This document shows, one piece after another, positions 1 through 57,786 of a stretch of 57,786 bases of DNA. The stretch is taken from NCBI GenBank assembly GCA_964538105.1, contig CAZIFP010000001.1, positions 1 through 57,786 of the forward strand, read 5' to 3'. The DNA is from an uncultured Bifidobacteriaceae bacterium. GTDB taxonomy: Bacteria; Verrucomicrobiota; Verrucomicrobiia; Limisphaerales; UBA11358. The translations under genes were made by a program, and so were the position numbers. How positions within the stretch are numbered: the stretch's first letter is position 1; the number at the start of each line of letters is the position of its first letter. The notes below the pieces were generated by a model that was given only the letters and a program-made list of their open reading frames with translations, was not told the origin of the DNA and made no database searches.

Positions 1-758
1 ACGCCCATGGGGTCGAAGTTCTCGATGGAGCAGATGATGACGCAGTTGTCGGCCTTGTCGCGCATGACTTCCATTTCGTATTCCTTCCAGCCGAGGAGGG
101 ATTCTTCGATGAGGATTTCGTTCACGGGTGAAAGTTCGATGCCGTTCTTGGCGATGGCTTCAAATTCGTCCTGATTGTAACCGATGCCACCGCCGGTGCC
201 GCCGAGCGTGAACGCGGGCCGGATGATGAGCGGGAAACGACCGATGGATTTCGCGACGGCGCGGGCCTCGTCCAGATTGTGCGCTACGCCAGAGATGGGC
301 ACGTCGAGACCGATCTTCAACATCAATTCCTTGAACGCAAATCGGTCTTCGCCCTTGTGAATAGCCTCGGGCTTGGCACCGATCATTTCGACGTCGTGCC
401 GTTCGAGCGCGCCGTTTTTGTGCAGCGCCATTGCGGTGTTGAGCGCGGTTTGTCCGCCGAGCGTCGGGAGCAAAACGAGTTTGCCCTTCGCGCCTAGGCG
501 TTTCATCTCCTCTTTCTCGCGCACGATGATTTTCTCGACGCATTCCGGCGTGATGGGTTCGATGTAGGTGCGGTCGGCAAACTCCGGGTCGGTCATGATG
601 GTGGCCGGATTGGAGTTGATGAGAATGACGCGGTAGCCTTCCTCGCGGAGGGCCTTGCAGGCCTGGGTGCCGGAATAATCGAACTCGCACGCCTGGCCGA
701 TGATGATCGGGCCGGCGCCGATGATGAGGACGCTGTGGATGTCAGTGCGTTTGGGCAT
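1..758 (-). CDS. carB: carbamoyl-phosphate synthase large subunit, N-terminal part (gene continues past the left window edge)
   Basis: My own translation of the minus strand from the ATG at 758..756 gives [68 protein letters not shown]..., the near-invariant CarB N-terminus (ATP-grasp). It is absent from the ORF track because it is open at the window edge. Track ORF 160..690 is an out-of-frame shadow of it. Confidence 0.9.
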
Positions 759-851
759 AATCGAAACGGCAAGATGAAACACGAATCGGACCACGAGTGA
801 AAGAAAATTGCAGGCGGAAAGAGACCGCTTCGCCAACGCCGGCTTCAAACT

Positions 852-1571
852 TTATTGCAACGGCGTCCGCGTGTCCTTGATGAACTGCGTGTGACCGTCG
901 AGAAAGACGCGGCAGCGGCCGCCAGCGTGGATGGTGCGGCCTTTGAGCGCGGGATCAACGGTGGTTGCCCCGGTGGGCGTGTTCGGAAAATAAGGATCCA
1001 CGACGAGTTCGACATCCGTTGGACCGTAAATGGGACCGAGAGTTGCATCGGTCAAGCTTGCCGTTACGAGATCGGACACGGCCTGCGATTGGGACTTGCC
1101 CCAAAAATCCTCCTGTCCCACCGGATCATCCGGACGGTCAAAGCGCCAGGCCCAGTAACGGCACAACGGCGCGTTCGTATCCATGGAGGTTGCCTGAACG
1201 GATTGGATGGCATTACCGACGGGCGATTTCACCGCCGCCGGGCAGGACCAGACGTTGAGGTTAGGACAGTAGTTGAAAAAGTTCGTTGCCGCCCAGCCGG
1301 CGCGCGGGTCAGACGGCGGCCAGGTAGTCCACGGATGGTATCCGCCGGGCAGGCTGGACTTCAAATCGCGCCGGTCGGGGAAATGATCGCTCTGGTCGTT
1401 GAGATACATTACGAAAGCGAGGCCGGTTTGTTTAAGGTTGGAAAGGCAGACGGCCATCTGACCTCTTTGTTTAGCGCGGGCGAGCGCGGGCAGGAGCATC
1501 GCGGCAAGAATGGCAATGATCGCGATGACAACCAGCAGCTCGATCAGAGTGAAGGCGCAGCGCGATTTCAT
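852..1571 (-). CDS. prepilin-type N-terminal cleavage/methylation domain protein, DUF1559 (H-X9-DG) family
   Basis: The N-terminus [30 protein letters not shown] is a classic type IV pilin-like leader plus hydrophobic helix. The C-terminal [13 protein letters not shown] fits the H-X9-DG motif. The family is hugely expanded in Planctomycetota/Verrucomicrobiota. Confidence 0.85.
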
Positions 1572-1649
1572 CCGGCAATCTCCATTGGAACCAGCGTCAT
1601 CTCAACTAGAAAAGTTTGGACTGATCAAAACTCCCGGCGGAAATCCGGA

Positions 1650-3242
1650 TCAGGCGGCAATTTGTCCAAGCAGGGCCGGGCGGGTTTCCTTATGCGCCGG
1701 CATCTTTTCCGAAACGCTGCTGAGGAAATCAATCTTCACCTTGTCGCCGTCGAACCGGCAGGTCACGGTGTCGTGGTGCGGAGTTTCGTAAAATTGCCAG
1801 GTCATTTGAAATGTGTTTTCGTCCGTCCAGGTGCCGCTGGCGAGAATCTTTGAAACCGGTCCCAGGGCGCCTACTGTCAGTTTCGGCGGAGTGCCGGGCA
1901 TGTCGGTCTTGCCGGCCACCCATTTCTCAACGCCGCAGGTGATGGGATGTTCGCCTTTGGCGTCCTTCAAGGTGAAGGTGCAGGAATTTTCCCGGAACTT
2001 GAACGACACGCTTTGAACCCTGGCGTCGCCATCAGTCCTGAAAGTTTTGCCGGAGATGACGGCTGCGACCGGTGAAGCAGCCTGTGCTTTCGGCGGCAGC
2101 AGGGCCAGGGAAGAAAGCTTTTGTTTCAGCCGGGCTTGGGCAACCGGATCCGGCGGCAGAACATTTGCCTTCAGCGCGGGCAAAAGGTATTGCCAGATCA
2201 AATCAAATTCGCCCGCCATGTTGCCGCTTTCACCGGTGATGCAAATCACCGCGTCCTGGTCAGGCAGGACGAAGGTGTATTGCCCGAACGCCCCGTCGGC
2301 GCGATAGGCATTATGCCGCGAGCGCCAAAACTGGTAGCAATAGCCTTGGAGCCAGTCGTTGGTCTTTTTGGCCTCCTCCAAATTTTGTCCGGCGGCGGCC
2401 GGCTGTTGAATCTTGAACGTCGTCGCCTCTTCAACCCAGCCCGCCGGCAAAATCTGCCGGCCGTTCCAGGCACCTTTCTGCAGATACATCTGCCCGAACT
2501 TGGCGAGCCCTTCGGTCTGGATGGCGAGGCCCCAGCCGCCGGTGTTGATGCCGCGCGGACATGTCTCCCAGGTCATGCCTTTGATCGCCAGCGGCTCGAA
2601 CAAACGCGGTTCAAGATAATCAATGACCTTCTGCCCAGTCAGTTTCTGGACAATTGCCGAAAGCATGTAAGAGGCGCCGCTGTTGTAAAGAAACGCGCTG
2701 CCAGGCGGATTTTTTATGGGCAGGGCCAGAAAAGTCGCCACCCAGTTGTCCGTTTTCGTGATGATTGGCGTTGAATCTTCCTCGTGGCCGACGGACATCG
2801 TGAGCAGATGCTTTACCCGCAACGCCGCGAGATTTTCGCTGATGCTACCGGGCAGGTCGTTCGGAAAAAAGGAAATGACCGGATCCTCCACTTTCAGCTG
2901 GCCCTCGGTCACCGCCAGGCCGACGGCGGTCGAAGTGAAACTTTTGCTGAGCGAATACAGCATGTGATTCAGGTTGGCGGCGTAGGGCGACCACCAGCCT
3001 TCGGCAATGACCTGCCCGTGGCGGATCAGCATGAAGCTGTGGAATTCCTGCCGGCTTTTGCCGACCGCCTCCAAAAAATCCAGAATCTCAATGGATGACA
3101 CCCCCTGGGCTTCGGGCGCGCTGCGGGGGAGATGACGAATGACTGGTTGAGCGGCGAGGCATTCAGAAAAAGAGGAAGCCATGCTCAATCCGGCGGCACC
3201 GAGGCCAAGCTGCTTGAGAAATACCCTGCGGTCAGTGGTCAT
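1650..3242 (-). CDS. Tat-exported serine hydrolase, beta-lactamase-related family
   Basis: The S-x-x-K nucleophile motif is present (YSLSKSF). The twin-arginine signal MTTDRRVFLKQLGLGAAGL matches S/T-R-R-x-F-L-K, so I place the start at the second Met (3242) rather than 3260. Confidence 0.8.
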   Translation of the reverse strand: MTTDRRVFLKQLGLGAAGLSMASSFSECLAAQPVIRHLPRSAPEAQGVSSIEILDFLEAVGKSRQEFHSFMLIRHGQVIAEGWWSPYAANLNHMLYSLSKSFTSTAVGLAVTEGQLKVEDPVISFFPNDLPGSISENLAALRVKHLLTMSVGHEEDSTPIITKTDNWVATFLALPIKNPPGSAFLYNSGASYMLSAIVQKLTGQKVIDYLEPRLFEPLAIKGMTWETCPRGINTGGWGLAIQTEGLAKFGQMYLQKGAWNGRQILPAGWVEEATTFKIQQPAAAGQNLEEAKKTNDWLQGYCYQFWRSRHNAYRADGAFGQYTFVLPDQDAVICITGESGNMAGEFDLIWQYLLPALKANVLPPDPVAQARLKQKLSSLALLPPKAQAASPVAAVISGKTFRTDGDARVQSVSFKFRENSCTFTLKDAKGEHPITCGVEKWVAGKTDMPGTPPKLTVGALGPVSKILASGTWTDENTFQMTWQFYETPHHDTVTCRFDGDKVKIDFLSSVSEKMPAHKETRPALLGQIAA

Positions 3243-3282
3243 GGCATAAAGTAGAACCAATGCGCCTATGCCAAGGCAATAA

Positions 3283-4299
3283 TTAAAGCAGACCCGGCTG
3301 ATTTGCCGCCGCCGGCTTCAGTCCCAGTTTTTTGTAACTTAATTCCGTTGCCACGCGGCCCTGCGAGGTGCGGTTGAGATAACCTTCCATGATGAGATAC
3401 GGCTCATACACTTCCTCAATTGTGTCCGGCTCCTCGCCTACGGCCACGGCGAGCGAATTCACGCCGACCGGCCCGCCGCCGAATTTCACGATGACAGCCT
3501 CGAGTATGCGCTTATCCATTTCGTCAAGGCCGTTCTCGTCAATCTCCAGCATCGCCAGCGCCTTGTCGGCGACGTCTTTTGTGATGCGGCCATCGTGCCG
3601 CACTTGCGCGTAGTCGCGCACGCGGCGGAGCAAATTATTTACAATGCGCGGTGTCCCACGGCTGCGCCGGGCAATTTCGTGCGCGCCTGCGGGATCAATT
3701 TCCACGTTGAGCAAATTCGCCGAGCGCAAAACAATTTTGTCCAGATCAGCGGCGCAATAATAATCCAGCCGCTCACGCATTCCGAAGCGCGTGAGCAGCG
3801 GCGCGGTGAGCAAACCGCTGCGCGTCGTCGCTCCGATGAGCGTGAAGCGTGGCAGATTCAGGCGCACGCTGCGCGCATTCGGCCCCTGGTCAATGATGAT
3901 GTCCAGCTTGAAATCCTCCATCGCGGGATACAGATATTCCTCGATGGTTTTTTGCAGGCGGTGGATTTCGTCAATGAACAGCACGTCGCCTTCCTCAAGA
4001 TTGGTGAGCAAACCGGCGAGGTCGCTGGCTTTTTCAATCGTCGGGCCGCTGGTGGCTTTCACATTCGCGCCCATCGCCTTGGCGAGGATGTTGGCGATGG
4101 TGGTTTTGCCGAGGCCGGGCGGGCCGGAAAGCAGGATGTGGTCGAGCGCTTCGCCGCGTTGTTTTGCCGCCTCAACGGCGATTTCCAAACGTTCTTTCAC
4201 CTTCGGCTGGCCGGTGAAATCGGAAAAGAGCGATGGCCGCAGCGTCATTTCGAGCGCCACGTCGGGTTTGTTCAAATTGGCCACAGGTCGTTCGGACAT
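3283..4299 (-). CDS. ruvB: Holliday junction branch migration DNA helicase RuvB
   Basis: Walker A is [11 protein letters not shown], Walker B is LFIDEIHRL, and sensor and winged-helix regions are typical of RuvB. Start is chosen at MSERPVANL (ATG 4299..4297). The longer track ORF to 4398 adds a non-conserved Arg/Cys-rich leader. Confidence 0.92.
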
Positions 4300-4415
4300 C
4301 GCCGGAAAGATTGCGGCAGGACGCGCGCAGCGGCAAGCGCGATTCCTGGACTTGGGGCCAGACAACCGGCCAAATTTTTTCTCGCAAAAAATTACCATGC
4401 GTCCAGATTGAACCT

Positions 4416-5567
4416 GTGTCCGTGATTCAGCGCTCCATTCAAGTCGGCTGGCAACTGCGCGTTTTTTTTACCGAAAATGTATTCGCGTCGGAAAACCCGG
4501 TTCTGCGCGACGCGCTCGCGGACACCGGCCCGCGCAAGGCGCTGGTCATCCTGGAAGATTCACTCGCGCAGGCGCTGCCGGAACTGGAACGCCAGATTGA
4601 AAAATATTTTTCCGCGCACGCCGCCGGCCTGAAACTGGTCTGTCCGCCGTTGTTTGTCTGTGGCAGCGAATCCGCCAAAAACTCTCCGACCATCGTCGGT
4701 GAAATCCAGTCGCAGATTGACCGGCACCACATTGACCGGCACGCATATCTCATCGCCATCGGCGGCGGCGCGCTGCTGGATGTCGCGGGCTTCGCCGCCG
4801 CCACGGCACATCGCGGCGTGCGCCACGTCCGCATCCCGACGACCACCTTGTCGCAGGCCGATTCCGGCGTAGGCGTGAAAAACGGGCTGAACGCTTTCGG
4901 CAAAAAAAACTTCATAGGCACGTTTGCGCCGCCGTTCGCCGTCATCAACGATTTCAACCTGCTGGCCACACTGGAGCCGCACGACAAACGGGCCGGCTAT
5001 GTCGAGGCCGTCAAGGTCGCCTGCATCCGCGACGCGGAATTTTTCGCCGAACTGGAACGCGACGCGGAAAAGCTCGCCGCGTTCGAGCCGGACGCGATGA
5101 AACATCTGATCCGCCGCTGCGCCGAGCTGCACCTAGACCACATCGCCACCAGCGGCGACCCGTTCGAAATGGGTTCCGCGCGTCCGCTCGACTTCGGCCA
5201 CTGGTCCGCGCACAAGCTGGAGCAGCTCTCGCGTTTCAATCTTTCCCACGGTGACGCTGTTGCCATCGGCATCGCGCTCGACGTGCTTTACTCGCGCAAC
5301 ATCGGTTTGCTGGCGGAGAAATCCGCCGCGCGGATTTTGAATTTGCTGGAAAGGCTAGGGTTCAAACTTTTCGCTGATGAACTGCTCAACGCGGACAACG
5401 CAGGTTGCCCGGCAATTTTGTCCGGCCTCGAGGAATTCCGCGAACATCTAGGCGGCGACCTGACCATCACGTTGCTTAGGGAAATCGGCCTCGGCGTGGA
5501 AGTGCATGAAATGAGCCCGGCGAAAATCATCGAAGCCATCCAGGAATTGCGCGGAAGGGAAAAATGA
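4416..5567 (+). CDS. 3-dehydroquinate synthase family protein (sugar phosphate cyclase-like)
   Basis: The family signature [42 protein letters not shown] is present, with His-rich metal-site region [10 protein letters not shown]...SHGDAVAIG. The track ORF starts at 4233 but would overlap ruvB. GTG at 4416 or 4422 gives a typical ~383 aa length. The start is uncertain by a few codons. Confidence 0.75.
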
Positions 5568-6985
5568 ACCGGCTCGCCGTCATCAACGTCGTCGGCCTCA
5601 CCGAGGCGCTCATCGGCGAACACACGCCGCGCATCGCGGCCTTCCGCCAGCGCGGCGCGCTGGCGCAAATCGCGCCGGCATTTCCGGCGGTGACTTGCAC
5701 CGCGCAGTCGAATTATCTCACCGGCAAAACGCCGTCGGCGCACGGCATCGTCGGCAACGGCTGGTTTAATCGCGAACTTTCAGAAATTCATTTTTGGAAG
5801 CAGTCAAATCACCTGGTTCAAAGCCCGAAATTATGGGACGCGCTCCGCACGCAATCTGAAATCGTAAATCATCAATCATCAATCGCAAATTGCTTCTGGT
5901 GGTTCAACATGCATTCCAGCGTGGATTATGCGATCACGCCGCGCCCGATTTACCGCGCCGACGGCGGAAAAGTTTTTGACGTTTACTCTTGGCCATATTC
6001 CATCCGTGAAGAAATTAAAAAGGATCTGGGCGAATTTCCGTTCTTCGGTTTCTGGGGGCCGGTGGCGGGAATGGATTCACCGCAAGGAAAAGCCGATTGC
6101 GCCTCGCGCTGGATTGCCGAATCCGCGAAGTGGATGGAAAATAAATATTCGCCCGCGCTGAACCTGTTTTACATGCCGCATCTGGATTACAACTTGCAAC
6201 GGCATGGAACTTACGGCGCTTCGGGAAGTCTAAATCCCAAAATCCACCGCGACCTGCGCGAGATTGACGCCATCGTCGGTGACCTGATTGATTTTTTCGG
6301 CCAGCGCGGCGTGCGGGTGGTTTTGCTTTCTGAATCCGGAATCACGAACGTGGACACGCCGGTGCATCTCAACCGGATTTTCCGCGAGCGCGGCTGGCTG
6401 ACGGTGAAGGACGAGCTTGGCCTGGAAATTCTCGACGCCGGCGCGAGCAAGGTTTTCGCCGTCGCCGATCACCAGGTCGCGCACATTTATTTGAACGATG
6501 CCTCGCTGGAAAAATCCGTGCGCGACGTTTTGGAAAAGACACCCGGCGTCGGAGAAGTTCTCGGCGAAGCGGAAAAATCCGCCGCCGGTCTCGCGCATCC
6601 GCGCGCGGGCGATTTGATTGCCGTCGCGCAGGAAAACGCCTGGTTCACCTATTATTACTGGCTCGACGACTCACGCGCGCCGGATTTTGCGCAGACGGTG
6701 GACATCCATCGCAAGCCCGGCTATGACCCGGTGGAATTATTTCTCGATTCGAAGATTCCGCTGCCGAAACTAAAAATCGCCTGGCGGCTGCTGCAAAAAA
6801 AACTCGGCTTCCGGATGCTGATGGATGTGATTCCGCTCGACGCGACGCTGGTGAAAGGCTCGCATGGCCGGCGGCCGGCGGACAAAAAGGACTGGCCGGT
6901 TTTCATAACCGACAGGTCGGGACTTCTGGCTGCAAAGGAGATTGAATCAACGGACGTTTATCACGCCCTGCTCCGGCATTTTTGA
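5564..6985 (+). CDS. alkaline phosphatase superfamily protein, nucleotide pyrophosphatase/phosphodiesterase (NPP)-like
   Basis: The N-terminal VINVVGLT...PAVTCTAQSNYLTGKTPSAHGIVGNGWF has the Thr nucleophile context of type I phosphodiesterase/NPP enzymes. The ATG overlaps the upstream stop (ATGA at 5564-5567). Confidence 0.8.
   Translation: MNRLAVINVVGLTEALIGEHTPRIAAFRQRGALAQIAPAFPAVTCTAQSNYLTGKTPSAHGIVGNGWFNRELSEIHFWKQSNHLVQSPKLWDALRTQSEIVNHQSSIANCFWWFNMHSSVDYAITPRPIYRADGGKVFDVYSWPYSIREEIKKDLGEFPFFGFWGPVAGMDSPQGKADCASRWIAESAKWMENKYSPALNLFYMPHLDYNLQRHGTYGASGSLNPKIHRDLREIDAIVGDLIDFFGQRGVRVVLLSESGITNVDTPVHLNRIFRERGWLTVKDELGLEILDAGASKVFAVADHQVAHIYLNDASLEKSVRDVLEKTPGVGEVLGEAEKSAAGLAHPRAGDLIAVAQENAWFTYYYWLDDSRAPDFAQTVDIHRKPGYDPVELFLDSKIPLPKLKIAWRLLQKKLGFRMLMDVIPLDATLVKGSHGRRPADKKDWPVFITDRSGLLAAKEIESTDVYHALLRHF
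5853..5894. repeat. six tandem heptanucleotide units (AATCNNN) embedded in frame in the NPP-like CDS
   Basis: Read directly: aatctga aatcgta aatcatc aatcatc aatcgca aattgct. This is 42 nt, or 14 codons, encoding QSEIVNHQSSIANC. It is an AT-rich island in a GC-rich gene. Confidence 0.85.
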
Positions 6986-7090
6986 GCTCCGTAGCGAAAT
7001 CATCAGGGAATATGCCGCTCCGACGGAGCTTGGAATGTTTGCCGCAAAATTTCTACAAAGATTTCGCGCCTGACGGCGCTGGGATGATGG
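6984..7090. repeat. REP-like intergenic element with hairpin
   Basis: An 8-bp perfect inverted repeat, agctccgt (6985-6992) / acggagct (7023-7030), is followed by ...ttctacaaagatttcgcgcctgacggcgctg. From memory this sequence style recurs as a dispersed intergenic repeat in PVC genomes. That cannot be verified without the whole genome. Confidence 0.3.
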
Positions 7091-7307
7091 TTCATGGCAA
7101 AACGTGCGCGGGAAACGGTTCCGCCGGATGGATGCGACCTGTTTTGCGTGCGGATGCGGCCCGCCATTTCCCGCTCGACAGGTTCACCGGCCAGACGCAG
7201 TATCGCGCCAGGGTTATGAACGGATCAGGCTGCGAAAACGCCGAATCAGGCCGCGAAGTCCGTGGCCGCGTTGGCAACGAAGATAGAAATTAGGCAGCAG
7301 AGCGCGT

Positions 7308-7700
7308 ATGGATTATTCCGCCACCATCAAATCAGCGCATGACGGCACGATGCTGGAATTTAGTGACCACACAGGCAGTCATTATCGTGTTAGTTTGACT
7401 GGTCCGAATTATCACGGCGATTGCACGGTTTACGCCTACGAACCAGTGCACTTAGGTGCTTTCTTTCGGGATATGGCGAAGCATTGGCAAGGTTGGCAGG
7501 GCAAGAAAGAGTGGTCATCGCTAGAGGGTGAGTTGGCTTTGTCTGCCACCATTGATTCCACTGGACACGTTAGCTTGTCAGTTCGGATTCGCTCCGGGCC
7601 ATATCCTTTTGATTGGACTATATCGACTGTGTTGTTACTGGAGGCTGGTTCATTGGAACATATTGCAGTCTGTATTGAGAAGTTTGTTTGCAGGAAATGA
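7308..7700 (+). CDS. hypothetical protein, possibly DUF6228-like
   Basis: This 130-aa ORF has visibly lower GC than its flanks. The pattern W-QGWQGKKEWSSLEGELALSATIDSTGHVSLSVRIRSGP...LLLEAGSL resembles DUF6228 proteins as I remember them. No other support. Confidence 0.5.
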   Translation: MDYSATIKSAHDGTMLEFSDHTGSHYRVSLTGPNYHGDCTVYAYEPVHLGAFFRDMAKHWQGWQGKKEWSSLEGELALSATIDSTGHVSLSVRIRSGPYPFDWTISTVLLLEAGSLEHIAVCIEKFVCRK

Positions 7701-7786
7701 AACTGCTCCCCAATCCAGCGCCGTCGCCAGCGGTTCTTGCGGACGGCCACCTTACGCCGGTTACTTTCTTCCCTTTCCACTGAAGT

Positions 7787-9028
7787 TTACCGTCTCCGTC
7801 CGCCGGGCGCGAAGTGGTAGCCGCCGTGGACGCGCACGGCGCGGGCTTTGCCGGGGAAACCGCCGGGCTTCGCGCCGGGTTTGCTTTCCTCGAAGAGCGC
7901 GGTGTAGGTGTAGTTGAAATTTTCCAGCTTCACGCGCGGGATCGTCTGGCTGATGAAGCGTTCGATGGCGAAGACGTGCGGGGCGTCCTCGGCGATCATG
8001 ATGGTGAAGGCGTCGCCGCTGTGCTCGGCGCGGCCGGTGCGGCCGATGCGGTGGATGTAATCCTCCGGATGCTGCGGCACGTCGTAGTTGACCACGTGGC
8101 TGACGTCCGCGATGTCCAGCCCGCGCGCCGCGATGTCCGTGGCAACGAGCACCTCGTATTTGCCGTCGCGAAATCCCTGCAACGCCTGTTCGCGCTCCTT
8201 CTGCGTGCGGTTGGAATGCAGCACGGCCACGGCGTGGTTGTTGCGCTTGAGCAGGCCGGCCACGCGGTCCGCGCCGTGCTTTGTCCGGCAAAACACCAGC
8301 ACGGAATTGTAACTCACGCGCTCGAGCAACTGGATCAGCAGGTCGGATTTTTGCGTGTCGGAAACGGGATAGATGACGTGCTTGACCGTCTCGGCGGGCG
8401 TCCGGCGCGCGCCGATCTCGATGGTTTCGGGACTGTGCATCGCCCACTGGATGAGCGTTTCGATCTGCGGCGGCACGGTGGCGGAGAACAGCGAGGTGTG
8501 GCGCTGGCGCGGACATTTTTCCACGATGCGGCGGACGTCCGGCAAGAATCCCATGTCGAGCATCCGGTCGGCCTCGTCGAGCACGAGAAATTCCACCTTG
8601 TCCAGGCGCAACGTGCCCTGTTCCAGATGATCTAGCAGCCGTCCCGGCGTGGCGACGACGACGTCCGCGCCGGCCTTCAATTCATCATTCTGCTTGCCGT
8701 AACCGACGCCGCCGAAGACAACGGTGGTTTTCAAATTGGTGAAGCGCGCGAAATCGTGAAACGCGGTTTCCACCTGCGCGGCAAGTTCGCGCGTCGGTTC
8801 GAGAATGAGGACGCGGCAACCAGCGGAATTGTGCTGGCCCAGTTTGGAAAGGATGGGCAGGCCGAACGCGGCGGTCTTGCCGGTGCCGGTCTGCGCGCTG
8901 CCGATGACATCCTTGCCGGACAACACGAGCGGGATGGCGCGGAGCTGGATGGGCGTCGGCTCGAGGTAGCCCATCGCCTTGACGCCTTTGACGATGTTTT
9001 CGGAAAGTCCGAGTGCGGAAAAACTCAT
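7787..9028 (-). CDS. rhlE: DEAD-box ATP-dependent RNA helicase (RhlE-like)
   Basis: Q-motif region PTPIQ, Walker A AQTGTGKT, DEAD box (VLDEADRM), SAT, and HRIGRTGRA are all present. Confidence 0.92.
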   Translation of the reverse strand: MSFSALGLSENIVKGVKAMGYLEPTPIQLRAIPLVLSGKDVIGSAQTGTGKTAAFGLPILSKLGQHNSAGCRVLILEPTRELAAQVETAFHDFARFTNLKTTVVFGGVGYGKQNDELKAGADVVVATPGRLLDHLEQGTLRLDKVEFLVLDEADRMLDMGFLPDVRRIVEKCPRQRHTSLFSATVPPQIETLIQWAMHSPETIEIGARRTPAETVKHVIYPVSDTQKSDLLIQLLERVSYNSVLVFCRTKHGADRVAGLLKRNNHAVAVLHSNRTQKEREQALQGFRDGKYEVLVATDIAARGLDIADVSHVVNYDVPQHPEDYIHRIGRTGRAEHSGDAFTIMIAEDAPHVFAIERFISQTIPRVKLENFNYTYTALFEESKPGAKPGGFPGKARAVRVHGGYHFAPGGRRR

Positions 9029-9039
9029 GTTTAAGCCTA

Positions 9040-10746
9040 TCAGGAAACCGGCGGCGCGGAAACACTTTGATTGGGCGGCTCGCTGGCCGGAGCGGGTTCA
9101 ACCGCCGGTGGCGCTTCTTCAGCAGCCACGGCAGCCGGTGCAGCCGGCGCGGAAGCTTCCGTTGCCAGCTCGGCAGCCACTTCAGCCGCCGGGATTGTCT
9201 CCGTGGCTGTCGCCGCTTCGCCTGCCGCAGCGGGTTTTTCGGCGGCAGGTTTTTTCTCCGGCTTCGGCGGACGCGGCGCGGGCTTCTTGGCGGTTTCCAT
9301 CCGGCCATCGGCAAATTCCAGCACGGCACCCTGATGAATCAGCCAGTGCAAATCAACCAAGACCGCCGTCTGTTCCGGCGTGGCTTCGGGCGCGGTGGGT
9401 TCAGCCGCTTTCGCTGGTGCCGGTGCGGAAGCACTTTCGCCTTCGGTGGCCGGCGCGGGCGTCGCGGCCGGTTTGATTTCAATAATCGTCTGCTTGGGCG
9501 TCGGCGCGAGCGTCTCGATCAATTTCCGCCGCGTGCATTTCGGGTTCGTGTTGATGAACTCCACGATGCGCTTGATGTTTTCCGACACCGGCGTGGTTTC
9601 GAGGTCCAGGAACGTCGGCCGCGCGACGCTGACATGCGTGACGGTCTTGTTGACCTTGAAAAATTGCAGGCCGTGATGTGCGAACTGCTGGCTCAGCTTC
9701 GTCGCGATGGGCAGCGGGAAAAATTTCTGGTGCTCCCATTCCTGGCGGATGAGCCGCTGCAATCCAGCGCAGCGCAAACCCCGGCTCGGCAAACCGGCGA
9801 CCGTGACCATCTCGACCGGCTTGATGATCGAATCCTTGTGCGTTGCGCGGAAATGTTTCTCCACTTCCTCCAGCGTCGCGAGCGTGAGCGGCTCCGGCAC
9901 GTTGAGGCAGATGTATTGCGTCTTGAAACTTTGTTCCTCGACCCATTTCTTCACGACGGCTTCGTCCTTCACGATTTTCACGCGCGCCTTGAACATGTCG
10001 AACGGCATCCGCGAAAACTTTTCAGCGTGGAGCTTGCGCAACTGGTTCTGGTAATCGTGATAATTCGGCGGGCCAAGGATCGCGCCGCTCAAGCCGCATT
10101 GTGCGACGAACGTGTAAACACCCTTCGGCGGTTCCGTCGCCGTGCGTTCGGCCTGGTAGAACGTGGCGAAATGATTTTTGAGCACATGAGCAACCGCATC
10201 CTCGTCGCTGGTCCACGGCGAATCGTCGAGCGCGCAGACGAACAGTGGTTGCGCCGCGGCGCCGGACTTTTTGGTGAGCTGGACGGAATAGCGTTCCGCC
10301 TTCTGCAAAATCAGCAGCGCGATCTGAAACAGCGGATACGCGCGGCCGGTCATCTTGATCTGGCGCGCGAGCTGTTCGACCCCGCGTTCTTCCGGAATGA
10401 ACGCGACGTTCAACTCCGGCAACGGAGCGGGCGGCGCGGGCCTTTCCTCGCGGCGATCATCCCGCCGGTCGCCGCCACGGAAACCGCCCTTGCGGTCGCC
10501 ACCGCCAAATTTCGATCCACCACCACGCGGCGGGCCGCCAAAGCCGCCACGACGTTCACCGCCGCCGCCGGGACCATCACGGCGCGGGCCGCGGCGTTCG
10601 CCGGGCTTGCCGCTGAAGCTGCGCTCGGGCTTGACGCCTTCATTGCCGGTGAATTTTTCAAAACGGTTAACCTCAGATTTCCCCTGCGCCCAGGCGGGCT
10701 GAAAGAGGCTTTCCAAGTTGAGATCGAGATCGGAAACGTTGCTCAT
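9040..10746 (-). CDS. hypothetical protein with N-terminal RGG/Arg-Gly-rich region and C-terminal Pro/Ala/Glu-rich tail
   Basis: A 568-aa ORF from MSNVSDLDLNL (ATG 10746..10744). It contains GERRGPRRDGPGGGGERRGGFGGPPRGGGSKFGGGDRKGGFRGGDRRDDRRE, then a ~330-aa globular part, then a PA-rich tail. Its stop lies 11 nt upstream of the helicase start on the same strand. Confidence 0.65.
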   Translation of the reverse strand: MSNVSDLDLNLESLFQPAWAQGKSEVNRFEKFTGNEGVKPERSFSGKPGERRGPRRDGPGGGGERRGGFGGPPRGGGSKFGGGDRKGGFRGGDRRDDRREERPAPPAPLPELNVAFIPEERGVEQLARQIKMTGRAYPLFQIALLILQKAERYSVQLTKKSGAAAQPLFVCALDDSPWTSDEDAVAHVLKNHFATFYQAERTATEPPKGVYTFVAQCGLSGAILGPPNYHDYQNQLRKLHAEKFSRMPFDMFKARVKIVKDEAVVKKWVEEQSFKTQYICLNVPEPLTLATLEEVEKHFRATHKDSIIKPVEMVTVAGLPSRGLRCAGLQRLIRQEWEHQKFFPLPIATKLSQQFAHHGLQFFKVNKTVTHVSVARPTFLDLETTPVSENIKRIVEFINTNPKCTRRKLIETLAPTPKQTIIEIKPAATPAPATEGESASAPAPAKAAEPTAPEATPEQTAVLVDLHWLIHQGAVLEFADGRMETAKKPAPRPPKPEKKPAAEKPAAAGEAATATETIPAAEVAAELATEASAPAAPAAVAAEEAPPAVEPAPASEPPNQSVSAPPVS

Positions 10747-10920
10747 GTAAAAAATGCCCCGACAAGCGGGGTTGATATTCCAGAATAGCATGGATTGACG
10801 CGGGAAAGAAAGCAAGCGCGGCGTCGCCGGAAACAAGGTTGAATGTCGGCGCGGAATTTCCTAGCCTGCGTGGGCGCGTGGGCGGCGCGTGAAAATCATC
10901 ATGCAAACCTTTCGGCAATT

Positions 10921-12072
10921 ATGAAAATCTGGCGTGAACCATTTCTGGCGGCATTGGCGATCGGATTTTTTCTCGCCGGCTGCAACAAGCCGTCGTCCGC
11001 TCCCGGCGCGGGCAATGACACCATCAAGGTCGGCGAATTCGCGTCGCTCACCGGCAGCGAGGCCACGTTCGGCCAGTCGTCGCACAAGGGCACGCAGCTC
11101 GCCATTGACGACATCAACACCGTCGGCGGCGTGCTCGGCAAAAAAATCGAGCTGCTCACCGAGGACAACCAGTCGCAGGCCGGCCAGTCGGCGACGGTCG
11201 TGCGCAAATTGATTTCCAGCGACGGCGTGGCGGCGATTCTCGGCGAGGTCGCGTCGTCGCGCTCGCTCGAGGCCGCGCCCATCTGCCAGGAAAATAAAAT
11301 CCCAATGATCTCACCTTCCTCGACAAATCCCAGGGTGACCGAGACCGGCGATTATATTTTCCGCGTCTGTTTCATTGATCCGTTTCAAGGCACGGTCATG
11401 GCCAATTTCGCGCACAACACGCTCAAGCTGCAAAATGTGGCCGTGTTGTCCGATGTGAAGAGCGATTACAGCCTTGGTCTGGCGAAATTTTTCAAGGAGG
11501 GGTTTGTGGCCGCCGGCGGGAAAATTATTGCGGACGTAAATTACAGCGGCGGCGACAAGGATTTCAACGCGCAGTTGACAGCGATCAAGGCGGCGAACCC
11601 GGACGGTATTTTTGTGCCGGGCTATTACACCGAAGTCGGGCTGATCGCGTTGCAGGCAAGACAGCTCGGCATCACCGTCCCGCTGTTCGGCGGCGACGGT
11701 TGGGAATCCTCATCGCTCGTGTCCATCGGCGGCACGGCACTGGAAGGCGATTATTTCTCCACGCATTTTTCGCCGGAAGACACGTCGCCCGCCGTGCAAA
11801 ATTTTGTGAAGGCGTTCAAGACCAAATACAACGAAACGCCCGACGCCATGGCCGCGCTCGGCTACGATTCGGCGATGATGCTGGCGGACGCAATTAAAAA
11901 AGCGGGTGCGACCGACGGCGCAAAAATCCGCGACGCGCTCGCGGCGGAAAAGAACTTTCCCGGCGTCACCGGCAACATCACGATGGACGCCAACCGCAAC
12001 GCCTCCAAGCCCGCCGTGATTTTGACGATCAAAAACGGACAGTTCAAATATGTCCAAACAGTGCAGCCGTAA
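10921..12072 (+). CDS. branched-chain amino acid ABC transporter substrate-binding lipoprotein (LivJ/LivK family)
   Basis: The lipobox FFLAGC follows MKIWREPFLAALAIG. Type 1 periplasmic binding protein sequence is present (IKVGEFASLTGSEATFGQSSHKGTQLAIDDIN...). It is the first gene of the liv-like operon. Confidence 0.88.
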   Translation: MKIWREPFLAALAIGFFLAGCNKPSSAPGAGNDTIKVGEFASLTGSEATFGQSSHKGTQLAIDDINTVGGVLGKKIELLTEDNQSQAGQSATVVRKLISSDGVAAILGEVASSRSLEAAPICQENKIPMISPSSTNPRVTETGDYIFRVCFIDPFQGTVMANFAHNTLKLQNVAVLSDVKSDYSLGLAKFFKEGFVAAGGKIIADVNYSGGDKDFNAQLTAIKAANPDGIFVPGYYTEVGLIALQARQLGITVPLFGGDGWESSSLVSIGGTALEGDYFSTHFSPEDTSPAVQNFVKAFKTKYNETPDAMAALGYDSAMMLADAIKKAGATDGAKIRDALAAEKNFPGVTGNITMDANRNASKPAVILTIKNGQFKYVQTVQP

Positions 12073-12075
12073 GGC

Positions 12076-12981
12076 ATGACTGAATTTTTACAGCAGTTGA
12101 TCAACGGTCTGGCGCTCGGCTCGATTCTCGCGCTCATCGCGCTCGGCTACACGATGGTTTACGGGATTCTGCGGTTCATCAACTTCGCGCACGGCGACGT
12201 CTTCATGCTCGGCGCGTTCGCCGGATATTATCTCGCGCCCAAAATCGCCGCCGTCCTGCCGCTGCCCTCGATTGCCGGCGCGCTCGTGGTCATGGGGATA
12301 TCAATGGCGGTCTGCGCCGCGCTCGGCGTGATCATCGAACGGTTTGCCTACCGCCCGTTGCGGAAGCAGCCCAAGCTCACCGTGCTGATCACAGCCATCG
12401 GCGTTTCGCTTTTTCTCGAATACGCCGGGCAGTTCGTCTTTGGCGCCGCGCCGAAAAAATTTCCGGCCATTCTGCCCGCCCTTCCGGTCACGCATCTTGG
12501 TGGCTTGAGTTTCAACAGCAACCAAATCGTCGTCATTGCCGTGACCATCTTTCTGCTGCTCGCGCTGCGGTTCATCGTTTTGAAAACCAAAATCGGCACG
12601 GCCATGCGCGCCGTTTCCTTCAATCCCGAAGCCGCCGCGCTCATGGGCGTGAACACGGACATCGTGATTTCCTTCACCTTCGCGCTCGGCTCCGCGCTGG
12701 CGGCGGCGGCGGGTATTTTGTGGGCCATCAATTATCCGGCGATTGATCCGCTCATGGGCATTTTGCCGGGGATCAAGGCGTTCGTCGCGGCGGTGCTCGG
12801 CGGCATCGGCAACCTGCCCGGCGCGGCGCTCGGCGGTGTCATCATCGGCGTCACCGAAACTCTCGTGTCCGGCTACATCTCCTCGACCTACCGCGACGCC
12901 ATTGCGTTCGCCGTTTTGATTTTGATCCTGCTCGTGAAACCGTCCGGGCTGCTCGGCAAAAAGGAAATCGAGAAGGTATGA
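12076..12981 (+). CDS. livH: branched-chain amino acid ABC transporter permease LivH
   Basis: The N-terminus MTEFLQQLINGLALGSILALIALGYTMVYGILRFINFAHGD is a typical LivH N-terminus. It is a polytopic membrane protein. Confidence 0.9.
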   Translation: MTEFLQQLINGLALGSILALIALGYTMVYGILRFINFAHGDVFMLGAFAGYYLAPKIAAVLPLPSIAGALVVMGISMAVCAALGVIIERFAYRPLRKQPKLTVLITAIGVSLFLEYAGQFVFGAAPKKFPAILPALPVTHLGGLSFNSNQIVVIAVTIFLLLALRFIVLKTKIGTAMRAVSFNPEAAALMGVNTDIVISFTFALGSALAAAAGILWAINYPAIDPLMGILPGIKAFVAAVLGGIGNLPGAALGGVIIGVTETLVSGYISSTYRDAIAFAVLILILLVKPSGLLGKKEIEKV

Positions 12982-13931
12982 ACTTCCGCCACGCAAAAAC
13001 TTTTCTGCTCGGCGCGCTCGCGTTGAGTTTTTTGATTTCGCTCTTCGGCGGTCAAATCAGCTCCTATCCGCTTTTTGTTTCCTACAACATCGGTATCAGC
13101 ATCATCATGGCTGTCAGTTTGAATCTGATTAACGGCTACACCGGCCAGTTTTCGCTGGGCCACGCCGGTTTCATGGCCGTCGGCGCTTACACCTCGGCGG
13201 TCATCACCAACCAGTTTGGCGGGCTGAATGTTGTTCTCACGAACGGAATTTTTCTCGCCGCGCTGCTCGCAGGTGGACTCGCGGCGGCGGTCGCCGGCCT
13301 GCTCGTCGGCATTCCCACGCTGCGGTTGCGCGGCGATTATCTGGCCATCGTCACGCTCGGCTTCGGCGAAATCATCCGCGTGATTTTGCAGAACATGAAC
13401 GCCGTCGGCGGCGCGCGGGGCTTGAGCGTCGCGCATAGCTGGACCAATTTGTTTTGGACGTTCGGTTTTGCAGCGGTGACGGTTTATGTCGTCGCGGCGC
13501 TCGTCAATTCCACCTACGGCCGCGGCTTCATCGCCGTCCACGACGACGAAATCGCCGCCGAGGCGATGGGCATCAACACGACGAAATACAAGGTCACCGC
13601 GTTCGTCATCGGCGCATTTTTTGCGGGCATCGCGGGCGGGCTTTACGCGCACTCGACGCAATTTCTCACGCCCGGCGGCTTCGGTTTCATGCAATCCATC
13701 ACTTTTGTCGTCATGGTCATCCTCGGCGGCATGGGCAACACCGTCGGCGTCATTCTCTCCGCGATTTTACTGACATTGCTGCCGGAAGGATTGCGCGTGC
13801 TCGCCGGCGTGAATCACCTCGGCTGGATTGGCAACACGCGCATGATCATTTATTCGCTGCTGCTCATCGTGCTGATGCTGACGCGGCCGCAGGGCCTTTT
13901 TAGTTTCAAAAAATCTCCTGCGCCAAAATAA
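12978..13931 (+). CDS. livM: branched-chain amino acid ABC transporter permease LivM
   Basis: The LivM signature region NLINGYTGQFSLGHAGFMAVGAYT is present. The start overlaps the livH stop (ATGA). Confidence 0.9.
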   Translation: MNFRHAKTFLLGALALSFLISLFGGQISSYPLFVSYNIGISIIMAVSLNLINGYTGQFSLGHAGFMAVGAYTSAVITNQFGGLNVVLTNGIFLAALLAGGLAAAVAGLLVGIPTLRLRGDYLAIVTLGFGEIIRVILQNMNAVGGARGLSVAHSWTNLFWTFGFAAVTVYVVAALVNSTYGRGFIAVHDDEIAAEAMGINTTKYKVTAFVIGAFFAGIAGGLYAHSTQFLTPGGFGFMQSITFVVMVILGGMGNTVGVILSAILLTLLPEGLRVLAGVNHLGWIGNTRMIIYSLLLIVLMLTRPQGLFSFKKSPAPK

Positions 13932-13933
13932 AA

Positions 13934-14707
13934 ATGTCCGCACTTCTTCAACTCGACAAGGCCACCATCCGCTTCGGCGGCCTTACGGCGGTTTCGGAAC
14001 TGGATTTGCAAATCGGGCGCAACGAACTTGTCGGTCTCATCGGCCCGAACGGCGCGGGCAAGACGACCGCGTTCAATCTCATCACCGGCGTTTACCAGCC
14101 GACCAGCGGTGAAATTATTTTTGACGGCCAGTCCATCGTGGGCAGCCAGCCGTATCGCATCACGGCGCGCGGCATTGCGCGGACGTTCCAGAACATCCGG
14201 CTGTTTCCGTCGCTCACCGTTTTCGACAATGTCCGCGCCGTGTTTCATCTGCACCTGCGCGGCGACGCGCGGCACGCGCTCTGGCGCGGGAAGGGCTATC
14301 ATGCCGAGGAAAAATCCATCGCCGACCGGGTCATGGAACTGTTGGAAATTTTCCAGCTCGGCAAATTCCGCGACGAGCCGGCGAAAAGCATGAGCTACGG
14401 CGACCAGCGGCGCTTGGAAATCGTCCGTGCGCTCGCCGCAAAACCCCAATTGCTGCTGCTGGACGAACCCGCCGCCGGGATGAACGCGAGCGAAAAGGTG
14501 GAGTTGATGCGGCTTATCCAGTTCATCAAGGACAAGTTTCGGATTTCGATTCTGCTCGTCGAGCATGACATGCAGGTGGTCATGAGCATCTGCGAGCGTA
14601 TCGCGGTGCTGGATTACGGTGTGAAAATCGCCGAAGGCACGCCGGCGGAAGTCCGTGCGAACCCGAAAGTGATCACCGCGTATCTGGGTGAAGAGAAACC
14701 GAAATGA
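13934..14707 (+). CDS. livG: branched-chain amino acid ABC transporter ATP-binding protein LivG
   Basis: Walker A is GPNGAGKTT, the ABC signature region is SYGDQRRLEI, and Walker B is LLLLDEPAAGMN. Confidence 0.92.
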   Translation: MSALLQLDKATIRFGGLTAVSELDLQIGRNELVGLIGPNGAGKTTAFNLITGVYQPTSGEIIFDGQSIVGSQPYRITARGIARTFQNIRLFPSLTVFDNVRAVFHLHLRGDARHALWRGKGYHAEEKSIADRVMELLEIFQLGKFRDEPAKSMSYGDQRRLEIVRALAAKPQLLLLDEPAAGMNASEKVELMRLIQFIKDKFRISILLVEHDMQVVMSICERIAVLDYGVKIAEGTPAEVRANPKVITAYLGEEKPK

Positions 14708-14710
14708 AAT

Positions 14711-14789
14711 GAACAACAAAGGAACAAAGGAATAAAGTTTTTTGGATTCGGAGTTTTCTCTTCTTCGTTACTTTGTTTCTTTGTTGTTC
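14711..14789. promoter_or_regulatory. large intercistronic inverted repeat (stem-loop) between livG and livF
   Basis: The arms are gaacaacaaaggaacaaag (14711-14729) and ctttgtttctttgttgttc (14771-14789). They are complementary at 18 of 19 positions, with a 41-nt loop. The element fills most of the 90-nt livG-livF spacer. Confidence 0.6.
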
Positions 14790-14797
14790 AAACAACC

Positions 14798-15505
14798 ATG
14801 CTGGAGCTAAAAAATCTTGTTGCGGGTTACGGCGCGATCGCCGCGCTGCACGGCATTTCGCTGTCCGTGCCGGCCGGCGGCATTGTCACGCTCATCGGCA
14901 GCAACGGCGCGGGCAAGACGACGACGCTGAAAACCATTTCCGGTCTGTTGAAGCCGAAGTCCGGCGAAATTCTCTACGGCGGCAAAAATATCACTGGGTT
15001 GCCGCCGCATGAAATTGTGGCGCGCGGCCTGTCGCATGTGCCTGAAGGCCGGATGATTTTTGCGAACCTGACCGTGCTGGAGAATTTGCAGATGGGCGCG
15101 TATCTGGTGCGTGATAAAAAAGTTGTCCGGCGCGAGCTGGAATTTGTCTTCGCCACGTTTCCGCGTTTGCAGGAACGCGAGCAGCAGATCGCCGGAACAC
15201 TTTCCGGCGGCGAACAGCAGATGCTGGCGATTGGCCGCGCGCTGATGTCGCAGCCGAAATTTCTGATGCTGGACGAACCGTCGCTCGGCCTCGCGCCGCT
15301 GCTGGTGAAGACGATTTTTGAGAAAATCGTGGAGGTCAACCGCGAGCGCGGCCTGACGATTCTGCTGGTGGAACAAAACGCGAACCTCGCACTGGAGATT
15401 TCCCATTCCGGCCACGTTTTGGAAACCGGCAAGGTTGTGTTGTCCGGAGACTCGGCGGCGTTGCGCCAAAATCCGCAGATTCGTCGCGCCTATCTTGGCG
15501 GCTGA
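14798..15505 (+). CDS. livF: branched-chain amino acid ABC transporter ATP-binding protein LivF
   Basis: Walker A is GSNGAGKTT, the signature is LSGGEQQMLAIGRAL, and Walker B is FLMLDEPSLGLAP. Confidence 0.92.
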   Translation: MLELKNLVAGYGAIAALHGISLSVPAGGIVTLIGSNGAGKTTTLKTISGLLKPKSGEILYGGKNITGLPPHEIVARGLSHVPEGRMIFANLTVLENLQMGAYLVRDKKVVRRELEFVFATFPRLQEREQQIAGTLSGGEQQMLAIGRALMSQPKFLMLDEPSLGLAPLLVKTIFEKIVEVNRERGLTILLVEQNANLALEISHSGHVLETGKVVLSGDSAALRQNPQIRRAYLGG

Positions 15506-15509
15506 ACGG

Positions 15510-16979
15510 CTACGGTCCGCCGTTGTGGCAGTCGGTGCAGGAGCCGTCGTAATCGCCGCCGGGATGTTTGAACTGCTGGCCGGCCGGAGCGAGTTGATCG
15601 AGTTCCGCGCCCGCGCCCTGCGCGAGAATCGTGTGGCAGGTGTTGCAGTCGTTGGCCTTGATGGTGATTTTGCGATCCTCGGTCTTGTGCTGACCGTCGT
15701 GGCAGCGGAAGCAGCCGGGCCAGATCATGTGGCCGACATTGTCCGGGTAGCTCGCCCAGCTCGCTTTCATTTCCGGGAAGAAATTATCCTCATAAATCTG
15801 CTGCACCGTCGCAATGGCATCCTGGATGCGGGCATCGTTCGGATAACGCGCGGCGAGCAATTGGGCGATTGAGTTGGTGGCCTCCTCGTCGGTTTTGTAA
15901 GTCCGGGTCAGCACGAACATCGCGTTGGTCTTGATCCACGGCATCGTCGGATCAATCCGGCCGAGCGCCATCGCCTGGTTCACTGCGCGCTCCGGCGAAA
16001 GATAGCGGTGCGATGGGCGGTTGTGGCAATCCATGCAGTCCATCGTGCGCAAATCCATATTGGAAACATCATTGGTGAAGCGCGCGGTCTTGAAAATAGT
16101 GACATGGCCCCGCGCATCGGTCACGCGCACCCAGGGAATCACCTGGCGCGCCTCGTCGGTGGCGATGTATTCCACCTTGTTGCCGGGCAGGTTGTGCCAG
16201 TGTATGCCGCCGACCGGTCCGCGCCGCGGATCGCTGCCGCCGATCTTCAGGAGCAGGCGGATCGAGTAAGGCGAGTTGGACGCGTCGCTCTGGAAATAAT
16301 TGAACGTGCGATCCAAATTGCCGACGAACGACTGCGGCCAGTGACATTCCTCGCAGGTGTCGCGAGCCGGGCGCAGGTTCATGATCGGCGTCGGGATCGG
16401 GCGTGGATACTTGTTGAATGCCACGGCATAAAGCTGATACGAGCCGGAAATCTTGGACTTCACGAACCACGAAACGCCCTTGCCGACGTGGCATTCCACG
16501 CACGCCACGCGGGCGTGCGGGCCGTGGTCGTGCGTGGTGAGCTCGGGCTTCATCACCTTGTGGCAGGTCTCGCCGCAGAACGTGACGGACTCGGTAAAAT
16601 TGAAGGCGTTGTAGGAACCGATGGCCGAGAGCAGCAGGAAAACGATGCTGCCCGTGACGAACGCAATCAAATTCCGCCGGTCGTGCGGCTGGTTCAAATC
16701 AATCTTCAGCGACGTCGGCACGCCGCCGTGCGCGCGGCGGCGACGCTCCCGCCACGCCCCGAAAAATGCCAGCACGATGCCGCCGATCAAAAATTGCGGC
16801 ACACCGATGTAGGTCAGGATGCTGACGTAGGGATTGGAGAATTTTGAAATCGCATCCAGCACGAACAGCAGCAAAAAGGAAAACAGAGCCCCGATGGCGA
16901 TTACGGTGCCGATCAGGCTGATCCAGTTGCGGAACAGCGAGGGACGTTTCCCGGAATTTTGATTTTGCGAATCGCTCAT
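15510..16979 (-). CDS. inner-membrane multiheme c-type cytochrome, NapC/NirT-related, ImcH-like (7 CXXCH)
   Basis: Seven CXXCH motifs were counted in the translation: CGETCH, CVECH, CEECH, CMDCH, CFRCH, CNTCH, CTDCH. Three N-terminal hydrophobic helices are present. Size (489 aa) and architecture match what I recall for Geobacter ImcH. Confidence 0.78.
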   Translation of the reverse strand: MSDSQNQNSGKRPSLFRNWISLIGTVIAIGALFSFLLLFVLDAISKFSNPYVSILTYIGVPQFLIGGIVLAFFGAWRERRRRAHGGVPTSLKIDLNQPHDRRNLIAFVTGSIVFLLLSAIGSYNAFNFTESVTFCGETCHKVMKPELTTHDHGPHARVACVECHVGKGVSWFVKSKISGSYQLYAVAFNKYPRPIPTPIMNLRPARDTCEECHWPQSFVGNLDRTFNYFQSDASNSPYSIRLLLKIGGSDPRRGPVGGIHWHNLPGNKVEYIATDEARQVIPWVRVTDARGHVTIFKTARFTNDVSNMDLRTMDCMDCHNRPSHRYLSPERAVNQAMALGRIDPTMPWIKTNAMFVLTRTYKTDEEATNSIAQLLAARYPNDARIQDAIATVQQIYEDNFFPEMKASWASYPDNVGHMIWPGCFRCHDGQHKTEDRKITIKANDCNTCHTILAQGAGAELDQLAPAGQQFKHPGGDYDGSCTDCHNGGP

Positions 16980-17094
16980 GCGTGGCGCAGGATTTAAAAA
17001 TTAAAAATCGGTCGCTGGCCAGCTGGGGATTCCACCGGGTCACACGTTTTTGTTTTCCGACCGGTGAAGGCCCCCGGCAGCAACCGAAAGCAGA

Positions 17095-17424
17095 TTATTT
17101 TTTCAAGGTGTGGACGTAAGCCACGAGCGCCTTGATTTCGTCGTCGGACAACTGGTCGAACGGCTTCATCAAGTTTTTGCCGTCGTCGGATTTCAGGCCT
17201 TCCTTGAGCGCCTTGAACGCGGCGTCATCCTTGATGTCGGCCTGCACCTTGGCGTCGGTGAAATCCTTGCACCCGAGTTTCGCGCCGATCTTGGTGTCGC
17301 CCTTGCCGTCCGCGCCGTGGCATTTGGCGCAGAATGAATCCCAGTTATCCTTGGCCTCGGCACCCTTGGTCACCAGGGTGGCCGCCAGGCCGAACATTGT
17401 TGCGAGCAGCAGTATCTTTTTCAT
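17095..17424 (-). CDS. monoheme class I c-type cytochrome, secreted
   Basis: The signal peptide is MKKILLLATMFGLAATLVTKGAEA. There is a single CAKCH heme site and a distal Met candidate (LMKPF). It lies 115 nt upstream of the multiheme cytochrome on the same strand. Confidence 0.8.
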   Translation of the reverse strand: MKKILLLATMFGLAATLVTKGAEAKDNWDSFCAKCHGADGKGDTKIGAKLGCKDFTDAKVQADIKDDAAFKALKEGLKSDDGKNLMKPFDQLSDDEIKALVAYVHTLKK

Positions 17425-17728
17425 AATCGTTTTGGTCGTCGGTTGGTTGTTTTGCAGCGCATGTGCGCCGACTTACGGTAGCAGTCTCGGCTTTCCGGTG
17501 CAATCCGGCTAAACATCGGTTGCCGAACTCTTGCCTTTTTTTGCACCGGAGCACCGCTATGCAAGTTGCGCAGAATTGGCTTAAAATGCCAAAACTAGGA
17601 CGATAATTCAAAAATTCCGCCGGCCGGGCGTCGCTTCTTGCCAGAGATGGCGTGACAAGATTTGGCTTATGAAAGCCAAAGTAAGCTTTGCCGGTTCCCA
17701 GTTTTCCGGTAATTTAGCAGGCACGAAA

Positions 17729-18895
17729 ATGAAGTCATTTACTCTTTCCAAATTCTGGCCGGTTGCCGTCGGGAGCGTCTTGATGATTGCCGCCGCCGGC
17801 TGCGGGCGCGACAACGTCAAAGTGTATCACGTTGACGCCAGCGACACGTCCGCTCCAACGCCGCCACCCGCCGCGCCTGCGGCGATGCCTTCCACCATGC
17901 CGAACGGATTGCCGGTGCCAGATAACAGTGGCCAACCGTCGCTGCAATACATCCTGCCCGCCGGCTGGGAGAAAAAAGCGCCGACGCAAATGCGCGTGGC
18001 GAGCTTCGGCGTTTCGCAGGATGGCAAACAGGCCGATGTCAGCGTGATTCCGCTAGCCGGCACGGCCGGCACCGATCCCGCCAACGTCAACCGCTGGCGC
18101 GGACAGGTTGGCCTGGGCGCGCTGCCGGAGACCGACGTTGCCGCGCTCGCGGAAAAAATCACGGTCGGCGAGCAACCTGCCGACTTATACGATCTCGCCG
18201 GCACCGCGCCCGGCAGCGGCGCGGCGGAACGCATTCTCGGCGTGATCCTGCATCGCGACGACACGGCGTGGTTTTTCAAAATGACCGGTGAGACGGCGTT
18301 GGTTGAACAAGAAAAACCCGCGTTCATTTCATTTTTGAAATCTATCCAGTTCGGCGCTCCGGCGGCGGCTCCTGCGACGATGAACTTGAGCCAGTTGCCG
18401 CCGTCGCATCCGCAGATTGACGGGATGACTCCTGGCACTTCAACGGCAGGTGCTGCCGCTGGTGACAAACCAACGTGGACGATTCCCGCCGGCTGGCAGG
18501 AAGGTCCGCTCGCGCAATTTTTGGTGGCAAAATATATCATCGCCGGTGCCGCTGGTGCACAGGCATCGGTCAACGTCAGCTCGCTCGCCGGCGGCGGCGG
18601 CGGTCTGTTGCCGAACGTGAACCGCTGGCGCAAGCAGCTCGGTCTCGACCCGGTGACGGACGCCGATCTGGCGAATCTGCCGACACTGGATGCTTCCGGC
18701 GTCAAGGCCACTCTGATCGAACTTTCCGGCACGGATGGGCGCACCGGCAAACCGGCGCAGCTTGTTGGCGTGGTGCTGCCGCTCGGCGGGCAGACCTGGT
18801 TTTACAAGCTCATGGGTGACGCGACGGTGGTGGCGCAGCAAAAAGACGCGCTGATCCAGTTCGTGCAATCCGCCAAATATCCGGTGGCCCAATAA
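17729..18895 (+). CDS. lipoprotein of unknown function with two tandem homologous domains
   Basis: The start is at MKSFTLSKFWPVAVGSVLMIAAAGC (lipobox AAGC). Two ~150-aa repeats share P-A-G-W ... NVNRWR-Q-GL ... WF(F/Y)K(M/L)-G ... F(L/V)-S. It sits 66 nt upstream of resB. Confidence 0.7.
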   Translation: MKSFTLSKFWPVAVGSVLMIAAAGCGRDNVKVYHVDASDTSAPTPPPAAPAAMPSTMPNGLPVPDNSGQPSLQYILPAGWEKKAPTQMRVASFGVSQDGKQADVSVIPLAGTAGTDPANVNRWRGQVGLGALPETDVAALAEKITVGEQPADLYDLAGTAPGSGAAERILGVILHRDDTAWFFKMTGETALVEQEKPAFISFLKSIQFGAPAAAPATMNLSQLPPSHPQIDGMTPGTSTAGAAAGDKPTWTIPAGWQEGPLAQFLVAKYIIAGAAGAQASVNVSSLAGGGGGLLPNVNRWRKQLGLDPVTDADLANLPTLDASGVKATLIELSGTDGRTGKPAQLVGVVLPLGGQTWFYKLMGDATVVAQQKDALIQFVQSAKYPVAQ

Positions 18896-18961
18896 TCGCA
18901 ATCTTGTAAAACGGTTCAAATTAGGCGTAAGCTCACGGCTAGGAAAAAATCCGGCAAACCG

Positions 18962-20206
18962 ATGCTCCTCAAACAAATCGTTGATTTCTTCACGTCGCTG
19001 AAGCTGACCGCCACGCTGCTCGCGTTCGCCATCATCCTCGTGTTCATCGGCACGCTGGCGCAGGCGGACGAGGGGCTTTACGGTGCGCAGGCGCATTATT
19101 TCAAGCAATGGGTGGTGATCGGCGCGCATGTTTTCGGCCACAAAATCCCGCTGATCCTGCCGGGCGGTTATCTGCTCGGCACGCTGCTACTGGTGAACCT
19201 GGTCGTCACGCACATCTGCCGGTTTCAACTGACCCCGAAAAAAATCGGCATCCAGATTGCGCACGCCGGCATCATCGTCCTGCTAGTCGGCCAGCTCGCG
19301 ACCGACATGCTCGCGCGCGAAATGCAGATGCACTTTGCCGAGGGCGAGACGCGGAATTATTCCGACAGCGACGGCGCATTTGAGCTGAATTTTGTTTCTG
19401 GCGACGTTGGCACAGCCATCCCGAGCCGGTTGTTGAACGCCGGGAACGCACTGAAAATTGACAGCCTGCCGTTCACCATCCTTGTCAAGTCGGCCTGGAA
19501 AAATTCCGACATCAATTTCCGCGCGCCGATGCTACAGAACGGCCCGCCGCTCACGCCCAACGGCATCGCGGCGAACTTCGATTTCAAGAAGGCGGAGGAC
19601 GTGAAGGCGATGGACCAGCGCAACGTCCCGTCGGTGGTGCTGGAATTTTCCACGCCGGCCGGCTCGCTCGGCACCTGGGTCGCGAGCGACTGGGCGGGCG
19701 ACGCCTCGCTGGTCGAGGCGGTGCGCAACAACTACGAGCCGATGGGCGCGGACCTGGCACAAAAAATCACTGCACAGCTCGTCGCGCCGCAGACGATCGA
19801 AGTGGGCGGCAAGAAATTCACCTTCACGCTGCGTCCGGCGCGCGTCCGGTATCCGTTTTCGCTGACGCTGCTCAAGGCGACGCACACGGTTTATCCGGGC
19901 ACGGACATTCCCAAGGATTTTCGCAGCCGCGTGCTGCTGAACAATCCGCAGACCGGAGAGAAGCGAGAGGTGGAGATTTCCATGAACCATCCGCTGCGCT
20001 ACGGCGGCTACACTTACTACCAATACCAGATGGACGCTGGTCAGGCCGCGCAGATGGCGGGCCGCACGCCGACCTCGGTGCTGCAGGTGGTCCGCAATCC
20101 GAGTTGGTTGACGCCTTACATCGGCTGCGCGATGGTGGGGCTGGGTTTGGTGATCCAGTTCATGTATCACCTCGTCGGGTTCGTTTCCAAACGGAAGACA
20201 AAATGA
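18962..20206 (+). CDS. resB: cytochrome c biogenesis protein ResB/Ccs1 (System II)
   Basis: The N-terminus FFTSLKLTATLLAFAIILVFIGTLAQ, a large periplasmic loop and a C-terminal TM are typical of ResB. It is translationally coupled to ccsA (ATGA at 20203-20206). Confidence 0.85.
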   Translation: MLLKQIVDFFTSLKLTATLLAFAIILVFIGTLAQADEGLYGAQAHYFKQWVVIGAHVFGHKIPLILPGGYLLGTLLLVNLVVTHICRFQLTPKKIGIQIAHAGIIVLLVGQLATDMLAREMQMHFAEGETRNYSDSDGAFELNFVSGDVGTAIPSRLLNAGNALKIDSLPFTILVKSAWKNSDINFRAPMLQNGPPLTPNGIAANFDFKKAEDVKAMDQRNVPSVVLEFSTPAGSLGTWVASDWAGDASLVEAVRNNYEPMGADLAQKITAQLVAPQTIEVGGKKFTFTLRPARVRYPFSLTLLKATHTVYPGTDIPKDFRSRVLLNNPQTGEKREVEISMNHPLRYGGYTYYQYQMDAGQAAQMAGRTPTSVLQVVRNPSWLTPYIGCAMVGLGLVIQFMYHLVGFVSKRKTK

Positions 20207-22086
20207 AAAAAACTTTTCAACAATGGCTGCCGCCGGCCTTGATGCTCGTGATGGCGGTATGGTTTTTCGGCAATTTGCAGGCGCCGAAGGACAAGGATTT
20301 CGCCTTCACCGCATTTGGCCGGCTGCCGTTGACCGCGAACGGCCGCATCGTGCCGATGGATTCGCTCGCGCGCAATTCACTGCTGGAAATCCGCGAAAAG
20401 CAGACGCTCAACACCGAGCCGTGGAAAGGCTGGAATGAAAACCCGAAAATCATCCCTGCGACCGAGTGGCTGGCGAATGTGATGATGAATCCCGCCGTGG
20501 CCGACGATTGGCCGGTGTTCCGCGTGGACAACCCCGATTTGATCTCGCTGCTGAAACTGCCGGACAAGGGCGCTGCCAACAAGACGGACGGCAAGCATTA
20601 TTCGTGGAACCAGATTGCGCCGTCGCTCGAAACTTTTGACAAGGAAAACAAGCGCGTTCAATCCGTCGAGGCGGCCAGCCGCACGGCCTACGAAAACGCC
20701 ATAGCCAAGATGCAGCAGCGGCTGTCGCGCTACGCACAGTTGAAAAATACCGTGCAGCCCGCCGACGCGCAGGACTGGCCGGCGGAACTCGCCGCGTATG
20801 AAAAATTGATTCCGGACGGCGTCGCTGCCGTGAAGGCCCAGCAGGCCGGGCAGAAATATGATCAAACCAATTTCAACACCTTCGTCGGCTTCATCGAAAG
20901 CTTCCAGTTCATGGCCAACCTGGAGCCGCCGCTGATTTTGCCGCCGAATGGAGCAAGCGAATGGCGGCGCATGGGCGACGCGCTGCTCGAAGCGCCGCGC
21001 GGCACGCCCGTGGACGAGGCCATCCGCGACTACGCGAAAATGGCCGGCGCGCTCGCCGCGAACCAGCCGGACGAATTCAATGCCGCGCTGAAGGATTATA
21101 ATTCATCGCTCGTGCCCGCGCAGTCGAAGGCCATCGCCAAGGCGCGCGCGGAAGTGTTCTTCAACCAGATGGAGCCGTTCTACAACGCGATGGTGATTTA
21201 CGTCCTCGCCGGATTGCTTGCGGTTTTTTCGTGGTTCAATTTGTCCGAGACGTTGCGCCGCTCGGCAGTGTGGCTGGTGTGGCTGGCGTTTGTGATTCAC
21301 ACGACCGGCCTGGTTTATCGCATGGTGCTGGAAGGCCGGCCGCCGGTGACCAATCTTTATTCCTCAGCCATTTTCATCGGCTGGGGCGCGTGCCTGCTGG
21401 GCTTGATTCTGGAACGTTTTTACCGGAACGGCATCGGCGTGGTCGTGTCGGCGGGCATCGGCTTCATCACGCTCATCATCGCGCATCATCTCGCGCTGGA
21501 AGGCGACACGATGGAAATGATGCGCGCGGTGCTGGACACGAATTTCTGGCTCGCGACACACGTCGTGGCCGTGACGGTCGGCTACGCGAGCACCTATGTC
21601 GCCGGCTTCCTCGCGCTGATTTACATTTTGCGCGGCGTGTTCACAAAAACTTTGGACGAGGCCACCGGCAAGGCGCTCGCACGGATGATTTACGGCATTG
21701 TCTGTTTCGCGACACTGTTCAGTTTTGTCGGCACGGTGCTCGGCGGCATCTGGGCCGACCAGTCGTGGGGCCGGTTTTGGGGCTGGGATCCGAAGGAAAA
21801 CGGCGCGCTCATCATCGTGTTGTGGAATGCGCTCATCCTGCACCTGCGCTGGGGCGGCATGATTCGCGAGCGCGGCCTTGTCAACTGCGCCATCTTCGGC
21901 AACATCGTCACGGCGTGGTCCTGGTTCGGCGTGAACATGCTCGGCATCGGGCTGCACAGCTACGGCTTCACGGACGCGGCGTTCAAATGGCTGGTGCTGT
22001 TCGTGGTGAGCCAGCTTGCCTTCATCGCGCTCGGTTTGTTGCCGACGAAGATGTGGAAAAGTTTCAAACGCCCGGCGCACACCTGA
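20203..22086 (+). CDS. ccsA: cytochrome c biogenesis protein CcsA/ResC (System II heme handling)
   Basis: The W-rich heme-handling motif WGRFWGWDPKENGAL is present in a polytopic membrane protein. The start is chosen at MKKTFQQW (20203). The track ORF start at 20104 would overlap resB by 100 nt. Confidence 0.9.
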   Translation: MKKTFQQWLPPALMLVMAVWFFGNLQAPKDKDFAFTAFGRLPLTANGRIVPMDSLARNSLLEIREKQTLNTEPWKGWNENPKIIPATEWLANVMMNPAVADDWPVFRVDNPDLISLLKLPDKGAANKTDGKHYSWNQIAPSLETFDKENKRVQSVEAASRTAYENAIAKMQQRLSRYAQLKNTVQPADAQDWPAELAAYEKLIPDGVAAVKAQQAGQKYDQTNFNTFVGFIESFQFMANLEPPLILPPNGASEWRRMGDALLEAPRGTPVDEAIRDYAKMAGALAANQPDEFNAALKDYNSSLVPAQSKAIAKARAEVFFNQMEPFYNAMVIYVLAGLLAVFSWFNLSETLRRSAVWLVWLAFVIHTTGLVYRMVLEGRPPVTNLYSSAIFIGWGACLLGLILERFYRNGIGVVVSAGIGFITLIIAHHLALEGDTMEMMRAVLDTNFWLATHVVAVTVGYASTYVAGFLALIYILRGVFTKTLDEATGKALARMIYGIVCFATLFSFVGTVLGGIWADQSWGRFWGWDPKENGALIIVLWNALILHLRWGGMIRERGLVNCAIFGNIVTAWSWFGVNMLGIGLHSYGFTDAAFKWLVLFVVSQLAFIALGLLPTKMWKSFKRPAHT

Positions 22087-22244
22087 ATATCAGGAACCGC
22101 CGGGAATCTGGCGGAGTGATCAGTTCAACTTCAGACGGTGCAATGCCGTTTGCCTTGACTCACGGTCGGAGACTTGAAAGTTTTTGAATCCAAACCGGCG
22201 GCCCGGCGCATCTCATTAGTGAACGATTCAACCAAACAACAATT

Positions 22245-22865
22245 ATGAAAAACACCTCAAGCCTGCTTTTAACCCTGGTTTCGTATTTGATCACGCTGGC
22301 TACGATTCTCTTTCTGCTGTTTGCGGTCATGCCGCCGTCGCTCAAGGCGCAGACCACCGCGGATATGGCCGCCACCAACACCGCCGTCACGAATGCTACT
22401 GTCACCAACGTCACCGCGGCGGCGGTTGAAGCACCTCAAGCCCCCGCCGTTCGCATTGAACCCCCAGCTTTTAATAACGACAGCTTCAGCTTTGGAAAAA
22501 CCTTGGTGGCCATCATGCCGTTCATTTTTACCGTCGCCTTCTTGGCCGTGATTTTTTATTTCAAACATCGGCGAAACAAGCTGGCGCATGAAACCGTGCG
22601 CATGATGATCGAAAAGGGCGTGCCGGTGACGCCGGAAATCATCGCTTCATTGCAAAACAAGAATTGTTACGAAAAATACGGCGTTCGGGCAAAGGACAAG
22701 ACCGGCCTCCTGCTCACGGGGTTGATATTGGCCGGCGTCGGGATTGGCGTGATTGCGGTCGCCGGGAAGCCCGGATTGATTGTCATGTTTATTGGCGTGG
22801 CATTTCTGATCGTGTGGTTCATGGAATCAAAAAAGCAGAACGACCAACAACCGCCGAAACAATAA
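22245..22865 (+). CDS. membrane protein, DUF6249-like, first gene of ECF sigma module
   Basis: Signal/TM, a low-complexity T/A/V region, then HRRNKLAHETVRMMIEKGVPVTPEII flanked by TM helices. From memory this resembles DUF6249 proteins, which are often adjacent to sigma factors. Confidence 0.55.
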   Translation: MKNTSSLLLTLVSYLITLATILFLLFAVMPPSLKAQTTADMAATNTAVTNATVTNVTAAAVEAPQAPAVRIEPPAFNNDSFSFGKTLVAIMPFIFTVAFLAVIFYFKHRRNKLAHETVRMMIEKGVPVTPEIIASLQNKNCYEKYGVRAKDKTGLLLTGLILAGVGIGVIAVAGKPGLIVMFIGVAFLIVWFMESKKQNDQQPPKQ

Positions 22866-22874
22866 TAATAATCC

Positions 22875-23405
22875 GTGTCCTTCACCGACGCCGACCTCAT
22901 CGCCCGCGTCCTGGCGCACGAAGACCACAACGCCTTCGGCGAGCTGGTGCGGCGCAACCAGTCGCCGGTGCGCGCGTTCCTGACGCGCATGACCCGCGGC
23001 GACGCGCATCTGGCGGACGATCTGGCGCAGGAGACGTTTTTGAAGGCGTGGCAGAAATTGCAAACGTTCCGTGGCGGCGCAAAATTTTCGACGTGGCTGT
23101 TCGGCATCGCGGTCAACGAGTTTCGCGGCGCGGCGCGCAAACGAAAGGAATGGTTGCTGGAGGAAAAGGAAGCCGAATCAGCCGAATCAGAATCATCCAC
23201 GGCGGCGACCGACAGTGCGCTCAAGCTTGATTTGACAGCGGCGCTGAAGCGGTTAAATTCAGAGGAGCGCGCCGCGATTGTGCTGTGCTGTCAGAACGGA
23301 CTGTCGCACGACGAAGCGGCGCAGGTATTGGAATGCCCGCTGGGCACGGTTAAAACAAATATTTTGCGCGGCAAAGAAAAATTAAAACGCTGGTTGTCCT
23401 TATGA
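22875..23405 (+). CDS. ECF (sigma-70 family) RNA polymerase sigma factor
   Basis: Region 2 is DDLAQETFLKAWQKLQTFRGGAKFSTWLFGIAVN. Region 4 HTH is LSHDEAAQVLECPLGTVKTNILRGKEKLKRWL. The GTG start lies 9 nt after the TAA-TAA-TAA of the upstream gene. Confidence 0.88.
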   Translation: MSFTDADLIARVLAHEDHNAFGELVRRNQSPVRAFLTRMTRGDAHLADDLAQETFLKAWQKLQTFRGGAKFSTWLFGIAVNEFRGAARKRKEWLLEEKEAESAESESSTAATDSALKLDLTAALKRLNSEERAAIVLCCQNGLSHDEAAQVLECPLGTVKTNILRGKEKLKRWLSL

Positions 23406-23728
23406 ATTCGCCGGAACAAAACGATCCGCTGGACGCGCTGCTGCGCGAGCAAAATTCCTACATTGATGACGGCGGCTTCACTGCGCGCGTCATCCAATCT
23501 CTGCCGCGCCGCCGGCGCGCGTGGCTGCGTCCGGCATTTTTGCTGGGCGCGACGGTCATCGGTTCGGTGCTGGCGGTGTTGTGGGTGCCGTGGGGAAGTT
23601 TGCCCGCGTTGGATTTGTCGGCTTTTCTTTCGCCCAATCCGCAGGTCTTGCTGCCGTGGGTGCTGGTGGTGACGGTGATCGGCTCGCTTCTCTGGAGTGC
23701 CGTGGCTGCAGTGCAATGGGAGGATTAA
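23402..23728 (+). CDS. small two-TM membrane protein, putative anti-sigma factor
   Basis: The start overlaps the sigma stop (ATGA). The sequence is DDGGFTARVIQSLPRRRR followed by two hydrophobic helices. The call rests on position and topology only, not on recognised homology. Confidence 0.5.
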   Translation: MNSPEQNDPLDALLREQNSYIDDGGFTARVIQSLPRRRRAWLRPAFLLGATVIGSVLAVLWVPWGSLPALDLSAFLSPNPQVLLPWVLVVTVIGSLLWSAVAAVQWED

Positions 23729-25278
23729 GCCGGTTTCTCCGGTGTTGCCGGCGAGGGCAATTCCAATTTGGCCTGCGCGCGATTGACGAGCGCGAGCATG
23801 GTCAGGCTGTCGGCGGCTGTGCGCTCGGCTTCTTCGATGCGGGCGAATTCCCCCAAAACTTCCGCGCGCACCGGGCCGGCGCGCATGGGCAGTTCCATTC
23901 CGCCGCCGGTGCGCAACGCATAAAGAATGTGATGCGCGGTGATGGCTTCCAGCGGGCGGGCCGGCGCGTAACCGGTTTCGCGGCCGCCGGTTTCCACGAC
24001 CAACCGCGCGGCGAGCAGGGTCTGCAACATCTGCTGCGCCAGCCGCGACGGGATGCCGAGTTCGGCGGAAATTGTCTGGAGCGTTACCGGCGGCTGGCCG
24101 GACTGGAACCGCTGGCCGATGCACGTCATCAGCCGCAGCGCGACGAATTCGCGTCCACGCTGGTTCACATTTTCGACGAGCTTGTCCTGCAAATAGGCCC
24201 TGCGGTTTTGGAACGCATAGGCGATTTGCGCGCCGAAGAGCAAAATCAGCCAGGAAAAATACAACCCCGCCATGAACACCGGCACGAGGCCGAGGCTGCC
24301 GTAAATTTTGCTGTAGCTCACGACGCGCGAAGCGTAGAGGAAGCCGAAGAGATTGTTCAAATGCCACAACGAACCGCCGACGATGCCGCCGATGAGCGCC
24401 GCGCCGAAATGAACTTTCGTGTTCGGCACCAGCAGGTAGATCAGCGCGAAGAGCAGCCACAACAAAACAACCGGCAAAAATTCAAAAATCAATCCGCCGA
24501 TGAAAGAGCTTTGGCTGATAAATTCCCTGGCCGCCTGCAAATGTGAACTGCCCGCGAGGCCAACCGCCGCGACCAGCAGCAGCGGCCCGAGCGTGATCGT
24601 CGCCCAATAAAGAATGATGCGCGCCGGCCAGCTGCGTCCGCGCGTCACTCCCCAGATGTCGTTGAACGTCGCCTCGATGTTCGCCAGCATCCGGATGGCG
24701 ACGACTACGAGCAACAACGTCCCGACTAGGCCCAGCGTGGCGCTCTGCGTGTTCTGCACAAATTCATGGATGCTTTTCGCCGCCTCCCTTTGCGCGCTAA
24801 CGCTGACGACGGGCGTTTCGCCGGCGGGATTGTTCGTCGTTCCGGCCAACACAAATGAATTTGTGCTGGCGACGAAATTTGCCGTCGCTTTGGACACGAC
24901 CGAGTTTGTCGGGGTCAATGTGATTGCAATTGGGCTTAAGCTGAGCGAAGTGCCGTGGCTGTCGGTTTTGGCGGTCGCCGGCGGCATGATGCTCGAGATG
25001 AGCTTGTCAATCGCCGTGTAAATTTCCTTTTCCCCCTGGGTCTTGAGGATGCTGCTCGTGACACCGATGGCCACGGCCAGCATCGGGATGAGCGCAAACA
25101 GCGTGGCGTAGGAGAGCGCCGCCGCGCGCACCGGACAGCGGTTGCGGACAAAACTTTTGCCGGCGAGCACGCAGAAGTGCGCGAACTGTTCGAGCCGGCT
25201 GATTTCCTGCCCGGCTCCCGTCTGGACACCGGACAGGATTTGTATGAGGCGGGCAAGCAGCTTCATGATTTGTCGCAC
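23725..25278 (-). CDS. YihY/BrkB family membrane protein with extra loop and C-terminal winged-helix-like domain
   Basis: The family N-terminal signature AAALSYATLFALIPMLAV and six predicted TMs are present. At 517 aa it is far longer than the ~300 aa I recall as typical for the family. The start could be the downstream MKLLARL. Confidence 0.78.
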   Translation of the reverse strand: MRQIMKLLARLIQILSGVQTGAGQEISRLEQFAHFCVLAGKSFVRNRCPVRAAALSYATLFALIPMLAVAIGVTSSILKTQGEKEIYTAIDKLISSIMPPATAKTDSHGTSLSLSPIAITLTPTNSVVSKATANFVASTNSFVLAGTTNNPAGETPVVSVSAQREAAKSIHEFVQNTQSATLGLVGTLLLVVVAIRMLANIEATFNDIWGVTRGRSWPARIILYWATITLGPLLLVAAVGLAGSSHLQAAREFISQSSFIGGLIFEFLPVVLLWLLFALIYLLVPNTKVHFGAALIGGIVGGSLWHLNNLFGFLYASRVVSYSKIYGSLGLVPVFMAGLYFSWLILLFGAQIAYAFQNRRAYLQDKLVENVNQRGREFVALRLMTCIGQRFQSGQPPVTLQTISAELGIPSRLAQQMLQTLLAARLVVETGGRETGYAPARPLEAITAHHILYALRTGGGMELPMRAGPVRAEVLGEFARIEEAERTAADSLTMLALVNRAQAKLELPSPATPEKPA

Positions 25279-25736
25279 CGCACGCTAACAAACCGCCGCG
25301 CCAAGTCAACCGGGACGCGGGGCCGGTTCGCCGGTTTCCACCGCGCGTCCGATGGGCCGGCGGATTTAAGCGGCAATTTCAACCGTAGCGCAGTGATTCT
25401 TGTTTTATCTGCATTCACCGACTTGCTTCTCATTTCCGGCATGGCTTTTGCTGATTTTAAGGTGCAGCCCGGTGGCGACGACGCATGGATGTTGGGGGTC
25501 CATTGAACTCCTGTGTCCTACGTAGCCGGGCTGTTTTCAACAAATGACCGTGACACAAAGTTGGGGGGATTTATCGCGCGTAAGTGCATCGCGCTATTGC
25601 ATCACGGCCATTAAAAGCTACGACCGAACGCTGTTTTTTCAAATGAAAAATCCATGTTTGAAAAGCCATGATGGGCATCTGTGGATTGCTTGCTTGCTTT
25701 CGTTTGAAAATGATTTATTCCATGGCTTACTACGCC

Positions 25737-28700
25737 ATGAAAACCAACCAAATGGATTCTCCGCTTGGTCTGATTCCGTGCCTGTGTCTCCTGCTCGCGA
25801 TGGCATTGAACCCGTCCAATCTGCTAAATGCCCAGACAGAAAAGCTGGCCGATCAAATTTCTTCAGTGACTGAATCAGACCATCTAGTTAGAAAGCCAAG
25901 GCCCGATCTGACGGGAACGGTTCTGGCCAAGGATGGATCTCCGGTTCAAGCCACGGTGTTCATTTACACCGCCGGACCCAAAGCTGGCACCAGCCCGTTC
26001 TGCCCGTCCTGCTACGCCGACTGCCAGAAGAGCGCAAAGGCTGACGAACAGGGTCATTTCAAGATTGATTCACTCAACCCACAATTGGTGTTTCGGGTGC
26101 TGGCCGTGGCAAAGGGCTTCAAGCCGCAGTTCGTCGGCAAAGTTGATCCGGCAAGCGGTCCGATTACCGTAAAACTGGATCCCATCGAACTGACGGGTGC
26201 TGCGCCGGGACAATGTCTGCATGGCCGGGTTGCTGATGCCAAAGGCAAACCGATCAGTGGCGCGTTGGTTTCCGCACAAGGCATACGCGGGCGAAACGGC
26301 AGCGGGCGCTGGGGCAGTCTTCCGGGAGTTGATCCGCTGGCTGTGACAGACGACAACGGTGAATTTTTAATTTCGTCCCATGATCCATTCGACATGATGG
26401 ATGTGAAGGTCGAAGCGCGTGGGTTTGCCAGGCGAACTTTCGCGGAGCTGGAAAGTGGTGCGGCGGTGCATCAACTGGTGTTGACGGAAGGCGCGGCCAT
26501 TCGTGGGCGCGTTATGTTAAATGGAAATCCATTGACGAATGTTTCGGTTGGAGTTGTCTCGGTGGATCGCAGCATGGAACATTACACGGGGAATTATGAC
26601 ATCGGCACGGATTCCGACGGGCGATTCCTGTTCACGAGCCTGCCGCCGGATGTGGATTATTATATTTATGGCAAAATGGACACCATCAAAGCTTACGGCT
26701 CAATCCCCATCCAAAAAATCCACGGCGGGAAAGACGGCGACGTGACGGATGTGGGAGAACTTAAGGTTGGCCATGGGAACAGCCTCATGGGACGCATAGT
26801 GCTGGCAGACGGTGGTGTTATTCCTCCCCAAACCCGGCTGTTGGTCAGCCGGGAATCGGCTTGGGATTCTGTGCAACTGACTTTGGCAGCGGACGGCAGT
26901 TTCAGCATGACGGGGCTGCCGAGTGAAACTATTTCTTTGAGCTTGCGGCTGCCCGGCTACAGGGTCTCGACAAAGAATGCGAGCTTGGACACGCTGAATC
27001 CATTCCAACTAATTGGCCGGGTTGAAGGCGACATCACAAACCTGGTTTTCCAGCTCGAAAAGGGTGACGAAATTCCACCGGACTACAGCAGCATGAATGA
27101 TGAATCACAACAACCGAGAAACCGTCCCTTGCATGGTGCCGAGGCTGGGCCGGATCATTCTCACCAATGGATCATCTCCGGTCGGGTTACAGATCGGCAG
27201 AATGGGGATCCCATTTCAAGTTTCCTCGTCATACCAGGACAAGCGCAACTGACTTGGAATCAAAACCAATGGGACATGAGACATAATGCGGAGGGCACCA
27301 ATGGATCTTTTGTCGTTTATGTGGATCAAAGGTGGGCCCAACCAGAATTGAAAGTTACGGCTGACGGATTTTTGCCGATTGCCAGGATGCTTAAGCCGGA
27401 GTCGCAGACAAATGTAGAAATCCTCCTGGACAAAGGCGCTGGTCCTGTTGGAAAAGTGTTGCTTCCCGATGGCAAGCCCGCCGCCAAAGCGGATGTCATA
27501 GTCATTTGCGCGGATTCAGAACAACCGGGCTTTGATTACGACGGCCATTTAAACTCAAGGCGCAACGCACAACTTGAAACCACCACCTTCATTAACGGAA
27601 ATTTTTCCTTCGCGCCGCAAATCGGTATGCGGTCAATTGCCGCCGCAACAAAAGAAGGTTTTATCCAAGTTTCGGTTGAAAGCCTGAAGACCAATTCGAA
27701 TGTTGTGCTAAATGCCTACGGGAGCATCCATGGTGTTCTCAAGCGTCCCTCCGGTTTTGGAACCAATGAAGACCTCGATTTGAGCTTCGTCGAAGCGGAC
27801 GTGCCGATCTTTCAAAAAATCAATCTGGCTAATCATGCTCAAACCGACAATGCCGGCCGCTTTGCCTTCGACCATGTGCCCGCCGGTCAATTGCAAATTT
27901 CCTACCGGCTTAAGATGGACGGGAAGTTCAATGGCTGGTCGCAAATTCCATTGCAAACAGTCAGCTTGAATCCTGGTCAACACATGGAAGTCAACATAAC
28001 GGCTCCCGAACGCCAGTCACCAAATCGGTTCGGCGGTCAGCCGATGCCAGAACCAGTTCGGATTCCGGGAATTGAAGTCAAGGGAATCGTCCTGCTTCCG
28101 AATGGCAAACCATGCGCCTCTGCCCAGGTGGCTTTGCAAATTCCGAGCAAATATCTGGCGCTGGGCAAAGCCACCTTGCGATCCAACCAGGGGATGGAAG
28201 AAGGCTGGATCGTTCAAACCAGGCCAGATGGAAACTTCGCACTGCCGGTGTATGAAGGAGCGCAATCGGTCATCGTCGTGAGTGACGAGGGATTCGCGCA
28301 GGTCTCTTTGGACGATTTGAAACAATCGCCACAAGTTCATTTGCAGGCGTGGGGAAAAATAGAGGGTGAATTGCGCGTCGGCCGTCACCCAGCCACCAAT
28401 ATCGTGGTGTCGCTGTCAAATCAACAACGTAATTATTCCGCTGCCCGTATGAATCAAGCTGGATATAAAACGAACAGCCCCGGGTTGATCAGTCCTCCGG
28501 CACCAGACATGCAGCCGTTGTTTTACGATGACAGCGCGTTCCAGGCCGTAACCGACGAAGCGGGAAATTTCATCATCACTGACGTGCCTCCGGGAGAACA
28601 CAGCATCGTCCGCTGGGTGCCGGCGGGCAACGGCTCCCGGATGCAACGCTCGCTTGGATTGGTTGAGGTTAAGCCCGGAGAAACGACCCGCATCTCATTT

Positions 28701-29174
28701 GGTGGAGGCGGACGTCCGCTCGCTGGCAAGGTAATGATGACCGGCACGAACGCGCCGTTGAACTGGCCGCAAACCAGCGCTTCGTTGCACACCGCGATTG
28801 CCAGATGGCTTGAAAAATTGGGCAATGCCAAAACTCCGGAAGAGAAAAAGGCGCTGGCCCAGTCCGCAGAATTTCAAATGGCGGTGAAGAATGCAAAAGA
28901 TTATCCAGCTGAACTGTCAGCGGACGGCTCATTCATGATCGAAGACGTTTTACCTGGAGAATACGATTTCACAGTGCAGGTAAACAATCATTCCGTGAGT
29001 TTTGACCCTTCCGCCCTGGCGCTATTCACATCGTCCCAGGAAATCAGCGTTCCCAAGGCAAGCCCATCTGACAGCGACGACGTGATAGACGTGGGAACCG
29101 TTTCGCTTAAGCCGATAAAGTTGCCGTTTACGTTCGTAGGAAGCACCAACGGAATGAAGATCACCAGCAACTAG
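25737..29174 (+). CDS. large secreted protein built of repeated carboxypeptidase-regulatory-like (CarboxypepD_reg) beta-sandwich domains
   Basis: The start is at MKTNQMDSPLGLIPCLCLLLAMALNPSNLLNAQ (signal peptide). At least 8 modules open with motifs such as LHGRVADAKGKPISGALVS, IRGRVMLNGNPLTNVSV, ISGRVTDRQNGDPIS, VGKVLLPDGKPAAKADV and VKGIVLLPNGKPCASAQV. A sampled 60-nt line here counts ~48% GC. Confidence 0.7.
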   Translation: MKTNQMDSPLGLIPCLCLLLAMALNPSNLLNAQTEKLADQISSVTESDHLVRKPRPDLTGTVLAKDGSPVQATVFIYTAGPKAGTSPFCPSCYADCQKSAKADEQGHFKIDSLNPQLVFRVLAVAKGFKPQFVGKVDPASGPITVKLDPIELTGAAPGQCLHGRVADAKGKPISGALVSAQGIRGRNGSGRWGSLPGVDPLAVTDDNGEFLISSHDPFDMMDVKVEARGFARRTFAELESGAAVHQLVLTEGAAIRGRVMLNGNPLTNVSVGVVSVDRSMEHYTGNYDIGTDSDGRFLFTSLPPDVDYYIYGKMDTIKAYGSIPIQKIHGGKDGDVTDVGELKVGHGNSLMGRIVLADGGVIPPQTRLLVSRESAWDSVQLTLAADGSFSMTGLPSETISLSLRLPGYRVSTKNASLDTLNPFQLIGRVEGDITNLVFQLEKGDEIPPDYSSMNDESQQPRNRPLHGAEAGPDHSHQWIISGRVTDRQNGDPISSFLVIPGQAQLTWNQNQWDMRHNAEGTNGSFVVYVDQRWAQPELKVTADGFLPIARMLKPESQTNVEILLDKGAGPVGKVLLPDGKPAAKADVIVICADSEQPGFDYDGHLNSRRNAQLETTTFINGNFSFAPQIGMRSIAAATKEGFIQVSVESLKTNSNVVLNAYGSIHGVLKRPSGFGTNEDLDLSFVEADVPIFQKINLANHAQTDNAGRFAFDHVPAGQLQISYRLKMDGKFNGWSQIPLQTVSLNPGQHMEVNITAPERQSPNRFGGQPMPEPVRIPGIEVKGIVLLPNGKPCASAQVALQIPSKYLALGKATLRSNQGMEEGWIVQTRPDGNFALPVYEGAQSVIVVSDEGFAQVSLDDLKQSPQVHLQAWGKIEGELRVGRHPATNIVVSLSNQQRNYSAARMNQAGYKTNSPGLISPPAPDMQPLFYDDSAFQAVTDEAGNFIITDVPPGEHSIVRWVPAGNGSRMQRSLGLVEVKPGETTRISFGGGGRPLAGKVMMTGTNAPLNWPQTSASLHTAIARWLEKLGNAKTPEEKKALAQSAEFQMAVKNAKDYPAELSADGSFMIEDVLPGEYDFTVQVNNHSVSFDPSALALFTSSQEISVPKASPSDSDDVIDVGTVSLKPIKLPFTFVGSTNGMKITSN

Positions 29175-29339
29175 CTTGCGCCTGCCGTTCGCACATCCGG
29201 GTGGCGCTGCCAAAGCTGCTGCGGCACTGATTTTCAAGACGCGGCCCGGTGACGACGCAATGCGTTCGAGGAAGCTGGCTCCTGTGTCCTTCGTCGCCGA
29301 GGTTTTTCAGCAAATGACCGCAGCGCAAAGCAGGGTGAT

Positions 29340-32300
29340 TTATCGCGCCAGCACACGGAAAAACCTCGTGCTGTTGGTGGCCGGGTTGTTGTCGGTAAAC
29401 AAACTGATTCCGCTCGTGCCAAGCTGTGAGGAGCCGATGTTGGTCCAGGACGAAGAGGCGTCAAGCGTGTTGCGGTATTGAAGCTGGAAACTCCAGTTGG
29501 TCGCCGTCGAGCAACTGATCTGGACATTGGAGGCGGTCACTGAAATTTGCGTGACGTTGAAAACCGGCGGAGTCGGAACGTCCGCTGCAATCAATGGATT
29601 TATTCCGTTCAAATATTTGGTCAGGTTCGAAATGCCGTTGCCGTCGGCGTCATCCGAACCGCGCGATTTGTCAGCGGCCTCGCCGAGGGCGTGGCCGAAA
29701 TATGCGAGCCGCCACCAGTCGGGAATGCCATCCGTGTCGCTGAACACGTCGGCGATTTTCTGAACCTGCACGCCGGAGACGCGCGCGTTGTCCGCCGCGC
29801 CCGGAGTAAAAAGAATTTGCAGTTCGGAATTTGTCACCGCGTTCGTGAACAACAGGCTGATGGGAATGTTCTGTCCGCCGGCGGCGGCGAAAATATCGAA
29901 ATTCGTCAGCATCTGCCGGCCTTGGATGAAGACGTTGAATTCGCGCTCGCCAGCACCGCTCCAATACGTCTCCGCCTCCAGCAGCGTGATCTGATAAACA
30001 CCTTCCGGGCAGTCGAACTCGTAATAAAATCCGCCGCTCGACGTGCTGTATCGCTCGCGCTGGTAAAGCGACTGCGCGCCGGAGCAAATGCCGCTGATGC
30101 TGTTGGCGACGTAGCCGGTGGTGCCGCCGGAATAACCGAACGAACCGAAACTATAAGCCGTGTCCTTGAGCCAGACATTGCCGGAGCAGTCGGTGACGTT
30201 CGCCGGATTGCCGCCGCTGACCCGCTGCAAATAATTTCCAGGCACGTTGAAAAAATTAACACTGACGGAGTTCGTCGCGGAGATGTTTCCGGACGAATCC
30301 GTCGCGCGGGCGGAAATCTGGTGCGGGCCGTTCAGAAAATTCGAGCTGTTCAAACTCGCGTTCCACGCGGTCGTGCCGCTCGCGGTTTGCCACGCGTCGT
30401 TGTCGAATTGAAACTCCACTTTGGCCACGGCGACATTGTCGGTGGCGATGCCGGAAATGGCCAGGTTGCCGGCGATCACCGCGCCATTCGTCGGCGTTTG
30501 TATCGAAATAAACGGCGGTATCGCGTCGTGGACACTGCTCGTGTCGGTGGAGAATTTCAATTCATACGGCGAAAACATCGCATTGCCGGAAACGGCGTCC
30601 ACCGCGGAATTGGTGACACGCACAATGTAATTGGTCAATCCGGCCAGACCCGCGCCGCCGGGTGTGAACGTCATCGTGTCATTCGCCGGCGACCAACTGA
30701 ACGTGCCGCCGACGGCCGGGCTGATATAGAAAGCATTTTGAACGCTGTTCGTGTCCATCGGCATGCTAAACTGCAAAACAACCGGCGACCACGTCGGCAC
30801 GTTGGTGGCCCAGTGCATTGGATAATTGGTAATCACGACCGGGTTCAGCGGCTGCCATTGCGGCTGTTCGATGAAAATTTTTGCCGTCGTGCTTGGCACG
30901 CTGATGGCGGGTGTCTGCGAGCCGCCAGTCAAAGTGTAGGATTCGTTGGTGTTCAACAAATTCACCAGCACGGTGCCGGCGGGATAAGTCAGCGTGGTCG
31001 CGGGCAGCGTCTGGCTGGAGCTGGCCGTGTTGAAAACGACGAACACTTCCTGCGTGTTCATCAAGCGCGAGTAGGCAAACAATCCCGGACCGGAAGAGTT
31101 GCTGGCGCGGTTGACGTATGAGCCGAGCGTAAGCGCGGGATACAACCGGCGAAAATTGTTCAACTGTGCGACCCATTGGAACAGCGGATGCGTCATGTTG
31201 AAGTTGTCAACGCCCGGCGAACTAAGCTGTAAGACCGTGCCGCCAGGACCGTCCTTGAATTCACCGGCGAACATGTCTTCGCGGTCATTTGGATCCGTCG
31301 TGCCGTCAAATCCCTGTTCCGTGCCGTAATAAAGACACGGAATGCCGGGCGAGGTGTAAAGAAATGCCAGCGCAACTTCGAGTGCGTTTGTATTATTATT
31401 TGACTCGCTGGTGCTCAAGAACCGCGGATTGTCATGGTTGTCCAGGAAGTTGACGAGCTGCATCTGCGCGGCTGGATCGTAATCGGCCGCGACCGCGTTG
31501 TAATGGGTTTGAATCTGTGATGTCGTTCCGCTGGCCGTGGCAAAAACGCTGTTGATCGCGTAGTAAAGCGGATAATCCAAAATGGAATCAAATTTGAACG
31601 GGCCCCCGCCTTCGCTCCCGGTGTAAGAACCAACCATGGTTTCCGAGCCGTTGAACGTTTCGCCAAACATGAAAAAATTGGTGTCGCCGTTGGTGGCCGC
31701 ATAGGCATGAATCGCCGGACAAAAGCTCTGCCAGAAACCCATGTCCACTTCCAAGGCCGTGTCGATCCGGAAGCCGTCAAAGCCAATCTGCTGAATCCAG
31801 TATTCGTAAATCGCCGCCATGTTCGAGCGGACGTAAGGCGTTTCCGTCCGGAAATCGTTCAGCCCGGACAGCCAGCCCAAAATCACCTGATTGGTGTCGT
31901 TGTAATTCTGGATGTCGCCGTAATTGTGGAAAATATTCGTGAGGGCCGGATTTGCCGCCGTCAGGTTGAACGGGGCCGGATAGGTTTTATTGGCGTTCGC
32001 GTAACTCAAAGTATAGCCGGACGGATAACTGAAAGTGGTGCCGCTGCTGTTGACGAGGTCGCCGGCGTGGTTCACGACAATGTCATCAATCACCAGCAGC
32101 CCGCGTGCGTGCGCCGCCTGAACCATGTGCTGCAGATTGGAGATCGAACCCCAATGCGGAGCCACAGCGTAAAAATTCCATGCGGAGTAGCCGTGAAATT
32201 GCCCCTCGGTGTTCAGCACAATCGGCGAAATCCAGATGGCCGTCGCGCCGAGCGACTTGATGTAATCCAGCTTCTGCTCGATGCCCTCGAAATCCCCGCC

Positions 32301-32621
32301 ATGCACCGACGAACCGCCGTTGCCGGACGGGGCGTAAGTGCCTTCCGCATTGTCATTGTTTGTGTCCCCGTCGTAAAAACGGTCGGTGATGATCTGGTAA
32401 ATGCTTTGCGCCTGCCAAAATGTGTTGGGAACCGATTGCGCGAAAACCGGCGTCACCCCAAAAAGACCTGCGGCGGCAAAAATAATGACGCCAAACAGCC
32501 AAGTGAAGCGGCTGACACCGCATATCGGACTTTCGCCATGTGTTTTCAGGGAGTTTGAGCGGAAAATTAGTGCCGGATGACAATTGGAACGGTCGAAGGC
32601 ACTGGATGATTTATTATTCAT
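29340..32621 (-). CDS. secreted GH13 alpha-amylase family glycoside hydrolase with Ig-like, malectin-like and C-terminal beta-sandwich domains
   Basis: GH13 regions are present: DDIVVNHAG (I), GFRIDTALEV (II), FMFGETF (III), FLDNHDNPRF (IV). A malectin-like segment follows (YQRERYS...GVYQITLLEAETYWSGAGEREFNVFIQGRQML). Calcium-binding-type repeats (DTDGIPDWW, SDDADGNGISN) are present, and the C-terminus ends ...TRFFRVLAR. Confidence 0.88.
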   Translation of the reverse strand: MNNKSSSAFDRSNCHPALIFRSNSLKTHGESPICGVSRFTWLFGVIIFAAAGLFGVTPVFAQSVPNTFWQAQSIYQIITDRFYDGDTNNDNAEGTYAPSGNGGSSVHGGDFEGIEQKLDYIKSLGATAIWISPIVLNTEGQFHGYSAWNFYAVAPHWGSISNLQHMVQAAHARGLLVIDDIVVNHAGDLVNSSGTTFSYPSGYTLSYANANKTYPAPFNLTAANPALTNIFHNYGDIQNYNDTNQVILGWLSGLNDFRTETPYVRSNMAAIYEYWIQQIGFDGFRIDTALEVDMGFWQSFCPAIHAYAATNGDTNFFMFGETFNGSETMVGSYTGSEGGGPFKFDSILDYPLYYAINSVFATASGTTSQIQTHYNAVAADYDPAAQMQLVNFLDNHDNPRFLSTSESNNNTNALEVALAFLYTSPGIPCLYYGTEQGFDGTTDPNDREDMFAGEFKDGPGGTVLQLSSPGVDNFNMTHPLFQWVAQLNNFRRLYPALTLGSYVNRASNSSGPGLFAYSRLMNTQEVFVVFNTASSSQTLPATTLTYPAGTVLVNLLNTNESYTLTGGSQTPAISVPSTTAKIFIEQPQWQPLNPVVITNYPMHWATNVPTWSPVVLQFSMPMDTNSVQNAFYISPAVGGTFSWSPANDTMTFTPGGAGLAGLTNYIVRVTNSAVDAVSGNAMFSPYELKFSTDTSSVHDAIPPFISIQTPTNGAVIAGNLAISGIATDNVAVAKVEFQFDNDAWQTASGTTAWNASLNSSNFLNGPHQISARATDSSGNISATNSVSVNFFNVPGNYLQRVSGGNPANVTDCSGNVWLKDTAYSFGSFGYSGGTTGYVANSISGICSGAQSLYQRERYSTSSGGFYYEFDCPEGVYQITLLEAETYWSGAGEREFNVFIQGRQMLTNFDIFAAAGGQNIPISLLFTNAVTNSELQILFTPGAADNARVSGVQVQKIADVFSDTDGIPDWWRLAYFGHALGEAADKSRGSDDADGNGISNLTKYLNGINPLIAADVPTPPVFNVTQISVTASNVQISCSTATNWSFQLQYRNTLDASSSWTNIGSSQLGTSGISLFTDNNPATNSTRFFRVLAR

Positions 32622-32761
32622 ATCGGCTTAATCCAGACAATATGACTCAAAATCACCCCGAAAGTAACCGCATGTTTATGCAATCTTTGAAGAAGCACCC
32701 ACAAGCAATCTCAGCCAAATCTTTCACAGCACGACTTAGTTGCTACCACACAGCACACAAA

Positions 32762-33460
32762 TTAGCCTGAAACGCGCAGCCAGCTTAGATGCACCACGGC
32801 GACGACCACTCCAAGTCCGGCACCGGCAAGAACGTCAAGCACGACATGCTGGCGGATGGCAACCGTGGAATAAAGAATGCCGAGACACCACAGCCAGTTG
32901 AACGCGCATACAAATTTCCCGGCACCCATCTGTCGCAACAGACGATTGAGCCAGATGGCAGTGAACACGGCAAAAGCCACATGTAGGGAGGGACAGACGT
33001 TGCCCGAGGCATCAACCGACTGCAGAAATGCAAACGCCGGATGCTGCGACCAGTCGGTGTCGGACCATGACACAGTCGTCGGCCAGAGGAGAAATATTCC
33101 CAGACCGATAATACTGAGTCCGACGGTGGCCAGTGCGTAGGACACGATTTCGCGGCGCTCAATCAGCAGCGCGGGCGCCAGCGACACATAAAACCACAAT
33201 GACAAATAGAGCGGCAGGGCTTCGGGTTGGAAGGTGATCAGCCGGTCAACGGCGGTGTGCGGCATCGTGGTGACTGGGAAAAACGGATGTTTGAGCACCC
33301 AGAAATAGGCGATAAAAAACAAGGTCATGACGAGGGTCATGCCAATCATTTTGGCCGGCCACCACTTAAGCGCGCGGAGACGGGCTTGATGAAGCCAGCC
33401 AATGCTGGGCGGATGCTTGTGAGGCAAGTCCATGATCAAGGGCGTAACAAGCGATGTCAC
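32762..33460 (-). CDS. PAP2 superfamily membrane protein (PAP2_C / head-group transferase-like H-H-D motif)
   Basis: Polytopic membrane protein with NVCPSLHVAF and IRQHVVLDVLAG (H...HxxxD). This resembles the sphingomyelin/IPC synthase-type PAP2 motif more than the KxxxxxxRP-PSGH-SRxxxxxHxxxD phosphatase motif. It lies 78 nt downstream of the ACP gene on the same strand. Confidence 0.72.
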   Translation of the reverse strand: MTSLVTPLIMDLPHKHPPSIGWLHQARLRALKWWPAKMIGMTLVMTLFFIAYFWVLKHPFFPVTTMPHTAVDRLITFQPEALPLYLSLWFYVSLAPALLIERREIVSYALATVGLSIIGLGIFLLWPTTVSWSDTDWSQHPAFAFLQSVDASGNVCPSLHVAFAVFTAIWLNRLLRQMGAGKFVCAFNWLWCLGILYSTVAIRQHVVLDVLAGAGLGVVVAVVHLSWLRVSG

Positions 33461-33538
33461 TCGGAAACAAAAAGCTGCAACCCAGCTCCATTTTACCTTC
33501 GCTAAATTATGTTTGCCGGCGTCGTGGCTGGAACATTT

Positions 33539-33814
33539 TTATTTAGGGGGGGGGGAATTGTGCTCTTGAATTGCTGCCGCAATGGTGTTGATGGTTTGCA
33601 TGACTTTGCGCGCGACTTCGACATCTGAAAGTTTCAGCCCGAAATTTTTCTCCAGGGCGACCACCAGTTGCAGCGCATCAATCGAATCCAACCCCAGACC
33701 GTGCGGGCCGAACAAAGGCTGGTCATCCCCAATTTCTGTCGCACTGATTTTGAGCATGCAGTTTTCAACCACCATTTTTTTGATCCGGGCCTTGAGTTCA
33801 GTTGAGTCATTCAT
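33539..33814 (-). CDS. acyl carrier protein (cluster-dedicated)
   Basis: A 91-aa protein from MNDSTELKARIKK (ATG 33814..33812) with the phosphopantetheine attachment motif LGLDSIDALQLV. The track ORF is longer (to 34111), but the extra part overlaps the upstream gene. Confidence 0.88.
   Translation of the reverse strand: MNDSTELKARIKKMVVENCMLKISATEIGDDQPLFGPHGLGLDSIDALQLVVALEKNFGLKLSDVEVARKVMQTINTIAAAIQEHNSPPPK
33546..33555. repeat. G10 (C10 on the coding strand) homopolymer at the extreme 3' end of the ACP gene
   Basis: Read directly: atttaggggggggggaattg. It encodes the terminal ...NSPPPK* of the ACP. Confidence 0.9.
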
Positions 33815-33861
33815 TGAAAAATAAAAATGCGAGCAAACATTCTGATGGCAAAGCCTGTGAT

Positions 33862-34908
33862 TTAACCCGTTTTCGCGCAAGCCCGAAAACGCGCGCCAAT
33901 CGCCTGCTGATTCGCGCCCACCACGCTGGCATTCACGGCGGAAAAATGGCCGCTCGCAATCGCGTTGCCGGCGGCGACGCACTGCCAGGCGGCCGAGGCC
34001 GTGAACCCCTCGCCGAGAATTGATTTCGGCACTAGCCGCCGGCCTGACCAGTCGCGCCATGCCATATTTTCCGCTGCTGCCGCAAGCGGGTTTGGTTGCG
34101 CGCTCACGCACAGCAATTCATCCGGCCCGCAGGGCGGCAATTGCGCCCGCATTTTTCGCGCGGCTTCCGACCGGTTCTGGAGTTGCGTGAATAAAAAGGA
34201 ATCTGTGATGCCCACCAGTTCCGCGCCGACCGCCGGCGGCTTTTCCTTCCGTAAGTAAATCGCGCCGGACCCGGCGCTGTGAATCGCGTCATGTTGAAAC
34301 AGTCGTATCGCCTCGGTGACAACCCAGTCCATCTCTTCAGCGCCAACAACGACCACACCATCCGCCCGGTCATCCAGCAGCCAGTCGGCGGCCACCGCCA
34401 GCCCTTGGAAAAAAGTTCCGTCGTCGCCAACCAGCGTGTAGCCGGTTCCGCTCGAATTGAGATACGCCGCGAGATGGCTGGCCGGGGCATTGAAAACGGT
34501 TTCGGGGAAAAACTGCGGGCTGGCCAGGGCCGGTTCGCGCAAAACCTCCTCATAAAACCGCCGTGAATAAGCGACGCTGCCGGCCATGGTGCAGACGATG
34601 ATGCCGAGCCGCAAATCGCCACCTTGGATTCGCACAACGTCGCCGCCCAATGCTTCGAGGGCGGCGGCCACGGTGTGCAGGCTGATGTCGCTCGCGCGCC
34701 GCAAACGAGGATGCGCAAAAAATGCCGGGCGAATTTCCGGCGGTGGCACGTTGCGGATGCACAAGGGCTTTTCCCAGCCCGGCCGCACCACGCTCTCCGT
34801 GGGAATGAGATGGCACTTGGTCAAGGCGGTCTGCAAGGCTGCAACACCCCAGCCCGCCGGAGAAACCGCGCCGAGGCCGTGAACGAAAATTTTTCTCGGC
34901 GCGTTCAT
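33862..34908 (-). CDS. beta-ketoacyl synthase-like protein lacking catalytic Cys/His (chain-length-factor-like partner)
   Basis: A KS-type N-terminus (IFVHGLGAVSPAGWG) is present. By eye alignment to the adjacent KS, the active-site ACASG position reads LVGDDGTF, and the C-terminal GHLLGAAG position reads GEGFTASAA. It is 348 aa, shorter than a KS. Confidence 0.72.
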   Translation of the reverse strand: MNAPRKIFVHGLGAVSPAGWGVAALQTALTKCHLIPTESVVRPGWEKPLCIRNVPPPEIRPAFFAHPRLRRASDISLHTVAAALEALGGDVVRIQGGDLRLGIIVCTMAGSVAYSRRFYEEVLREPALASPQFFPETVFNAPASHLAAYLNSSGTGYTLVGDDGTFFQGLAVAADWLLDDRADGVVVVGAEEMDWVVTEAIRLFQHDAIHSAGSGAIYLRKEKPPAVGAELVGITDSFLFTQLQNRSEAARKMRAQLPPCGPDELLCVSAQPNPLAAAAENMAWRDWSGRRLVPKSILGEGFTASAAWQCVAAGNAIASGHFSAVNASVVGANQQAIGARFRACAKTG

Positions 34909-34949
34909 TCAAATGGGAAAGCAAAACGATGACTTTCAAATTTCCGCGC

Positions 34950-34980
34950 AATCGTAAATCGTGAATCGTAAATCATAAAT
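34950..34980. repeat. heptanucleotide tandem repeat (AATCRTN x4.4) in the KS/KS-like intergenic spacer
   Basis: Read directly: aatcgta aatcgtg aatcgta aatcata aat, immediately after the KS stop codon (34981-34983). It belongs to the same unit family as the repeat at 5853-5894. Confidence 0.85.
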
Positions 34981-36222
34981 TTATTTCCACCTCCGAAAAA
35001 TGAGCGTGGCGTTCGCGCCGCCAAAGCCAAACGAGTTGGAGAGGGCGGATTCAATCTTCGCATCCATTGGTTCGCCCAAGATTTTAAAATGGCAGACGGG
35101 ATCGGGCGTGGTGATTGAAGCTTGCGGCGGCAGCCATTGACCGCGCAAGGCCATGAGACAAATGACGGCTTCCGCCGCGCCGGCCGCGCCGAGCAGATGC
35201 CCGCTGACGGATTTTGTGGAACTGACCCGCAAATGTTTCGCGCCGTCACCCGCCCAGCGATTGATGGCGGCGGCTTCGCTCGCATCATTGTGCGGGGTGG
35301 CCGTGCCGTGCGCGTTGAGGTAGTCAATTTGCCCCGGCAAAATTTTTGCGCTGGCGCAGGCAGCGGTCATCGCGGCCAAGGCCGCCTTGCCTTCGGGATG
35401 CGGTTGCGTGAGGTGATGCGTGTCGGTCGCCGTGCCGTAGCCGATGATTTCGCCCAGAATTTCCGCACCGCGTTCTCGTGCATGGCCGAGCGTTTCCAAA
35501 GTCAGGATGGCCGCGCCTTCACCCAGCGTGAGTCCGTCGCGCTGTGCGTCAAACGGACGACAGGGGGTGGTGGAAAGTGCCTGGAGCGAATCGAATCCGG
35601 CAAACGTCAACTGGCACAAGGTGTCGTAACCGCCGGTCAAAACTTTTTCCGCGCGTCCCTGCCGCAACATTTCCCAAGCATGGCCGATGGCATTTGCACC
35701 GGAGGCGCAGGCGTTGGAAATGGAGGTGAGCGGGCCTTGAAAGCCAAACGCGCTGCACAAGTTGAGCCCCTGCTGCTGCACCTGATAGTGCATGACACGC
35801 GTCGCCTGCTGCTTTTTCTGGAGTGGCATCTCGATGGCCTGCTGCAGAAATTTTTCGCCCAAAACCATTTCGCCGCTGGTTGTGCCGAGAACCACGGGCA
35901 AATCTTCCGCCGATTCCCAACCTGCCTGCGTCCACGCTTCGTGGGCGGCGTGCAACAGCATCCAGGTGGCGCGATCCAGCCGGCGCAAGGTGTTCGCGGA
36001 AAGTTTGGTTTGCGGAAGTTCGGAAGGTAAATCAATCTCCGCCGCGATTTTGGCACGTTGCCGTGAAACATCAAACAGCGTCACGGGACGAATGGCGGGG
36101 CGCCCGGCACGAAACCCTTCGGCATTGAGACGACAGCCGACGCCGAGCGCAGTGACAATGCCCGCGCCGGTCACGACGACGCGATGGGGCCGGACGGGAG
36201 ATTTTGGGTGAGGAAACAGCAA
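34981..36222 (-). CDS. beta-ketoacyl-ACP synthase (FabF/KAS II-like)
   Basis: The catalytic triad contexts are ISNACASGANAIGHA, YLNAHGTATPHND and STKSVSGHLLGAAG. The track ORF extends to 36342 and would overlap the radical SAM gene. A TTG at 36222, 7 nt after that gene's stop, gives a standard ~413 aa. The exact start is uncertain. Confidence 0.88.
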   Translation of the reverse strand: MLFPHPKSPVRPHRVVVTGAGIVTALGVGCRLNAEGFRAGRPAIRPVTLFDVSRQRAKIAAEIDLPSELPQTKLSANTLRRLDRATWMLLHAAHEAWTQAGWESAEDLPVVLGTTSGEMVLGEKFLQQAIEMPLQKKQQATRVMHYQVQQQGLNLCSAFGFQGPLTSISNACASGANAIGHAWEMLRQGRAEKVLTGGYDTLCQLTFAGFDSLQALSTTPCRPFDAQRDGLTLGEGAAILTLETLGHARERGAEILGEIIGYGTATDTHHLTQPHPEGKAALAAMTAACASAKILPGQIDYLNAHGTATPHNDASEAAAINRWAGDGAKHLRVSSTKSVSGHLLGAAGAAEAVICLMALRGQWLPPQASITTPDPVCHFKILGEPMDAKIESALSNSFGFGGANATLIFRRWK

Positions 36223-36229
36223 GCGCGCC

Positions 36230-37354
36230 TCAAGTTTGAATTGCGGTTTCGGAAATGGTTTCGGTCGTGACCTTACCGGCGTTCTTGTCCCGGTAAAATT
36301 CCGCGAGTCCTGATTTCGACGGCGCGAGTCCTTCGGCGGCAATCGCCGCCAGCACCCGTTCCTCGGTCATGATGAAACGGTCGCGTTTGTAGATGACGTA
36401 ATCCCCGCGCACATCGGTCGGCGTCAAATTGATCGTCACGAGGTTCGCGCCGGCGCACAGGCCGCGCCGGTAGCCATCCTGGGCGGCAAGGTTGAACGCA
36501 CTGACGGCGGGAATCACCCAGTCCGGACGCATCATCCGCAGGGCGCTGACACAATTAAAAGTCCAGTCGGAGTTTGCCGTCGGATTCCCGGCCAGCGGCG
36601 TGTCCTCGCCCGGAATGAACGGGCTGACGCTGCATCCGCTCAACGGCAGCGAACGGGCCAGCTCCAGATTTTTAAGCAAATCGCGCGGCGTCTGGCCCGG
36701 CAGCCCGGCGATGAAGCCGGAACTGACGTTCCATTTATTTTCCGCGAGGAGACGGACATGCCGCAACCGTTCCGCCAAAGTGCCGGGCGCTTCGAACTGC
36801 TCGTATTGCGCGGCATTACCGGTCTCAAACTTCATGATGAAAATGCTCGCGCCGGCGGCTCGCAGTTCGGCATAAAGTTCTGGCGACAGTGTTCCCAGAC
36901 AGACGCTGATGCCGAGCGATGTTTTCCGCCTCAAGGTCTCGATGAGCGGCAGCACGACTTCACGCACCGCCACCGGGTCTTCACCCGTCTGAATGTTCAC
37001 GTCCGTCACGCTCGCGGGACGATGCTCAATCAGGAGTTCGGCGATTTGCTCGGCCCGCGCGCGGTAGCGGGCGAGGCTGCGATTATCACGGCGCATTCCG
37101 CAGTAGGCGCAGTTTTCGCGGCAGAAATTTGAAACCTCGACGACGGCGCGCACAAACACTTTTTTGCCGAACACCTTCCGGGTCACGGCGGCGGCGCGTT
37201 CATGGAACATCACTTGCGCCGCGCCGGTCAAAGCGAGTTCCGACTCCGTGGGAAAATATCCATGACTTGCCACTCGCAAATAATAATAGGCGGAGGGTTC
37301 CGACGCAACCAGTGGGGAAAACACCCCATGGCCATGAACCGAAAGCCGGCTCAA
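36230..37354 (-). CDS. radical SAM enzyme, BioB/HydE/ThiH-like subfamily
   Basis: The CX3CX2C cluster is CRENCAYC within VVEVSNFCRENCAYCGMRRDN. The segment SSGFIAGLPGQTPRDLL resembles the HydE/BioB-type GxIxGxPGQT segment. TIM-barrel length is 374 aa. Confidence 0.85.
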   Translation of the reverse strand: MSRLSVHGHGVFSPLVASEPSAYYYLRVASHGYFPTESELALTGAAQVMFHERAAAVTRKVFGKKVFVRAVVEVSNFCRENCAYCGMRRDNRSLARYRARAEQIAELLIEHRPASVTDVNIQTGEDPVAVREVVLPLIETLRRKTSLGISVCLGTLSPELYAELRAAGASIFIMKFETGNAAQYEQFEAPGTLAERLRHVRLLAENKWNVSSGFIAGLPGQTPRDLLKNLELARSLPLSGCSVSPFIPGEDTPLAGNPTANSDWTFNCVSALRMMRPDWVIPAVSAFNLAAQDGYRRGLCAGANLVTINLTPTDVRGDYVIYKRDRFIMTEERVLAAIAAEGLAPSKSGLAEFYRDKNAGKVTTETISETAIQT

Positions 37355-37377
37355 CTTCCAGGTGCTGGCGGAAGAAG

Positions 37378-38133
37378 TTATTTACGCGCCTGCAAAACGA
37401 TGCGCGCGCCGTGATAACGCCACACGTTTGCCCCGGGGATTTCCGCCCGTGCCGCCAGTGCGCGCCATTCGTTCAGGCGAAAACCACGCTGCACCGAAAT
37501 CAGACCATCTTCAATAATGGTCCGGTCTGCGCGCATTAGGTGCAGCGCCAGCCAGACCAGAGCGTAAAGCCCGGCGTTGCGGTGCAGGTCGCAGATGAAA
37601 ATGGCGTCGCGGGTCACCCGCCATGCCTCACGCCAGTGCGTGACGACCTGTTCGTCCGTCAGATGATGCGTCATTTGTGAGGCGACGACAAGATCAAAGC
37701 TGCCATCGGCGAACGGCAATTGCAGCGCCGAACCCACGACGCCGTCCGGCAGGCCGCCAATTTTTAGCGCCACCGGGTTCGTGTCCAGATTGGTGAAATG
37801 CCAGTGCCAACCGCGCTGCTGTGCCCATTCTGCCAATGTTTTTCCAAGCAACCCTGTGCCCGCGCCCACGTCGAGAATCTCCAGCCGTTCACAATTTATT
37901 TTGCCAAGCCACTGCGGCAACACGGCTTCAAATGGATGCGAGAAGCGAAAGAGAACATTGACGCGGTTGAGATCGCGGAACGAAGCGGCAATCTCCGCCT
38001 CGGTGCGTTCAGGGAGGTCAAAATATTCCGTCTGCGTTGAACGATGGCTCAAAAACATAATTCTCATCAAGAGAAACACGGATGCAACTTCAGTTCCAGT
38101 CACAAACGTCGTTGCAAACCCAGGCCGCCACAT
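37378..38133 (-). CDS. class I SAM-dependent methyltransferase
   Basis: Motif I is LEILDVGAGTGLLG, with an acidic loop and motif post-I present. The start may be the internal MRIMFL/MFLSH (38067/38058). Confidence 0.8.
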   Translation of the reverse strand: MWRPGFATTFVTGTEVASVFLLMRIMFLSHRSTQTEYFDLPERTEAEIAASFRDLNRVNVLFRFSHPFEAVLPQWLGKINCERLEILDVGAGTGLLGKTLAEWAQQRGWHWHFTNLDTNPVALKIGGLPDGVVGSALQLPFADGSFDLVVASQMTHHLTDEQVVTHWREAWRVTRDAIFICDLHRNAGLYALVWLALHLMRADRTIIEDGLISVQRGFRLNEWRALAARAEIPGANVWRYHGARIVLQARK

Positions 38134-38151
38134 TTGATCGCCGGACTTAAT

Positions 38152-39000
38152 TCAGAGAAAATCTTTTCCATCGGGCAAGGTGAAAACGTAGCCGTCCGCC
38201 GTCAGCCGGGTCAAAACGGTTTCGGCCAGGATCAAATTGATCGGACGCCTCTGCCGGTCGCGCCGGCCTTCGTGCAACAAAATGATCGCGCCGGGTTGGA
38301 TGGATTTGCAGATCCGGCCGGCCATGGCTTCGGTGTTGTGAAGCAATCCGTCAAATCCGCGCGCCGACCAGCCGATGAGCTTCAGGTTCCGGTCGCACAA
38401 TAAAAAGTGCAGAAATAGGTTGGCCATGCCCGCCGGTGCGCGAAACCACCGTGGTGGTTCACCGGTGGCATCGAGGAGGGTTTTGGTGCAGTCATCAATC
38501 TCCCGCGTCAGCCGGGTTTGGAGATAACACCAGAAAAATAGAACCGGATGGTTCCGGGTGTGATTGGCCAGCGTGTGACCCTCACGCAAGATCGCCCGTG
38601 CCAGTTCGGGATATTTTTGAACCTGCCGGCCGATGACAAAAAAGGTTGCCCGCGCGTTGTGCATTTTCAGCAGCTTGAGCAATGCCGGCGTGTCTTCGGG
38701 ATGCGGCCCGTCATCAAAGGTCAGCCAGACGGCCTTTTTTTGCGTGCGAAAGCGGGTAACGACCGGGCCAAACCAGCGGCAGTTGGCGCGAATGGCCGGA
38801 TAAACAATCAGAAATTTGGTGGCCAGTTCCAGGGTGATAAAAATCAGTTTGTGATTCCAATTGAGGGCAATGAGCACGGGCGTGGTCGCTCCAACGGCGA
38901 GAATCAGAATCAGCGCCAACCGGCGGCGTGTAAAAAACCAGCGGCCCAACCTGGTCAGACTGGCATCGGGCGCGACGCTGATGTTTTTGTCCTGTGACAT
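38152..39000 (-). CDS. polysaccharide deacetylase (NodB homology domain, CE4) with N-terminal membrane anchor
   Basis: CE4 motif 1 is LTFDDGPHPEDTP. Motif 2 is NHTRNH, within GHTLANHTRNHP. Two N-terminal hydrophobic helices are present. Confidence 0.85.
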   Translation of the reverse strand: MSQDKNISVAPDASLTRLGRWFFTRRRLALILILAVGATTPVLIALNWNHKLIFITLELATKFLIVYPAIRANCRWFGPVVTRFRTQKKAVWLTFDDGPHPEDTPALLKLLKMHNARATFFVIGRQVQKYPELARAILREGHTLANHTRNHPVLFFWCYLQTRLTREIDDCTKTLLDATGEPPRWFRAPAGMANLFLHFLLCDRNLKLIGWSARGFDGLLHNTEAMAGRICKSIQPGAIILLHEGRRDRQRRPINLILAETVLTRLTADGYVFTLPDGKDFL

Positions 39001-39009
39001 GAGGATTGA

Positions 39010-39780
39010 TCAGAGAATTTTCCGCCCGTGTTTGGCACGCTGCCGCAATTTCCAAATCCGTTTCATCTGCGGCAACATCTCCAGCACCAAAAGCGTGTGC
39101 CGCCGGATGAGCAGCAAATTGTCCCGCAGATAATGGAAGTGGGAGGTTCCGCCCTCGGCCGGTTTGAAATAGTGGACCGGCGCGGGTAGGTTGACCGGCG
39201 GGACGCCGGCCCAAAAAAGCCGCACGGCAAGTTCGGTGTCGAAATCAAAACGCCGCGCGCTGCGGATGCCTTGCAGGATGCGCACCGATTCCTGAATGGG
39301 ATAAACCCGAAAACCAAACAATGAATCTTCGATTCCGCCCCAAAAGGTTTCCAGATTAGCCCACCAGTTTCCCACGCGCCGGCCGTGCCGACGCGATGCC
39401 GGCGCGTCGGCGGCAAATTGCGGCACGCCCAAAATCATGGCGGCGGGATTTTTCTGCGAGGCCGACATGAACTGGGGAATATCGGCCACCGAATGCTGCC
39501 CATCCGCGTCCAGCACCAGCGCATGGGTGAAACCCTCCCGGCTGGCTGCGAGCATTGCGTGTAACACCGCCGCGCCCTTTCCAGAATTTCGTTCCAGGGT
39601 TAAAACCCGCAGCCCGGCTCCGTCAATTTCGGCCACAGCCGCCGCACTGCCGTCGGTGCTGCCGTCCATCACGACCCAAACCGGCTGCCAGCAAGCCAAT
39701 GCCTGTCTCACCGTTTCGGCGAGTTTGCCTCCCGCATTGTAACTGGGGATGACAACCAAATGCGTCGGACTCGTCGTCAT
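39010..39780 (-). CDS. family 2 glycosyltransferase
   Basis: VVIPSYNAGGKL, MDGSTDGS and a DxD-like LVLDADGQH are typical of the GT2 GT-A fold. It overlaps the upstream acyltransferase by 4 nt. Confidence 0.85.
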   Translation of the reverse strand: MTTSPTHLVVIPSYNAGGKLAETVRQALACWQPVWVVMDGSTDGSAAAVAEIDGAGLRVLTLERNSGKGAAVLHAMLAASREGFTHALVLDADGQHSVADIPQFMSASQKNPAAMILGVPQFAADAPASRRHGRRVGNWWANLETFWGGIEDSLFGFRVYPIQESVRILQGIRSARRFDFDTELAVRLFWAGVPPVNLPAPVHYFKPAEGGTSHFHYLRDNLLLIRRHTLLVLEMLPQMKRIWKLRQRAKHGRKIL

Positions 39781-40589
39781 TTGTTTTGAATCGCTGTTAA
39801 ACTGTTCTCCTCGGATGGTAAAAGTCTTTCCCGAAAATAATTTTCCACCCGGCCGCCGAATGTTTTCGCGTCCTCGCCCGGTGCCGGCTGAAATCGCTGG
39901 CCCAGCCGCAGCGAATAATGCAGCGGAAACGCCGGTCGCTTAAAAAGCGGCCTGCCTTTGCCCAGAAAGTTGGTGTCTGTAGTAATGAAAACGGTTTGCA
40001 CGGGTGACCGGGTCAAAACCGCGACCAATGCGAAACCCATTTTGAAGGGCAGCAATCTTCCGCCTAAAGTTCGCGTGCCTTCTGGAAACACCAGCAAGCT
40101 GGCCCCTTCCTGCAGCCGCTCCTCACATTTTTTGACCAGGCCCAAGCCCGATTTATTGTGGACATACCCGGCCAGCCGCGCCGTTCCCGACAAAACAATG
40201 TTGCGCGCCAAACTTCCCTTCATCAGGCAGACAGTCTGCGGCATTTGCGAAACCATCAGCACCACGTCCAGCAGGCAGGGATGATTTGCCGCCACGATCA
40301 ATCCGCCAAATTCGCGCAGACCCGACAACTCGCTCGTGTCCAGTTCCACCAATCCAAACGCGCGCATATAGCCCACAAAAAACCGGAACAGCTTGTGGAT
40401 CAGTTTTTGTCCGAACCCGCGTGCACGCGCTCCACGAAATAAAACCGCAGGAACCATGCAAATCACGCTGACCAGCGAACCGACCACCGCAAACATCAAA
40501 TACGCCCCATAAAAGGCTGCGGTTTGCAAAACGCCTTTGAACCAGTTTTTCGTGTGTGTCGTCATCCGCCAAAAAATCATGTTTTGCAA
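39777..40589 (-). CDS. lysophospholipid/1-acyl-glycerol-3-phosphate acyltransferase family protein (PlsC-like)
   Basis: The HX4D motif is ANHPCLLD and the FPEGTRT motif is present, with an N-terminal TM helix. It is the first gene of the minus-strand operon 40589->33539. Confidence 0.85.
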   Translation of the reverse strand: MQNMIFWRMTTHTKNWFKGVLQTAAFYGAYLMFAVVGSLVSVICMVPAVLFRGARARGFGQKLIHKLFRFFVGYMRAFGLVELDTSELSGLREFGGLIVAANHPCLLDVVLMVSQMPQTVCLMKGSLARNIVLSGTARLAGYVHNKSGLGLVKKCEERLQEGASLLVFPEGTRTLGGRLLPFKMGFALVAVLTRSPVQTVFITTDTNFLGKGRPLFKRPAFPLHYSLRLGQRFQPAPGEDAKTFGGRVENYFRERLLPSEENSLTAIQNK

Positions 40590-40719
40590 TCCGGCGACGC
40601 CAGCCTGCGTTTCTGGAATGCGCTTTTCAAGATTGAAGTTTATTCTGCCACGCTGCCGCGTTCATTTCTCGAAATTCTGCTTGCGTGCCACCGCCGGGGA
40701 AAATCATGCTGTGGTTGAA

Positions 40720-41088
40720 ATGCCGCCGACATCAGATCCAGCACCGATTCCCGCCGCGCGCCGGAAGTTGTGGCTCCAAAAAATCACCTGGTTTTTAATC
40801 GCCTCGATGCTGCTGGGCTGGTTTTACGGCTGGGCTTCGCCCCGGGCTTTTCCGAAAGACGCATCGTTCGGTTTTGGCTATGGCATGATGCACGGGGCGC
40901 TCATGCCGATGGCGTTGCCGAGCTTGATTCTCGGACAGAACGTCGAAATTTTTGCGCCGGAAAATACCGGGTGCAACTATAAAATCGGCTTCATTCTTGG
41001 CATCAATGCCTGCGGCTTGGTTTTTTTTGGACCGCTGGTCTGGCGCCCGCGAGTTGATTCGAAGAATCAAAAAAACCAAGAGCGGTAA
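40720..41088 (+). CDS. small hypothetical membrane protein
   Basis: A 122-aa ORF from MPPTSDP with three hydrophobic segments and host-like codon pattern. I recognise no homology. It overlaps the convergent gene end by 22 nt. Confidence 0.4.
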   Translation: MPPTSDPAPIPAARRKLWLQKITWFLIASMLLGWFYGWASPRAFPKDASFGFGYGMMHGALMPMALPSLILGQNVEIFAPENTGCNYKIGFILGINACGLVFFGPLVWRPRVDSKNQKNQER

Positions 41089-41813
41089 ATGTGGCTGACG
41101 TTCAGCTCGCCGCCGGGCCAGCACGAATTTGGCAAAAGAAAAAAAGTCCGCGACGCCCGGTCGAATGTGAGCCGCTCCGGTTCTTCGGCATTGTTCGGGT
41201 CGTAGGATTCAAATTCCCAGCCACCTCCGGTTTCCGTCGCGCCGAACAAAACGATGCAATGATTGATGGTCAGCGCCGGAAATTTCACCAGATGAACGAT
41301 GGGCAGGCGATTTTTTTTAAGCGCGGCGGCCAATGCCGCAGCGGTGCGCGTCTGGTGCGCGCGGGAAAACGGGAAAATCATACGCCAGTGGCTTCGCAAA
41401 AAATACGAGCGCCACGCGCCGCCGCATTCAATCTTCAAAAGATTTTCCTGCGCCCGGCTGAATTCCCGCAGACTTGCAAAGCCGGGAATGATAATCTGTT
41501 CGTCGGGTTTGCTGGCAATTCGTGGGTGGCGGGCAATGACGGCGCGAACGAGTTGCTGATAGATTTCATCGGTCGCAACCGGCCGGTCCGCCGCAAACCG
41601 CGCGTGGTAAAAAAACTGCCGCGCCACGCGCGCGAGGGCGAAGCAACGATGGGCGTATTCCGGTTTCGGGTCGCACGAACTCAAAGTCCGTTTGCCCGTC
41701 GCCGCGTCCATCTGGTATTCCCACACCAATTCGTTCGCAAAGGCGAAGCTGTCGCGCGCGAATTCGAAACGTCGCCCGTTGGTTTCGCTTAAATTTGTTT
41801 TCGCCAAAATCAT
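41067..41813 (-). CDS. hypothetical protein (conserved Cys and His candidates; possible papain-fold acyl hydrolase/transferase)
   Basis: A 248-aa protein from MILAKTNLSE (ATG 41813..41811). The longer track ORF would overlap the divergent adenylating enzyme gene. It contains PEYAHRCFALARV and LTINHCIVLFG...ESYDPNN. No family was recognised with confidence. Confidence 0.5.
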   Translation of the reverse strand: MILAKTNLSETNGRRFEFARDSFAFANELVWEYQMDAATGKRTLSSCDPKPEYAHRCFALARVARQFFYHARFAADRPVATDEIYQQLVRAVIARHPRIASKPDEQIIIPGFASLREFSRAQENLLKIECGGAWRSYFLRSHWRMIFPFSRAHQTRTAAALAAALKKNRLPIVHLVKFPALTINHCIVLFGATETGGGWEFESYDPNNAEEPERLTFDRASRTFFLLPNSCWPGGELNVSHIYRSWFF

Positions 41814-41858
41814 CAATTCGCTTGCGTCTGAAGTTAAGGGTGCGCTACCAAACTGACA

Positions 41859-43118
41859 ATGCTTTACGAACGGTGGCGGCAAATTTCGGCAGAACGGCGC
41901 AATGAACCTGCGCTGCGCGATGTCGCTTCCGCCAAACGCTGGACATTCGGCGAACTGTTTTCTGCCGGCGAAAAACAAATAACTGGCCCGGCCGGCGTGG
42001 CCTTTCCGCAAGGCCATTCGCCGGAATTTATCTTCGGTTTGCTCGCCGCATGGCGCGAAAACAAAATCGTCTGCCCGCTCGAAGCTGGACAATCTCCGCC
42101 CGAAATTTCCTCACCGCCGGCAAATTGTGTTCACCTCAAATCCACGTCAGCCACCGGCGGCTCGGCTCGGTTCGTCGCCTTCACTGCGGAACAGCTCATG
42201 GCCGACGAGAAGAACATTGTCGCCACCATGTGGCTGCGACCGGACTGGCCGAACCTCGGAGTCATTTCGCTGGCGCATTCCTACGGGTTTTCCAATCTGG
42301 TTCTGCCGCTGCTGTTGCACGGCATACCGCTGATTCTTGCACCGGCGCCGCTGCCGGAGGTCATCCGCCGCGCCGCGGAAGCCGAAAGGTTCATCACGCT
42401 CCCCGCCGTGCCGGCGATGTGGCGTGCGTGGCACATGGCGGGAGCGATTCCGCAAAACGTGCGGCTGGCGATTTCCGCCGGGGCACCGTTGCCGGTGAAT
42501 CTGGAGCAGGAAGTTTTCAATGTGCACGGAATCAAGATTCACAATTTTCTCGGCTCCTCCGAATGCGGCGGCATTGCTTACGACACCAGCGAAACGCCGC
42601 GCACCGAAGCGGCGTTCGTTGGACTGCCGATGCAAAATGTAAATCTGTCGCTCAACGATGATGGTTGTCTGGTGGTTCACAGCCGTGCGGTGGCGGAAAC
42701 TTACTGGCCGGAAACATCCGGTTCACTCGGCGACGGCATTTTTCAGACGAGCGATCTGGCGGAATTGAAAGACGGCGCGGTTTTTCTGCGCGGTCGTCTG
42801 GGCGATCAAATCAACGTGGCCGGACGCAAGGTGTCTCCGGAAACCATCGAGCGCGCGCTGCTCGCGCATCCACAGGTGCGCGAGTGCTTGGTTTTTGGCG
42901 TGCCCAGCCGCGATGCGGAGCGAAAGGAAATCATCGTCGCCGTCGTCGCATCGGATGCGAAGGAATCCGAATTGAAACATTTCCTGTTGCAAACCTTGCC
43001 CGCGTGGCAGGTGCCGCGCGAATGGCGGTTTGTTGAATCGCTTTCGTCAAACATTCGCGGGAAAATCTCCCGCGCCGAATGGCGGAAACGATTTACACAT
43101 TGTAGCGGCAGTCTATGA
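41859..43118 (+). CDS. AMP-dependent synthetase/ligase (short adenylate-forming enzyme, acyl/aryl-ACP ligase-like)
   Basis: Adenylation core motifs are present: LKSTSATGGSARF (a variant of the TSGTTGxPK loop), GSSECGG, FQTSDLAE, LRGRLGDQINVAGRKVSPETIE, and a C-terminal RGKISR. At 419 aa it is shorter than the >500 aa I recall as typical for fatty acyl-CoA ligases. Confidence 0.8.
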   Translation: MLYERWRQISAERRNEPALRDVASAKRWTFGELFSAGEKQITGPAGVAFPQGHSPEFIFGLLAAWRENKIVCPLEAGQSPPEISSPPANCVHLKSTSATGGSARFVAFTAEQLMADEKNIVATMWLRPDWPNLGVISLAHSYGFSNLVLPLLLHGIPLILAPAPLPEVIRRAAEAERFITLPAVPAMWRAWHMAGAIPQNVRLAISAGAPLPVNLEQEVFNVHGIKIHNFLGSSECGGIAYDTSETPRTEAAFVGLPMQNVNLSLNDDGCLVVHSRAVAETYWPETSGSLGDGIFQTSDLAELKDGAVFLRGRLGDQINVAGRKVSPETIERALLAHPQVRECLVFGVPSRDAERKEIIVAVVASDAKESELKHFLLQTLPAWQVPREWRFVESLSSNIRGKISRAEWRKRFTHCSGSL

Positions 43119-43150
43119 CTGCCAAAACGACGCTCACAGAGCGCCGCTAC
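43101..43150. repeat. REP-like nested palindrome overlapping the stop codon of the adenylating enzyme gene
   Basis: Outer arms are tgtagcggc (43101-43109) / gccgctaca (43142-43150). The inner perfect hairpin is ggcagtc-tat-gactgcc (43107-43123). The last residues HCSGSL* of the upstream CDS are encoded by the element. Confidence 0.5.
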
Positions 43151-43215
43151 AGCTAATGGCCCGCGTTTGAACTTGCTTTGTTCCGCCGCGCCAATTATTC
43201 GGGAGCGGTCTTTTT

Positions 43216-44481
43216 ATGAATCCCGTCGCCATTGAAGGACATCTCGTGCTGGTTTTGATCCAGTGGATGATTATCATCGCCGCCGCGTGGGGGTTTGGCC
43301 GGCTTGGTAAAAAATTCGGCCAGCCGCTCGCCGTCGGTGAAATCGCGGCAGGCATCGTCCTCGGCCCGTCCGCGCTCGGCCTGATCTGGCCGGCGGACTG
43401 GCCGGTGCTTTTCCCGAAAGAAACGCAGACTTCCATGCAGCTTCTCGGCAAGCTCGGCCTGATTTTTTTATTGTTCCAGGTCGGAATGGAATTTGATTAC
43501 AGCCATCTGCGCTCGAAATCGAAAACCGTCACGGCGGTTTCCGTTCTTGGTATCGCCGCACCGTGCTTGTGCGGCCTAGCCATCGCGCCATGGCTGCACG
43601 CGACGTTTGCGCCGGACACGCCGCACCTGGGCTTTGAACTGTTTCTCTGCATCGCGCTTTCGATTTCCGCACTGCCGATCATGGGCCGGATTCTGCTGGA
43701 GATGAAACTGGAACGCACCGCCATCGGCGCGATGGGCGTCAGCGCGGCGGCCATTGACGATGTCATCGGCTGGGTGCTGCTCGGCGTGGCGACCGCGCTG
43801 GTGACGAGCCAGTTCGACCCCGGACATCTGCTGCTGCAACTGGTGGAGATTTCCGTTTTCTTTCTGGCGCTGCAATTTTTCATAGGCCCTTGGCTGCGGA
43901 AACTGTGGCGTAAAAATATTCCCGCCGCGCATGAAACCGGAATGCCCAACTCCTTTCTCGCGGTGCTACTCATCGGGCTATTCGCGAGCAGCCTCATCAC
44001 GCATTACCTCGGCATCTTCGTGATCTTCGGCGCGTTTTTGTTTGGAACGTGCCTGCATCAGGAACCAGCCTTGGTGAAGGCGTGGCGCGACCGGCTTTCC
44101 GGTTTGGTGCTGGTCGCGTTCGTGCCGGTTTTTTTCACGAACACCGGCTTGAACACCCGGATCGGCTCGCTCCAGTCGCCCGAGGCATGGCTGGCCTGCG
44201 CGCTCGTGCTGGTCGCCGCCGTCGCGGGCAAGCTTGGCGGCTGCTACCTCGGCGCGCGGCTTACCGGTCAGCCGCCGCGCGAAGCCGGCTGCATCGCCGC
44301 GTTGATGAATACCCGCGCACTCATGGCGCTCATCGCCATCAACATCGGCCTTGATCTGGGGCTGCTCACGCCCGCGCTGTTCACCATGCTGGTCATCATG
44401 GCGCTGCTGACCACGGCGATGTGCGGGCCGCTGCTGCGCTGGTGGCTGCCGAAGGATTTGCGAAAACTGGTGCCGGACTGA
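43216..44481 (+). CDS. cation:proton antiporter (CPA2, Kef/NapA-like Na+/H+ exchanger family)
   Basis: A 421-aa polytopic membrane protein. The N-terminal QPLAVGEIAAGIVLGPSALG and the overall pattern are typical of the sodium/hydrogen exchanger family. Confidence 0.88.
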   Translation: MNPVAIEGHLVLVLIQWMIIIAAAWGFGRLGKKFGQPLAVGEIAAGIVLGPSALGLIWPADWPVLFPKETQTSMQLLGKLGLIFLLFQVGMEFDYSHLRSKSKTVTAVSVLGIAAPCLCGLAIAPWLHATFAPDTPHLGFELFLCIALSISALPIMGRILLEMKLERTAIGAMGVSAAAIDDVIGWVLLGVATALVTSQFDPGHLLLQLVEISVFFLALQFFIGPWLRKLWRKNIPAAHETGMPNSFLAVLLIGLFASSLITHYLGIFVIFGAFLFGTCLHQEPALVKAWRDRLSGLVLVAFVPVFFTNTGLNTRIGSLQSPEAWLACALVLVAAVAGKLGGCYLGARLTGQPPREAGCIAALMNTRALMALIAINIGLDLGLLTPALFTMLVIMALLTTAMCGPLLRWWLPKDLRKLVPD

Positions 44482-44503
44482 AGCCCCTGCCCCTGCAAAA
44501 AAT

Positions 44504-44539
44504 AAAACAGCCGGAACAGTTGCCTGTTCCGGCTGTTTT
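44504..44539. terminator. strong rho-independent (bidirectional-looking) terminator
   Basis: A perfect 13-bp GC-rich stem, acagccggaacag / ctgttccggctgt, with loop ttgc. It is flanked by an A-run upstream and a T-run downstream, extendable to 16 bp. It lies 23 nt after the antiporter stop. Confidence 0.75.
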
Positions 44540-44894
44540 GGTGATGAGGGCATTCACATTGTCACCGGCAATGTTTTTAGGACAACCGGGAGGAGTTCAG
44601 CCTGCAGCCACCGACCTCTTCGGTTGTAAGCGATGTCCCCTCCGCCACTATGTGAACCGGCGGCTTAAATCTGCATCCATGGCGGGCGCATCCGCCTGAC
44701 GCCACGGACCAAACCGTTTTTCACCCCGATCATCCGCACAAGCGCCGGACATTTCTGTCTGGCGCCAAACTGGCTTCCGGTCGCCGGCGGTGTTTGGCTT
44801 TTCTTAAGAACCACCGCCAGCAGGCCCAAAAGCCCGTCCCCACAATAAAATGAAAGGGGTGAAAAAATTATTTCAAAGATTTTTGCCCTGCGGT

Positions 44895-45086
44895 TCAGAC
44901 CGCCATCTGGGAACTTGACTGGGTCCAGTTGCTGGGGCCGGCGGTGCCCACCACATTGGCCTGGGCCATGTAGATTGTGCCCGGCTTCAGGCCGGTGAAC
45001 GTGTAGCTGGACGGCGTGGACTGGGCCGCTTTCACGACCAAGTGTGTCCACAAATTGTGAAGCGCCTTGTCTCGTAACAGGACAAG
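44895..45086 (-). pseudogene. orphan fragment encoding the C-terminal half of a fibronectin type III-like domain
   Basis: My own translation of the minus strand gives LVLLRDKALHNLWTHLVVKAAQSTPSSYTFTGLKPGTIYMAQANVVGTAGPSNWTQSSSQMAV*. SYTFTGLKPGTIY...V.A.N..G.G is FN3-like. An in-frame TAA lies immediately upstream, and there is no ATG or N-terminal half. It is in a different frame from track ORF 44665..45267. Confidence 0.35.
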
Positions 45087-45227
45087 TTACGTTTGGCCGT
45101 CGCGGAGCGACGCGGTGACAATAGCCCGGCATTTCAATGCCGGGTTTCCCGACATCGGTTTGCAGGAGTTCGCGCCTAAGCTTGCCAAGAGGTAAAGGCG
45201 TTTGACTTCCCGGCATCTGTTGGCAAG

Positions 45228-45995
45228 GTGGGTTGGATGAATGAACAACGCGATTTGACGGCGACACCGCTCTCGCCGCACCGGCCGCTCCCGGAGTTTT
45301 ATGCGGCCCCGGAGGCGCGCCAGAACTTTGTCAATGAACTGTTCGACGAGGCCGCGCCGGATTATGACTGGGTGAGCAGCATGATGTCGTTCGGGCGGGA
45401 CCGGATCTATCGCCGGGAAGCCTTGAAGCGGGCCGGGTTGACGGGCGGGATGCGGCTGCTGGACGTGGCGAGCGGCACGGGCCTGATGATCAAGGCCGCG
45501 CTCGAACTCGGCGTGAACCCCGCGAAGGTGACCGGCGTGGATCCCAGCCGGGGCATGCTGGCGGAAAACCGGAAGCGCAATCCGGTGACGTTGCTGGAAG
45601 GCAAGGGGGAAGCCCTGCCCTGCGCGGATGCGGCGTTCGACTTTGTGTGCATGGGTTACGCGCTGCGGCACGTGGAGGATCTGGGCAGGTTGTTTGGTGA
45701 ATTCAAGCGCGTTTTGCGGCCGGGTGGAAAGGTGTTGATCCTGGAAATCACGCGGCCCACGAATCCGGTGGCGCTGCCCTTGATCCGTTTCTACATGCAA
45801 CAACTGGTGCCGCGCATCGGCTGGTTGCGTCGGCGGAACAAATCCACGGTGAAGCTGATGCAGTATTACTGGGCCACGATCCAGGAATGTGTGCCGCCGA
45901 ATGTGATCGTCACCGCGCTGGCGGACAGCGGTTTCAAGAACGTCAAACGCACCGTCAGCAACGGGATTTTGAGCGAGTATGTCGCCCAGCGGTGA
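45228..45995 (+). CDS. class I SAM-dependent methyltransferase, UbiE/MenG-like
   Basis: FDEAAPDYDWVSSMMSFGRDRIYRRE plus motif I LLDVASGTGL, and RVLRPGGKVLILE, match the UbiE/COQ5 family pattern. The start may be 45237. Confidence 0.8.
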   Translation: MGWMNEQRDLTATPLSPHRPLPEFYAAPEARQNFVNELFDEAAPDYDWVSSMMSFGRDRIYRREALKRAGLTGGMRLLDVASGTGLMIKAALELGVNPAKVTGVDPSRGMLAENRKRNPVTLLEGKGEALPCADAAFDFVCMGYALRHVEDLGRLFGEFKRVLRPGGKVLILEITRPTNPVALPLIRFYMQQLVPRIGWLRRRNKSTVKLMQYYWATIQECVPPNVIVTALADSGFKNVKRTVSNGILSEYVAQR

Positions 45996-46051
45996 ATTGA
46001 CGAACCCCGGGAATCTCCGGTCGGATGGTCGAGGGGGAAGAAACGGCGGCG

Positions 46052-46486
46052 TTAGTTTCCGCTGAGCGTCAATTCCGCCGTCAGCACAATAATCTCCGCG
46101 CCGACGCGGGCGGTGGCCTGTGCCTGAACCAAAGTGCCGAGCCGGCCGGTTATTTTTGCCTCAAGGTGGATGGTTTCACCGGGTTTCGCCGTGCCGTGAA
46201 TTTTCACGGATCGCAGCGCGGTCAGTTTCAAATTACGAAGCGGCGGAATTTTCGGGTCGCTTTGCGCCACGACGCCCGCGAGCTGCGCCGCAGCCTCGAC
46301 GAGCAGCACACCGGGAAAAATCGGTTCATTCGGAAAATGGCCGCGCAAAAACGCCTCGTCCCCGCGGACGGTGTATTCGCCTGCGCCGCTTTCACCGGGG
46401 TTCAAACTCGTCAGCCGGTCAACGAACCGGAATTCCGCGCCATGCGGCAGAAATTGTAGCGCACGTTGCAAATCGTCTGGATTCAT
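46052..46486 (-). CDS. 3-hydroxyacyl-ACP dehydratase (FabZ/FabA-like hotdog fold)
   Basis: FRFVDRL...LRGHFPNEPIFPGVLLVEAAAQLAG contains the catalytic His and downstream Glu context of FabZ. The start is at MNPDDL, overlapping the upstream stop (ATGA 46483-46486). Confidence 0.85.
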   Translation of the reverse strand: MNPDDLQRALQFLPHGAEFRFVDRLTSLNPGESGAGEYTVRGDEAFLRGHFPNEPIFPGVLLVEAAAQLAGVVAQSDPKIPPLRNLKLTALRSVKIHGTAKPGETIHLEAKITGRLGTLVQAQATARVGAEIIVLTAELTLSGN

Positions 46487-47184
46487 CTGGCAAACGGATC
46501 GGTGACTTTGTAATTGGCGGGCGGAGTCCACTCGAATAATTTTTCGTCCAGCACCGGATTCAAGACCGCGTTGCTGAAATCATTCCGCATCCGCGAGCCG
46601 TCCACAAAAACCAGTTCGGTGCTGGCCAGCGAGAAATCATTCGTCGCCAGACCGATGCGCAGTTCCGGCATCATCCGCTGCGCGAAAGTGCTTTTCGGCT
46701 GGAGCGACATTTGCCATGTGGTATTCGTTTCCATGAGCGACAAAATCTGAAACTGCGCGTCAAATTCCTTCCGGTCGCGCGGAAAACCGGCCTGCAACAG
46801 CGACATCGTATCGCGCCATTCGGTGGGCGTGCCGGCCCCAAGCGGATAGCGCTCGGCGCGTTTCAAACGCGGATAAATCACGAACATCTCGTCGCCATGC
46901 CGGAGCGCGATGGTCTGTGCCGGCTGGCCGAGTTCCCAGCGAAAGTCGTTCGGCATGGCGAAGGCGATGTGGCCTTTGGCGGTGAGCGGCTGGGTCAGAG
47001 TTTTCAACGCGCGGGTCTGGACAAAATCAGCGGACCAGGTGTGGAGGTTTTTTTGCGCGGCGAACCAGGCGTCGAGAACGGTGTTGGTGTCGGCCGCACC
47101 GGCAATGAAAAATGAAAAATGAAAAATGAAAAATGCCGCTGCCAGTTGTGTCGATTTTTTAATTTTGAATTTTGAATTTTTCAT
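46483..47184 (-). CDS. LolA-like outer-membrane lipoprotein carrier family protein
   Basis: The signal peptide is MKNSKFKIKKSTQLAAAFFIFHFSFFIAGAAD. The mature part (WFAAQKNLHTWSADFVQTRALKTLTQPLTAKGHIAFAMPNDFRWELGQP...) follows the LolA/LolA-like pattern seen in aryl-polyene clusters. The start overlaps the upstream stop (ATGA 47181-47184). Confidence 0.72.
   Translation of the reverse strand: MKNSKFKIKKSTQLAAAFFIFHFSFFIAGAADTNTVLDAWFAAQKNLHTWSADFVQTRALKTLTQPLTAKGHIAFAMPNDFRWELGQPAQTIALRHGDEMFVIYPRLKRAERYPLGAGTPTEWRDTMSLLQAGFPRDRKEFDAQFQILSLMETNTTWQMSLQPKSTFAQRMMPELRIGLATNDFSLASTELVFVDGSRMRNDFSNAVLNPVLDEKLFEWTPPANYKVTDPFAR
47105..47181. repeat. two AT-rich heptanucleotide tandem repeats inside the signal-peptide coding region of the LolA-like gene
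   Basis: Read directly: (atgaaaa)x4 + atg at 47105-47135, and (aattttg)x2 + aattttt at 47161-47181. On the coding strand TTTTCAT x4 encodes FFIFHFSFFI. Confidence 0.85.
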
Positions 47185-50100
47185 TTCTGCTGTTGCTCCG
47201 GCCAGACCGGGACGAAGTGAAACCAGTGCGCCAGATGCTGCCGGATGGCCGGCTCGAACGCACGCAGGATTTCCTGGGTCAACTGGATGCGGGCCGCCCG
47301 GTTGCCGATCGTGGCGCGGTCGTAGGGAATCTCCGGCAAAATCCGGGCGAGATGACCGCCGCCCTGGCGCACAATGTAAACCGGAACAATGGCACAACCC
47401 GAGGCGCGGGCGAGTTCGGCGGCGGCGATTGAAGCCGGAAACGGACGGCCAAACAGATCCACGTTCACCGCCGTCGGCGCGGGCGGACGATCCACCAGCA
47501 ATGCCACCGTGGCCCCGGCCTGCAGGCGCTTGATGATTTCAATGAAGGCAAAGGCGTCTTCGCCGACGACCAGGGTTTCAACACCCCGCAATGATCGGGA
47601 ACGCTGGCGCAGTTCAGTCATCTTTTGATCCGGCTCGGGCTGCGTGAGCACGAGCAGTTTGTAACCGTGTTCGACGAGAAACGCGCCTCCGAATTCCCAG
47701 TTCCCAAGATGCGGCGTGACCAGCAGCACACCCCTGCCGCGCGCATGAGCGGCGGCGAAATGTTCCCAGCCGTTCCACTCGCCCAGCCAGCTTTCAAACG
47801 CCACACCGCTTTCGTAACGCCAGAGGTCGGTGATTTTAAGAAAAAATTCCGTGATCAATTCCCGGCCAACACGGGCGGCTTGCGGACGGTCGCCGTTCAA
47901 AGCGGGCAGAAGGTTTTGAATCACGATTTCGCGCCGATGCGCCGCCAGCCGCCAGTAGATCGCGGCCAGCATCCGGGCAAAGAACCCGAAAACCGGCGCA
48001 GGAATGTAGCGTCCGAGCGTCAAACCGGCCCGCCAGATGAACGTGCTGTAGAATTGCGACGGCTCGGAAATTTTTGCGGACGCAGTTTTCAAGTTCTTCT
48101 CGCCAACAATAAATTTCCACCATACCGGCAATAGAAAAACCGAGAGCAGCATGTTGCAACCGATGCCGATGGCGCAGACCCGGCCGAGGCTGGACATGCC
48201 TATGTTGCTCGATAGGCCGAGCGTGCCGAAACCGGCGATCGCCGTCCCGCCGCAAAGCAGCAGCGCGCGTCCGACCGATTGATGGGCCAGTTTCAAATCG
48301 CCGCCATGCCGGCGCAGCGCTAGCTGCATGAAAATGCTGTAATCCACGCCCGTGCCGAGAATCAGCGGTAGCGCCATGAGGTTGAGCAGATTCCACGACC
48401 AGCTGAAAATCTTCATCACTGCCAGCAGGCAGAGGCCGCTCAAAAGCAAAATTCCGACGCTGAAAAAAACTTCCGCGAACCGCCGGAACGCCAGCCAGAG
48501 TGAAAACAGGATCAGTCCGACCATCGGCAGCAGGACTTTCCAGAGATTGTTTTTGACGGCGGCCAGAACAGTTCCGCCGAGCAAATCCCAGCCTGAAAGC
48601 CAGACTCCATCGTGCGGCAGTTGCTCATCCAGCCGGGCAAACGCGGTCGTCGTTGCGTTCGTCGATGGATAAAGGAAACCCACGGCATAAAAGTTTTGCG
48701 GCTCGCGGACAGACAGCTTTTCAAAAATCCAAGTGCAGAGCGGATTCGTCGGCCAGAAAACATTCGTGGTCGCGGCGGCGCGCTGCCAGGTTTCCAAAAT
48801 GCTCCCGGTCAGTCCAAGCGCAGTTTCGGAAAAGCTATTGGTCAAGGCGGCGGCGCGAAACAGATCCAGTTCAGCGGCAAGCTGCCGGGCACTCGCACGA
48901 TTGGCGGCTTGAAACTCCGGTCGCGGCCAGAGCGCACTGGGCAGCGTTAAGCCGGAAAGCGTCTGGTTGGAGACCGCGGTGTTGAGCGCCGGCAGAACCG
49001 CATCCAACTTTCGCGCCACTTCACTTTCATCACGGCCCGAAATCACCAGCCAGAGCGGCTCGCGCTTTTGGTTCAGGTTTTCCTTGATGGAGTCGAGCGT
49101 CGTGTAGGCCTGACTGTCGCGCGGGCGCAGGGCGTTGGCGGTGGGATCCATTTTTGGCAGGCCGGACATCAATATCACGGCGCAGAGCAAAATTATAAGC
49201 GCCGTGACCGTGAAGACAAATTTTGCACGGAGCGGGTTTAGCAAAGACGGAGAATCAACCGCGCTTTTGGATTCTACACGTTTCGCTTGAGCCCGCATTC
49301 GTTGCGGAAACAACGGCGGAAGAAACGCAAAAATCATCACGCAGGCCGAAATGGCGACGCCAATGCCGACAAGCGAGCCGAGTTGGGCGAGACCCGGCAG
49401 TCCGCCAAAGTTCAAAACAAGAAAGGCGGAAATCGTGGTAAACGCCGCCCAGAAAATGCTCGGGGCGATCGCGCGGCGGATTTCCGGGATGGATAGTTCC
49501 GGCTGCGCGAGCGCCTCCTGATAATGCACGACGGCGTAATCCACCGCGAGCCCAAGCAGGATTGCCGCGAAGCCCATGCTGATGACGTTGACCGCGCCGA
49601 AGATCAGGCCGCCGAGCGCGAGCGACGTCGCCAGAATCAGGGCCAGTAGCGTCAGCAGCCAGAGCATCGGCTTGATCCGCCGGTGGGCGCACCAAAATAG
49701 AATCGCGATAATCGAGGCCGTGCCACCGACGGACAATTTCATGTCGTGCTGCATGCTGCCGGAAATTTCCGCCGTGAATGCCGGCCGGCCGGTATAACCA
49801 ATTGTTATCTTTGCATCGGACGGCGACTTGTTGATGACGCTTTTTATGGCATTGAACCATGCCGTGCATTCGCGGTAACCATTCAGTTCACCTCGCGCCT
49901 TGACGAAAATGATCCGGAACGTGCCGTCGGCAGAGGCGAATAATTCCTGTCCCGACCCGAAACCGGAAACCGTTCCGGCGACATTTTCAGGCAGGCGCGT
50001 CAGGCCAAACGGATCGTAGCTTAACTGCGCGATTTCATTGGGCGAAAGCGTGGTGGCCAATTGGTCTCGCGTGGCCGCGAGCACATTCGCGAGATTCGTT

Positions 50101-50477
50101 TCGGAAAGCTGGCCGGCCAGTTGCACAAATTGTTCCGGCGGTTGATTCAGCCAGAGATACGCGATGAGTTCGGCGGTCTGTTCGGGATGCTCCTGCCACG
50201 GCGGCTGCCAGGTGACGGCGGCAACGAGATTGGTCGCTTGCTGCAAGCCTTTGGCGATGGCTTTGGCGGCGTGTTCGGCGGTGTCACGGTCCGGTGCCCG
50301 GACGGTGATGATCAGTTCGCGTGCGTCCGTGAAATGTTGCTGATAAATCTTGAGCCCTTGAACTGCGGGAATGTTTGCGGGTAGCAGGTCGAGCATCTCG
50401 GCATCCAAATGCAGCCGCGCCAGTCCTGCAATGATCGGAACCAGCAGCAGCAACCACCACCAGCGAAACCATTTCAT
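47181..50477 (-). CDS. fusion protein: MMPL/RND-type exporter (N-terminal ~800 aa) + LpxL/HtrB-type lipid A biosynthesis acyltransferase domain (C-terminal ~290 aa)
   Basis: The N-terminal part has two blocks of ~6 TM helices with large loops, typical of MMPL-type 'putative exporter' proteins of aryl-polyene clusters. The C-terminal 290 aa (about 47184-48053) carry HLGNWE (HX4E) and the Lip_A_acyltrans-like pattern. The start is at MKWFRWWWLLLLVP (50477), overlapping the upstream stop. Confidence 0.82.
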   Translation of the reverse strand: MKWFRWWWLLLLVPIIAGLARLHLDAEMLDLLPANIPAVQGLKIYQQHFTDARELIITVRAPDRDTAEHAAKAIAKGLQQATNLVAAVTWQPPWQEHPEQTAELIAYLWLNQPPEQFVQLAGQLSETNLANVLAATRDQLATTLSPNEIAQLSYDPFGLTRLPENVAGTVSGFGSGQELFASADGTFRIIFVKARGELNGYRECTAWFNAIKSVINKSPSDAKITIGYTGRPAFTAEISGSMQHDMKLSVGGTASIIAILFWCAHRRIKPMLWLLTLLALILATSLALGGLIFGAVNVISMGFAAILLGLAVDYAVVHYQEALAQPELSIPEIRRAIAPSIFWAAFTTISAFLVLNFGGLPGLAQLGSLVGIGVAISACVMIFAFLPPLFPQRMRAQAKRVESKSAVDSPSLLNPLRAKFVFTVTALIILLCAVILMSGLPKMDPTANALRPRDSQAYTTLDSIKENLNQKREPLWLVISGRDESEVARKLDAVLPALNTAVSNQTLSGLTLPSALWPRPEFQAANRASARQLAAELDLFRAAALTNSFSETALGLTGSILETWQRAAATTNVFWPTNPLCTWIFEKLSVREPQNFYAVGFLYPSTNATTTAFARLDEQLPHDGVWLSGWDLLGGTVLAAVKNNLWKVLLPMVGLILFSLWLAFRRFAEVFFSVGILLLSGLCLLAVMKIFSWSWNLLNLMALPLILGTGVDYSIFMQLALRRHGGDLKLAHQSVGRALLLCGGTAIAGFGTLGLSSNIGMSSLGRVCAIGIGCNMLLSVFLLPVWWKFIVGEKNLKTASAKISEPSQFYSTFIWRAGLTLGRYIPAPVFGFFARMLAAIYWRLAAHRREIVIQNLLPALNGDRPQAARVGRELITEFFLKITDLWRYESGVAFESWLGEWNGWEHFAAAHARGRGVLLVTPHLGNWEFGGAFLVEHGYKLLVLTQPEPDQKMTELRQRSRSLRGVETLVVGEDAFAFIEIIKRLQAGATVALLVDRPPAPTAVNVDLFGRPFPASIAAAELARASGCAIVPVYIVRQGGGHLARILPEIPYDRATIGNRAARIQLTQEILRAFEPAIRQHLAHWFHFVPVWPEQQQK

Positions 50478-50971
50478 GGGAAAAATTCGCCCTCCAGCGT
50501 TTCGCCCGTGTGTGAATCTTGCAGTCGCCACGAATTGGTTTCAATACGCGTAAATTTCCAACTGCCGCCGAGGTTAGGGTCAAGCAGTGCGTGAGGCAGT
50601 TGAAACCAGCCGAAGCGATTGAGCGGCGTGCCACGGCCGTGCCACGCGTATTGGTCCGCACCGAATTCAATCTGCCATTGGTCGCCGGAAACCTGCGCGG
50701 TCGCCAGCGGAAACGGCATTTTTGAAAACTGGATGAAAAAATTTCCGTTCACATTGGTGGCCAGCAGCAGATCGCCGGCAAGTTCGGGGCGGCTTGACGA
50801 AGGTTTCCAGACGGCCTGGCCCTGCTGGACGCGCCAGCCGGGCGCGGAAAAATCGGCTGGCGGAAACGGCCGGGCTGTGCGGCAGCCCGCGCAAAGAATC
50901 AGCAGCAGCGCGGATAAAATGAGGATGGAACGGTGCACACGAACGATTTCAATTTCGATCGGACGTTTCAA
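50474..50971 (-). CDS. small lipoprotein, possibly DUF3261-like
   Basis: A signal peptide with LILCAGC lipobox-like site is followed by a beta-rich ~140-aa mature part. Its position between halogenase and exporter matches the DUF3261 lipoprotein slot of aryl-polyene clusters (a recollection). The apparent start is TTG, overlapping the upstream TGA (TTGA). Confidence 0.55.
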   Translation of the reverse strand: MKRPIEIEIVRVHRSILILSALLLILCAGCRTARPFPPADFSAPGWRVQQGQAVWKPSSSRPELAGDLLLATNVNGNFFIQFSKMPFPLATAQVSGDQWQIEFGADQYAWHGRGTPLNRFGWFQLPHALLDPNLGGSWKFTRIETNSWRLQDSHTGETLEGEFFP

Positions 50972-52272
50972 ACTTTCGCGGCGGCTTCAGAGGTTTGAAA
51001 TTGTTTCAGATGTCGCCGCAGAAAAGGCAGGTGCGGCACGAGCGGCCAGCGTTGCTGGAGTTTGACGAGCAGGAAAAAGTATTTCAACCGCCAGCGCAGT
51101 TTCCACCCGCCTTCCAGCTCGCCCGCCAGCACGGCGTTCACCGCCGACGGCAGATCGTGGTGGTCGCGCGGCTGCAAAAAAAGTTCCATGAACGGCGTGG
51201 TGTAATAATTCTCCACGACATGCCAATAAAACATGAGTCCCTTGCGGACGCGCTTTTCGTAACTGGCAAACAGCCGGCGACTCGGTCGGCCTTGCGCGAG
51301 TGATTTCTGAACGGCTTCGGCGGCGATTTTTCCCGACCACATGGCAAGAAAAACTCCGGCGGAAAAAATCGGGTCCATGAAACCGGCGGCGTCGCCGACG
51401 CGCAGCAAACGGTCGCCGGTAAATTTGCGGTTGTAGTAGCTGAAATCGGTCGTCGTCTGGAGATCGCCGAGGCGGCGCGCATTTTTCATGCGCTCTTTGA
51501 CGGGCGGGCTGGATTCGATCCAACGGTGAAAAATTTCCTCGGGAGAGCCGCCGGTCTGGTTGAACTCGTCCTTGTCAATGACGAGACCGACGCTGGTTTT
51601 TTCGGCGGAGAGCGGAATGATCCAGAACCATTTGTTTTGGAGGCGGACGATGACGGTGTCGGTGTTGGCCTCGCCGGAGTCGCGCACGACATTTTCAAAA
51701 TGGCCGAAGACGGCGAGCTTTTTCCAGGTCGGGTGCATCTCGCGCAGATTTTCCTGGTTGCCGGTGAGGTTGCCGCGTCCGCTGGCATCAATCAGAAACG
51801 CCGCACGGAAATTGTAGGTTTTCCCGCCGGAATCGCGCGCCTCGACATTCACGCCTTCGGAATCAGAGACGGTTTTTATCACCGACCAACCTTCGCGGAC
51901 ATTCGCCCCGGACTCGCGGGCGTGCTTCAGCAGAACGTGATCAAAGGTTGCGCGTTCAACCTGGATGGCTTCCGGCTCGCGGTTGAATCTGCCCTGCCGG
52001 AAAACAAAGCGTGTGCTGATGGATCCATTGCCCAGTCCGAATTGCGCGCCGTATTTGCGCGGAAATCCCGCCGCCTGCAACGCGGGCAGGACGCCCATGT
52101 CGCGGAAAATGGTCATGTTGCAAGGCAGGAGCGATTCACCGATGTGAAAGCGCGGGAAAATTTCCTTTTCCAACACGAGCACCCGCTTGCCCGCCCGTGC
52201 GAGAAATGTGGCGGCGCTGCTGCCGCCCGGACCGCACCCGATGATCAGCGCGTCATAAGTATCCTGATTCAC
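50968..52272 (-). CDS. flavin-dependent halogenase (Trp-halogenase/FAD-dependent oxidoreductase family)
   Basis: The FAD-binding fold is GCGPGGSSAA (residues 13-22). The halogenase hallmark WxWxIP is WFWIIP (residues 215-220, nt 51613-51630, verified on the DNA). The second hallmark FxxPxxSxG is FMDPIFSAG (residues 298-306). Confidence 0.8.
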   Translation of the reverse strand: MNQDTYDALIIGCGPGGSSAATFLARAGKRVLVLEKEIFPRFHIGESLLPCNMTIFRDMGVLPALQAAGFPRKYGAQFGLGNGSISTRFVFRQGRFNREPEAIQVERATFDHVLLKHARESGANVREGWSVIKTVSDSEGVNVEARDSGGKTYNFRAAFLIDASGRGNLTGNQENLREMHPTWKKLAVFGHFENVVRDSGEANTDTVIVRLQNKWFWIIPLSAEKTSVGLVIDKDEFNQTGGSPEEIFHRWIESSPPVKERMKNARRLGDLQTTTDFSYYNRKFTGDRLLRVGDAAGFMDPIFSAGVFLAMWSGKIAAEAVQKSLAQGRPSRRLFASYEKRVRKGLMFYWHVVENYYTTPFMELFLQPRDHHDLPSAVNAVLAGELEGGWKLRWRLKYFFLLVKLQQRWPLVPHLPFLRRHLKQFQTSEAAAKV

Positions 52273-52373
52273 TGCGACAAGTTTGATGATGTGACGAATG
52301 TTGGCAAGCTTGGAAAGCTCCGGAAATGATTCAAGTGTTCGAGTCTGTCAGGTTGCAGTTGGGGAAAAACAGA

Positions 52374-52820
52374 TCATGGGGCAATTTTATCGCTCACCCA
52401 TTGGCGAACCTCAGCGAAACTCTTTGCCAGCGCGTCATAGGATTTTTGCGCACCGGCCTTGACGCTATCCCAGGTGGATTCAGTGGCGTTCGAGGCATCG
52501 GCCAGTTGCTGGTTCAGTTGCGCCACTTGATCGCGCAACGTCTGGAGTTTGGGCTTGGCTTCGGCCTTGATGGCGTCACTGGAGCTGTCAATTTTGGCGG
52601 AAAGCGTCGCCAAATCCTCGTTCAACGTGGCCACTTGAACCTGCATGGCTTTGACGAACTCCGCCTTCTGCGCGAAGGTATAATCCTTCATGTCCTGTGC
52701 CGTCTGCTTTGTTTCGGTTTGAACCTTGTCAATCTGCTGCGAGGTGGTTTGTTCCTTGTCGCAGCCGGTTGCGTAAACGGCAACGGAAAGTATTGAAGCA
52801 AGTAATATTTTATTATTCAT
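52374..52820 (-). CDS. small coiled-coil lipoprotein of unknown function
   Basis: MNNKILLASILSVAVYATGC (lipobox ATGC) is followed by Q/K/A/E-rich helical sequence. No family was recognised. Confidence 0.6.
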   Translation of the reverse strand: MNNKILLASILSVAVYATGCDKEQTTSQQIDKVQTETKQTAQDMKDYTFAQKAEFVKAMQVQVATLNEDLATLSAKIDSSSDAIKAEAKPKLQTLRDQVAQLNQQLADASNATESTWDSVKAGAQKSYDALAKSFAEVRQWVSDKIAP

Positions 52821-53252
52821 GGCTTCAAACATGACCTAACAAAATGCGATTGCCATGGGGTGTAACCCTACCGTGCATTTTGACAATTAGTTCAGAGTGG
52901 CAGCTGTGATTTTGAACCTTGAAGCCTAATACACGCTTTTCCTACGGAGGAAGAGACGATAACGCGATTTCATGTTCATGCGTCATCCATCCTGCCTTTG
53001 GGCTGGTTCCAGCGGTTGAGCCATTCTGAAACAATGCTGACGGAATGGTGAAACAATTTTGACCGAATTAAAAAAATGTTGGCCAAACCGATAGTCAATG
53101 GCTGTCCGAACTTCTTGATTCATTTGCTGCACACGCAGCTGCCTCCTCAAAACAATAATCAGGGTAACATTGTCTATAAGTCCCCAAATTAAAACCCAGG
53201 CAAGGCACTTTTATCAGGTGGCGCTTGCCAGGATTGCATGTCATCTCGTCAA

Positions 53253-56200
53253 TTATGGCAATGAGCTGGTCTTATAAAATGCCTTGCTGACCGATGGTGT
53301 GAACGAGAAGGTAATCACGCCCGTGGTGGCATTGGCCTGGTTGGTCACCACCGGGGTCCATGTCACCGGCACCGTCAGGCTCGGGGTGGTCAGCAGGACA
53401 TAATAGACATAAGGTATGCCATTAAAACTCACATTGTAACTGCTGCCGCTACGAACCGGTGCCGCCAAATGGTTATACCCGGTCGCCGATACGACGCTGA
53501 CCGTCACTGTATTCGTGGCGAACGCCCCATGACCATCACCGACAGTATAGGTGAACACATCGGTGCCGGTGTAACCACTGGTTGATGTGTAGGTAACATT
53601 GGTGCCATTGGGAGAACTCGCCGTGCCATTCGCCGGAGTTCCCACCGCCGTGATGGTCAGCGGATTATTGTTCGGGTCGGTCGGGGTATTTGCGCCGCCA
53701 ATGATCTTCAAAGAGGCGGGCTGACCGCTGACAGCACCCATGACTTGTGGACCGGCCACTGGCGGTTGATTCATAGTGCCGGAGCTGACGCTAACGGTGA
53801 CGGTATTCGTGCTAAAACCGCCGAAGCCGTCGCTGACCACATAGTTGAACGTATCCAGGCCATTATATCCGGTGGAATTCAAATAGGTAAGGTTGATGCC
53901 ATCGGTGGACGCCGTGCCGCCGTGCGCCGAAGAGCTTTGCGGCACCGTCACGGTCATTGGATCGCCGTCCGCGTCGGTTGGAATCCAGGCACCGCTGAAT
54001 ACATTGGTGCTGGAGGACACACCGCTGGTCGCGATCATGGCGATCGGATAGGTCACCGGCGGGTGGTTGGTGCCAATGACGAAGATCATGCCGCCCACCT
54101 GGCCTTGCGCGGTCGCTCCGCCCGGGCCTTGCCAATAACCATTAACCGCACCAGCCGAATTAGCCAGTGCCGCTCCGATCCTGGTGAAGGACATCGAGGT
54201 CGGAACTGCATTTGAGGGATCAACTCCTTGGAATACGATTTGAGCATTGGTGTTGCCGAAAAAGACGTTTGCCGCCCGGGTTAATCCATCCCAGCCCCAG
54301 ACCGCATACAAGGTTACTCTGGCACCCGTGGGGATCTGGCTCAATGTAAAGGTGGTGGGAGCAGTCGCCGACGATTCACTGTAGTATCCACTCTCCGTGA
54401 TAGGTTCAGTAGGGTCATTATTCTTCCAACTGCCAAAATTGGTGATGCTCAAAGCATAGGAAAACCCTACCACGCTGGACCATGTCTCGTTAAGCGGCGT
54501 ATTCAGCGCGGAACAATTAATCAGGGTAAAGCCGGCGGGAGGAATGGTGGTATCACCCGGCACACTAAAGTCTAAAGCCACCGTGTCATTCGGCGCTGCG
54601 ACGACATTGACTGCCCGGGTGTTCGTGATGGAATGGCCGGCGCTGGTCGTGGCCACATAGGTCACGGTGTAAGGACCAACCACGCTGGTATTCACCGTGC
54701 TGTTGGAACTTACGGCAACGAAGTCCTGTCCACACAGATCATACGCGGTTGCGCCGGCGTCCACATACGGGCTGTTCATCATGACGCTGATCGGGGAAAC
54801 GCCGTTGAGCGTCATCACCGGCGGTGCCTCATCTACGACCGGAAGAACAGTCGTGATGTTTGTCGCGCTGCCGAAGCCATTTTTTACGACTACCGTGTAG
54901 TTACCAGAAAAGCCCACGGTCGGATCCACCAAGGTATAGCTGGCATTCGTCGCCCCGGCAATCAGGTTGGTATGAATGTCATACCATTGGTAGGTGAATG
55001 GTGCTCCGCCGGAAGCCGTTGCGGTAAAGATGACGCTAACACCGCACTGTGGCTGGACTGAAGGCGGTGAAACAACTGCGGAGTGGGCCGGATAAGACTG
55101 GATGTTGATGATCATGCCGCCAATTTCACCTTCCGAAGCCGGGCCGGTGGGGCCATACCAGGTCCCGCTAACCGCGCCATTATTGGCCAAAGCCGAGCCG
55201 ATGAACTGGAAGTCAGCCTGGGTCGGCGGATTGGGTGAATTGGTGGTGATGCCGGTGGTCAACTGGTTCGTTGCCCCCGCGTAGATGATTTGGGCCGCCT
55301 TGGCGAGGCCACCCCAGGCATCAACCGCATAGATGTTAACCACCACGCCGGCCGGCAAGCCGCTCAAGGTGAAACTGGCCGGAGTATAGACACCGCCCAA
55401 ATCATAGTTATAGATGCCGGCGGTTGAAACATTGTAGTAAGTCAAATACGGCGACTGATCCCAACAACTGATATTTGTCAGGCTTAATACATAACTGCTG
55501 CCGGTTAACATCGGATCCGGGATTGAAACATCGCCATAGGTTCCTTGACCAATGTCAAAGGGTGCAACCGGGACGAAGCCGTCTGGGGCCGGATTGACAT
55601 CACTGGTTGACTGAAAGTCCAATTCCAACTGCACATCCGGCTGGATGTCTGTGGGGTCAATCACATAAACCGAACGCGACACGCTCCCGGGAACACCATC
55701 GCCGGTTGTGGCGGAATAGGTCAGGTTATATTGTCCCGCCACACTGGTATTGACGGCGCCGTTGGTGGTCACGGGCAAACTATTACCGGCGCAACTGTCA
55801 AAAGCCGTGGTGCCCGGGTCGGTCCAGATGCTGTTTTTCGCGATCGTAATCACACTATTTCCGTTCATGGTCATGACCGGCTGGGCGATGTCATAGATGC
55901 TGACCACGCACGAGGTGCTCGACGTCCAAGCCGAGTTGGTGGCGGTGGCGGTGAACTTATAGCTGCCGCTGGCAGAAGGATGCAATCCGGTCAATACGAG
56001 CGTAGCATTGGTGGCACCGGAGATTGGCAAATTGAAATTGTTAAACCATTGATACGTTGCCCCTCCCGGTGCTGCGGCAACAAAGGTAGCTCCGCCGCCA
56101 CAACTGTTGGTAACGCCGGATGGCAAAATGGTGATGGTATGGCCGACCGGGGCTTGAATGGCGAAAATCATTCCGCCGATTTGTCCCTGATGACCGGTTT

Positions 56201-57494
56201 GTCCAGTCCAGTTACCGCTCACCACGCCCGTGGCATCGGCCACCGCCGTTCCACAATTCATGAACGTCGTGGGCGAAGGCAGGGTGATGCCGGAGGCAAC
56301 ATTGAGCAAATTGGACGCACCACCGTAATAAATAATCGCAGCATTGTTGGCACCATCCCAGGCCCAGCACGCATACAGCGTCACCTGACTGCCGGGCACC
56401 AGTCCACTCACATAAAAGCTGTTCGTCGTGCCGGAATTGCAATAATAACCGTCACTGTCAATGGTGGTCCCGCCGCCTTTATATGAACCACTCACGTTCG
56501 TGAAACTAACCGTATAAGTGGTGCCGCCGACACTTGGCTCCGAAAAAATCATGTTGGCTGTAGAATAATTAAGCCGGTTAAATCCGGCAGGAGCGATTGT
56601 GCCGTCACCGTTTACCGCCAGATCCAGATTAAGAAAGTCGCTAAGCACCACATTGACCGTGCGGCTGATTGAATTCGAGATACCATCCGCGACGGCCGAG
56701 TAAGTCAGGGTATAGTTTCCAATGACGGAATTGTTCACGCTCCCATTGGTGGTCACGGTGAGCGGAGATCCGGAGCAGGATTCCACCGCCGTCGCTCCCG
56801 GATCGGTGAATGCGCTGTTCACCGGAATAAGCATTGGATTCAATCCGTTCAGCGTAATGACGGGCTGGCAAGGCTCAACGTCAAAAATGATCGCCCCCAT
56901 GTCACCTTCATTATTATTCGGCACGGTGCCAGGGCCATACCAGAGACCACTCACTTTGCCATTCACATCCACCACCGCGCGGCCCACCAATTGCATGTTG
57001 GTAATGCTGGGATTGGCCTCGGTTCCAGGGTCGGTGACCTGGTTGGTCACGCCCCCATATTCAAATTGAGGGCCTTGCGCCGTGCCGTTCCAGCCAACGC
57101 AGGCGTAGATTGCGACCGTGTTTCCCGCAGGCAGTCCGCTAAGGGTGAAATAGCCGGCACCATTGCCAGCTTGATTATAGAACCCGTCACTAGCCAAGGA
57201 TGTCGTTCCGGGGTTCCACGAACCAATGTTCGTCATGGAAAGCGTAAAGCCAGAACCGGCGACGTTGTCCCATTCATAGTAGCTCCCGTTGTTGAAGGTG
57301 TAGTTTCCAGTCCCCACCTTGGTAAAGCCGGCACCATTCGCCGCCAGCGCGTTGTTGCCCAAGTCCAACTGGATGACGGTGCCGCCAAACGCAGCTGACA
57401 ACAAGCCAAACCCGCACATCGCACCGATGAGGGCGCGCCTGGCCATCAAATGACTCCAAAGATTGGAGACACTATTTGTAATTATGTTTTTCAT
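53253..57494 (-). CDS. giant secreted repeat protein (4x unknown ~175-aa domain, 3x DUF5011-like Ig, 2x Ig-like, 2x cadherin-like, C-terminal beta-sandwich)
   Basis: An uninterrupted 1413-aa ORF with a signal-like N-terminus (MARRALIGAMCGFGLLSAAFGG). DUF5011-like modules are present (PVITLNGLNPMLIPVNSAFTDPGATA..., PVMTMNGNSVITIAKNSIWTDPGTTA..., PVMTLNGVSPISVMMNSPYVDAGATA...). The YQW Ig modules and the TDADGDPMTVTV / TDPNNNPLTITAV cadherin-like modules are also seen. Flanks are AT-rich. Confidence 0.85.
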   Translation of the reverse strand: MKNIITNSVSNLWSHLMARRALIGAMCGFGLLSAAFGGTVIQLDLGNNALAANGAGFTKVGTGNYTFNNGSYYEWDNVAGSGFTLSMTNIGSWNPGTTSLASDGFYNQAGNGAGYFTLSGLPAGNTVAIYACVGWNGTAQGPQFEYGGVTNQVTDPGTEANPSITNMQLVGRAVVDVNGKVSGLWYGPGTVPNNNEGDMGAIIFDVEPCQPVITLNGLNPMLIPVNSAFTDPGATAVESCSGSPLTVTTNGSVNNSVIGNYTLTYSAVADGISNSISRTVNVVLSDFLNLDLAVNGDGTIAPAGFNRLNYSTANMIFSEPSVGGTTYTVSFTNVSGSYKGGGTTIDSDGYYCNSGTTNSFYVSGLVPGSQVTLYACWAWDGANNAAIIYYGGASNLLNVASGITLPSPTTFMNCGTAVADATGVVSGNWTGQTGHQGQIGGMIFAIQAPVGHTITILPSGVTNSCGGGATFVAAAPGGATYQWFNNFNLPISGATNATLVLTGLHPSASGSYKFTATATNSAWTSSTSCVVSIYDIAQPVMTMNGNSVITIAKNSIWTDPGTTAFDSCAGNSLPVTTNGAVNTSVAGQYNLTYSATTGDGVPGSVSRSVYVIDPTDIQPDVQLELDFQSTSDVNPAPDGFVPVAPFDIGQGTYGDVSIPDPMLTGSSYVLSLTNISCWDQSPYLTYYNVSTAGIYNYDLGGVYTPASFTLSGLPAGVVVNIYAVDAWGGLAKAAQIIYAGATNQLTTGITTNSPNPPTQADFQFIGSALANNGAVSGTWYGPTGPASEGEIGGMIINIQSYPAHSAVVSPPSVQPQCGVSVIFTATASGGAPFTYQWYDIHTNLIAGATNASYTLVDPTVGFSGNYTVVVKNGFGSATNITTVLPVVDEAPPVMTLNGVSPISVMMNSPYVDAGATAYDLCGQDFVAVSSNSTVNTSVVGPYTVTYVATTSAGHSITNTRAVNVVAAPNDTVALDFSVPGDTTIPPAGFTLINCSALNTPLNETWSSVVGFSYALSITNFGSWKNNDPTEPITESGYYSESSATAPTTFTLSQIPTGARVTLYAVWGWDGLTRAANVFFGNTNAQIVFQGVDPSNAVPTSMSFTRIGAALANSAGAVNGYWQGPGGATAQGQVGGMIFVIGTNHPPVTYPIAMIATSGVSSSTNVFSGAWIPTDADGDPMTVTVPQSSSAHGGTASTDGINLTYLNSTGYNGLDTFNYVVSDGFGGFSTNTVTVSVSSGTMNQPPVAGPQVMGAVSGQPASLKIIGGANTPTDPNNNPLTITAVGTPANGTASSPNGTNVTYTSTSGYTGTDVFTYTVGDGHGAFATNTVTVSVVSATGYNHLAAPVRSGSSYNVSFNGIPYVYYVLLTTPSLTVPVTWTPVVTNQANATTGVITFSFTPSVSKAFYKTSSLP

Positions 57495-57786
57495 AGAGAG
57501 GTCGTTTTCGATCTTGCGTTTACATTTTCACAGCACTTTCCCATTAAAGAATTCAAGGAAGGAAACGGCACTAGTGTTTTTTATATGAAATATCTATTTG
57601 TGTCAATAAAAATACTACGTTTTTTCGGTTTACAGTATTACGTCATGTGCTGTTTGGTGTCGGATAATGGGATTGCAATTGAAAAACCATACGAGGGTTT
57701 TAATCACCGCTTTTAGCAGATATTGCTCAATTAGCTTTGAGGAAACGGGACGCGGCTCACATCAAACCAAAAGCCAAATGGCTGGG

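Follow-up and report, generated by a model that had tools for sequence, protein, structure and literature searches.

Between positions 32,762 and 52,272 of the window, the 57,786-nucleotide stretch of DNA that was analysed, lies a set of biosynthetic, tailoring and export genes which, as read from their coordinates, overlap or abut within each operon. Pfam and NCBIfam searches confirmed every gene that the original prediction had listed here; its list misses two conserved genes, those for a DUF8321/DUF8322 protein and a small membrane protein. The features are as follows.

32762..33460, minus: predicted PAP2-family membrane phosphatase (Pfam PAP2, 1.8e-11)
33539..33814, minus: acyl carrier protein (ACP), 91 aa (PP-binding, 8.4e-10)
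33862..34908, minus: inactive ketosynthase (KS) partner, chain-length-factor-like, 348 aa (KS triad lost)
34981..36222, minus: active FabF-like KS, 413 aa (Pfam ketoacyl-synt N and C domains)
36230..37333, minus: HydE/PylB-like radical SAM enzyme (stop overlapping the KS start)
37378..38058, minus: class I SAM methyltransferase MT1, PRK06202-like (Methyltransf_11/25)
38152..39000, minus: NodB-family polysaccharide deacetylase (Polysacc_deac_1, 1.3e-31)
39010..39780, minus: GT2 glycosyltransferase, orthologue of the ApeJ N-terminal domain by homology
39777..40580, minus: PlsC-type, ApeD-like acyltransferase (Acyltransferase, 7e-16)
40590..40720, no strand: conserved divergent intergenic region (73-91% nucleotide identity in 15 related loci)
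about 40720..41088, plus: small, family-specific integral membrane protein, ~122 aa
41067..41813, minus: DUF8321/DUF8322 protein, 248 aa (precomputed Pfam PF26995, PF26997)
41859..43118, plus: short adenylating enzyme (AMP-ligase), 419 aa (AMP-binding, AMP-binding_C)
43216..44481, plus: CPA2 cation/proton antiporter (Na_H_Exchanger, 3e-47)
44482..45227, no strand: non-coding spacer, 746 bp
45228..45995, plus: UbiE-like SAM methyltransferase (Ubie_methyltran, 8e-30)
46052..46486, minus: FabZ-like 3-hydroxyacyl-ACP dehydratase (FabA-like 2.9e-17, ApeI-like weak)
46483..47160, minus: LolA-like periplasmic carrier (LolA 2e-13; NCBIfam LolA2_flexi 5e-14)
47181..50531, minus: MMPL/RND exporter fused to an LpxL-type acyltransferase (MMPL, Lip_A_acyltrans)
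50474..50971, minus: small all-beta lipoprotein (lipobox 'GC|R')
50968..52272, minus: flavin-dependent halogenase of the carrier-protein-dependent (variant B) type (Trp_halogenase, 2.8e-24)

The ACP finds its best NCBIfam models in the carrier proteins PRK09184 and PRK07081 and is 37% identical to E. coli ApeE. The KS has an intact active site (Cys172, His305, Lys337, His342) and scores 370 bits against the TIGR03150 fabF model, under the cutoff of 493.75. It shares about 35% identity equally with EcFabF, ApeO and ApeR; as FabF is no more distant from it than the APE or xanthomonadin ketosynthases are, it forms a clade of its own, and judged from its sequence it is not a housekeeping FabF. Its bit scores are 300 against T. 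thermophilus FabF, 257 against anammox amxFabF2 and ~182 against the A. baumannii APE ketosynthases. In the partner protein the catalytic Cys and both His are missing across 29 orthologues, the second His being Glu in 28 of them. Its closest solved structure is anammox amxFabFmut (9s5h_C, E 4e-6), and its hhalign values are 81% against the chain-length factor of Skermanella and 1% against ApeC.

The radical SAM enzyme shares with HydE and PylB the subfamily fold and the CX3CX2C and GxIxGxPGQT motifs; its PDB scores are 158 bits against HydE of T. maritima and 76 bits against PylB. It differs from them in falling under the HydE equivalog cutoff (187.6 bits against TIGR03956, cutoff 254.6), in having no hydrogenase genes nearby and in lacking, as read from the sequence, the cysteines of the C-terminal second-cluster site of HydE. 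It belongs to a compact clade of its own, with identities of at least 55% inside and at most 41% to all else. More than 120 clusters contain orthologues of at least 74% identity; when sequences are clustered at 50%, just two full-length representatives reach at least 55%, the next standing at 41% or less. One homologue of 41% identity directly follows AMP-ligase and carrier-protein genes in a proteobacterial MAG, and one of 55% identity lies outside any such cluster. MT1, which falls under the NF004851 cutoff (3.5e-30), is present in 13 related loci, and no solved-structure relative of it was found. The PAP2 gene is the last of the KS operon in the window's subclade and occurs in only six related loci; its orthologues are 77-87% identical, and L001 and L003 place it between the UbiE-like methyltransferase and AMP-ligase genes.

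The neighbouring sugar and acyl genes have counterparts in the xanthomonadin-type clusters of Skermanella and Burkholderia, with 34-40% identity for the deacetylase, 57-60% for the GT2 and 40-42% for the PlsC-type enzyme. The GT2 is also 36% identical to ApeJ residues 1-238 (E 8e-48) and the PlsC-type enzyme 33% identical to ApeD (E 4e-33); in L003 the deacetylase and GT2 are fused into one gene. The intergenic region upstream probably holds promoters or regulatory elements. Beyond it, the small membrane protein matches nothing in Pfam or NCBIfam and has orthologues in 43 of 79 loci, each beside the DUF8321 gene. The latter is divergent from the AMP-ligase gene, which it adjoins in 70 of the 79 loci, and its product, with invariant residues C57, H185, D205 and N207, is a candidate Cys-His-Asp enzyme; its AlphaFold2 model is weak (pLDDT 65), and the sole coherent Foldseek matches were papain-like proteases, none of them significant. 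The AMP-ligase is presumed to be a starter-acid:ACP ligase. Against ApeH and the Skermanella enzyme it gives hhalign values of 97.9% and 99.3%, respectively, and its closest solved relatives, DhbE (81 bits) and feruloyl- and benzoate-CoA ligases, lean weakly towards aryl acids.

In the export operon, the FabZ-like dehydratase (hhalign 92.6% to ApeI, 95% to a 113-aa Skermanella dehydratase) is found in 42 of 79 loci, and the LolA-like carrier reaches 95.8% against ApeL. The exporter part of the fusion matches the Skermanella MMPL protein at 99.8%. Its LpxL-type domain, residues about 827-1110, has 25.5% identity with the C-terminus of ApeJ (E 5e-6) and an hhalign value of 70% to a Skermanella Lip_A_acyltrans protein. 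The lipobox Cys of the lipoprotein is kept in 29 of 29 orthologues; hhalign found no similarity to ApeN/DUF3261, and a single-sequence AlphaFold2 model (pLDDT 50) was unusable. The halogenase carries all the family motifs (GxGxxG, the Lys of FPRK, WxWxIP and FxDPxFSxGV), as do all its orthologues, which upholds its predicted identity. Its PDB matches, led by ChlB4 at 217 bits and followed by CndH, PltA, Bmp2 and CmlS, span the whole FAD and halogenase core at 200-217 bits. At 434 aa it has no C-terminal extension, in contrast to CndH and CmlS, and it differs from the carrier-protein-dependent halogenases in its setting, an export operon, beside the lipoprotein gene that it adjoins in 14 loci.

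Relatives of the cluster occur in 84 species-level genomes, all Verrucomicrobiota MAGs, mostly Limisphaerales, apart from a few mislabelled bins; their hosts are uncultured soil and freshwater Verrucomicrobia. Aryl-polyene and 'ladderane' clusters have been reported from Verrucomicrobiota at the antiSMASH level (PMC9865893, PMC7298704), and the claim that such pigments had not been characterised in the phylum was overstated. Gene order is kept in the metagenomic relatives, the commonest being ACP-(KR)-CLF-KS-(B12 radical SAMs)-(radical SAM)-GT2-small-DUF8321-AMP-ligase-FabZ-LolA-MMPL/LpxL-lipoprotein-(halogenase). Of 29 species loci that are fully visible, 15 have both halves together, and the halves adjoin each other in most relatives, bearing out a single co-conserved cluster; the AMP-ligase/DUF8321 pair stands alone in seven of the 29. 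The 'bipartite' or interrupted architecture first described instead reflects an insertion specific to the window's subclade (antiporter, PAP2 and UbiE-like methyltransferase), and in most relatives FabZ directly follows the AMP-ligase.

A ketoreductase (KR) is encoded in about half of the relatives' loci. Its absence had been presented as a difference from known clusters; this holds for the window, where tblastn found no KR homologue anywhere, and for its closest relatives L004 and L018, but not for the family at large. Halogenase-type relatives without KR are L004, L006, L011, L018 and L072. The halogenase is mostly absent where KR is encoded, though L014 has both. Related loci carry the halogenase or a 'ladderane-type' B12 radical SAM enzyme, in none both together; the latter, present in many of them, passes the TIGR04072 'rSAM_ladder_B12' model (386.6 against a cutoff of 360 bits), and none was found in the window. 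Neither a starter-unit enzyme (XanB2 chorismatase, TAL, UbiC) nor a thioesterase or second dehydratase was found in the window, and its other large ORFs yielded no thioesterase, lyase or second dehydratase, as predicted. FabH, FabD and FabI are absent from the cluster.

A number of parallels can be drawn with characterised systems. The APE cluster (apeA-R; E. coli CFT073/Xenorhabdus doucetiae), which makes aryl polyene lipids (APELs), has window homologues of ApeD, both ApeJ domains (GT2 and acyltransferase), ApeE, ApeL, ApeM, ApeH and ApeI, to which relatives add an ApeQ homologue; the homology common to the window and E. coli is that of the lipid-anchoring and export module ApeD, ApeJ, ApeL and ApeM. 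By analogy the logic would be alike, a chain on ACP passing to a glycerophospho-aminosugar lipid and then to MMPL and LolA-like export. By contrast, the window has one ACP and one KS where APE has two of each, splits the ApeJ domains between a free-standing GT2 and the exporter fusion, and adds the deacetylase, halogenase and radical SAM enzyme. Sequence searches and hhalign detected no window counterparts of ApeC, ApeN (DUF3261), ApeG, ApeK, ApeP or ApeB.

The xanthomonadin-type clusters (arc loci of Azoarcus sp. BH72, PMC3949708; Skermanella sp. TT6 pTT6-1; Burkholderia sp. RPE67 p1) share the KS and its N-terminal-KS-domain partner, ACP, AMP-ligase, small dehydratase, MMPL exporter, LolA-like protein and LpxL-like acyltransferase, and the arc gene list matches the window almost gene for gene (PMC3949708). 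Identity to the Skermanella and Burkholderia clusters is 35-36% for the halogenase, with the same motifs, and 44% for the UbiE-like methyltransferase. The predicted kinship with aryl-polyene/xanthomonadin systems is supported by homology in the anchoring, export and tailoring genes. Xanthomonadin-type clusters were already on record with a deacetylase-GT pair, halogenase, methyltransferase and Na/H antiporter (PMC3949708); given the shared tailoring set, the pair, counted originally as a difference, the halogenase and even the antiporter are known companions and not novelties. The window differs in having no XanB2 chorismatase, MipA/OmpV, second dehydratase or COG4648 protein and, with its subclade, no KR; in its very divergent KS, KS partner, LolA and AMP-ligase and its exporter-fused acyltransferase; and in adding the HydE-like radical SAM enzyme, DUF8321/8322, small membrane protein, PAP2 and a different lipoprotein. 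Two predicted differences are well founded: the radical SAM enzyme is narrowly distributed and coupled to the KS, and the exporter-acyltransferase fusion is kept in L001. With the divergent KS and its dead 348-aa partner, DUF8321/8322 and the missing subclade KR, these are the real differences.

The third comparison is with the 'extended FASII' clusters of anammox and deltaproteobacterial organisms (Kuenenia kuste3335-3352; Cluster I kuste3603-3608), the context of TIGR04072 and the antiSMASH 'ladderane' class. Sequences were compared for anammox proteins with solved structures, and the Kuenenia cluster was otherwise likened by gene list. The Kuenenia cluster encodes a glycosyltransferase, a deacetylase-like protein, two methylases, two radical SAM enzymes, a CoA ligase, FabF and a non-canonical FabF, FabZ, FabG, ACPs and a lipoprotein-like protein (PMC4790861, PMC2649909). 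In common with the window are a KS and dead partner, dedicated ACP and FabZ, radical SAM enzymes, SAM methylases, CoA ligase, glycosyltransferase, and deacetylase-like and lipoprotein-like proteins; the Limisphaerales relatives add the TIGR04072-class enzyme. The window itself lacks that enzyme and a phytoene-desaturase-like gene, its radical SAM enzyme is HydE-like, and it has the halogenase and MMPL/LolA export set.

On sequence grounds, then, the region is a verrucomicrobial gene cluster related to aryl-polyene/xanthomonadin systems, plus a few extra enzymes. It probably represents a single system of biosynthesis and export and, within the APE/xanthomonadin family of outer-membrane pigment-lipid pathways, a variant belonging to Limisphaerales (Verrucomicrobiota); its predicted product is most likely a halogenated pigment-like lipid delivered to the outer membrane. 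From the gene identities and homologies given above a route can be proposed, its substrates and order of steps being conjectural. The starter, a carboxylic acid and probably an aryl acid from enzymes encoded elsewhere in the genome, would be activated by the AMP-ligase and loaded on ACP, where the halogenase and one or both methyltransferases may decorate the tethered unit. The KS and its dead partner would extend the chain with malonyl units, and KR and the dehydratase, with no enoyl reductase, would leave it unsaturated; KR is encoded in relatives' clusters and would in the window presumably be replaced by FabG in trans. The HydE-like enzyme, translationally coupled to the KS, may modify a carrier-bound intermediate by radical chemistry. 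The PlsC-like, GT2, NodB and LpxL-like enzymes would assemble a glycerophospho-aminosugar lipid and join the chain to it, as modelled on the structure of the Xenorhabdus APE lipid and on what ApeD and ApeJ do (bioRxiv 10.1101/2020.12.19.423268), and the DUF8321/8322 Cys-His protein may help in off-loading. Exporter, LolA-like carrier and lipoprotein would then carry the lipid to the outer membrane.

Several observations count against this proposal: the missing starter-unit enzyme, thioesterase and second dehydratase, the lack of KR in the window, L004 and L018, the Ape proteins without counterparts, the slight lean of the AMP-ligase, the radical SAM homologue outside any such cluster and the distance of the KS, as far from APE/xanthomonadin ketosynthases as from FabF. 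Moreover, xanthomonadin-type clusters with the same halogenase type do not always yield halogenated products, the Lysobacter pigment being non-brominated (PMC3949708). A possible though rather unlikely alternative is a fatty-acyl lipid of 'extended FASII' type (Kuenenia kuste3335-3352, Desulfotalea, Geobacter; 'ladderane' class) and not an aryl polyene. Here the KS pair would make an aliphatic or partly unsaturated chain that radical SAM enzymes methylate, cross-link or cyclise before the same anchoring and export genes take it to the envelope. The bit scores of the KS, higher for FabF and amxFabF2 than for APE ketosynthases, the amxFabFmut match, the B12 radical SAM enzymes of many relatives and the Kuenenia gene list are consistent with it. 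However, the window has no B12 radical SAM enzyme, identity to xanthomonadin-type clusters lies at 35-60% in its tailoring and anchoring genes, and the solved relatives of its halogenase act on carrier-bound phenol or pyrrole units.

Since the subclade has no cluster-encoded KR, the KS pair might instead make a short poly-beta-keto chain, cyclising to a phenolic or resorcinol-like head group that is halogenated, methylated and joined to the lipid anchor. The KR-less halogenase-type relatives, the rarity of the halogenase in KR-bearing loci and the pairing of halogenase with O/C-methyltransferases, typical phenol tailoring enzymes, point this way. It is nevertheless improbable: the FabZ-like dehydratase has intact His and Glu and needs a beta-hydroxy substrate, no cyclase or aromatase was found, L014 has both KR and halogenase, and reduction could come from housekeeping FabG. 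Most improbable is a set of housekeeping fatty-acid/envelope genes, or two unrelated adjoining operons, with no dedicated product. The FabF-like KS, the generic Pfam matches of ACP and FabZ and the solitary AMP-ligase/DUF8321 pairs would fit, yet KS, ACP and FabZ all fall under equivalog cutoffs, the KS has a dedicated dead partner, FabH, FabD and FabI are absent, more than ten components are orthologous to those of dedicated pigment clusters, and the two halves are co-located as described above; this reading is already largely refuted.

Within the subclade insertion, the antiporter is confined to 7 of 84 loci, or 4 of the 79 that came from the genome scan, and its membership of the cluster is doubtful, although the Azoarcus arc cluster lists a Na/H antiporter, arcG (PMC3949708). 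The UbiE-like methyltransferase, under the MenG/UbiE cutoffs and present in nine related loci, resembles (hhalign 100%) the Skermanella methyltransferase encoded beside the halogenase. The spacer between them exists as predicted but is not visibly scarred, containing no detectable pseudogene or protein remnant. It does contain a terminator-like hairpin at 44504-44539, a 16-nt perfect inverted repeat, and at 45098-45144 on the minus strand an Acido-Lenti-1-like RNA motif (RF01687) scoring 34.5 bits, below the Rfam gathering score of 37.

The cluster at 32762-52272 belongs to the aryl-polyene (APE)/xanthomonadin pigment-lipid superfamily rather than to a new kind of system. Within that superfamily it is a clear variant, set apart by its radical SAM content, its ketosynthase (KS) pair, a fusion protein and DUF8321/8322. 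Every gene named in the original prediction was borne out at its coordinates by ORF listing, translation, Pfam and NCBIfam. Two further conserved genes, which that prediction overlooked, lie between the operons, so that the cluster reads as follows:

40580-32762, minus strand: KS operon, with a PlsC-type acyltransferase, a GT2, a NodB deacetylase, a class I methyltransferase (MT1, 37378-38058), a HydE/PylB-like radical SAM enzyme, a KS, a KS-like partner, a 91-aa ACP and a PAP2 protein
about 40720-41088, plus strand: small membrane protein, between the operons
41067-41813, minus strand: DUF8321/DUF8322 protein, between the operons
plus strand: short AMP-ligase, CPA2 antiporter and UbiE-like methyltransferase
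52272-46052, minus strand: export operon, with a flavin halogenase, a lipoprotein, an MMPL exporter fused to an LpxL-type acyltransferase, a LolA-like protein and a FabZ-like dehydratase

The enzymes predicted to be missing from the window are indeed missing: tblastn with the ketoreductases (KRs) of two relatives found no SDR anywhere in it, and there is no thioesterase, lyase or further dehydratase among its other large ORFs. The cluster contains no starter-unit enzyme. A XanB2/ArcB chorismatase, for the supply of 3-/4-hydroxybenzoate, is absent from the window's Pfam-scanned ORFs and could be encoded elsewhere in the genome. A 3-dehydroquinate-synthase-like protein, extended by 140 aa at its N-terminus, and after it a type I phosphodiesterase/nucleotide pyrophosphatase are encoded at 4233-6985; these genes are probably unrelated to the cluster, a shikimate-type link being possible.

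All 18 Ape proteins of the E. coli CFT073 ape cluster were compared with the window by BLASTP and hhalign. The APE core as defined by Grammbitter et al. consists of KS (apeO/R), ACP (apeE/F), chain-length factor (CLF; apeC), dehydratase (apeI/P), KR (apeQ) and transporter (apeM) genes. The APE anchoring module is present in the window. ApeD is matched by the PlsC enzyme (33% identity, E 4e-33), the GT2 half of ApeJ by the stand-alone GT2 (36% identity, E 8e-48) and the acyltransferase half of ApeJ by the exporter-fused LpxL domain (E 5e-6); two domains which ApeJ unites in one protein are therefore split over two genes. The transporter is likewise present, with ApeM resembling the MMPL protein (BLASTP 1e-8) and ApeL the LolA-like protein (hhalign 95.8%), and ApeH is homologous to the AMP-ligase. 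The cluster has only one ACP, 37% identical to ApeE, where APE has two (ApeE and ApeF); one active KS as against ApeO and ApeR; and, in place of a dehydratase pair, a single FabZ-like counterpart of ApeI (hhalign 92.6%). The ApeQ KR has no counterpart in the window, whereas a 34%-identical homologue occurs in about half of the related loci. Nor were counterparts of ApeC, ApeN, ApeG, ApeK, ApeP, ApeB or ApeA found in the window; searches for ApeN (DUF3261), ApeG (COG4648) and the ApeK thioesterase gave no BLASTP, hhalign or Pfam match in it. In the reverse direction, the lipoprotein, small ORF, DUF8321 and PAP2 proteins gave no hhalign match to ApeN, ApeG, ApeA, ApeK or the Skermanella hypothetical proteins.

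A search of plasmid proteins with the GT2 as query returned genes of about 60% identity in Skermanella, Azospirillum, Burkholderia and Caballeronia, and the Skermanella and Burkholderia regions examined are xanthomonadin-type clusters. The halogenase, deacetylase, GT2, PlsC and methyltransferase set of these clusters is shared with the window at 35-60% identity (GT2 57-60%, PlsC 40-42%, NodB 34-40%, halogenase 35-36%, UbiE-like methyltransferase 44%). Their KR is 39-42% identical to that of the window's relatives, and hhalign matched the Skermanella MMPL protein at 99.8%. The gene table of the Azoarcus arcuflavin (arc) loci also agrees with the window set, listing a halogenase, methyltransferase, polysaccharide deacetylase, GT, acyltransferases, exporter, LolA, dehydratase, AMP-ligase, ACP, KS, a protein with an 'N-terminal KS domain' and an Na/H antiporter (PMC3949708). 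Since equivalents appear in that table, several features put forward as differences in the original prediction are standard for the xanthomonadin-type family; the radical SAM enzyme and the exporter–acyltransferase fusion are genuinely distinct. The suggestion that such systems are uncharacterised in the phylum stands in so far as none has been characterised, although APE and 'ladderane' class clusters have already been flagged in Verrucomicrobiota by genome mining (PMC9865893, PMC7298704), antiSMASH 'ladderane' clusters reportedly being well represented among Verrucomicrobia (PMC7298704).

The radical SAM enzyme, the KS partner and DUF8321 each have hundreds of close metagenome homologues, all of the named ones from Verrucomicrobiota, and gene order is unchanged on the contigs bearing them. 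Relatives were also sought with the AMP-ligase in one genome per species; because N-terminal peptide patterns of this protein served as queries, the scan reaches the close family only. It returned 84 relatives and no cultured carrier of the cluster, all being MAGs of Limisphaerales, Pedosphaera or subdivision 3 save for a few evidently mislabelled bins. Loci L009, L015, L038, L044, L045, L051, L066, L068 and L074 lie in genomes labelled Methylomirabilota, Bifidobacteriaceae, Akkermansia muciniphila, Chitinophaga pinensis and so on, which are probably mis-binned or mislabelled MAGs.

The commonest gene order is ACP-(KR)-CLF-KS-(two B12 radical SAMs)-(HydE-like radical SAM)-GT2-(MT)-small ORF-DUF8321-AMP-ligase-FabZ-LolA-MMPL/LpxL-lipoprotein-(halogenase). 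Thus the two halves of a cluster that had been described as bipartite are contiguous in most relatives. Their co-conservation was upheld: among the 29 loci in which 8 kb or more can be seen to each side of the AMP-ligase, both sides are present in 15, the KS side only in three, the export side only in four and the AMP-ligase/DUF8321 pair only in seven. The exporter–acyltransferase fusion is kept within the family. The antiporter (seven loci), the UbiE-like methyltransferase (nine) and PAP2 (six) are insertions of the window's subclade. The KR-less layout CLF-ACP-PAP2 recurs in L004 and L018, the closest relatives of the window locus, and is thus a lineage trait rather than an assembly artefact.

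The halogenase gene adjoins the lipoprotein gene in 14 loci and is missing from 13 with room for it. In halogenase loci the KS stands directly beside the HydE-like enzyme, with no B12 radical SAMs; in sister loci, B12 radical SAMs of the TIGR04072 type stand in place of the halogenase. Among loci with both regions visible the two are mutually exclusive (5 with halogenase, 9 with the B12 pair, 0 with both, uncorrected for phylogeny), and the KR mostly accompanies the B12-type loci, shared ancestry again being uncorrected. Loci L011 and L072 on the one hand and L007 and L040 on the other, among L005-L084, exemplify this exclusivity. The window itself encodes no B12-binding radical SAM by tblastn, whilst TIGR04072-type enzymes were found in 15 related loci. 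That of the related locus L003 passes the TIGR04072 model (rSAM_ladder_B12, 'lipid biosynthesis B12-binding/radical SAM protein') with 386.6 bits against a cutoff of 360, and may account for the antiSMASH 'ladderane' calls in Verrucomicrobia. A full-text literature search for TIGR04072 yielded no papers.

Translational coupling links the HydE-like radical SAM enzyme to the FabF-like KS/dead-KS pair, the stop codon of its gene overlapping the KS start. The enzyme scores 158 bits to HydE of solved structure and 187.6 bits against TIGR03956, below the cutoff of 254.6, and there are no hyd genes among the Pfam-scanned ORFs of the window. In a 50% clustering of 1.8 billion proteins just two full-length representatives reach 55% identity or more with it, the rest being at most 41% identical. 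The 55% representative sits outside any lipid cluster. This homologue (L088, 10001-11038; a cluster of 11 members, on contigs of up to 172 kb) is isolated between genes for prolyl-tRNA synthetase and an epimerase, with squalene/phytoene synthase and MdoG/H-like genes nearby. A 41% radical SAM–methyltransferase fusion adjoins an ABC transporter. The fusion (P0379; L093, 3369-5072) is a 567-aa protein with a HydE-like radical SAM domain and a C-terminal class I methyltransferase, an echo of the neighbouring methyltransferase and radical SAM genes of the window, the similarity of its methyltransferase domain to MT1 being generic only (E 0.007). Of the wider HydE-like relatives sought, one 41% homologue alone adjoins an AMP-ligase and a carrier protein. 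In this proteobacterial MAG (L094, 7556-10933) the radical SAM gene overlaps the end of the AMP-ligase gene, which in turn comes after a GNAT–carrier-protein fusion, apparently within a mobile element; the association of ligase, carrier and radical SAM thus recurs.

The halogenase, of variant B, has the GxGxxG, catalytic Lys, WxWxIP and FxDPxFSxG motifs, all kept in 14 orthologues, and its solved relatives ChlB4, CndH, PltA and Bmp2 all take carrier-bound substrates. The nearest solved relatives of the AMP-ligase are aryl-acid enzymes, the match being weak, and neither MT1 nor, in any informative way, the ACP has a relative of solved structure. The lipobox Cys of the lipoprotein is kept in 29 of 29 orthologues; an AlphaFold2 model of this protein from a single sequence was unusable (pLDDT 50). 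GT2 and NodB deacetylase form one 550-aa protein in L003 (7387-9039) and are likewise fused in L070, which suggests consecutive action on one substrate. DUF8321/8322 adjoins the AMP-ligase in 70 of 79 loci and has four invariant residues, C57, H185, D205 and N207, whose Cys-His-Asp/Asn spacing may resemble that of papain. Its AlphaFold2 model, built from 49 sequences, is weak (pLDDT 65, pTM 0.49) and found no match in the PDB by Foldseek at E<=1e-3; the sole matches above 0.5 probability, none of them significant, were to papain-like proteases at a TM of about 0.27. It might, as a hypothesis only, off-load or transfer the acyl chain.

In the APE lipid pathway ApeD acylates a lysophospholipid, after which ApeJ adds GalNAc and moves the polyene from ApeE (bioRxiv 10.1101/2020.12.19.423268); export by ApeM, ApeL and ApeN has been proposed, not demonstrated. 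By analogy, and given the gene identities, homologies, operon structure and co-conservation observed here, a similar route is moderately probable for the window. The AMP-ligase would load a starter acid onto the ACP, and the tethered unit would be acted on by the halogenase. The KS pair, together with a KR supplied in trans and the FabZ-like dehydratase, would extend the chain with no enoyl reduction, and the radical SAM enzyme would alter the intermediate in an unspecified manner. A lipid-linked aminosugar would be the consecutive substrate of GT2 and deacetylase, and acyl chains would be attached by the PlsC-like and LpxL-like acyltransferases before delivery to the outer membrane by the MMPL exporter, the LolA-like protein and the lipoprotein.

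The KS keeps its active-site residues Cys172, His305, Lys337 and His342, whereas in 29 of 29 orthologues examined the partner retains neither the Cys nor either His. The KS shares about 35% identity with each of EcFabF, ApeO, ApeR and the Skermanella KS, forming a clade of its own, and its top solved-structure scores are to FabFs and the anammox enzyme amxFabF2. The likeness to FabF might point to a housekeeping role for the cluster genes, a minor alternative against which the KS was checked: its FabF equivalog score is 370 bits, below the cutoff of 493.75, and no FabH, FabD, FabG or FabI neighbours lie beside it among the Pfam-scanned ORFs, tblastn having been used for the KR. A second minor possibility, with which the KR-less window would be consistent, as set against the KR homologues of its relatives, is a phenolic polyketide head group assembled in the absence of any KR. 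The main rival, which we consider rather unlikely, is an aliphatic lipid modified by radical SAM enzymes, as in the 'extended FASII' systems of anammox bacteria and deltaproteobacteria. It draws on the best solved-structure match of the partner, amxFabFmut, the dead subunit of an anammox KS/CLF-like heterodimer, and on Kuenenia kuste3335-3352, whose parts list, compared by gene list alone, is very similar (PMC4790861, PMC2649909). The window shares with TIGR04072-type clusters the KS and dead partner, predicted to form a heterodimer, and lacks their B12 radical SAM. The partner matches the Skermanella chain-length factor at 81% by hhalign, as against 1% for ApeC. The APE/xanthomonadin-type pathway is the reading which we prefer. 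It is improbable that the radical SAMs act by radical C-C or C-H chemistry on an acyl or polyene chain bound to the ACP; if they do, Verrucomicrobia that are abundant in soil would make modified envelope lipids of a new class.

In soils, peat and lakes, Limisphaerales and Pedosphaera-type Verrucomicrobia are abundant and have yet to be cultured, and to our knowledge very little is known of their envelope lipids. The anchoring and export logic of APE and xanthomonadin clusters reaches into this phylum, joined here to radical SAM chemistry and an anammox-type KS pair. The cluster offers several handles: a family of HydE-like enzymes not known to function in anything but hydrogenase maturation, DUF8321/8322 paired with an AMP-ligase, and a natural either/or between halogenase and B12 radical SAMs. 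Should the product be merely another membrane-bound antioxidant pigment, the annotation would be useful and unsurprising. Its significance would be sharply greater if the radical SAMs remodel the acyl chain, and if the radical-SAM reading is true the cluster would provide a tractable model in which to study the radical SAM steps, as yet unsolved, of anammox-type lipid clusters.

The divergent intergenic region at 40590-40720, flanked by the PlsC gene and the ORF of the small membrane protein, retains 73-91% DNA identity in 15 related loci, unusually high conservation for non-coding DNA, which suggests a shared regulatory region. The 746-bp spacer at 44482..45227, between the antiporter and UbiE-like methyltransferase genes, has only its last 34 bp in common with relatives. 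It had been regarded as scarred, but remnants of PAP2, KR, the L004 ORF or any other protein were found neither within it nor at the CLF-ACP junction by tblastn, tblastx or blastn. On its minus strand, upstream of the UbiE-like methyltransferase, a full-length match to the Rfam Acido-Lenti-1 RNA (RF01687) at 45098-45144 forms both hairpins; it is sub-threshold (34.5 bits, gathering score 37) and is not kept at the corresponding position in related loci. The junction before the UbiE-like methyltransferase is a turnover hotspot, as judged by the unlike, unannotatable inserts of the two closest relatives: L018 has a 3.6-kb gap (about 11240-14860) between its AMP-ligase or antiporter gene and the methyltransferase gene, and L004 a 271-aa ORF (1547-2362) without a Pfam match. 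A perfect 16-nt inverted repeat with a 4-nt loop and flanking A/T runs (44504-44539), 23 nt past the antiporter stop, looks like a bidirectional terminator. Finally, a gene for an sll1863-family stress protein adjoins the halogenase gene (52374-52832, minus strand), lies beside the ACP gene in L003 (17345-17791) and just past it in L011; its position marks either the breakpoint of a rearrangement or a gene loosely associated with the cluster.

Follow-up and report, generated by a model that had tools for sequence, protein, structure and literature searches.

A HydE-like radical SAM enzyme encoded in a putative Ape-type lipid gene cluster of Limisphaerales/Pedosphaera relatives

The radical SAM gene and the surrounding cluster

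The open reading frame at 36230..37354 (minus strand) of the analysed window, a stretch of DNA of 57,786 nucleotides, is a real gene coding for a radical SAM protein. The longest ORF, with a TTG start codon, corresponds to 374 amino acids, and a match to PF04055 (Radical_SAM) was identified in it by a Pfam scan (E = 2e-17, 64.2 bits against a gathering score of 29.5). The NCBIfam HydE model matched the protein with E = 4e-55 and T. maritima HydE in the PDB with E = 3e-45, and more than 2,800 homologs were found, the best of which was 98 % identical. The segment VVEVSNFCRENCAYCGMRRDN (37100..37123, minus strand) carries C78, C82 and C85 of the CX3CX2C motif, which ligates the radical SAM [4Fe-4S] cluster and was invariant in 124 of 124 aligned relatives and likewise in a second alignment (A1). 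A GLPGQT segment, common to HydE, is located at residues 217–222 (36689..36706, minus strand). In the AlphaFold2 model (mean pLDDT 91) residues 1–26 had a pLDDT below 50, the alignments of homologs started at query residues 9–36 and conservation began near P35, suggesting that the true start is probably an internal GTG codon, at either 37324 (residue 11) or 37273 (residue 28).

The gene is part of a cluster extending over 32.7–52.3 kb of the window, the genes of which are on the minus strand unless otherwise stated. Neighbourhood counts refer to 80 related loci, and to subsets of these defined by identity to the window protein, and similarity to aryl polyene (Ape) proteins was determined by BLASTP against those of E. 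coli CFT073. Seven nucleotides (ggcgcgc) separate the TGA stop codon of the radical SAM gene (36232–36230) from the TTG codon (36222) that opens the frame of a beta-ketoacyl-ACP synthase (KS, 34981..36222), approximately 35 % identical to E. coli ApeR and ApeO (ApeR: 35 %, 1e-60). The sequence thus confirms the 7-nt spacing given in the first-pass annotation, and the location of the gene between KS and methyltransferase genes was borne out by the Pfam matches of both neighbouring ORFs. Next to the KS gene, a KS-like protein with only a sub-threshold ketoacyl-synt match (33862..34908) was read as its chain-length-factor partner; a chain-length-factor gene directly follows the KS gene in 46 of the 80 loci. 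An acyl carrier protein (ACP, 33539..33814; 37 % identical to ApeE, 4e-10) and a PAP2-family phosphatase (32762..33460) follow, the latter of uncertain membership in the cluster, since it is present in locus L001 but in only 2 of the 80 loci.

Upstream, the radical SAM gene adjoins that of a class I SAM methyltransferase (37378..38133; 21 of 80 loci), followed by a NodB-type polysaccharide deacetylase (38152..39000; only 6 of 80), a family 2 glycosyltransferase (GT2, 39010..39780; 36 % identical to ApeJ, 2e-48) and a PlsC-type acyltransferase (39777..40589; 37 % identical to ApeD, 9e-31). A conserved protein (41067..41813, probable start ATG 41813; 32 of 80 loci), whose ortholog in L001 contains DUF8321/DUF8322, is encoded divergently from an adenylate-forming (AMP-binding) enzyme (41859..43118, plus strand; 29 of 80 loci), which is distantly ApeH-like (5e-8) and is presumed to load the starter acid. 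Further genes encode a UbiE/COQ5-type methyltransferase (45228..45995, plus strand), also found in L001, a FabA-like dehydratase (46052..46531), the L001 ortholog of which matches an ApeI-like Pfam family, an ApeL-like LolA-type carrier (46483..47397; 9e-5), an MMPL transporter fused to a lipid-A-type acyltransferase domain (47181..50531) and an FAD-dependent halogenase or monooxygenase-like enzyme (50968..52272; 20 of 80 loci). The MMPL part of the fusion protein is weakly similar to ApeM and its acyltransferase part resembles the C-terminal domain of ApeJ.

Judged from these matches, the cluster is homologous to the Ape cluster of E. coli and, in these Verrucomicrobia of soil and freshwater, is predicted to specify a lipid pigment of the aryl-polyene type. 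The KS, ACP, GT2, LPLAT, adenylating enzyme, LolA-like and MMPL proteins of the E. coli and Xenorhabdus Ape clusters all have homologs in it, whereas the ketoreductase (KR) and thioesterase are missing and the deacetylase, PAP2 phosphatase, halogenase-like enzyme and radical SAM enzyme are additional. When the L001 KR was used as a tblastn query, no match was obtained in the window; a KR is present in about 18–21 of the 80 relatives. The first-pass annotation had regarded a radical SAM enzyme of this type as foreign to canonical aryl-polyene clusters, and this holds: no counterpart was found by BLAST in the CFT073 Ape cluster and the E. coli ApeA-R gene list contains no radical SAM enzyme (PMC8253772). 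Literature searches for HydE-like radical SAM enzymes in aryl-polyene clusters or in Verrucomicrobia gave nothing specific.

Fold, family and active-site residues

The barrel fold of HydE, PylB and BioB is complete in the AlphaFold2 model, for which Foldseek gave TM scores of 0.71–0.87 to these three enzymes: 0.78–0.87 to T. maritima HydE (PDB 3ciw and 7o1o, rmsd approximately 2 Å), 0.75/0.83 to PylB (PDB 3t7v) and 0.71–0.83 to BioB. The TM score to HemN (1olt) was only 0.37. The Pfam scan identified no domain other than PF04055, and no B12-binding domain. The protein is a single-cluster (beta-alpha)8 radical SAM enzyme which belongs to a distinct subfamily akin to HydE/PylB. Its CX3CX2C and GLPGQT motifs had earlier been taken to place it in the BioB/HydE/ThiH structural group; profiles, PDB comparisons and Foldseek agree with that placement and identify HydE as the nearest member.

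The window protein and T. maritima HydE have the full barrel and both motifs in common, at 32 % sequence identity. Residues Q107, E161, R180 (R196 in the window protein) and Y306 of HydE are kept, whereas M224 is replaced by G240, M291 by T307, T134 by S150 and R155 by I171, and the positions of S136 and T268 are occupied by cysteine and valine, respectively. M224 and M291 are conserved methionines of HydE which handle iron (PMC10114646). The same paper numbers only these two residues; the threonine and two arginines which it mentions without numbers are, as read from conserved alignment columns, presumably T134, R155 and R180. HydE acts by radical addition and not by hydrogen abstraction (PMC10114646).

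The curated cut-offs of the models for HydE (TIGR03956), BioB (TIGR00433) and PylB (TIGR03910) are 254.6, 225 and 348.2 bits, respectively. With TIGR03956 the window protein scored 187.6 bits and its clade 162–188 bits, far under the 281–379 bits of true HydE representatives. Although HydE is the best match by family and by structure, it is very improbable that the protein is a true HydE maturase serving an [FeFe]-hydrogenase whose genes lie in another part of the genome: besides the low score, the Fe-handling methionines and the S3-site residues T134 and R155 are replaced, and the protein branches outside the HydE clade. Of the ORFs scanned with Pfam in the 57.8-kb window none was hydA, hydF or hydG, nor were these genes annotated in the related loci L001–L008, and the context is a polyketide-like lipid cluster instead of hyd genes. 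Many family members are automatically named biotin synthase by JGI, and the fold is that of BioB, but this function is so improbable as to be negligible, as the protein scored 65.2 bits with the BioB model, is 23 % identical to E. coli BioB and lacks all four [2Fe-2S] ligands (C97, C128, C188 and R260 align to V119, S150, S211 and P282). Grouping with true HydE or BioB, which the first-pass annotation had named as evidence against its interpretation, was thus not observed in profile scores, residues or tree.

Assignment to PylB was rejected as well (117.7 bits; no ATP-grasp, pylC or PylD-like neighbours), and the scores for HmdB, ThiH, HydG, MqnC/E and CofG/H were far under the respective cut-offs. 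Unlike HydE, the window protein has no C-terminal cysteines for an auxiliary cluster. Two other cysteines, C152 and C241, are conserved within the clade; the idea that they hold an internal auxiliary cluster as in BioB was rejected, since their positions do not correspond to those of the BioB ligands. As auxiliary-cluster cysteines of neither the HydE nor the BioB type are present, thio-insertion, one of the reactions suggested earlier, is unlikely.

Conservation of the neighbourhood and related paralogs

Together with proteins of Limisphaerales/Pedosphaera relatives the window protein makes up a narrow clade, separated from other proteins by a gap in bit scores and in a neighbour-joining tree, and the family is restricted to one verrucomicrobial order. 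Among loci with at least 70 % identity a KS gene is located within 3.5 kb downstream in 29 of 31 and an adenylating enzyme upstream in 21 of 27. The radical SAM stop codon and the KS start are at most about 10 nt apart in 27 loci, and at 68 % identity the genes still follow the order radical SAM, KS, chain-length factor, KR, ACP. Co-occurrence with KS and ACP genes, which the first-pass annotation had proposed to check, is a feature of the close relatives, and the lack of a conserved neighbourhood, which it would have counted against its interpretation, was not observed among them. The partnership with a methyltransferase suggested at the same time fared less well, since adjacency is seen in the window but the pairing is conserved in only about 21 of the 80 loci.

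At least one cluster gene is found near the radical SAM gene in 70 of the 80 loci. The commonest neighbour is GT2 (55 of 80), although the GT2 of most loci is divergent, being only approximately 32–38 % identical to that of the window. In the band of 60–70 % identity a GT2 gene adjoins in 16 of 26 loci and a KS gene in 8 of 20, and synteny weakens at 55–67 % identity, where about 7–10 relatives occur alone among housekeeping genes. Where clusters are split, the radical SAM gene goes with a block of methyltransferase, halogenase and GT2 genes and not with the KS gene; the set is reduced in L084 to the radical SAM gene together with those of GT2 and a small membrane protein. An extra B12-type radical SAM gene is present at the same spot in 12 of the 80 related clusters. 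A chorismate synthase gene beside the ACP gene in L007 and a class IV aminotransferase gene in L001 were considered as clues to a shikimate- or chorismate-derived primer, but neither recurs in the 80 loci and the clue was dropped. The radical SAM enzyme is best explained as a dedicated part of a Limisphaerales/Pedosphaera variant of the Ape-type outer-membrane lipid cluster.

Beside the window clade branches a wider set of HydE-like paralogs (group B), its nearest relatives beyond the clade, with 30–41 % identity. Both groups have K159, a cysteine at the position of S136, V268, S269 and T291 (T. maritima numbering), and C152 is also present in group B. Most group B members keep M224, unlike the window protein with its glycine, and they score at the HydE cut-off (255–258 bits). 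Two of them (P0175 and P0192) are fused to AMP-binding domains and others to SAM methyltransferases, while P0135, P0136 and P0140 adjoin an AMP-binding gene, in the case of P0135 together with a carrier protein. Adenylating enzymes, methyltransferases, carrier proteins and sugar genes recur in the neighbourhoods of the group, and no KS or other Ape-type cluster gene was seen in the contexts retrieved. The AMP-binding partners are only 24–28 % identical to the enzyme of the window, and the fused methyltransferase and AMP-binding domains are not orthologs of the window neighbours, so that the fusions are informative at the level of enzyme class only and not as Rosetta-stone orthology.

Possible substrates of the radical SAM enzyme

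The enzyme probably performs a radical step absent from known clusters of this kind. We tentatively propose, as a serious possibility which falls short of being probable, that it makes or remodels an acid primer which the adenylating enzyme loads on the ACP. Its gene would be co-transcribed with the KS, chain-length-factor and ACP genes, with probable translational coupling. SAM would be cleaved reductively and the 5'-deoxyadenosyl radical would act on a small carboxylate or amino-acid-like molecule, so that the primer (head-group) acid is made or remodelled; this acid would then be activated by the adenylate-forming enzyme, loaded on the ACP and extended by the KS with its chain-length factor. 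Ape clusters draw 4-hydroxybenzoate from UbiC (PMC8253772). These bacteria, which use menaquinone, are assumed to lack UbiC-derived 4-hydroxybenzoate, and a dedicated primer route would fill this probable gap.

The three gene classes involved are also those of the NosL/NosI/NosJ system of nosiheptide, in which an aryl carboxylic acid is formed from an amino acid by a radical SAM enzyme of the barrel type and is then loaded by an AMP-ligase on a discrete ACP. The same logic is followed by the aminomutase, adenylation enzyme and ACP of beta-amino-acid-primed polyenes. NosL belongs to the ThiH-like branch and has a TM score of only approximately 0.6 to the window protein, so the analogy concerns pathway logic and not family membership. 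PylB, which has the same fold and a single cluster and rearranges the carbon skeleton of a free amino acid, may by analogy be a plausible model for the making of an unusual primer. The AMP-binding fusions and neighbours of the paralogs, and the occurrence of the radical SAM gene with methyltransferase, halogenase and GT2 genes in split clusters, were counted for the primer proposal. Counted against it were the standalone relatives at 55–67 % identity, the low identity of the paralogs' AMP-binding partners, and the GT2 frequency in the 60–70 % band together with the sugar genes near paralogs, which fit a sugar anchor equally well.

An unlikely alternative to a primer, but one to be weighed, is that the substrate is the lipid's sugar (or aminosugar) anchor, where the enzyme might, for instance, contract the ring of a hexosamine by radical chemistry or form a C-C bond on it. 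The hexosamine would be installed by GT2 and unmasked by the NodB-type deacetylase, by analogy with HpnI/HpnK/HpnJ of hopanoid synthesis or with the calditol synthase Cds, and radical SAM enzymes modifying lipid head groups are known (PMC13459092). GT2, deacetylase, methyltransferase and radical SAM genes are consecutive in the window, GT2 is the most frequent neighbour also where the KS is often missing, and the minimal set of L084 includes it; furthermore, the paralogs P0140, P0157 and P0192 are near polysaccharide genes and P0124 is beside a sugar epimerase gene. However, Ape clusters normally include a GT2 (ApeJ), so that its adjacency may simply reflect membership in the cluster, and in most loci its sequence is only distantly similar to that of the window GT2. 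The deacetylase is rare (6 of 80), HpnJ was not among the 25 best NCBIfam matches, the B12-binding domain is lacking, and the recurring AMP-binding partners would be left unexplained. Alternatively, the enzyme might act on the ACP-bound chain, growing or finished, together with the KS and chain-length factor, a role which also appears unlikely. The reaction could be Jaw5-like (cyclopropanation or other C-C bond formation), or the 5'-deoxyadenosyl radical could be added to a double bond in the manner of HpnH and MqnE; HydE, the nearest characterised relative, adds it to sulfur. In addition to the 7-nt gap and the conserved operon order, the replacement of M224, M291 and R155 by glycine, threonine and isoleucine, which should give a larger and more hydrophobic cavity, is consistent with this, and the B12-type radical SAM genes of 12 clusters suggest radical tailoring of the chain there. 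Nevertheless, the KS link is lost in much of the 60–70 % band and in the solo copies, the paralogs are accompanied by adenylating enzymes rather than by a KS, and PF04055 is the only Pfam domain found in the window protein, whereas known chain-modifying radical SAM enzymes have either an additional SAM site or a B12 domain (PMC13459092). The solo copies could also indicate a housekeeping role apart from the cluster, such as a cofactor step, with the gene merely lying inside the cluster in some lineages: P0124 (55 % identical) is alone between prolyl-tRNA synthetase and the epimerase, and L060, L065 and L066 (67 % identical) are amid translation and other housekeeping genes and have no gene of the cluster closer than 10 kb. 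Such a role is improbable considering the operon-level coupling to the KS in close relatives and the presence of cluster genes at most loci, and the confinement of the family to a single order argues against a general function.

According to a 2026 review, action on ketoacyl lipids has been proposed for only two radical SAM enzymes, Jaw5 and an enzyme of the ladderane cluster, the latter of which is B12-dependent and of a separate class (PMC13459092). The ladderane analogy drawn in the first-pass annotation therefore applies to the gene arrangement, radical SAM genes being located beside KS and ACP genes in the ladderane and Jaw5 clusters as in the window, and not to the class of enzyme: Jaw5 is HemN-like, and these classes are marked by an additional SAM site or by a B12 domain, whereas the window protein has PF04055 only. 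The window enzyme would be the third such candidate, and of a different structural class. Its absence from the Ape clusters studied so far suggests that its hosts, bacteria which abound in soil and freshwater, differ in the primer, the head group or the chemistry of the chain.

There is also a risk for annotation, as HydE-like paralogs score at the HydE cut-off yet do not have the Fe-handling residues of HydE (they have T291, although most keep M224), which bears on inferring hydrogenase maturation from genomes. It is conceivable, though doubtful, that the window clade and group B are the first enzymes of the HydE family to act on purely organic substrates, a large unrecognised family working with adenylate-forming enzymes and carrier proteins and carrying out a reaction new to ketoacyl lipids. 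If so, part of that family is now automatically annotated as HydE or biotin synthase, and the candidate reactions would be HydE-type addition of 5'-deoxyadenosyl to a polyene or heteroatom, or a NosL- or PylB-type rearrangement giving a new polyketide primer.

The radical SAM gene and its structural class

The open reading frame claimed at 36230-37354 in the first-pass annotation is real; it lies on the minus strand, is read from a TTG and encodes 374 aa, and both motifs attributed to it, VVEVSNFCRENCAYCGMRRDN and GLPGQT, are present. The reported 7-nt spacing was also confirmed, the TGA stop codon (36232-36230) being followed after 7 nt by the TTG which opens the ketosynthase (KS) frame. The encoded protein, hereafter called the window protein, matches the Pfam Radical_SAM domain (E = 2e-17), the NCBIfam HydE model (E = 4e-55) and T. 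maritima HydE among PDB sequences (E = 3e-45), and its homologs number over 2,800, the best at 98 % identity; such agreement lies well outside what chance would give. Which start codon is used is uncertain: in the AlphaFold2 model residues 1-26 have a pLDDT below 50, alignments of homologs start at query residues 9-36 and conservation begins near residue 35; the true start is likely to be an in-frame GTG at 37324 or 37273.

The AlphaFold2 model (mean pLDDT 91, input alignment of 76 sequences) was grouped by Foldseek with full-barrel radical SAM enzymes, in agreement with the HydE/BioB/ThiH-like placement proposed earlier. TM-scores were 0.78-0.87 for T. maritima HydE (rmsd 2.0-2.8 Å), 0.75/0.83 for PylB, 0.71-0.83 for BioB, about 0.65 for ThiH and HydG, and about 0.6 for NosL and MqnE. 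The sequence has 32 % identity with T. maritima HydE (TmHydE) and 23 % with E. coli BioB.

Relation to HydE, BioB and PylB

The window protein scored 187.6 bits on the HydE model (curated cut-off 254.6), 117.7 bits on that of PylB (cut-off 348) and 65 bits on that of BioB (cut-off 225). Among representatives from a 50 %-identity library, those bearing the canonical HydE signature obtained 281-379 bits on the HydE model, and the window relatives P0121 and P0124 172 and 162 bits, respectively. In HydE, M224 and M291 are the conserved methionines binding and shuttling the Fe(CO)2CN species, and the S3 site contains a Thr and two Arg residues that are likewise conserved, unnumbered in that structural review (PMC10114646); from the conserved columns we read these as probably T134, R155 and R180. 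The HydE class was taken as the 76 representatives, TmHydE included, with Met at both 224 and 291, and of these 65 keep T134, 68 S136, 65 R155 and 67 T268. In the window protein, positions 224, 291, 134, 136, 155 and 268 are occupied by G, T, S, C, I and V, respectively, and the sequence contains no Cys after the barrel able to form the HydE auxiliary cluster. Of the ORFs in the 57.8-kb window that were scanned with Pfam, none encodes a hydrogenase, HydF or HydG. That the protein is a true HydE, the enzyme it resembles in fold, is highly improbable. The [2Fe-2S] ligands of BioB (C97, C128, C188 and R260) correspond to V119, S150, S211 and P282, and identity with BioB is less credible still. 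Judged from sequence, the replacements M224G, M291T, R155I and T268V should together give a larger lower cavity with one charge fewer, and such a cavity would suit an organic rather than an inorganic substrate.

When 1.84 billion cluster representatives were searched exhaustively, full-length matches dropped sharply from 500 bits (P0121, 68 % identity) to 368 (P0124, 55 %) and then to about 215 or less (38-41 %). A neighbour-joining tree of 124 representatives, together with a residue signature, gave three groups: canonical HydE, including TmHydE and long fused forms; a broad group B of HydE-like paralogs; and the narrow Limisphaerales/Pedosphaera clade of the window protein, with the signature S-I-K-G-V-S-T at T. 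maritima positions 134, 155, 159, 224, 268, 269 and 291. Over the same positions group B has [I/L]-x-K-[M/F/A]-V-S-T. Besides the three cluster cysteines, C152 and C241 are invariant in the window clade; C152 is shared with group B and is Ser in HydE, and C241 is particular to the clade. No characterised group B member was found. Several members reach 255-258 bits on TIGR03956, the HydE model, just above the cut-off, and therefore automatic annotation would name as HydE paralogs which stand beside, or are fused to, AMP-binding enzymes or methyltransferases. P0136, P0140, P0143 and other group B members are without M291, R155, T134 and T268 of HydE.

The gene cluster and its conservation

The cluster extends from 32.7 to 52.3 kb and encodes a PAP2 phosphatase, an ACP, a KS-like protein read as the chain-length-factor partner, the KS, the radical SAM enzyme, a methyltransferase, a NodB-type deacetylase, a family 2 glycosyltransferase (GT2), a PlsC-type acyltransferase, a DUF8321/8322-type protein, an adenylating enzyme, a Na+/H+ exchanger, a UbiE-type methyltransferase, a FabA-like dehydratase, a LolA-like protein, an MMPL transporter fused to a lipid-A-type acyltransferase, and an FAD halogenase-like enzyme. 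It has no ketoreductase (KR): the KS, chain-length-factor-like protein, ACP and single FabA-like dehydratase (33539-36222 and 46052-46531) occur without one, and a KR separates the chain-length factor from the ACP in about a quarter of the related clusters. The MMPL fusion is a single ORF of 1116 aa (47181-50531, minus strand) with an LpxL-like domain; in E. coli, by contrast, a related acyltransferase domain is fused to the GT2 protein ApeJ of the aryl-polyene (Ape) cluster. The conserved DUF8321/8322-type protein (41067-41813, minus strand), divergent from the adenylating enzyme and 45 nt from it, is found in 32 of 80 loci, the DUF8321/DUF8322 match being that of its L001 ortholog; its HRCF and INHC motifs, recognised by eye, could form a Cys-His catalytic pair. 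Elsewhere in the window, a NapC/NirT-type multihaem cytochrome gene adjoins ResB-like and CcsA-like cytochrome c assembly genes (15510-22086), unrelated to the radical SAM finding. At 10843-15505 lies a complete ABC transporter operon of the branched-chain-amino-acid type (Peripla_BP_6, two permeases, two ATPases); in L006 comparable genes for a binding protein and ATPases come before P0139, the radical SAM-methyltransferase fusion, possibly by coincidence.

BLASTP against the Ape proteins of E. coli CFT073 identified counterparts for seven cluster proteins: KS with ApeR and ApeO (35 %, 1e-60), GT2 with ApeJ (36 %, 2e-48), acyltransferase with ApeD (37 %, 9e-31), ACP with ApeE (37 %, 4e-10), adenylating enzyme with ApeH (25 %, 5e-8), LolA-like protein with ApeL (28 %, 9e-5) and, weakly, MMPL with ApeM. 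The same comparison gave none for the radical SAM enzyme, deacetylase, PAP2 or halogenase. The published Ape pathway, in which ApeH loads UbiC-derived 4-hydroxybenzoate on the ACP as primer, has no radical SAM step (PMC8253772).

Scanning one genome for each GTDB species gave 139 relatives, of which the best 80 are 62-91 % identical. Almost all come from the Limisphaerales/Pedosphaera/subdivision 3 lineage of Verrucomicrobiota; the few records with other taxon labels are probably mis-binned. Nine contigs with a verrucomicrobial radical SAM locus at 64-87 % identity (L018, L022, L030, L044, L047, L058, L061, L064, L089) carry the MAG labels Bifidobacteriaceae, Methylomirabilota, Akkermansia muciniphila, Haliangiales or Limnocylindria, likely through binning or labelling errors. 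Synteny was counted in the best 80 of the 139, searched with the window cluster proteins. A KS lay within 3.5 kb downstream in 29/31 loci at 70 % identity or more and in 8/20 at 60-70 %; the corresponding counts were 22/29 and 16/26 for an upstream GT2, and 21/27 and 4/19 for an upstream adenylating enzyme. The radical SAM stop and KS start were within about 10 nt in 27 loci. The entire order from acyltransferase to ACP was retained in a 74 %-identical relative, and that of radical SAM enzyme, KS, chain-length factor, KR and ACP in one of 68 %. Where the arrangement is split, the radical SAM gene tends to remain with a GT2, a methyltransferase and a halogenase-like gene.

In 12 of the 80 related clusters (L020, L024, L025, L036, L039, L040, L042, L044, L046, L048, L050, L052), though not in the window, the HydE-like gene and the KS have a second radical SAM gene directly between them. 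The product of this second gene (PF02310 and PF04055, about 470 aa; for example L024:11082-12494) is of the B12-binding class, as is the ladderane cluster enzyme. Members at 55-67 % identity (L004/L005:10001-11038, L060, L065, L066) stand alone among ProRS, IF-2/NusA and TypA-like genes, with no cluster gene within 10 kb.

Possible roles of the enzyme

Our preferred reading, held tentatively and at somewhat less than even probability, is that the window protein is a cluster-dedicated enzyme which would make or remodel a carboxylic-acid primer (head group). The adenylating enzyme would then load this acid on the ACP, the KS and chain-length factor would extend it, and the methyltransferases and halogenase-like enzyme would decorate the head group. 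NosL, NosI and NosJ provide a precedent for such primer making followed by loading, and the radical aminomutase, adenylation enzyme and ACP of beta-amino-acid-primed polyenes a second one. In group B, four members are fused to class I methyltransferases (P0139, P0162, P0172, P0173) and two to AMP-binding domains (P0175, P0192), the gene immediately downstream of P0136 and of P0140 encodes an AMP-binding enzyme, and P0135 comes after genes for a GNAT-carrier protein and an AMP-binding enzyme. The partners are not orthologous to the window neighbours (AMP-binding enzymes 24-28 % identical, methyltransferase domains E about 0.01), and the link is therefore one of enzyme class only.

Radical modification of a sugar or aminosugar anchor, like that by HpnJ or Cds, is unlikely, although sugar-related neighbours recur (polysaccharide export with P0140, a polysaccharide deacetylase with P0157, glycosyltransferases with P0192, an epimerase with P0124). 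We give a similarly low probability to action on the ACP-bound chain, like that of Jaw5, or to radical addition as in HydE, HpnH and MqnE. An unrelated housekeeping role appears more doubtful still. Ten of the 80 loci have no cluster gene, L060, L065 and L066 among them with full 10-kb housekeeping flanks, and P0124 (55 % identical) is solitary beside prolyl-tRNA synthetase.

Lipid-modifying radical SAM enzymes were reviewed in 2026 (PMC13459092), the list comprising Tes, Mss, Gms, GrsA/B, Gmm, Cds, HpnH/J/P/R, Jaw5 and the ladderane enzyme. According to that review, Jaw5 and the ladderane enzyme are the sole members so far proposed to act on ketoacyl lipids. Neither belongs to the HydE class. 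No report of a HydE-like radical SAM enzyme in aryl-polyene clusters or in Verrucomicrobia was found in the literature. The window protein represents a subfamily that is real, conserved and uncharacterised, within a variant of a well-known cluster type. The finding is a clean, testable lead rather than an overturning surprise. Production of the primer by the radical SAM enzyme would also account for the primer supply of menaquinone-using Verrucomicrobia, which presumably lack UbiC.

Follow-up and report, generated by a model that had tools for sequence, protein, structure and literature searches.

The window, by which we mean the whole stretch of 57,786 nucleotides analysed here, carries an operon whose order is halogenase, small lipoprotein-like gene, a long gene coding for an exporter joined to an acyltransferase, LolA-like gene and FabA-like gene (Table 1). 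The long gene, hereafter the fusion gene, runs on the minus strand from an ATG at 50477 to a stop codon at 47183-47181 with no interruption. The ORF finder gives an alternative GTG start at 50531, upstream of the ATG, which would add 18 residues; the ATG is preferred because it shares an ATGA with the stop codon of the preceding gene and because alignments with homologues begin at residues 1-5. At the other end of the gene its TGA stop forms a second ATGA with the start codon, at 47184, of the LolA-like gene. The GC content is uniform over the length of the gene and shows no compositional break. An earlier note on this DNA had described a single polypeptide of 1098 residues combining an exporter and an acyltransferase, and the uninterrupted frame, in which PF03176 and PF03279 are both matched, confirms that 47181-50477 is one real gene.

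Table 1. Position of the fusion gene, its domains and motifs, and the neighbouring genes in the window.
Feature	Position (nt)	Strand	Evidence or remark
Whole fusion gene, 1098 aa + stop codon	47181..50477	-	Unbroken frame; start and stop verified; both Pfam domains
MMPL/RND exporter domain, aa 1-787	48117..50477	-	PF03176; 12 TM helices; periplasmic domains ~aa 27-245 and 439-644
Asp313-Tyr314, TM4, first half of RND proton-relay pair (presumed role)	49536..49541	-	Codons checked
Asp712-Tyr713, TM10, second half of proton-relay pair (presumed role)	48339..48344	-	Codons checked
Hydrophilic linker, 22 aa, KFIVGEKNLKTASAKISEPSQF, aa 788-809	48051..48116	-	pLDDT <50 at aa 795-803
LpxL/PatA-superfamily acyltransferase domain, aa 810-1098	47184..48050	-	PF03279; starts with amphipathic helices aa 812-824 and 827-844
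Catalytic HX4E motif HLGNWE (His923, Glu928)	47694..47711	-	Codons checked
Asp996-Arg997-Pro998 block	47484..47492	-	Codons checked
Halogenase, FAD-dependent, first gene of the operon	50968..52272	-	Trp_halogenase and FAD_binding_3 matches
Small lipoprotein-like gene, ~165 aa, signal ...LILCAGC	50474..50971	-	Stop overlaps fusion ATG (ATGA)
LolA-like periplasmic carrier	46483..47184	-	PF03548; LolA and flexirubin LolA2 models; ATG overlaps fusion stop
FabA/FabZ-like dehydratase, last gene of the operon	46052..46531	-	PF07977
PlsC-type acyltransferase, ApeD equivalent	39777-40589

The N-terminal part of the protein is matched by PF03176 (MMPL) in two stretches, and the score of 81 bits lies above the cut-off of 20.5. 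By hydropathy as well as in the AlphaFold2 model there are 12 transmembrane helices, which in the model occupy residues 3-21, 231-383 (five helices), 415-436 and 630-790 (five), and both analyses place one large periplasmic domain after TM1 and another after TM7; together with fold matches to HpnN and MmpL proteins, this bears out the 12-TM MMPL-like exporter of the first reading. Among solved structures the best sequence match is the Burkholderia hopanoid transporter HpnN, an RND protein (PDB 5khn, E 3e-23), which is also the top Foldseek match (6wu0, E 4e-23), followed by MmpL3, MmpL4 and MmpL5. With HpnN the exporter has in common the 12-TM, two-periplasmic-domain MMPL architecture and the Asp-Tyr pairs, of which D313 and D712 are invariant and Y314 is at least 90% conserved in 76 sequences; the proton-relay role of these pairs is presumed from MmpL3 and HpnN. 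However, the exporter misses the HpnN equivalog cut-offs (TIGR03480, 167.2 against 751.85 bits; NF052374, 113.3 against 1100), HpnN carries no fused enzyme and the window cluster has no hopanoid gene context. E. coli ApeM gives local BLASTP matches only, over about TM2-6 and TM9-10 (E 4e-6 and 1e-5). Judged by sequence, the exporter is HpnN-like and resembles HpnN more than E. coli ApeM.

In the C-terminal part, PF03279 (Lip_A_acyltrans) is matched with 89.2 bits against a cut-off of 22.3 over residues 809-1092 (profile positions 13-293 of 295), which agrees with the domain boundary near nt 48053 proposed before. The acyltransferase fold is present by this profile and by structure, the isolated domain being modelled with a pLDDT of 90.4 and a pTM of 0.88. 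Across 76 sequences H923, G925, N926, W927, E928, D996 and R997 are invariant, and P998 is conserved in at least 90%. The closest fold is that of PatA, the PIM acyltransferase of Mycobacterium smegmatis (PDB 5f2t, 5f34 and 7ojt; TM 0.83-0.87), which superposes with an rmsd of 2.4-2.8 Å over ~250 columns at 22-24% identity, and the best NCBIfam model is likewise PatA. The PatA equivalog NF005919 is nonetheless scored at 96.9 bits against a cut-off of 209; by sequence and model comparison the domain is PatA-like in fold and no PatA orthologue. PatA associates with the membrane as a monotopic enzyme and acylates the sugar of a glycolipid, as is proposed here for the window domain, but it is free-standing, uses acyl-CoA and serves actinobacterial PIM synthesis, whereas the window domain is fused to an exporter. 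LpxL and LpxM belong with the window domain to PF03279 and have the HX4E dyad, but the fold match to LpxM of A. baumannii (PDB 5kn7) is weaker than that to PatA (TM 0.66-0.67).

LpxM is held in the membrane by a transmembrane helix at its N-terminus, and the helices equivalent to this anchor must be monotopic here if the domain is cytoplasmic. The N-terminal helices of the window's acyltransferase are amphipathic, with positive charges on either flank, and their hydropathy lies under the transmembrane level; free-standing versions of the enzyme have neither a signal peptide nor a transmembrane segment. Because the exporter has 12 TM helices, its C-terminus is expected in the cytoplasm, and we infer that the acyltransferase domain lies at the cytoplasmic face, adjoining the exporter. 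In some homologues the first acyltransferase helices reach Kyte-Doolittle values of up to 2.3 and, given such hydrophobic helices, there may be a membrane-spanning pass leading to a periplasmic enzyme.

The linker between the two domains is disordered in the window protein; among homologues it varies from 13 to 76 residues and is unconserved and of low complexity. In 13 genomes it is encoded by tandem heptanucleotide arrays, so that the gain or loss of one unit shifts the frame at the linker. The full-length AlphaFold2 prediction, one of the checks that the earlier note had proposed, returns the 12 TM helices but no confident inter-domain geometry or interface (pTM 0.64).

The operon order is kept among relatives: in 80 related loci, the LolA-like gene is found in 77, the small lipoprotein-like gene in 70, the FabA-like gene in 65 and the halogenase in 40, many of these loci being cut on the halogenase side. 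A profile search with the small lipoprotein-like protein gave no family match. KS, CLF-like and ACP genes lie within the window 11-14 kb from the fusion gene, and the cluster also holds a GT2, a radical SAM enzyme and a CE4 deacetylase. The assignment of the fusion gene to an aryl-polyene/flexirubin-type lipid cluster is supported.

In the aryl-polyene system of E. coli CFT073 and Xenorhabdus, ApeM is an RND exporter, ApeJ a GT2 with a C-terminal acyltransferase and ApeL a LolA-like protein. This system and the window have in common chain synthesis by KS, CLF and ACP, a PlsC-type acyltransferase, a GT2, an LpxL-superfamily acyltransferase, an MMPL exporter and a LolA-like carrier; the window adds the halogenase, the radical SAM enzyme and the CE4 deacetylase, and has a different small lipoprotein where the Ape system has DUF3261/ApeN. 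ApeD, tried as the counterpart of the fused acyltransferase, was ruled out as an unrelated PlsC-type enzyme. Instead, sequence similarity identifies the C-terminal half of ApeJ as the E. coli counterpart: ApeJ residues 284-557 align to the window domain with 25% identity over 289 columns (E 2e-7), the motifs HLGNWE/HLGDVE and VDRPP/GDR being in register. Grammbitter et al. (10.1101/2020.12.19.423268) propose that ApeJ first attaches GalNAc and afterwards acylates this sugar with the carrier-bound aryl polyene, ApeM exporting the product, and Johnston et al. propose the same division of labour between ApeJ and ApeM (PMC8253772). The earlier note had described exporter and acyltransferases as separate proteins in the aryl-polyene and xanthomonadin clusters, and ApeM of E. 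coli is indeed a separate protein; the acyltransferase half of ApeJ is itself fused, to the GT2. The arrangement is swapped: E. coli has the acyltransferase joined to the GT2 and a free-standing exporter, the window a free-standing GT2 and the acyltransferase joined to the exporter.

Pumps coupled physically or functionally to the last acylation step or to the acyl carrier protein are found in mycobacteria as MmpL8-Chp1-Sap, MmpL10-Chp2 and MmpL5/MmpL4-AcpM (PDB 9dp6 and 9mw0). The Chp enzymes are of a different family from the window acyltransferase. Moreover, the mycobacterial partners are separate polypeptides, whereas the link in the window is covalent and occurs in a Gram-negative-type phylum. 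Coupling of the pump with a partner biosynthetic protein has been described for Chp1/MmpL8 and Chp2/MmpL10 (PMC3318749, PMC4183827), Chp2 acting at the periplasmic face (PMC4183827), and MmpL5-AcpM complexes show biosynthesis docked on an MMPL pump (PMC11633376, PMC12346298; PDB 9dp6). In the literature, no paper describing an exporter-acyltransferase fusion was found.

The fusion gene is widely conserved in soil and freshwater Verrucomicrobia. An uninterrupted fusion frame is kept in 69 independent species-level genomes at 39-92% identity, and the pairing of MMPL with Lip_A_acyltrans, a domain architecture whose search the earlier note had suggested, is present in all of the best 120 protein clusters (more than 120 in total), at ~1100 residues. 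All holders are Verrucomicrobiota of the Limisphaerales/Pedosphaera group. Within the order 114 of 201 genomes have a match, and one genome of the same genus, 97% complete, has none. Split forms exist in the same order, with the acyltransferase gene directly 3' of the exporter gene, the two overlapping (ATGA or TGATG) or separated by a short gap, the acyltransferase in another frame and the gene order unchanged. The rooted tree, on which the fused state appears basal, suggests that a single old fusion was followed by four or more fissions into adjacent, translationally coupled genes, and a metagenome-wide tree gives 6-8 changes between the fused and split states. Given at least four reversions to two genes, the covalent link is dispensable. 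Furthermore, some other Verrucomicrobiota carry the acyltransferase between halogenase and FabA genes with no exporter, so that it can work away from the exporter.

A second lineage of exporter-acyltransferase fusions occurs in other families of Verrucomicrobiota as single ORFs of 958-1180 residues, with an ApeM-like N-terminus, an ApeJ-C-like C-terminus and the HxGxxE motif in four out of five. These proteins lie nearer to ApeM and ApeJ of E. coli, with E values as low as 5e-25 and 1e-25, respectively, than to the window protein (best E 1e-11), and most likely stem from a separate fusion event. The presence of this second lineage in the phylum indicates that the pairing of exporter and acyltransferase has been selected more than once.

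Among the other explanations, the joining of two genes by a lost stop codon or a frameshift error, through assembly or gene calling, is exceedingly improbable. The source genome is indeed a fragmented MAG (488 contigs, 73% complete), but the frame is continuous in the 69 genomes, which come from different studies, and in the more than 120 protein clusters, catalytic residues are invariant on both sides of the junction and composition does not break; for the family as a whole, an artefact is refuted by the 69 genomes. A housekeeping role of the C-terminal domain as an LpxL/LpxM late acyltransferase, the protein serving lipid A biogenesis, is also very improbable. The family name of PF03279 and weak matches to several lipid A lauroyl-acyltransferase models speak for it, but all curated LpxL, LpxM and LpxP cut-offs are missed by a wide margin (41.3 against 297.8 bits for TIGR02207, 19.2 against 336 for TIGR02208), the best lauroyl-acyltransferase model gives 63.9 bits against a cut-off of 248, and PatA comes first both among the models and among the fold matches. 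Moreover, another PF03279 gene of the same genome, a fragment on contig 473, fits the lauroyl-acyltransferase models better per residue, and the fusion gene belongs to an accessory cluster, as its distribution in the order and its absence from the nearly complete congener indicate. Hence, of the initial description as a lipid A-type late acyltransferase, the superfamily stands (PF03279, fold and HX4E) but the identification with LpxL does not.

Near-neutral drift of the gene boundary, by which indels in the spacer merge or separate adjacent coupled genes with little functional effect, has more in its favour, although we consider it rather unlikely. The gene has switched between the fused and the split state at least 4-8 times, the split forms keep gene order and start-stop overlaps, the linker shows the variability and the frame-shifting arrays described above, and no inter-domain interface is predicted with confidence. 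The fusion would then signal co-expression in one pathway and not substrate channelling or mechanistic coupling. On the other hand, the fused state has lasted throughout an entire order, even at identities as low as 39%, and looks basal when the tree is rooted; a second and independent fusion lineage exists, and neutral joining of an enzyme to a polytopic pump would often be harmful to membrane insertion.

We favour, with a probability of roughly 0.6, a natural chimera that joins the two membrane-bound terminal stations of a lipid pathway of the aryl-polyene/flexirubin type. The acyltransferase would be held on the cytoplasmic face of the inner membrane by its two amphipathic helices, where it would most likely move the finished acyl chain made by the cluster from its carrier protein to the sugar head group of a glycolipid anchor, itself built by the PlsC-type acyltransferase, the GT2 and the CE4 deacetylase of the cluster. 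Such an ApeJ-like transfer of a carrier-bound polyene, which for ApeJ itself is a proposal, is plausible, and would be the final assembly step. The exporter would then extract the finished lipid from the inner membrane, driven by the proton gradient, and pass it to the LolA-like carrier encoded next to it for delivery to the outer membrane, a passage in which the small lipoprotein encoded upstream possibly takes part. A flexible tether of ~20 residues, starting where TM12 ends in the cytoplasm, would fix enzyme and exporter side by side at 1:1. What the analysis shows is the gene with its domains, motifs and folds, its conservation and its operon; which substrate and acyl donor are used, how the protein lies in the membrane, in which direction the lipid is handed over and whether the tether brings any kinetic gain are inferred. 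The earlier note had seen in the fusion a compact acylate-and-export machine; the physical tethering is real, but an obligate coupling is more than can be read from unconserved linkers of 13-76 residues, the reversions to two genes and the pTM of the full-length model. A functional coupling of acylation to export is plausible.

Taken in this sense, the fusion is a variant of a known pathway and not a new kind of system, and it provides a natural hint that making and exporting a pigment-type lipid go together.

The exporter-acyltransferase gene forms an unbroken minus-strand frame of 1098 aa, from the ATG at 50477 to the TGA at 47183-47181. A longer version given by the ORF finder begins at a GTG 54 nt upstream, but the ATG is preferred since it makes an ATGA overlap with the stop of the upstream gene and since homologue alignments begin at residues 1-5; the TGA in turn overlaps the start codon (ATG) of the gene that follows. 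In Pfam searches PF03176 (MMPL) is found within the first 790 residues with 81 bits and PF03279 (Lip_A_acyltrans) at residues 809-1092 with 89 bits (E 3.5e-25), in agreement with the domain boundary placed near nt 48053 by the earlier note; the HLGNWE and VDRPP motifs that it reported are present in the C-terminal domain. No GC shift is seen along the gene.

The continuity of the frame was judged by comparison with other genomes. A search of 5.8 billion proteins returned, as its best 120 clusters, proteins all of about 1100 aa carrying both domains, and those that bear a name are Verrucomicrobiota MAG proteins. Furthermore, a scan of species-representative genomes gave 80 loci in Verrucomicrobiota bins whose labels read Limisphaerales, Pedosphaera or subdivision 3, together with a few evidently mislabelled bins, and the frame is clean through both domains in 69 of them, at 39-92% identity. 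This cross-genome comparison bears out the single continuous ORF, and the best 120 clusters the two-domain architecture, that had been proposed. In the full-length matches of genomes G403 and G401, flagged for internal stops, the stops lie outside the aligned coding part (two of the six flagged matches were checked). Across 76 aligned sequences, the catalytic His923 and Glu928, Asp996-Arg997 and, in the membrane, Asp 313 and Asp 712 are invariant. The chimera, of a proton-driven lipid exporter with an enzyme that acylates sugars or lipids, is real, old and conserved, is part of a pigment-lipid cluster and is not an artefact.

For the exporter half, hydropathy and AlphaFold2 predict two periplasmic domains besides 12 TM helices; TM4 and TM10 each contain an Asp-Tyr pair of the RND proton relay. 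The exporter half is closest by sequence to the hopanoid transporter HpnN (5khn, E 3e-23), which is also its closest fold (6wu0, E 4e-23); however, the curated HpnN cut-offs are missed by far and the window offers no hopanoid context. Similarity to ApeM, the exporter of the E. coli CFT073 aryl-polyene (ape) system, is local only. The acyltransferase half modelled alone gave a pLDDT of 90.4 and a pTM of 0.88; mycobacterial PatA gave the best superposition (TM 0.83-0.87) and LpxM a poorer one (0.66-0.67), while the domain scored under all LpxL/LpxM/LpxP and PatA equivalog cut-offs. Another PF03279 gene, a fragment at a contig end, is present in the window's own genome; its top matches are lipid A lauroyl-acyltransferase models and it is probably the housekeeping LpxL. 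Given the PatA-like fold, the missed lipid A cut-offs and this other LpxL-like gene, the fused domain is a member of the LpxL/PatA superfamily and not a lipid A enzyme, so that the designation as a lipid A-type late acyltransferase holds at the level of the superfamily only.

With 12 TM helices the C-terminus of the exporter would be cytoplasmic. The linker that follows has 22 hydrophilic residues and is modelled as disordered (pLDDT <50 at aa 795-803); between Trp787 and Tyr810 the homologues carry 13-76 unconserved residues (median 22). In the acyltransferase, helices 812-824 and 827-844, separated by the conserved Pro826, are amphipathic (hydrophobic moments of 0.54 and 0.36), and in the window's protein their hydropathy stays under membrane-span level with positive charges on either side, although in 18 of 86 homologues this segment reaches Kyte-Doolittle values of 1.6-2.3, an Arg or Lys being present inside it in every case. 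Where the acyltransferase of a related genome is free-standing, its first 20-30 residues are hydrophilic, and it lacks both a signal peptide and a TM segment. We infer a monotopic enzyme on the cytoplasmic face, as in PatA. The full-length AlphaFold2 model, which had been suggested as a check, is confident for the fold of each domain but not for their relative placement.

The fusion is the third of five close-packed minus-strand genes (see table), an order largely kept among the 80 related loci, where the lipoprotein is found in 70, the LolA-like gene in 77 and the FabA-like gene in 65. The remainder of the cluster lies 4-14 kb off and comprises an AMP-ligase, a PlsC-type acyltransferase, a GT2, a CE4 deacetylase and methyltransferases, along with radical SAM, KS, CLF-like and ACP genes. 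The upstream 165-aa protein was considered as an equivalent of ApeN/DUF3261 and rejected, as it shows no sequence similarity or family match; by its lipoprotein signal and gene position it may nevertheless act in a LolB/ApeN-like role. At two loci from other families of the same class, L010 (genome G153) and L011 (G039), the homologous acyltransferase gene has the halogenase on one side and the FabA-like gene on the other, neither an exporter nor a LolA gene lying in between; loci L006 and L007 lack the acyltransferase and run halogenase, lipoprotein, exporter, LolA.

Coordinates of the features discussed. L-numbers are related loci; an empty cell means that no value is given.
Feature	Location	Strand	Remark
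Operon gene 1, FAD-dependent halogenase		-	
Operon gene 2, lipoprotein-like, about 165 aa	window 50474-50971	-	signal ...LILCAGC...
Operon gene 3, exporter::acyltransferase fusion	window 47181-50477	-	
Operon gene 4, LolA-like carrier		-	
Operon gene 5, FabA-like dehydratase		-	
PlsC-type acyltransferase, ApeD equivalent	window 39777-40589		separate gene
GT2	window 39010-39780		free-standing
Heptamer array	window 47104-47135	+	AATGAAA x4.6
Heptamer array	window 47156-47180	+	TTTTGAA x3.6
Other period-7 array	window 5859-5884		
Other period-7 array	window 34950-34980		
PF03279 gene fragment	contig 473 of G000 (the window's genome), 1-501		L002
Second-lineage ORF	L138:995-4033	-	
Second-lineage ORF	L139:1073-4612	-	
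Second-lineage ORF	L140:683-3736	-	
Second-lineage ORF	L141:1410-4337	+	
Second-lineage ORF	L142:1439-4312	+	
Exporter::DUF3261 (ApeM::ApeN-like) ORF	L121:1348-4374	-	980-1008 aa for the three
Exporter::DUF3261 ORF	L123:921-3863	+	
Exporter::DUF3261 ORF	L124:917-3886	+	
Linkers with heptamer arrays	L036, L037/L071, L060, L063, L069, L072, L074, L077, L080, L081, L095, L097, L107		

Comparison with the ape system gave a counterpart for the fused domain. ApeD was rejected in this role, being of the PlsC type (PF01553) and without similarity. The counterpart is instead the C-terminal half of ApeJ, to which the fused acyltransferase can be aligned across 289 columns at 25% identity (E 2e-7), with HLGNWE facing HLGDVE; this indicates that in E. 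coli this acyltransferase is fused to a GT2. Hence the joining differs between the two systems: the acyltransferase is attached to the GT2 in E. coli, whereas in the window the GT2 is free and the acyltransferase is attached to the exporter. The earlier note had described exporter and acyltransferases of such clusters as separate proteins, which is correct for the exporter but not for the acyltransferase. According to the proposal of Grammbitter et al. (10.1101/2020.12.19.423268), ApeJ adds GalNAc to a lipid anchor before using the carrier-bound polyene to acylate it, and the product is exported by ApeM; the same ApeJ/ApeM scheme is drawn by Johnston et al. (PMC8253772). By homology the fused domain is likely the last assembly enzyme, which would give a rationale for its tether to the pump.

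The distribution of fused and split forms was then considered. With the window protein as query, an evenly drawn sample of 300 genomes of the phylum gave no full-length fusion match outside the order, and the nearest exporter orthologues there are unfused proteins of about 800-850 aa. Within the order the gene or genes are present in 114 of 201 sampled genomes; by hand count about 60 of these have a complete fused frame and about 10 more have contig-end fragments across the junction, the remainder being split. In nine inspected split genomes the acyltransferase gene comes next after the exporter gene and is read in a different frame, the two overlapping as ATGA/TGATG or lying less than 100 nt apart, and in two more there is a 350-nt gap or one extra gene in between. 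On a tree of the exporter part the fused forms are basal and the split ones nested at four places, this tree coming from a quick search, rooted with exporters of other classes on long outgroup branches, with fused rows taken from among the best full-length hits. For 118 metagenome-wide representatives placed on an unrooted tree, the fused/unfused label has to change eight times, six of these changes being forced by well-supported branches. Read most economically, the data point to a single old fusion that was later undone by several fissions. In 13 genomes the linker DNA is made up of tandem heptanucleotide arrays with 3.9-6.9 copies (TCACGCA x6.9 and TCGCCCC x6.1, for example), and since gain or loss of one unit shifts the frame, they offer a plausible route between the two states; repeat slippage could thus toggle fused and split or truncated forms. 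The window's own linker contains no such array. Two perfect or near-perfect ones come right after the fusion stop, within the signal-peptide-coding first 80 nt of the LolA-like gene.

A second exporter-acyltransferase lineage, with ORFs of 958-1180 aa in three other Verrucomicrobiota families, surfaced only when the phylum was searched with the C-terminal half of E. coli ApeJ. E. coli ApeM is matched at the N-termini, with E values as low as 5e-25, and the C-terminal half of ApeJ at the C-termini, with E values as low as 1e-25; an HxGxxE motif (HVGTVE, HLGTVE, HIGNIE or HFGAVE) is present in four of the five ORFs. As these proteins are nearer to those of E. coli than to the window's, a separate fusion is their most likely origin. 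In other Verrucomicrobiota families an MMPL-type exporter is joined to a C-terminal ApeN/LolB-like domain (DUF3261). Together, the second lineage and the DUF3261 fusions make the exporter of these clusters a recurrent fusion partner. The topology of the latter is puzzling, given that the end of the exporter is cytoplasmic and DUF3261 would have to reach the periplasm. A 1104-aa frame ending in PF03279 at L126 was discarded as a fusion, its N-terminal 800 aa resembling an antisense frame of a GC-rich gene.

As to what the joining does, we favour, at a probability of about 0.6, a sequence in which the tethered domain would carry out the last acylation at the cytoplasmic leaflet, the pump would extract the product and the lipid would be passed to the LolA-like protein encoded next door. 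A more modest alternative, in which the fusion follows almost neutrally from gene adjacency and co-translation, is in our view less likely. Non-covalent parallels exist in mycobacteria, namely MmpL8-Chp1 and MmpL10-Chp2 (PMC3318749, PMC4183827) and MmpL5-AcpM (PMC11633376, PMC12346298, PDB 9dp6). A more elaborate version, in which the exporter would offer its cytoplasmic face as a docking site to the tethered acyltransferase, whose product would be released straight into the inner-leaflet entry, the carrier-bound acyl chain would arrive at the same site as AcpM does on MmpL5, and repeat slippage in the heptamer-array relatives could turn the coupling on or off, appears improbable. Were it true, this would be the first enzyme-RND transporter chimera from nature, and the protein would serve as a ready model for substrate acquisition by MMPL-type lipid exporters. 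Of the physically coupled acylate-and-export machine of the earlier note the covalent joining stands, while the mechanistic coupling is plausible.

Public databases contain this architecture in abundance, with automatically assigned names ('MMPL family transporter' or, at JGI, 'predicted exporter/lauroyl/myristoyl acyltransferase'), and our literature searches found no paper on an exporter-acyltransferase fusion. Its reach is moderate, since the fusion rearranges known parts, belongs to an already familiar kind of pathway and comes from uncultured bacteria. The wider question is how a lipid passes from its last enzyme to an RND/MMPL exporter, both in aryl-polyene clusters, which are very widespread, and for mycobacterial envelope lipids. 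A conserved fusion is 'Rosetta stone' evidence that the ApeJ-type acyltransferase and the exporter handle the same molecule, in sequence, and that this acyltransferase subfamily would be bound to a monotopic topology on the cytoplasmic face. Furthermore, it provides a single polypeptide for studying the enzyme-pump pair, and the repeated fissions supply natural controls, with fused and split forms among close relatives. Rather than a first-order surprise, the fusion is a useful natural handle on the coupling of lipid assembly and export.
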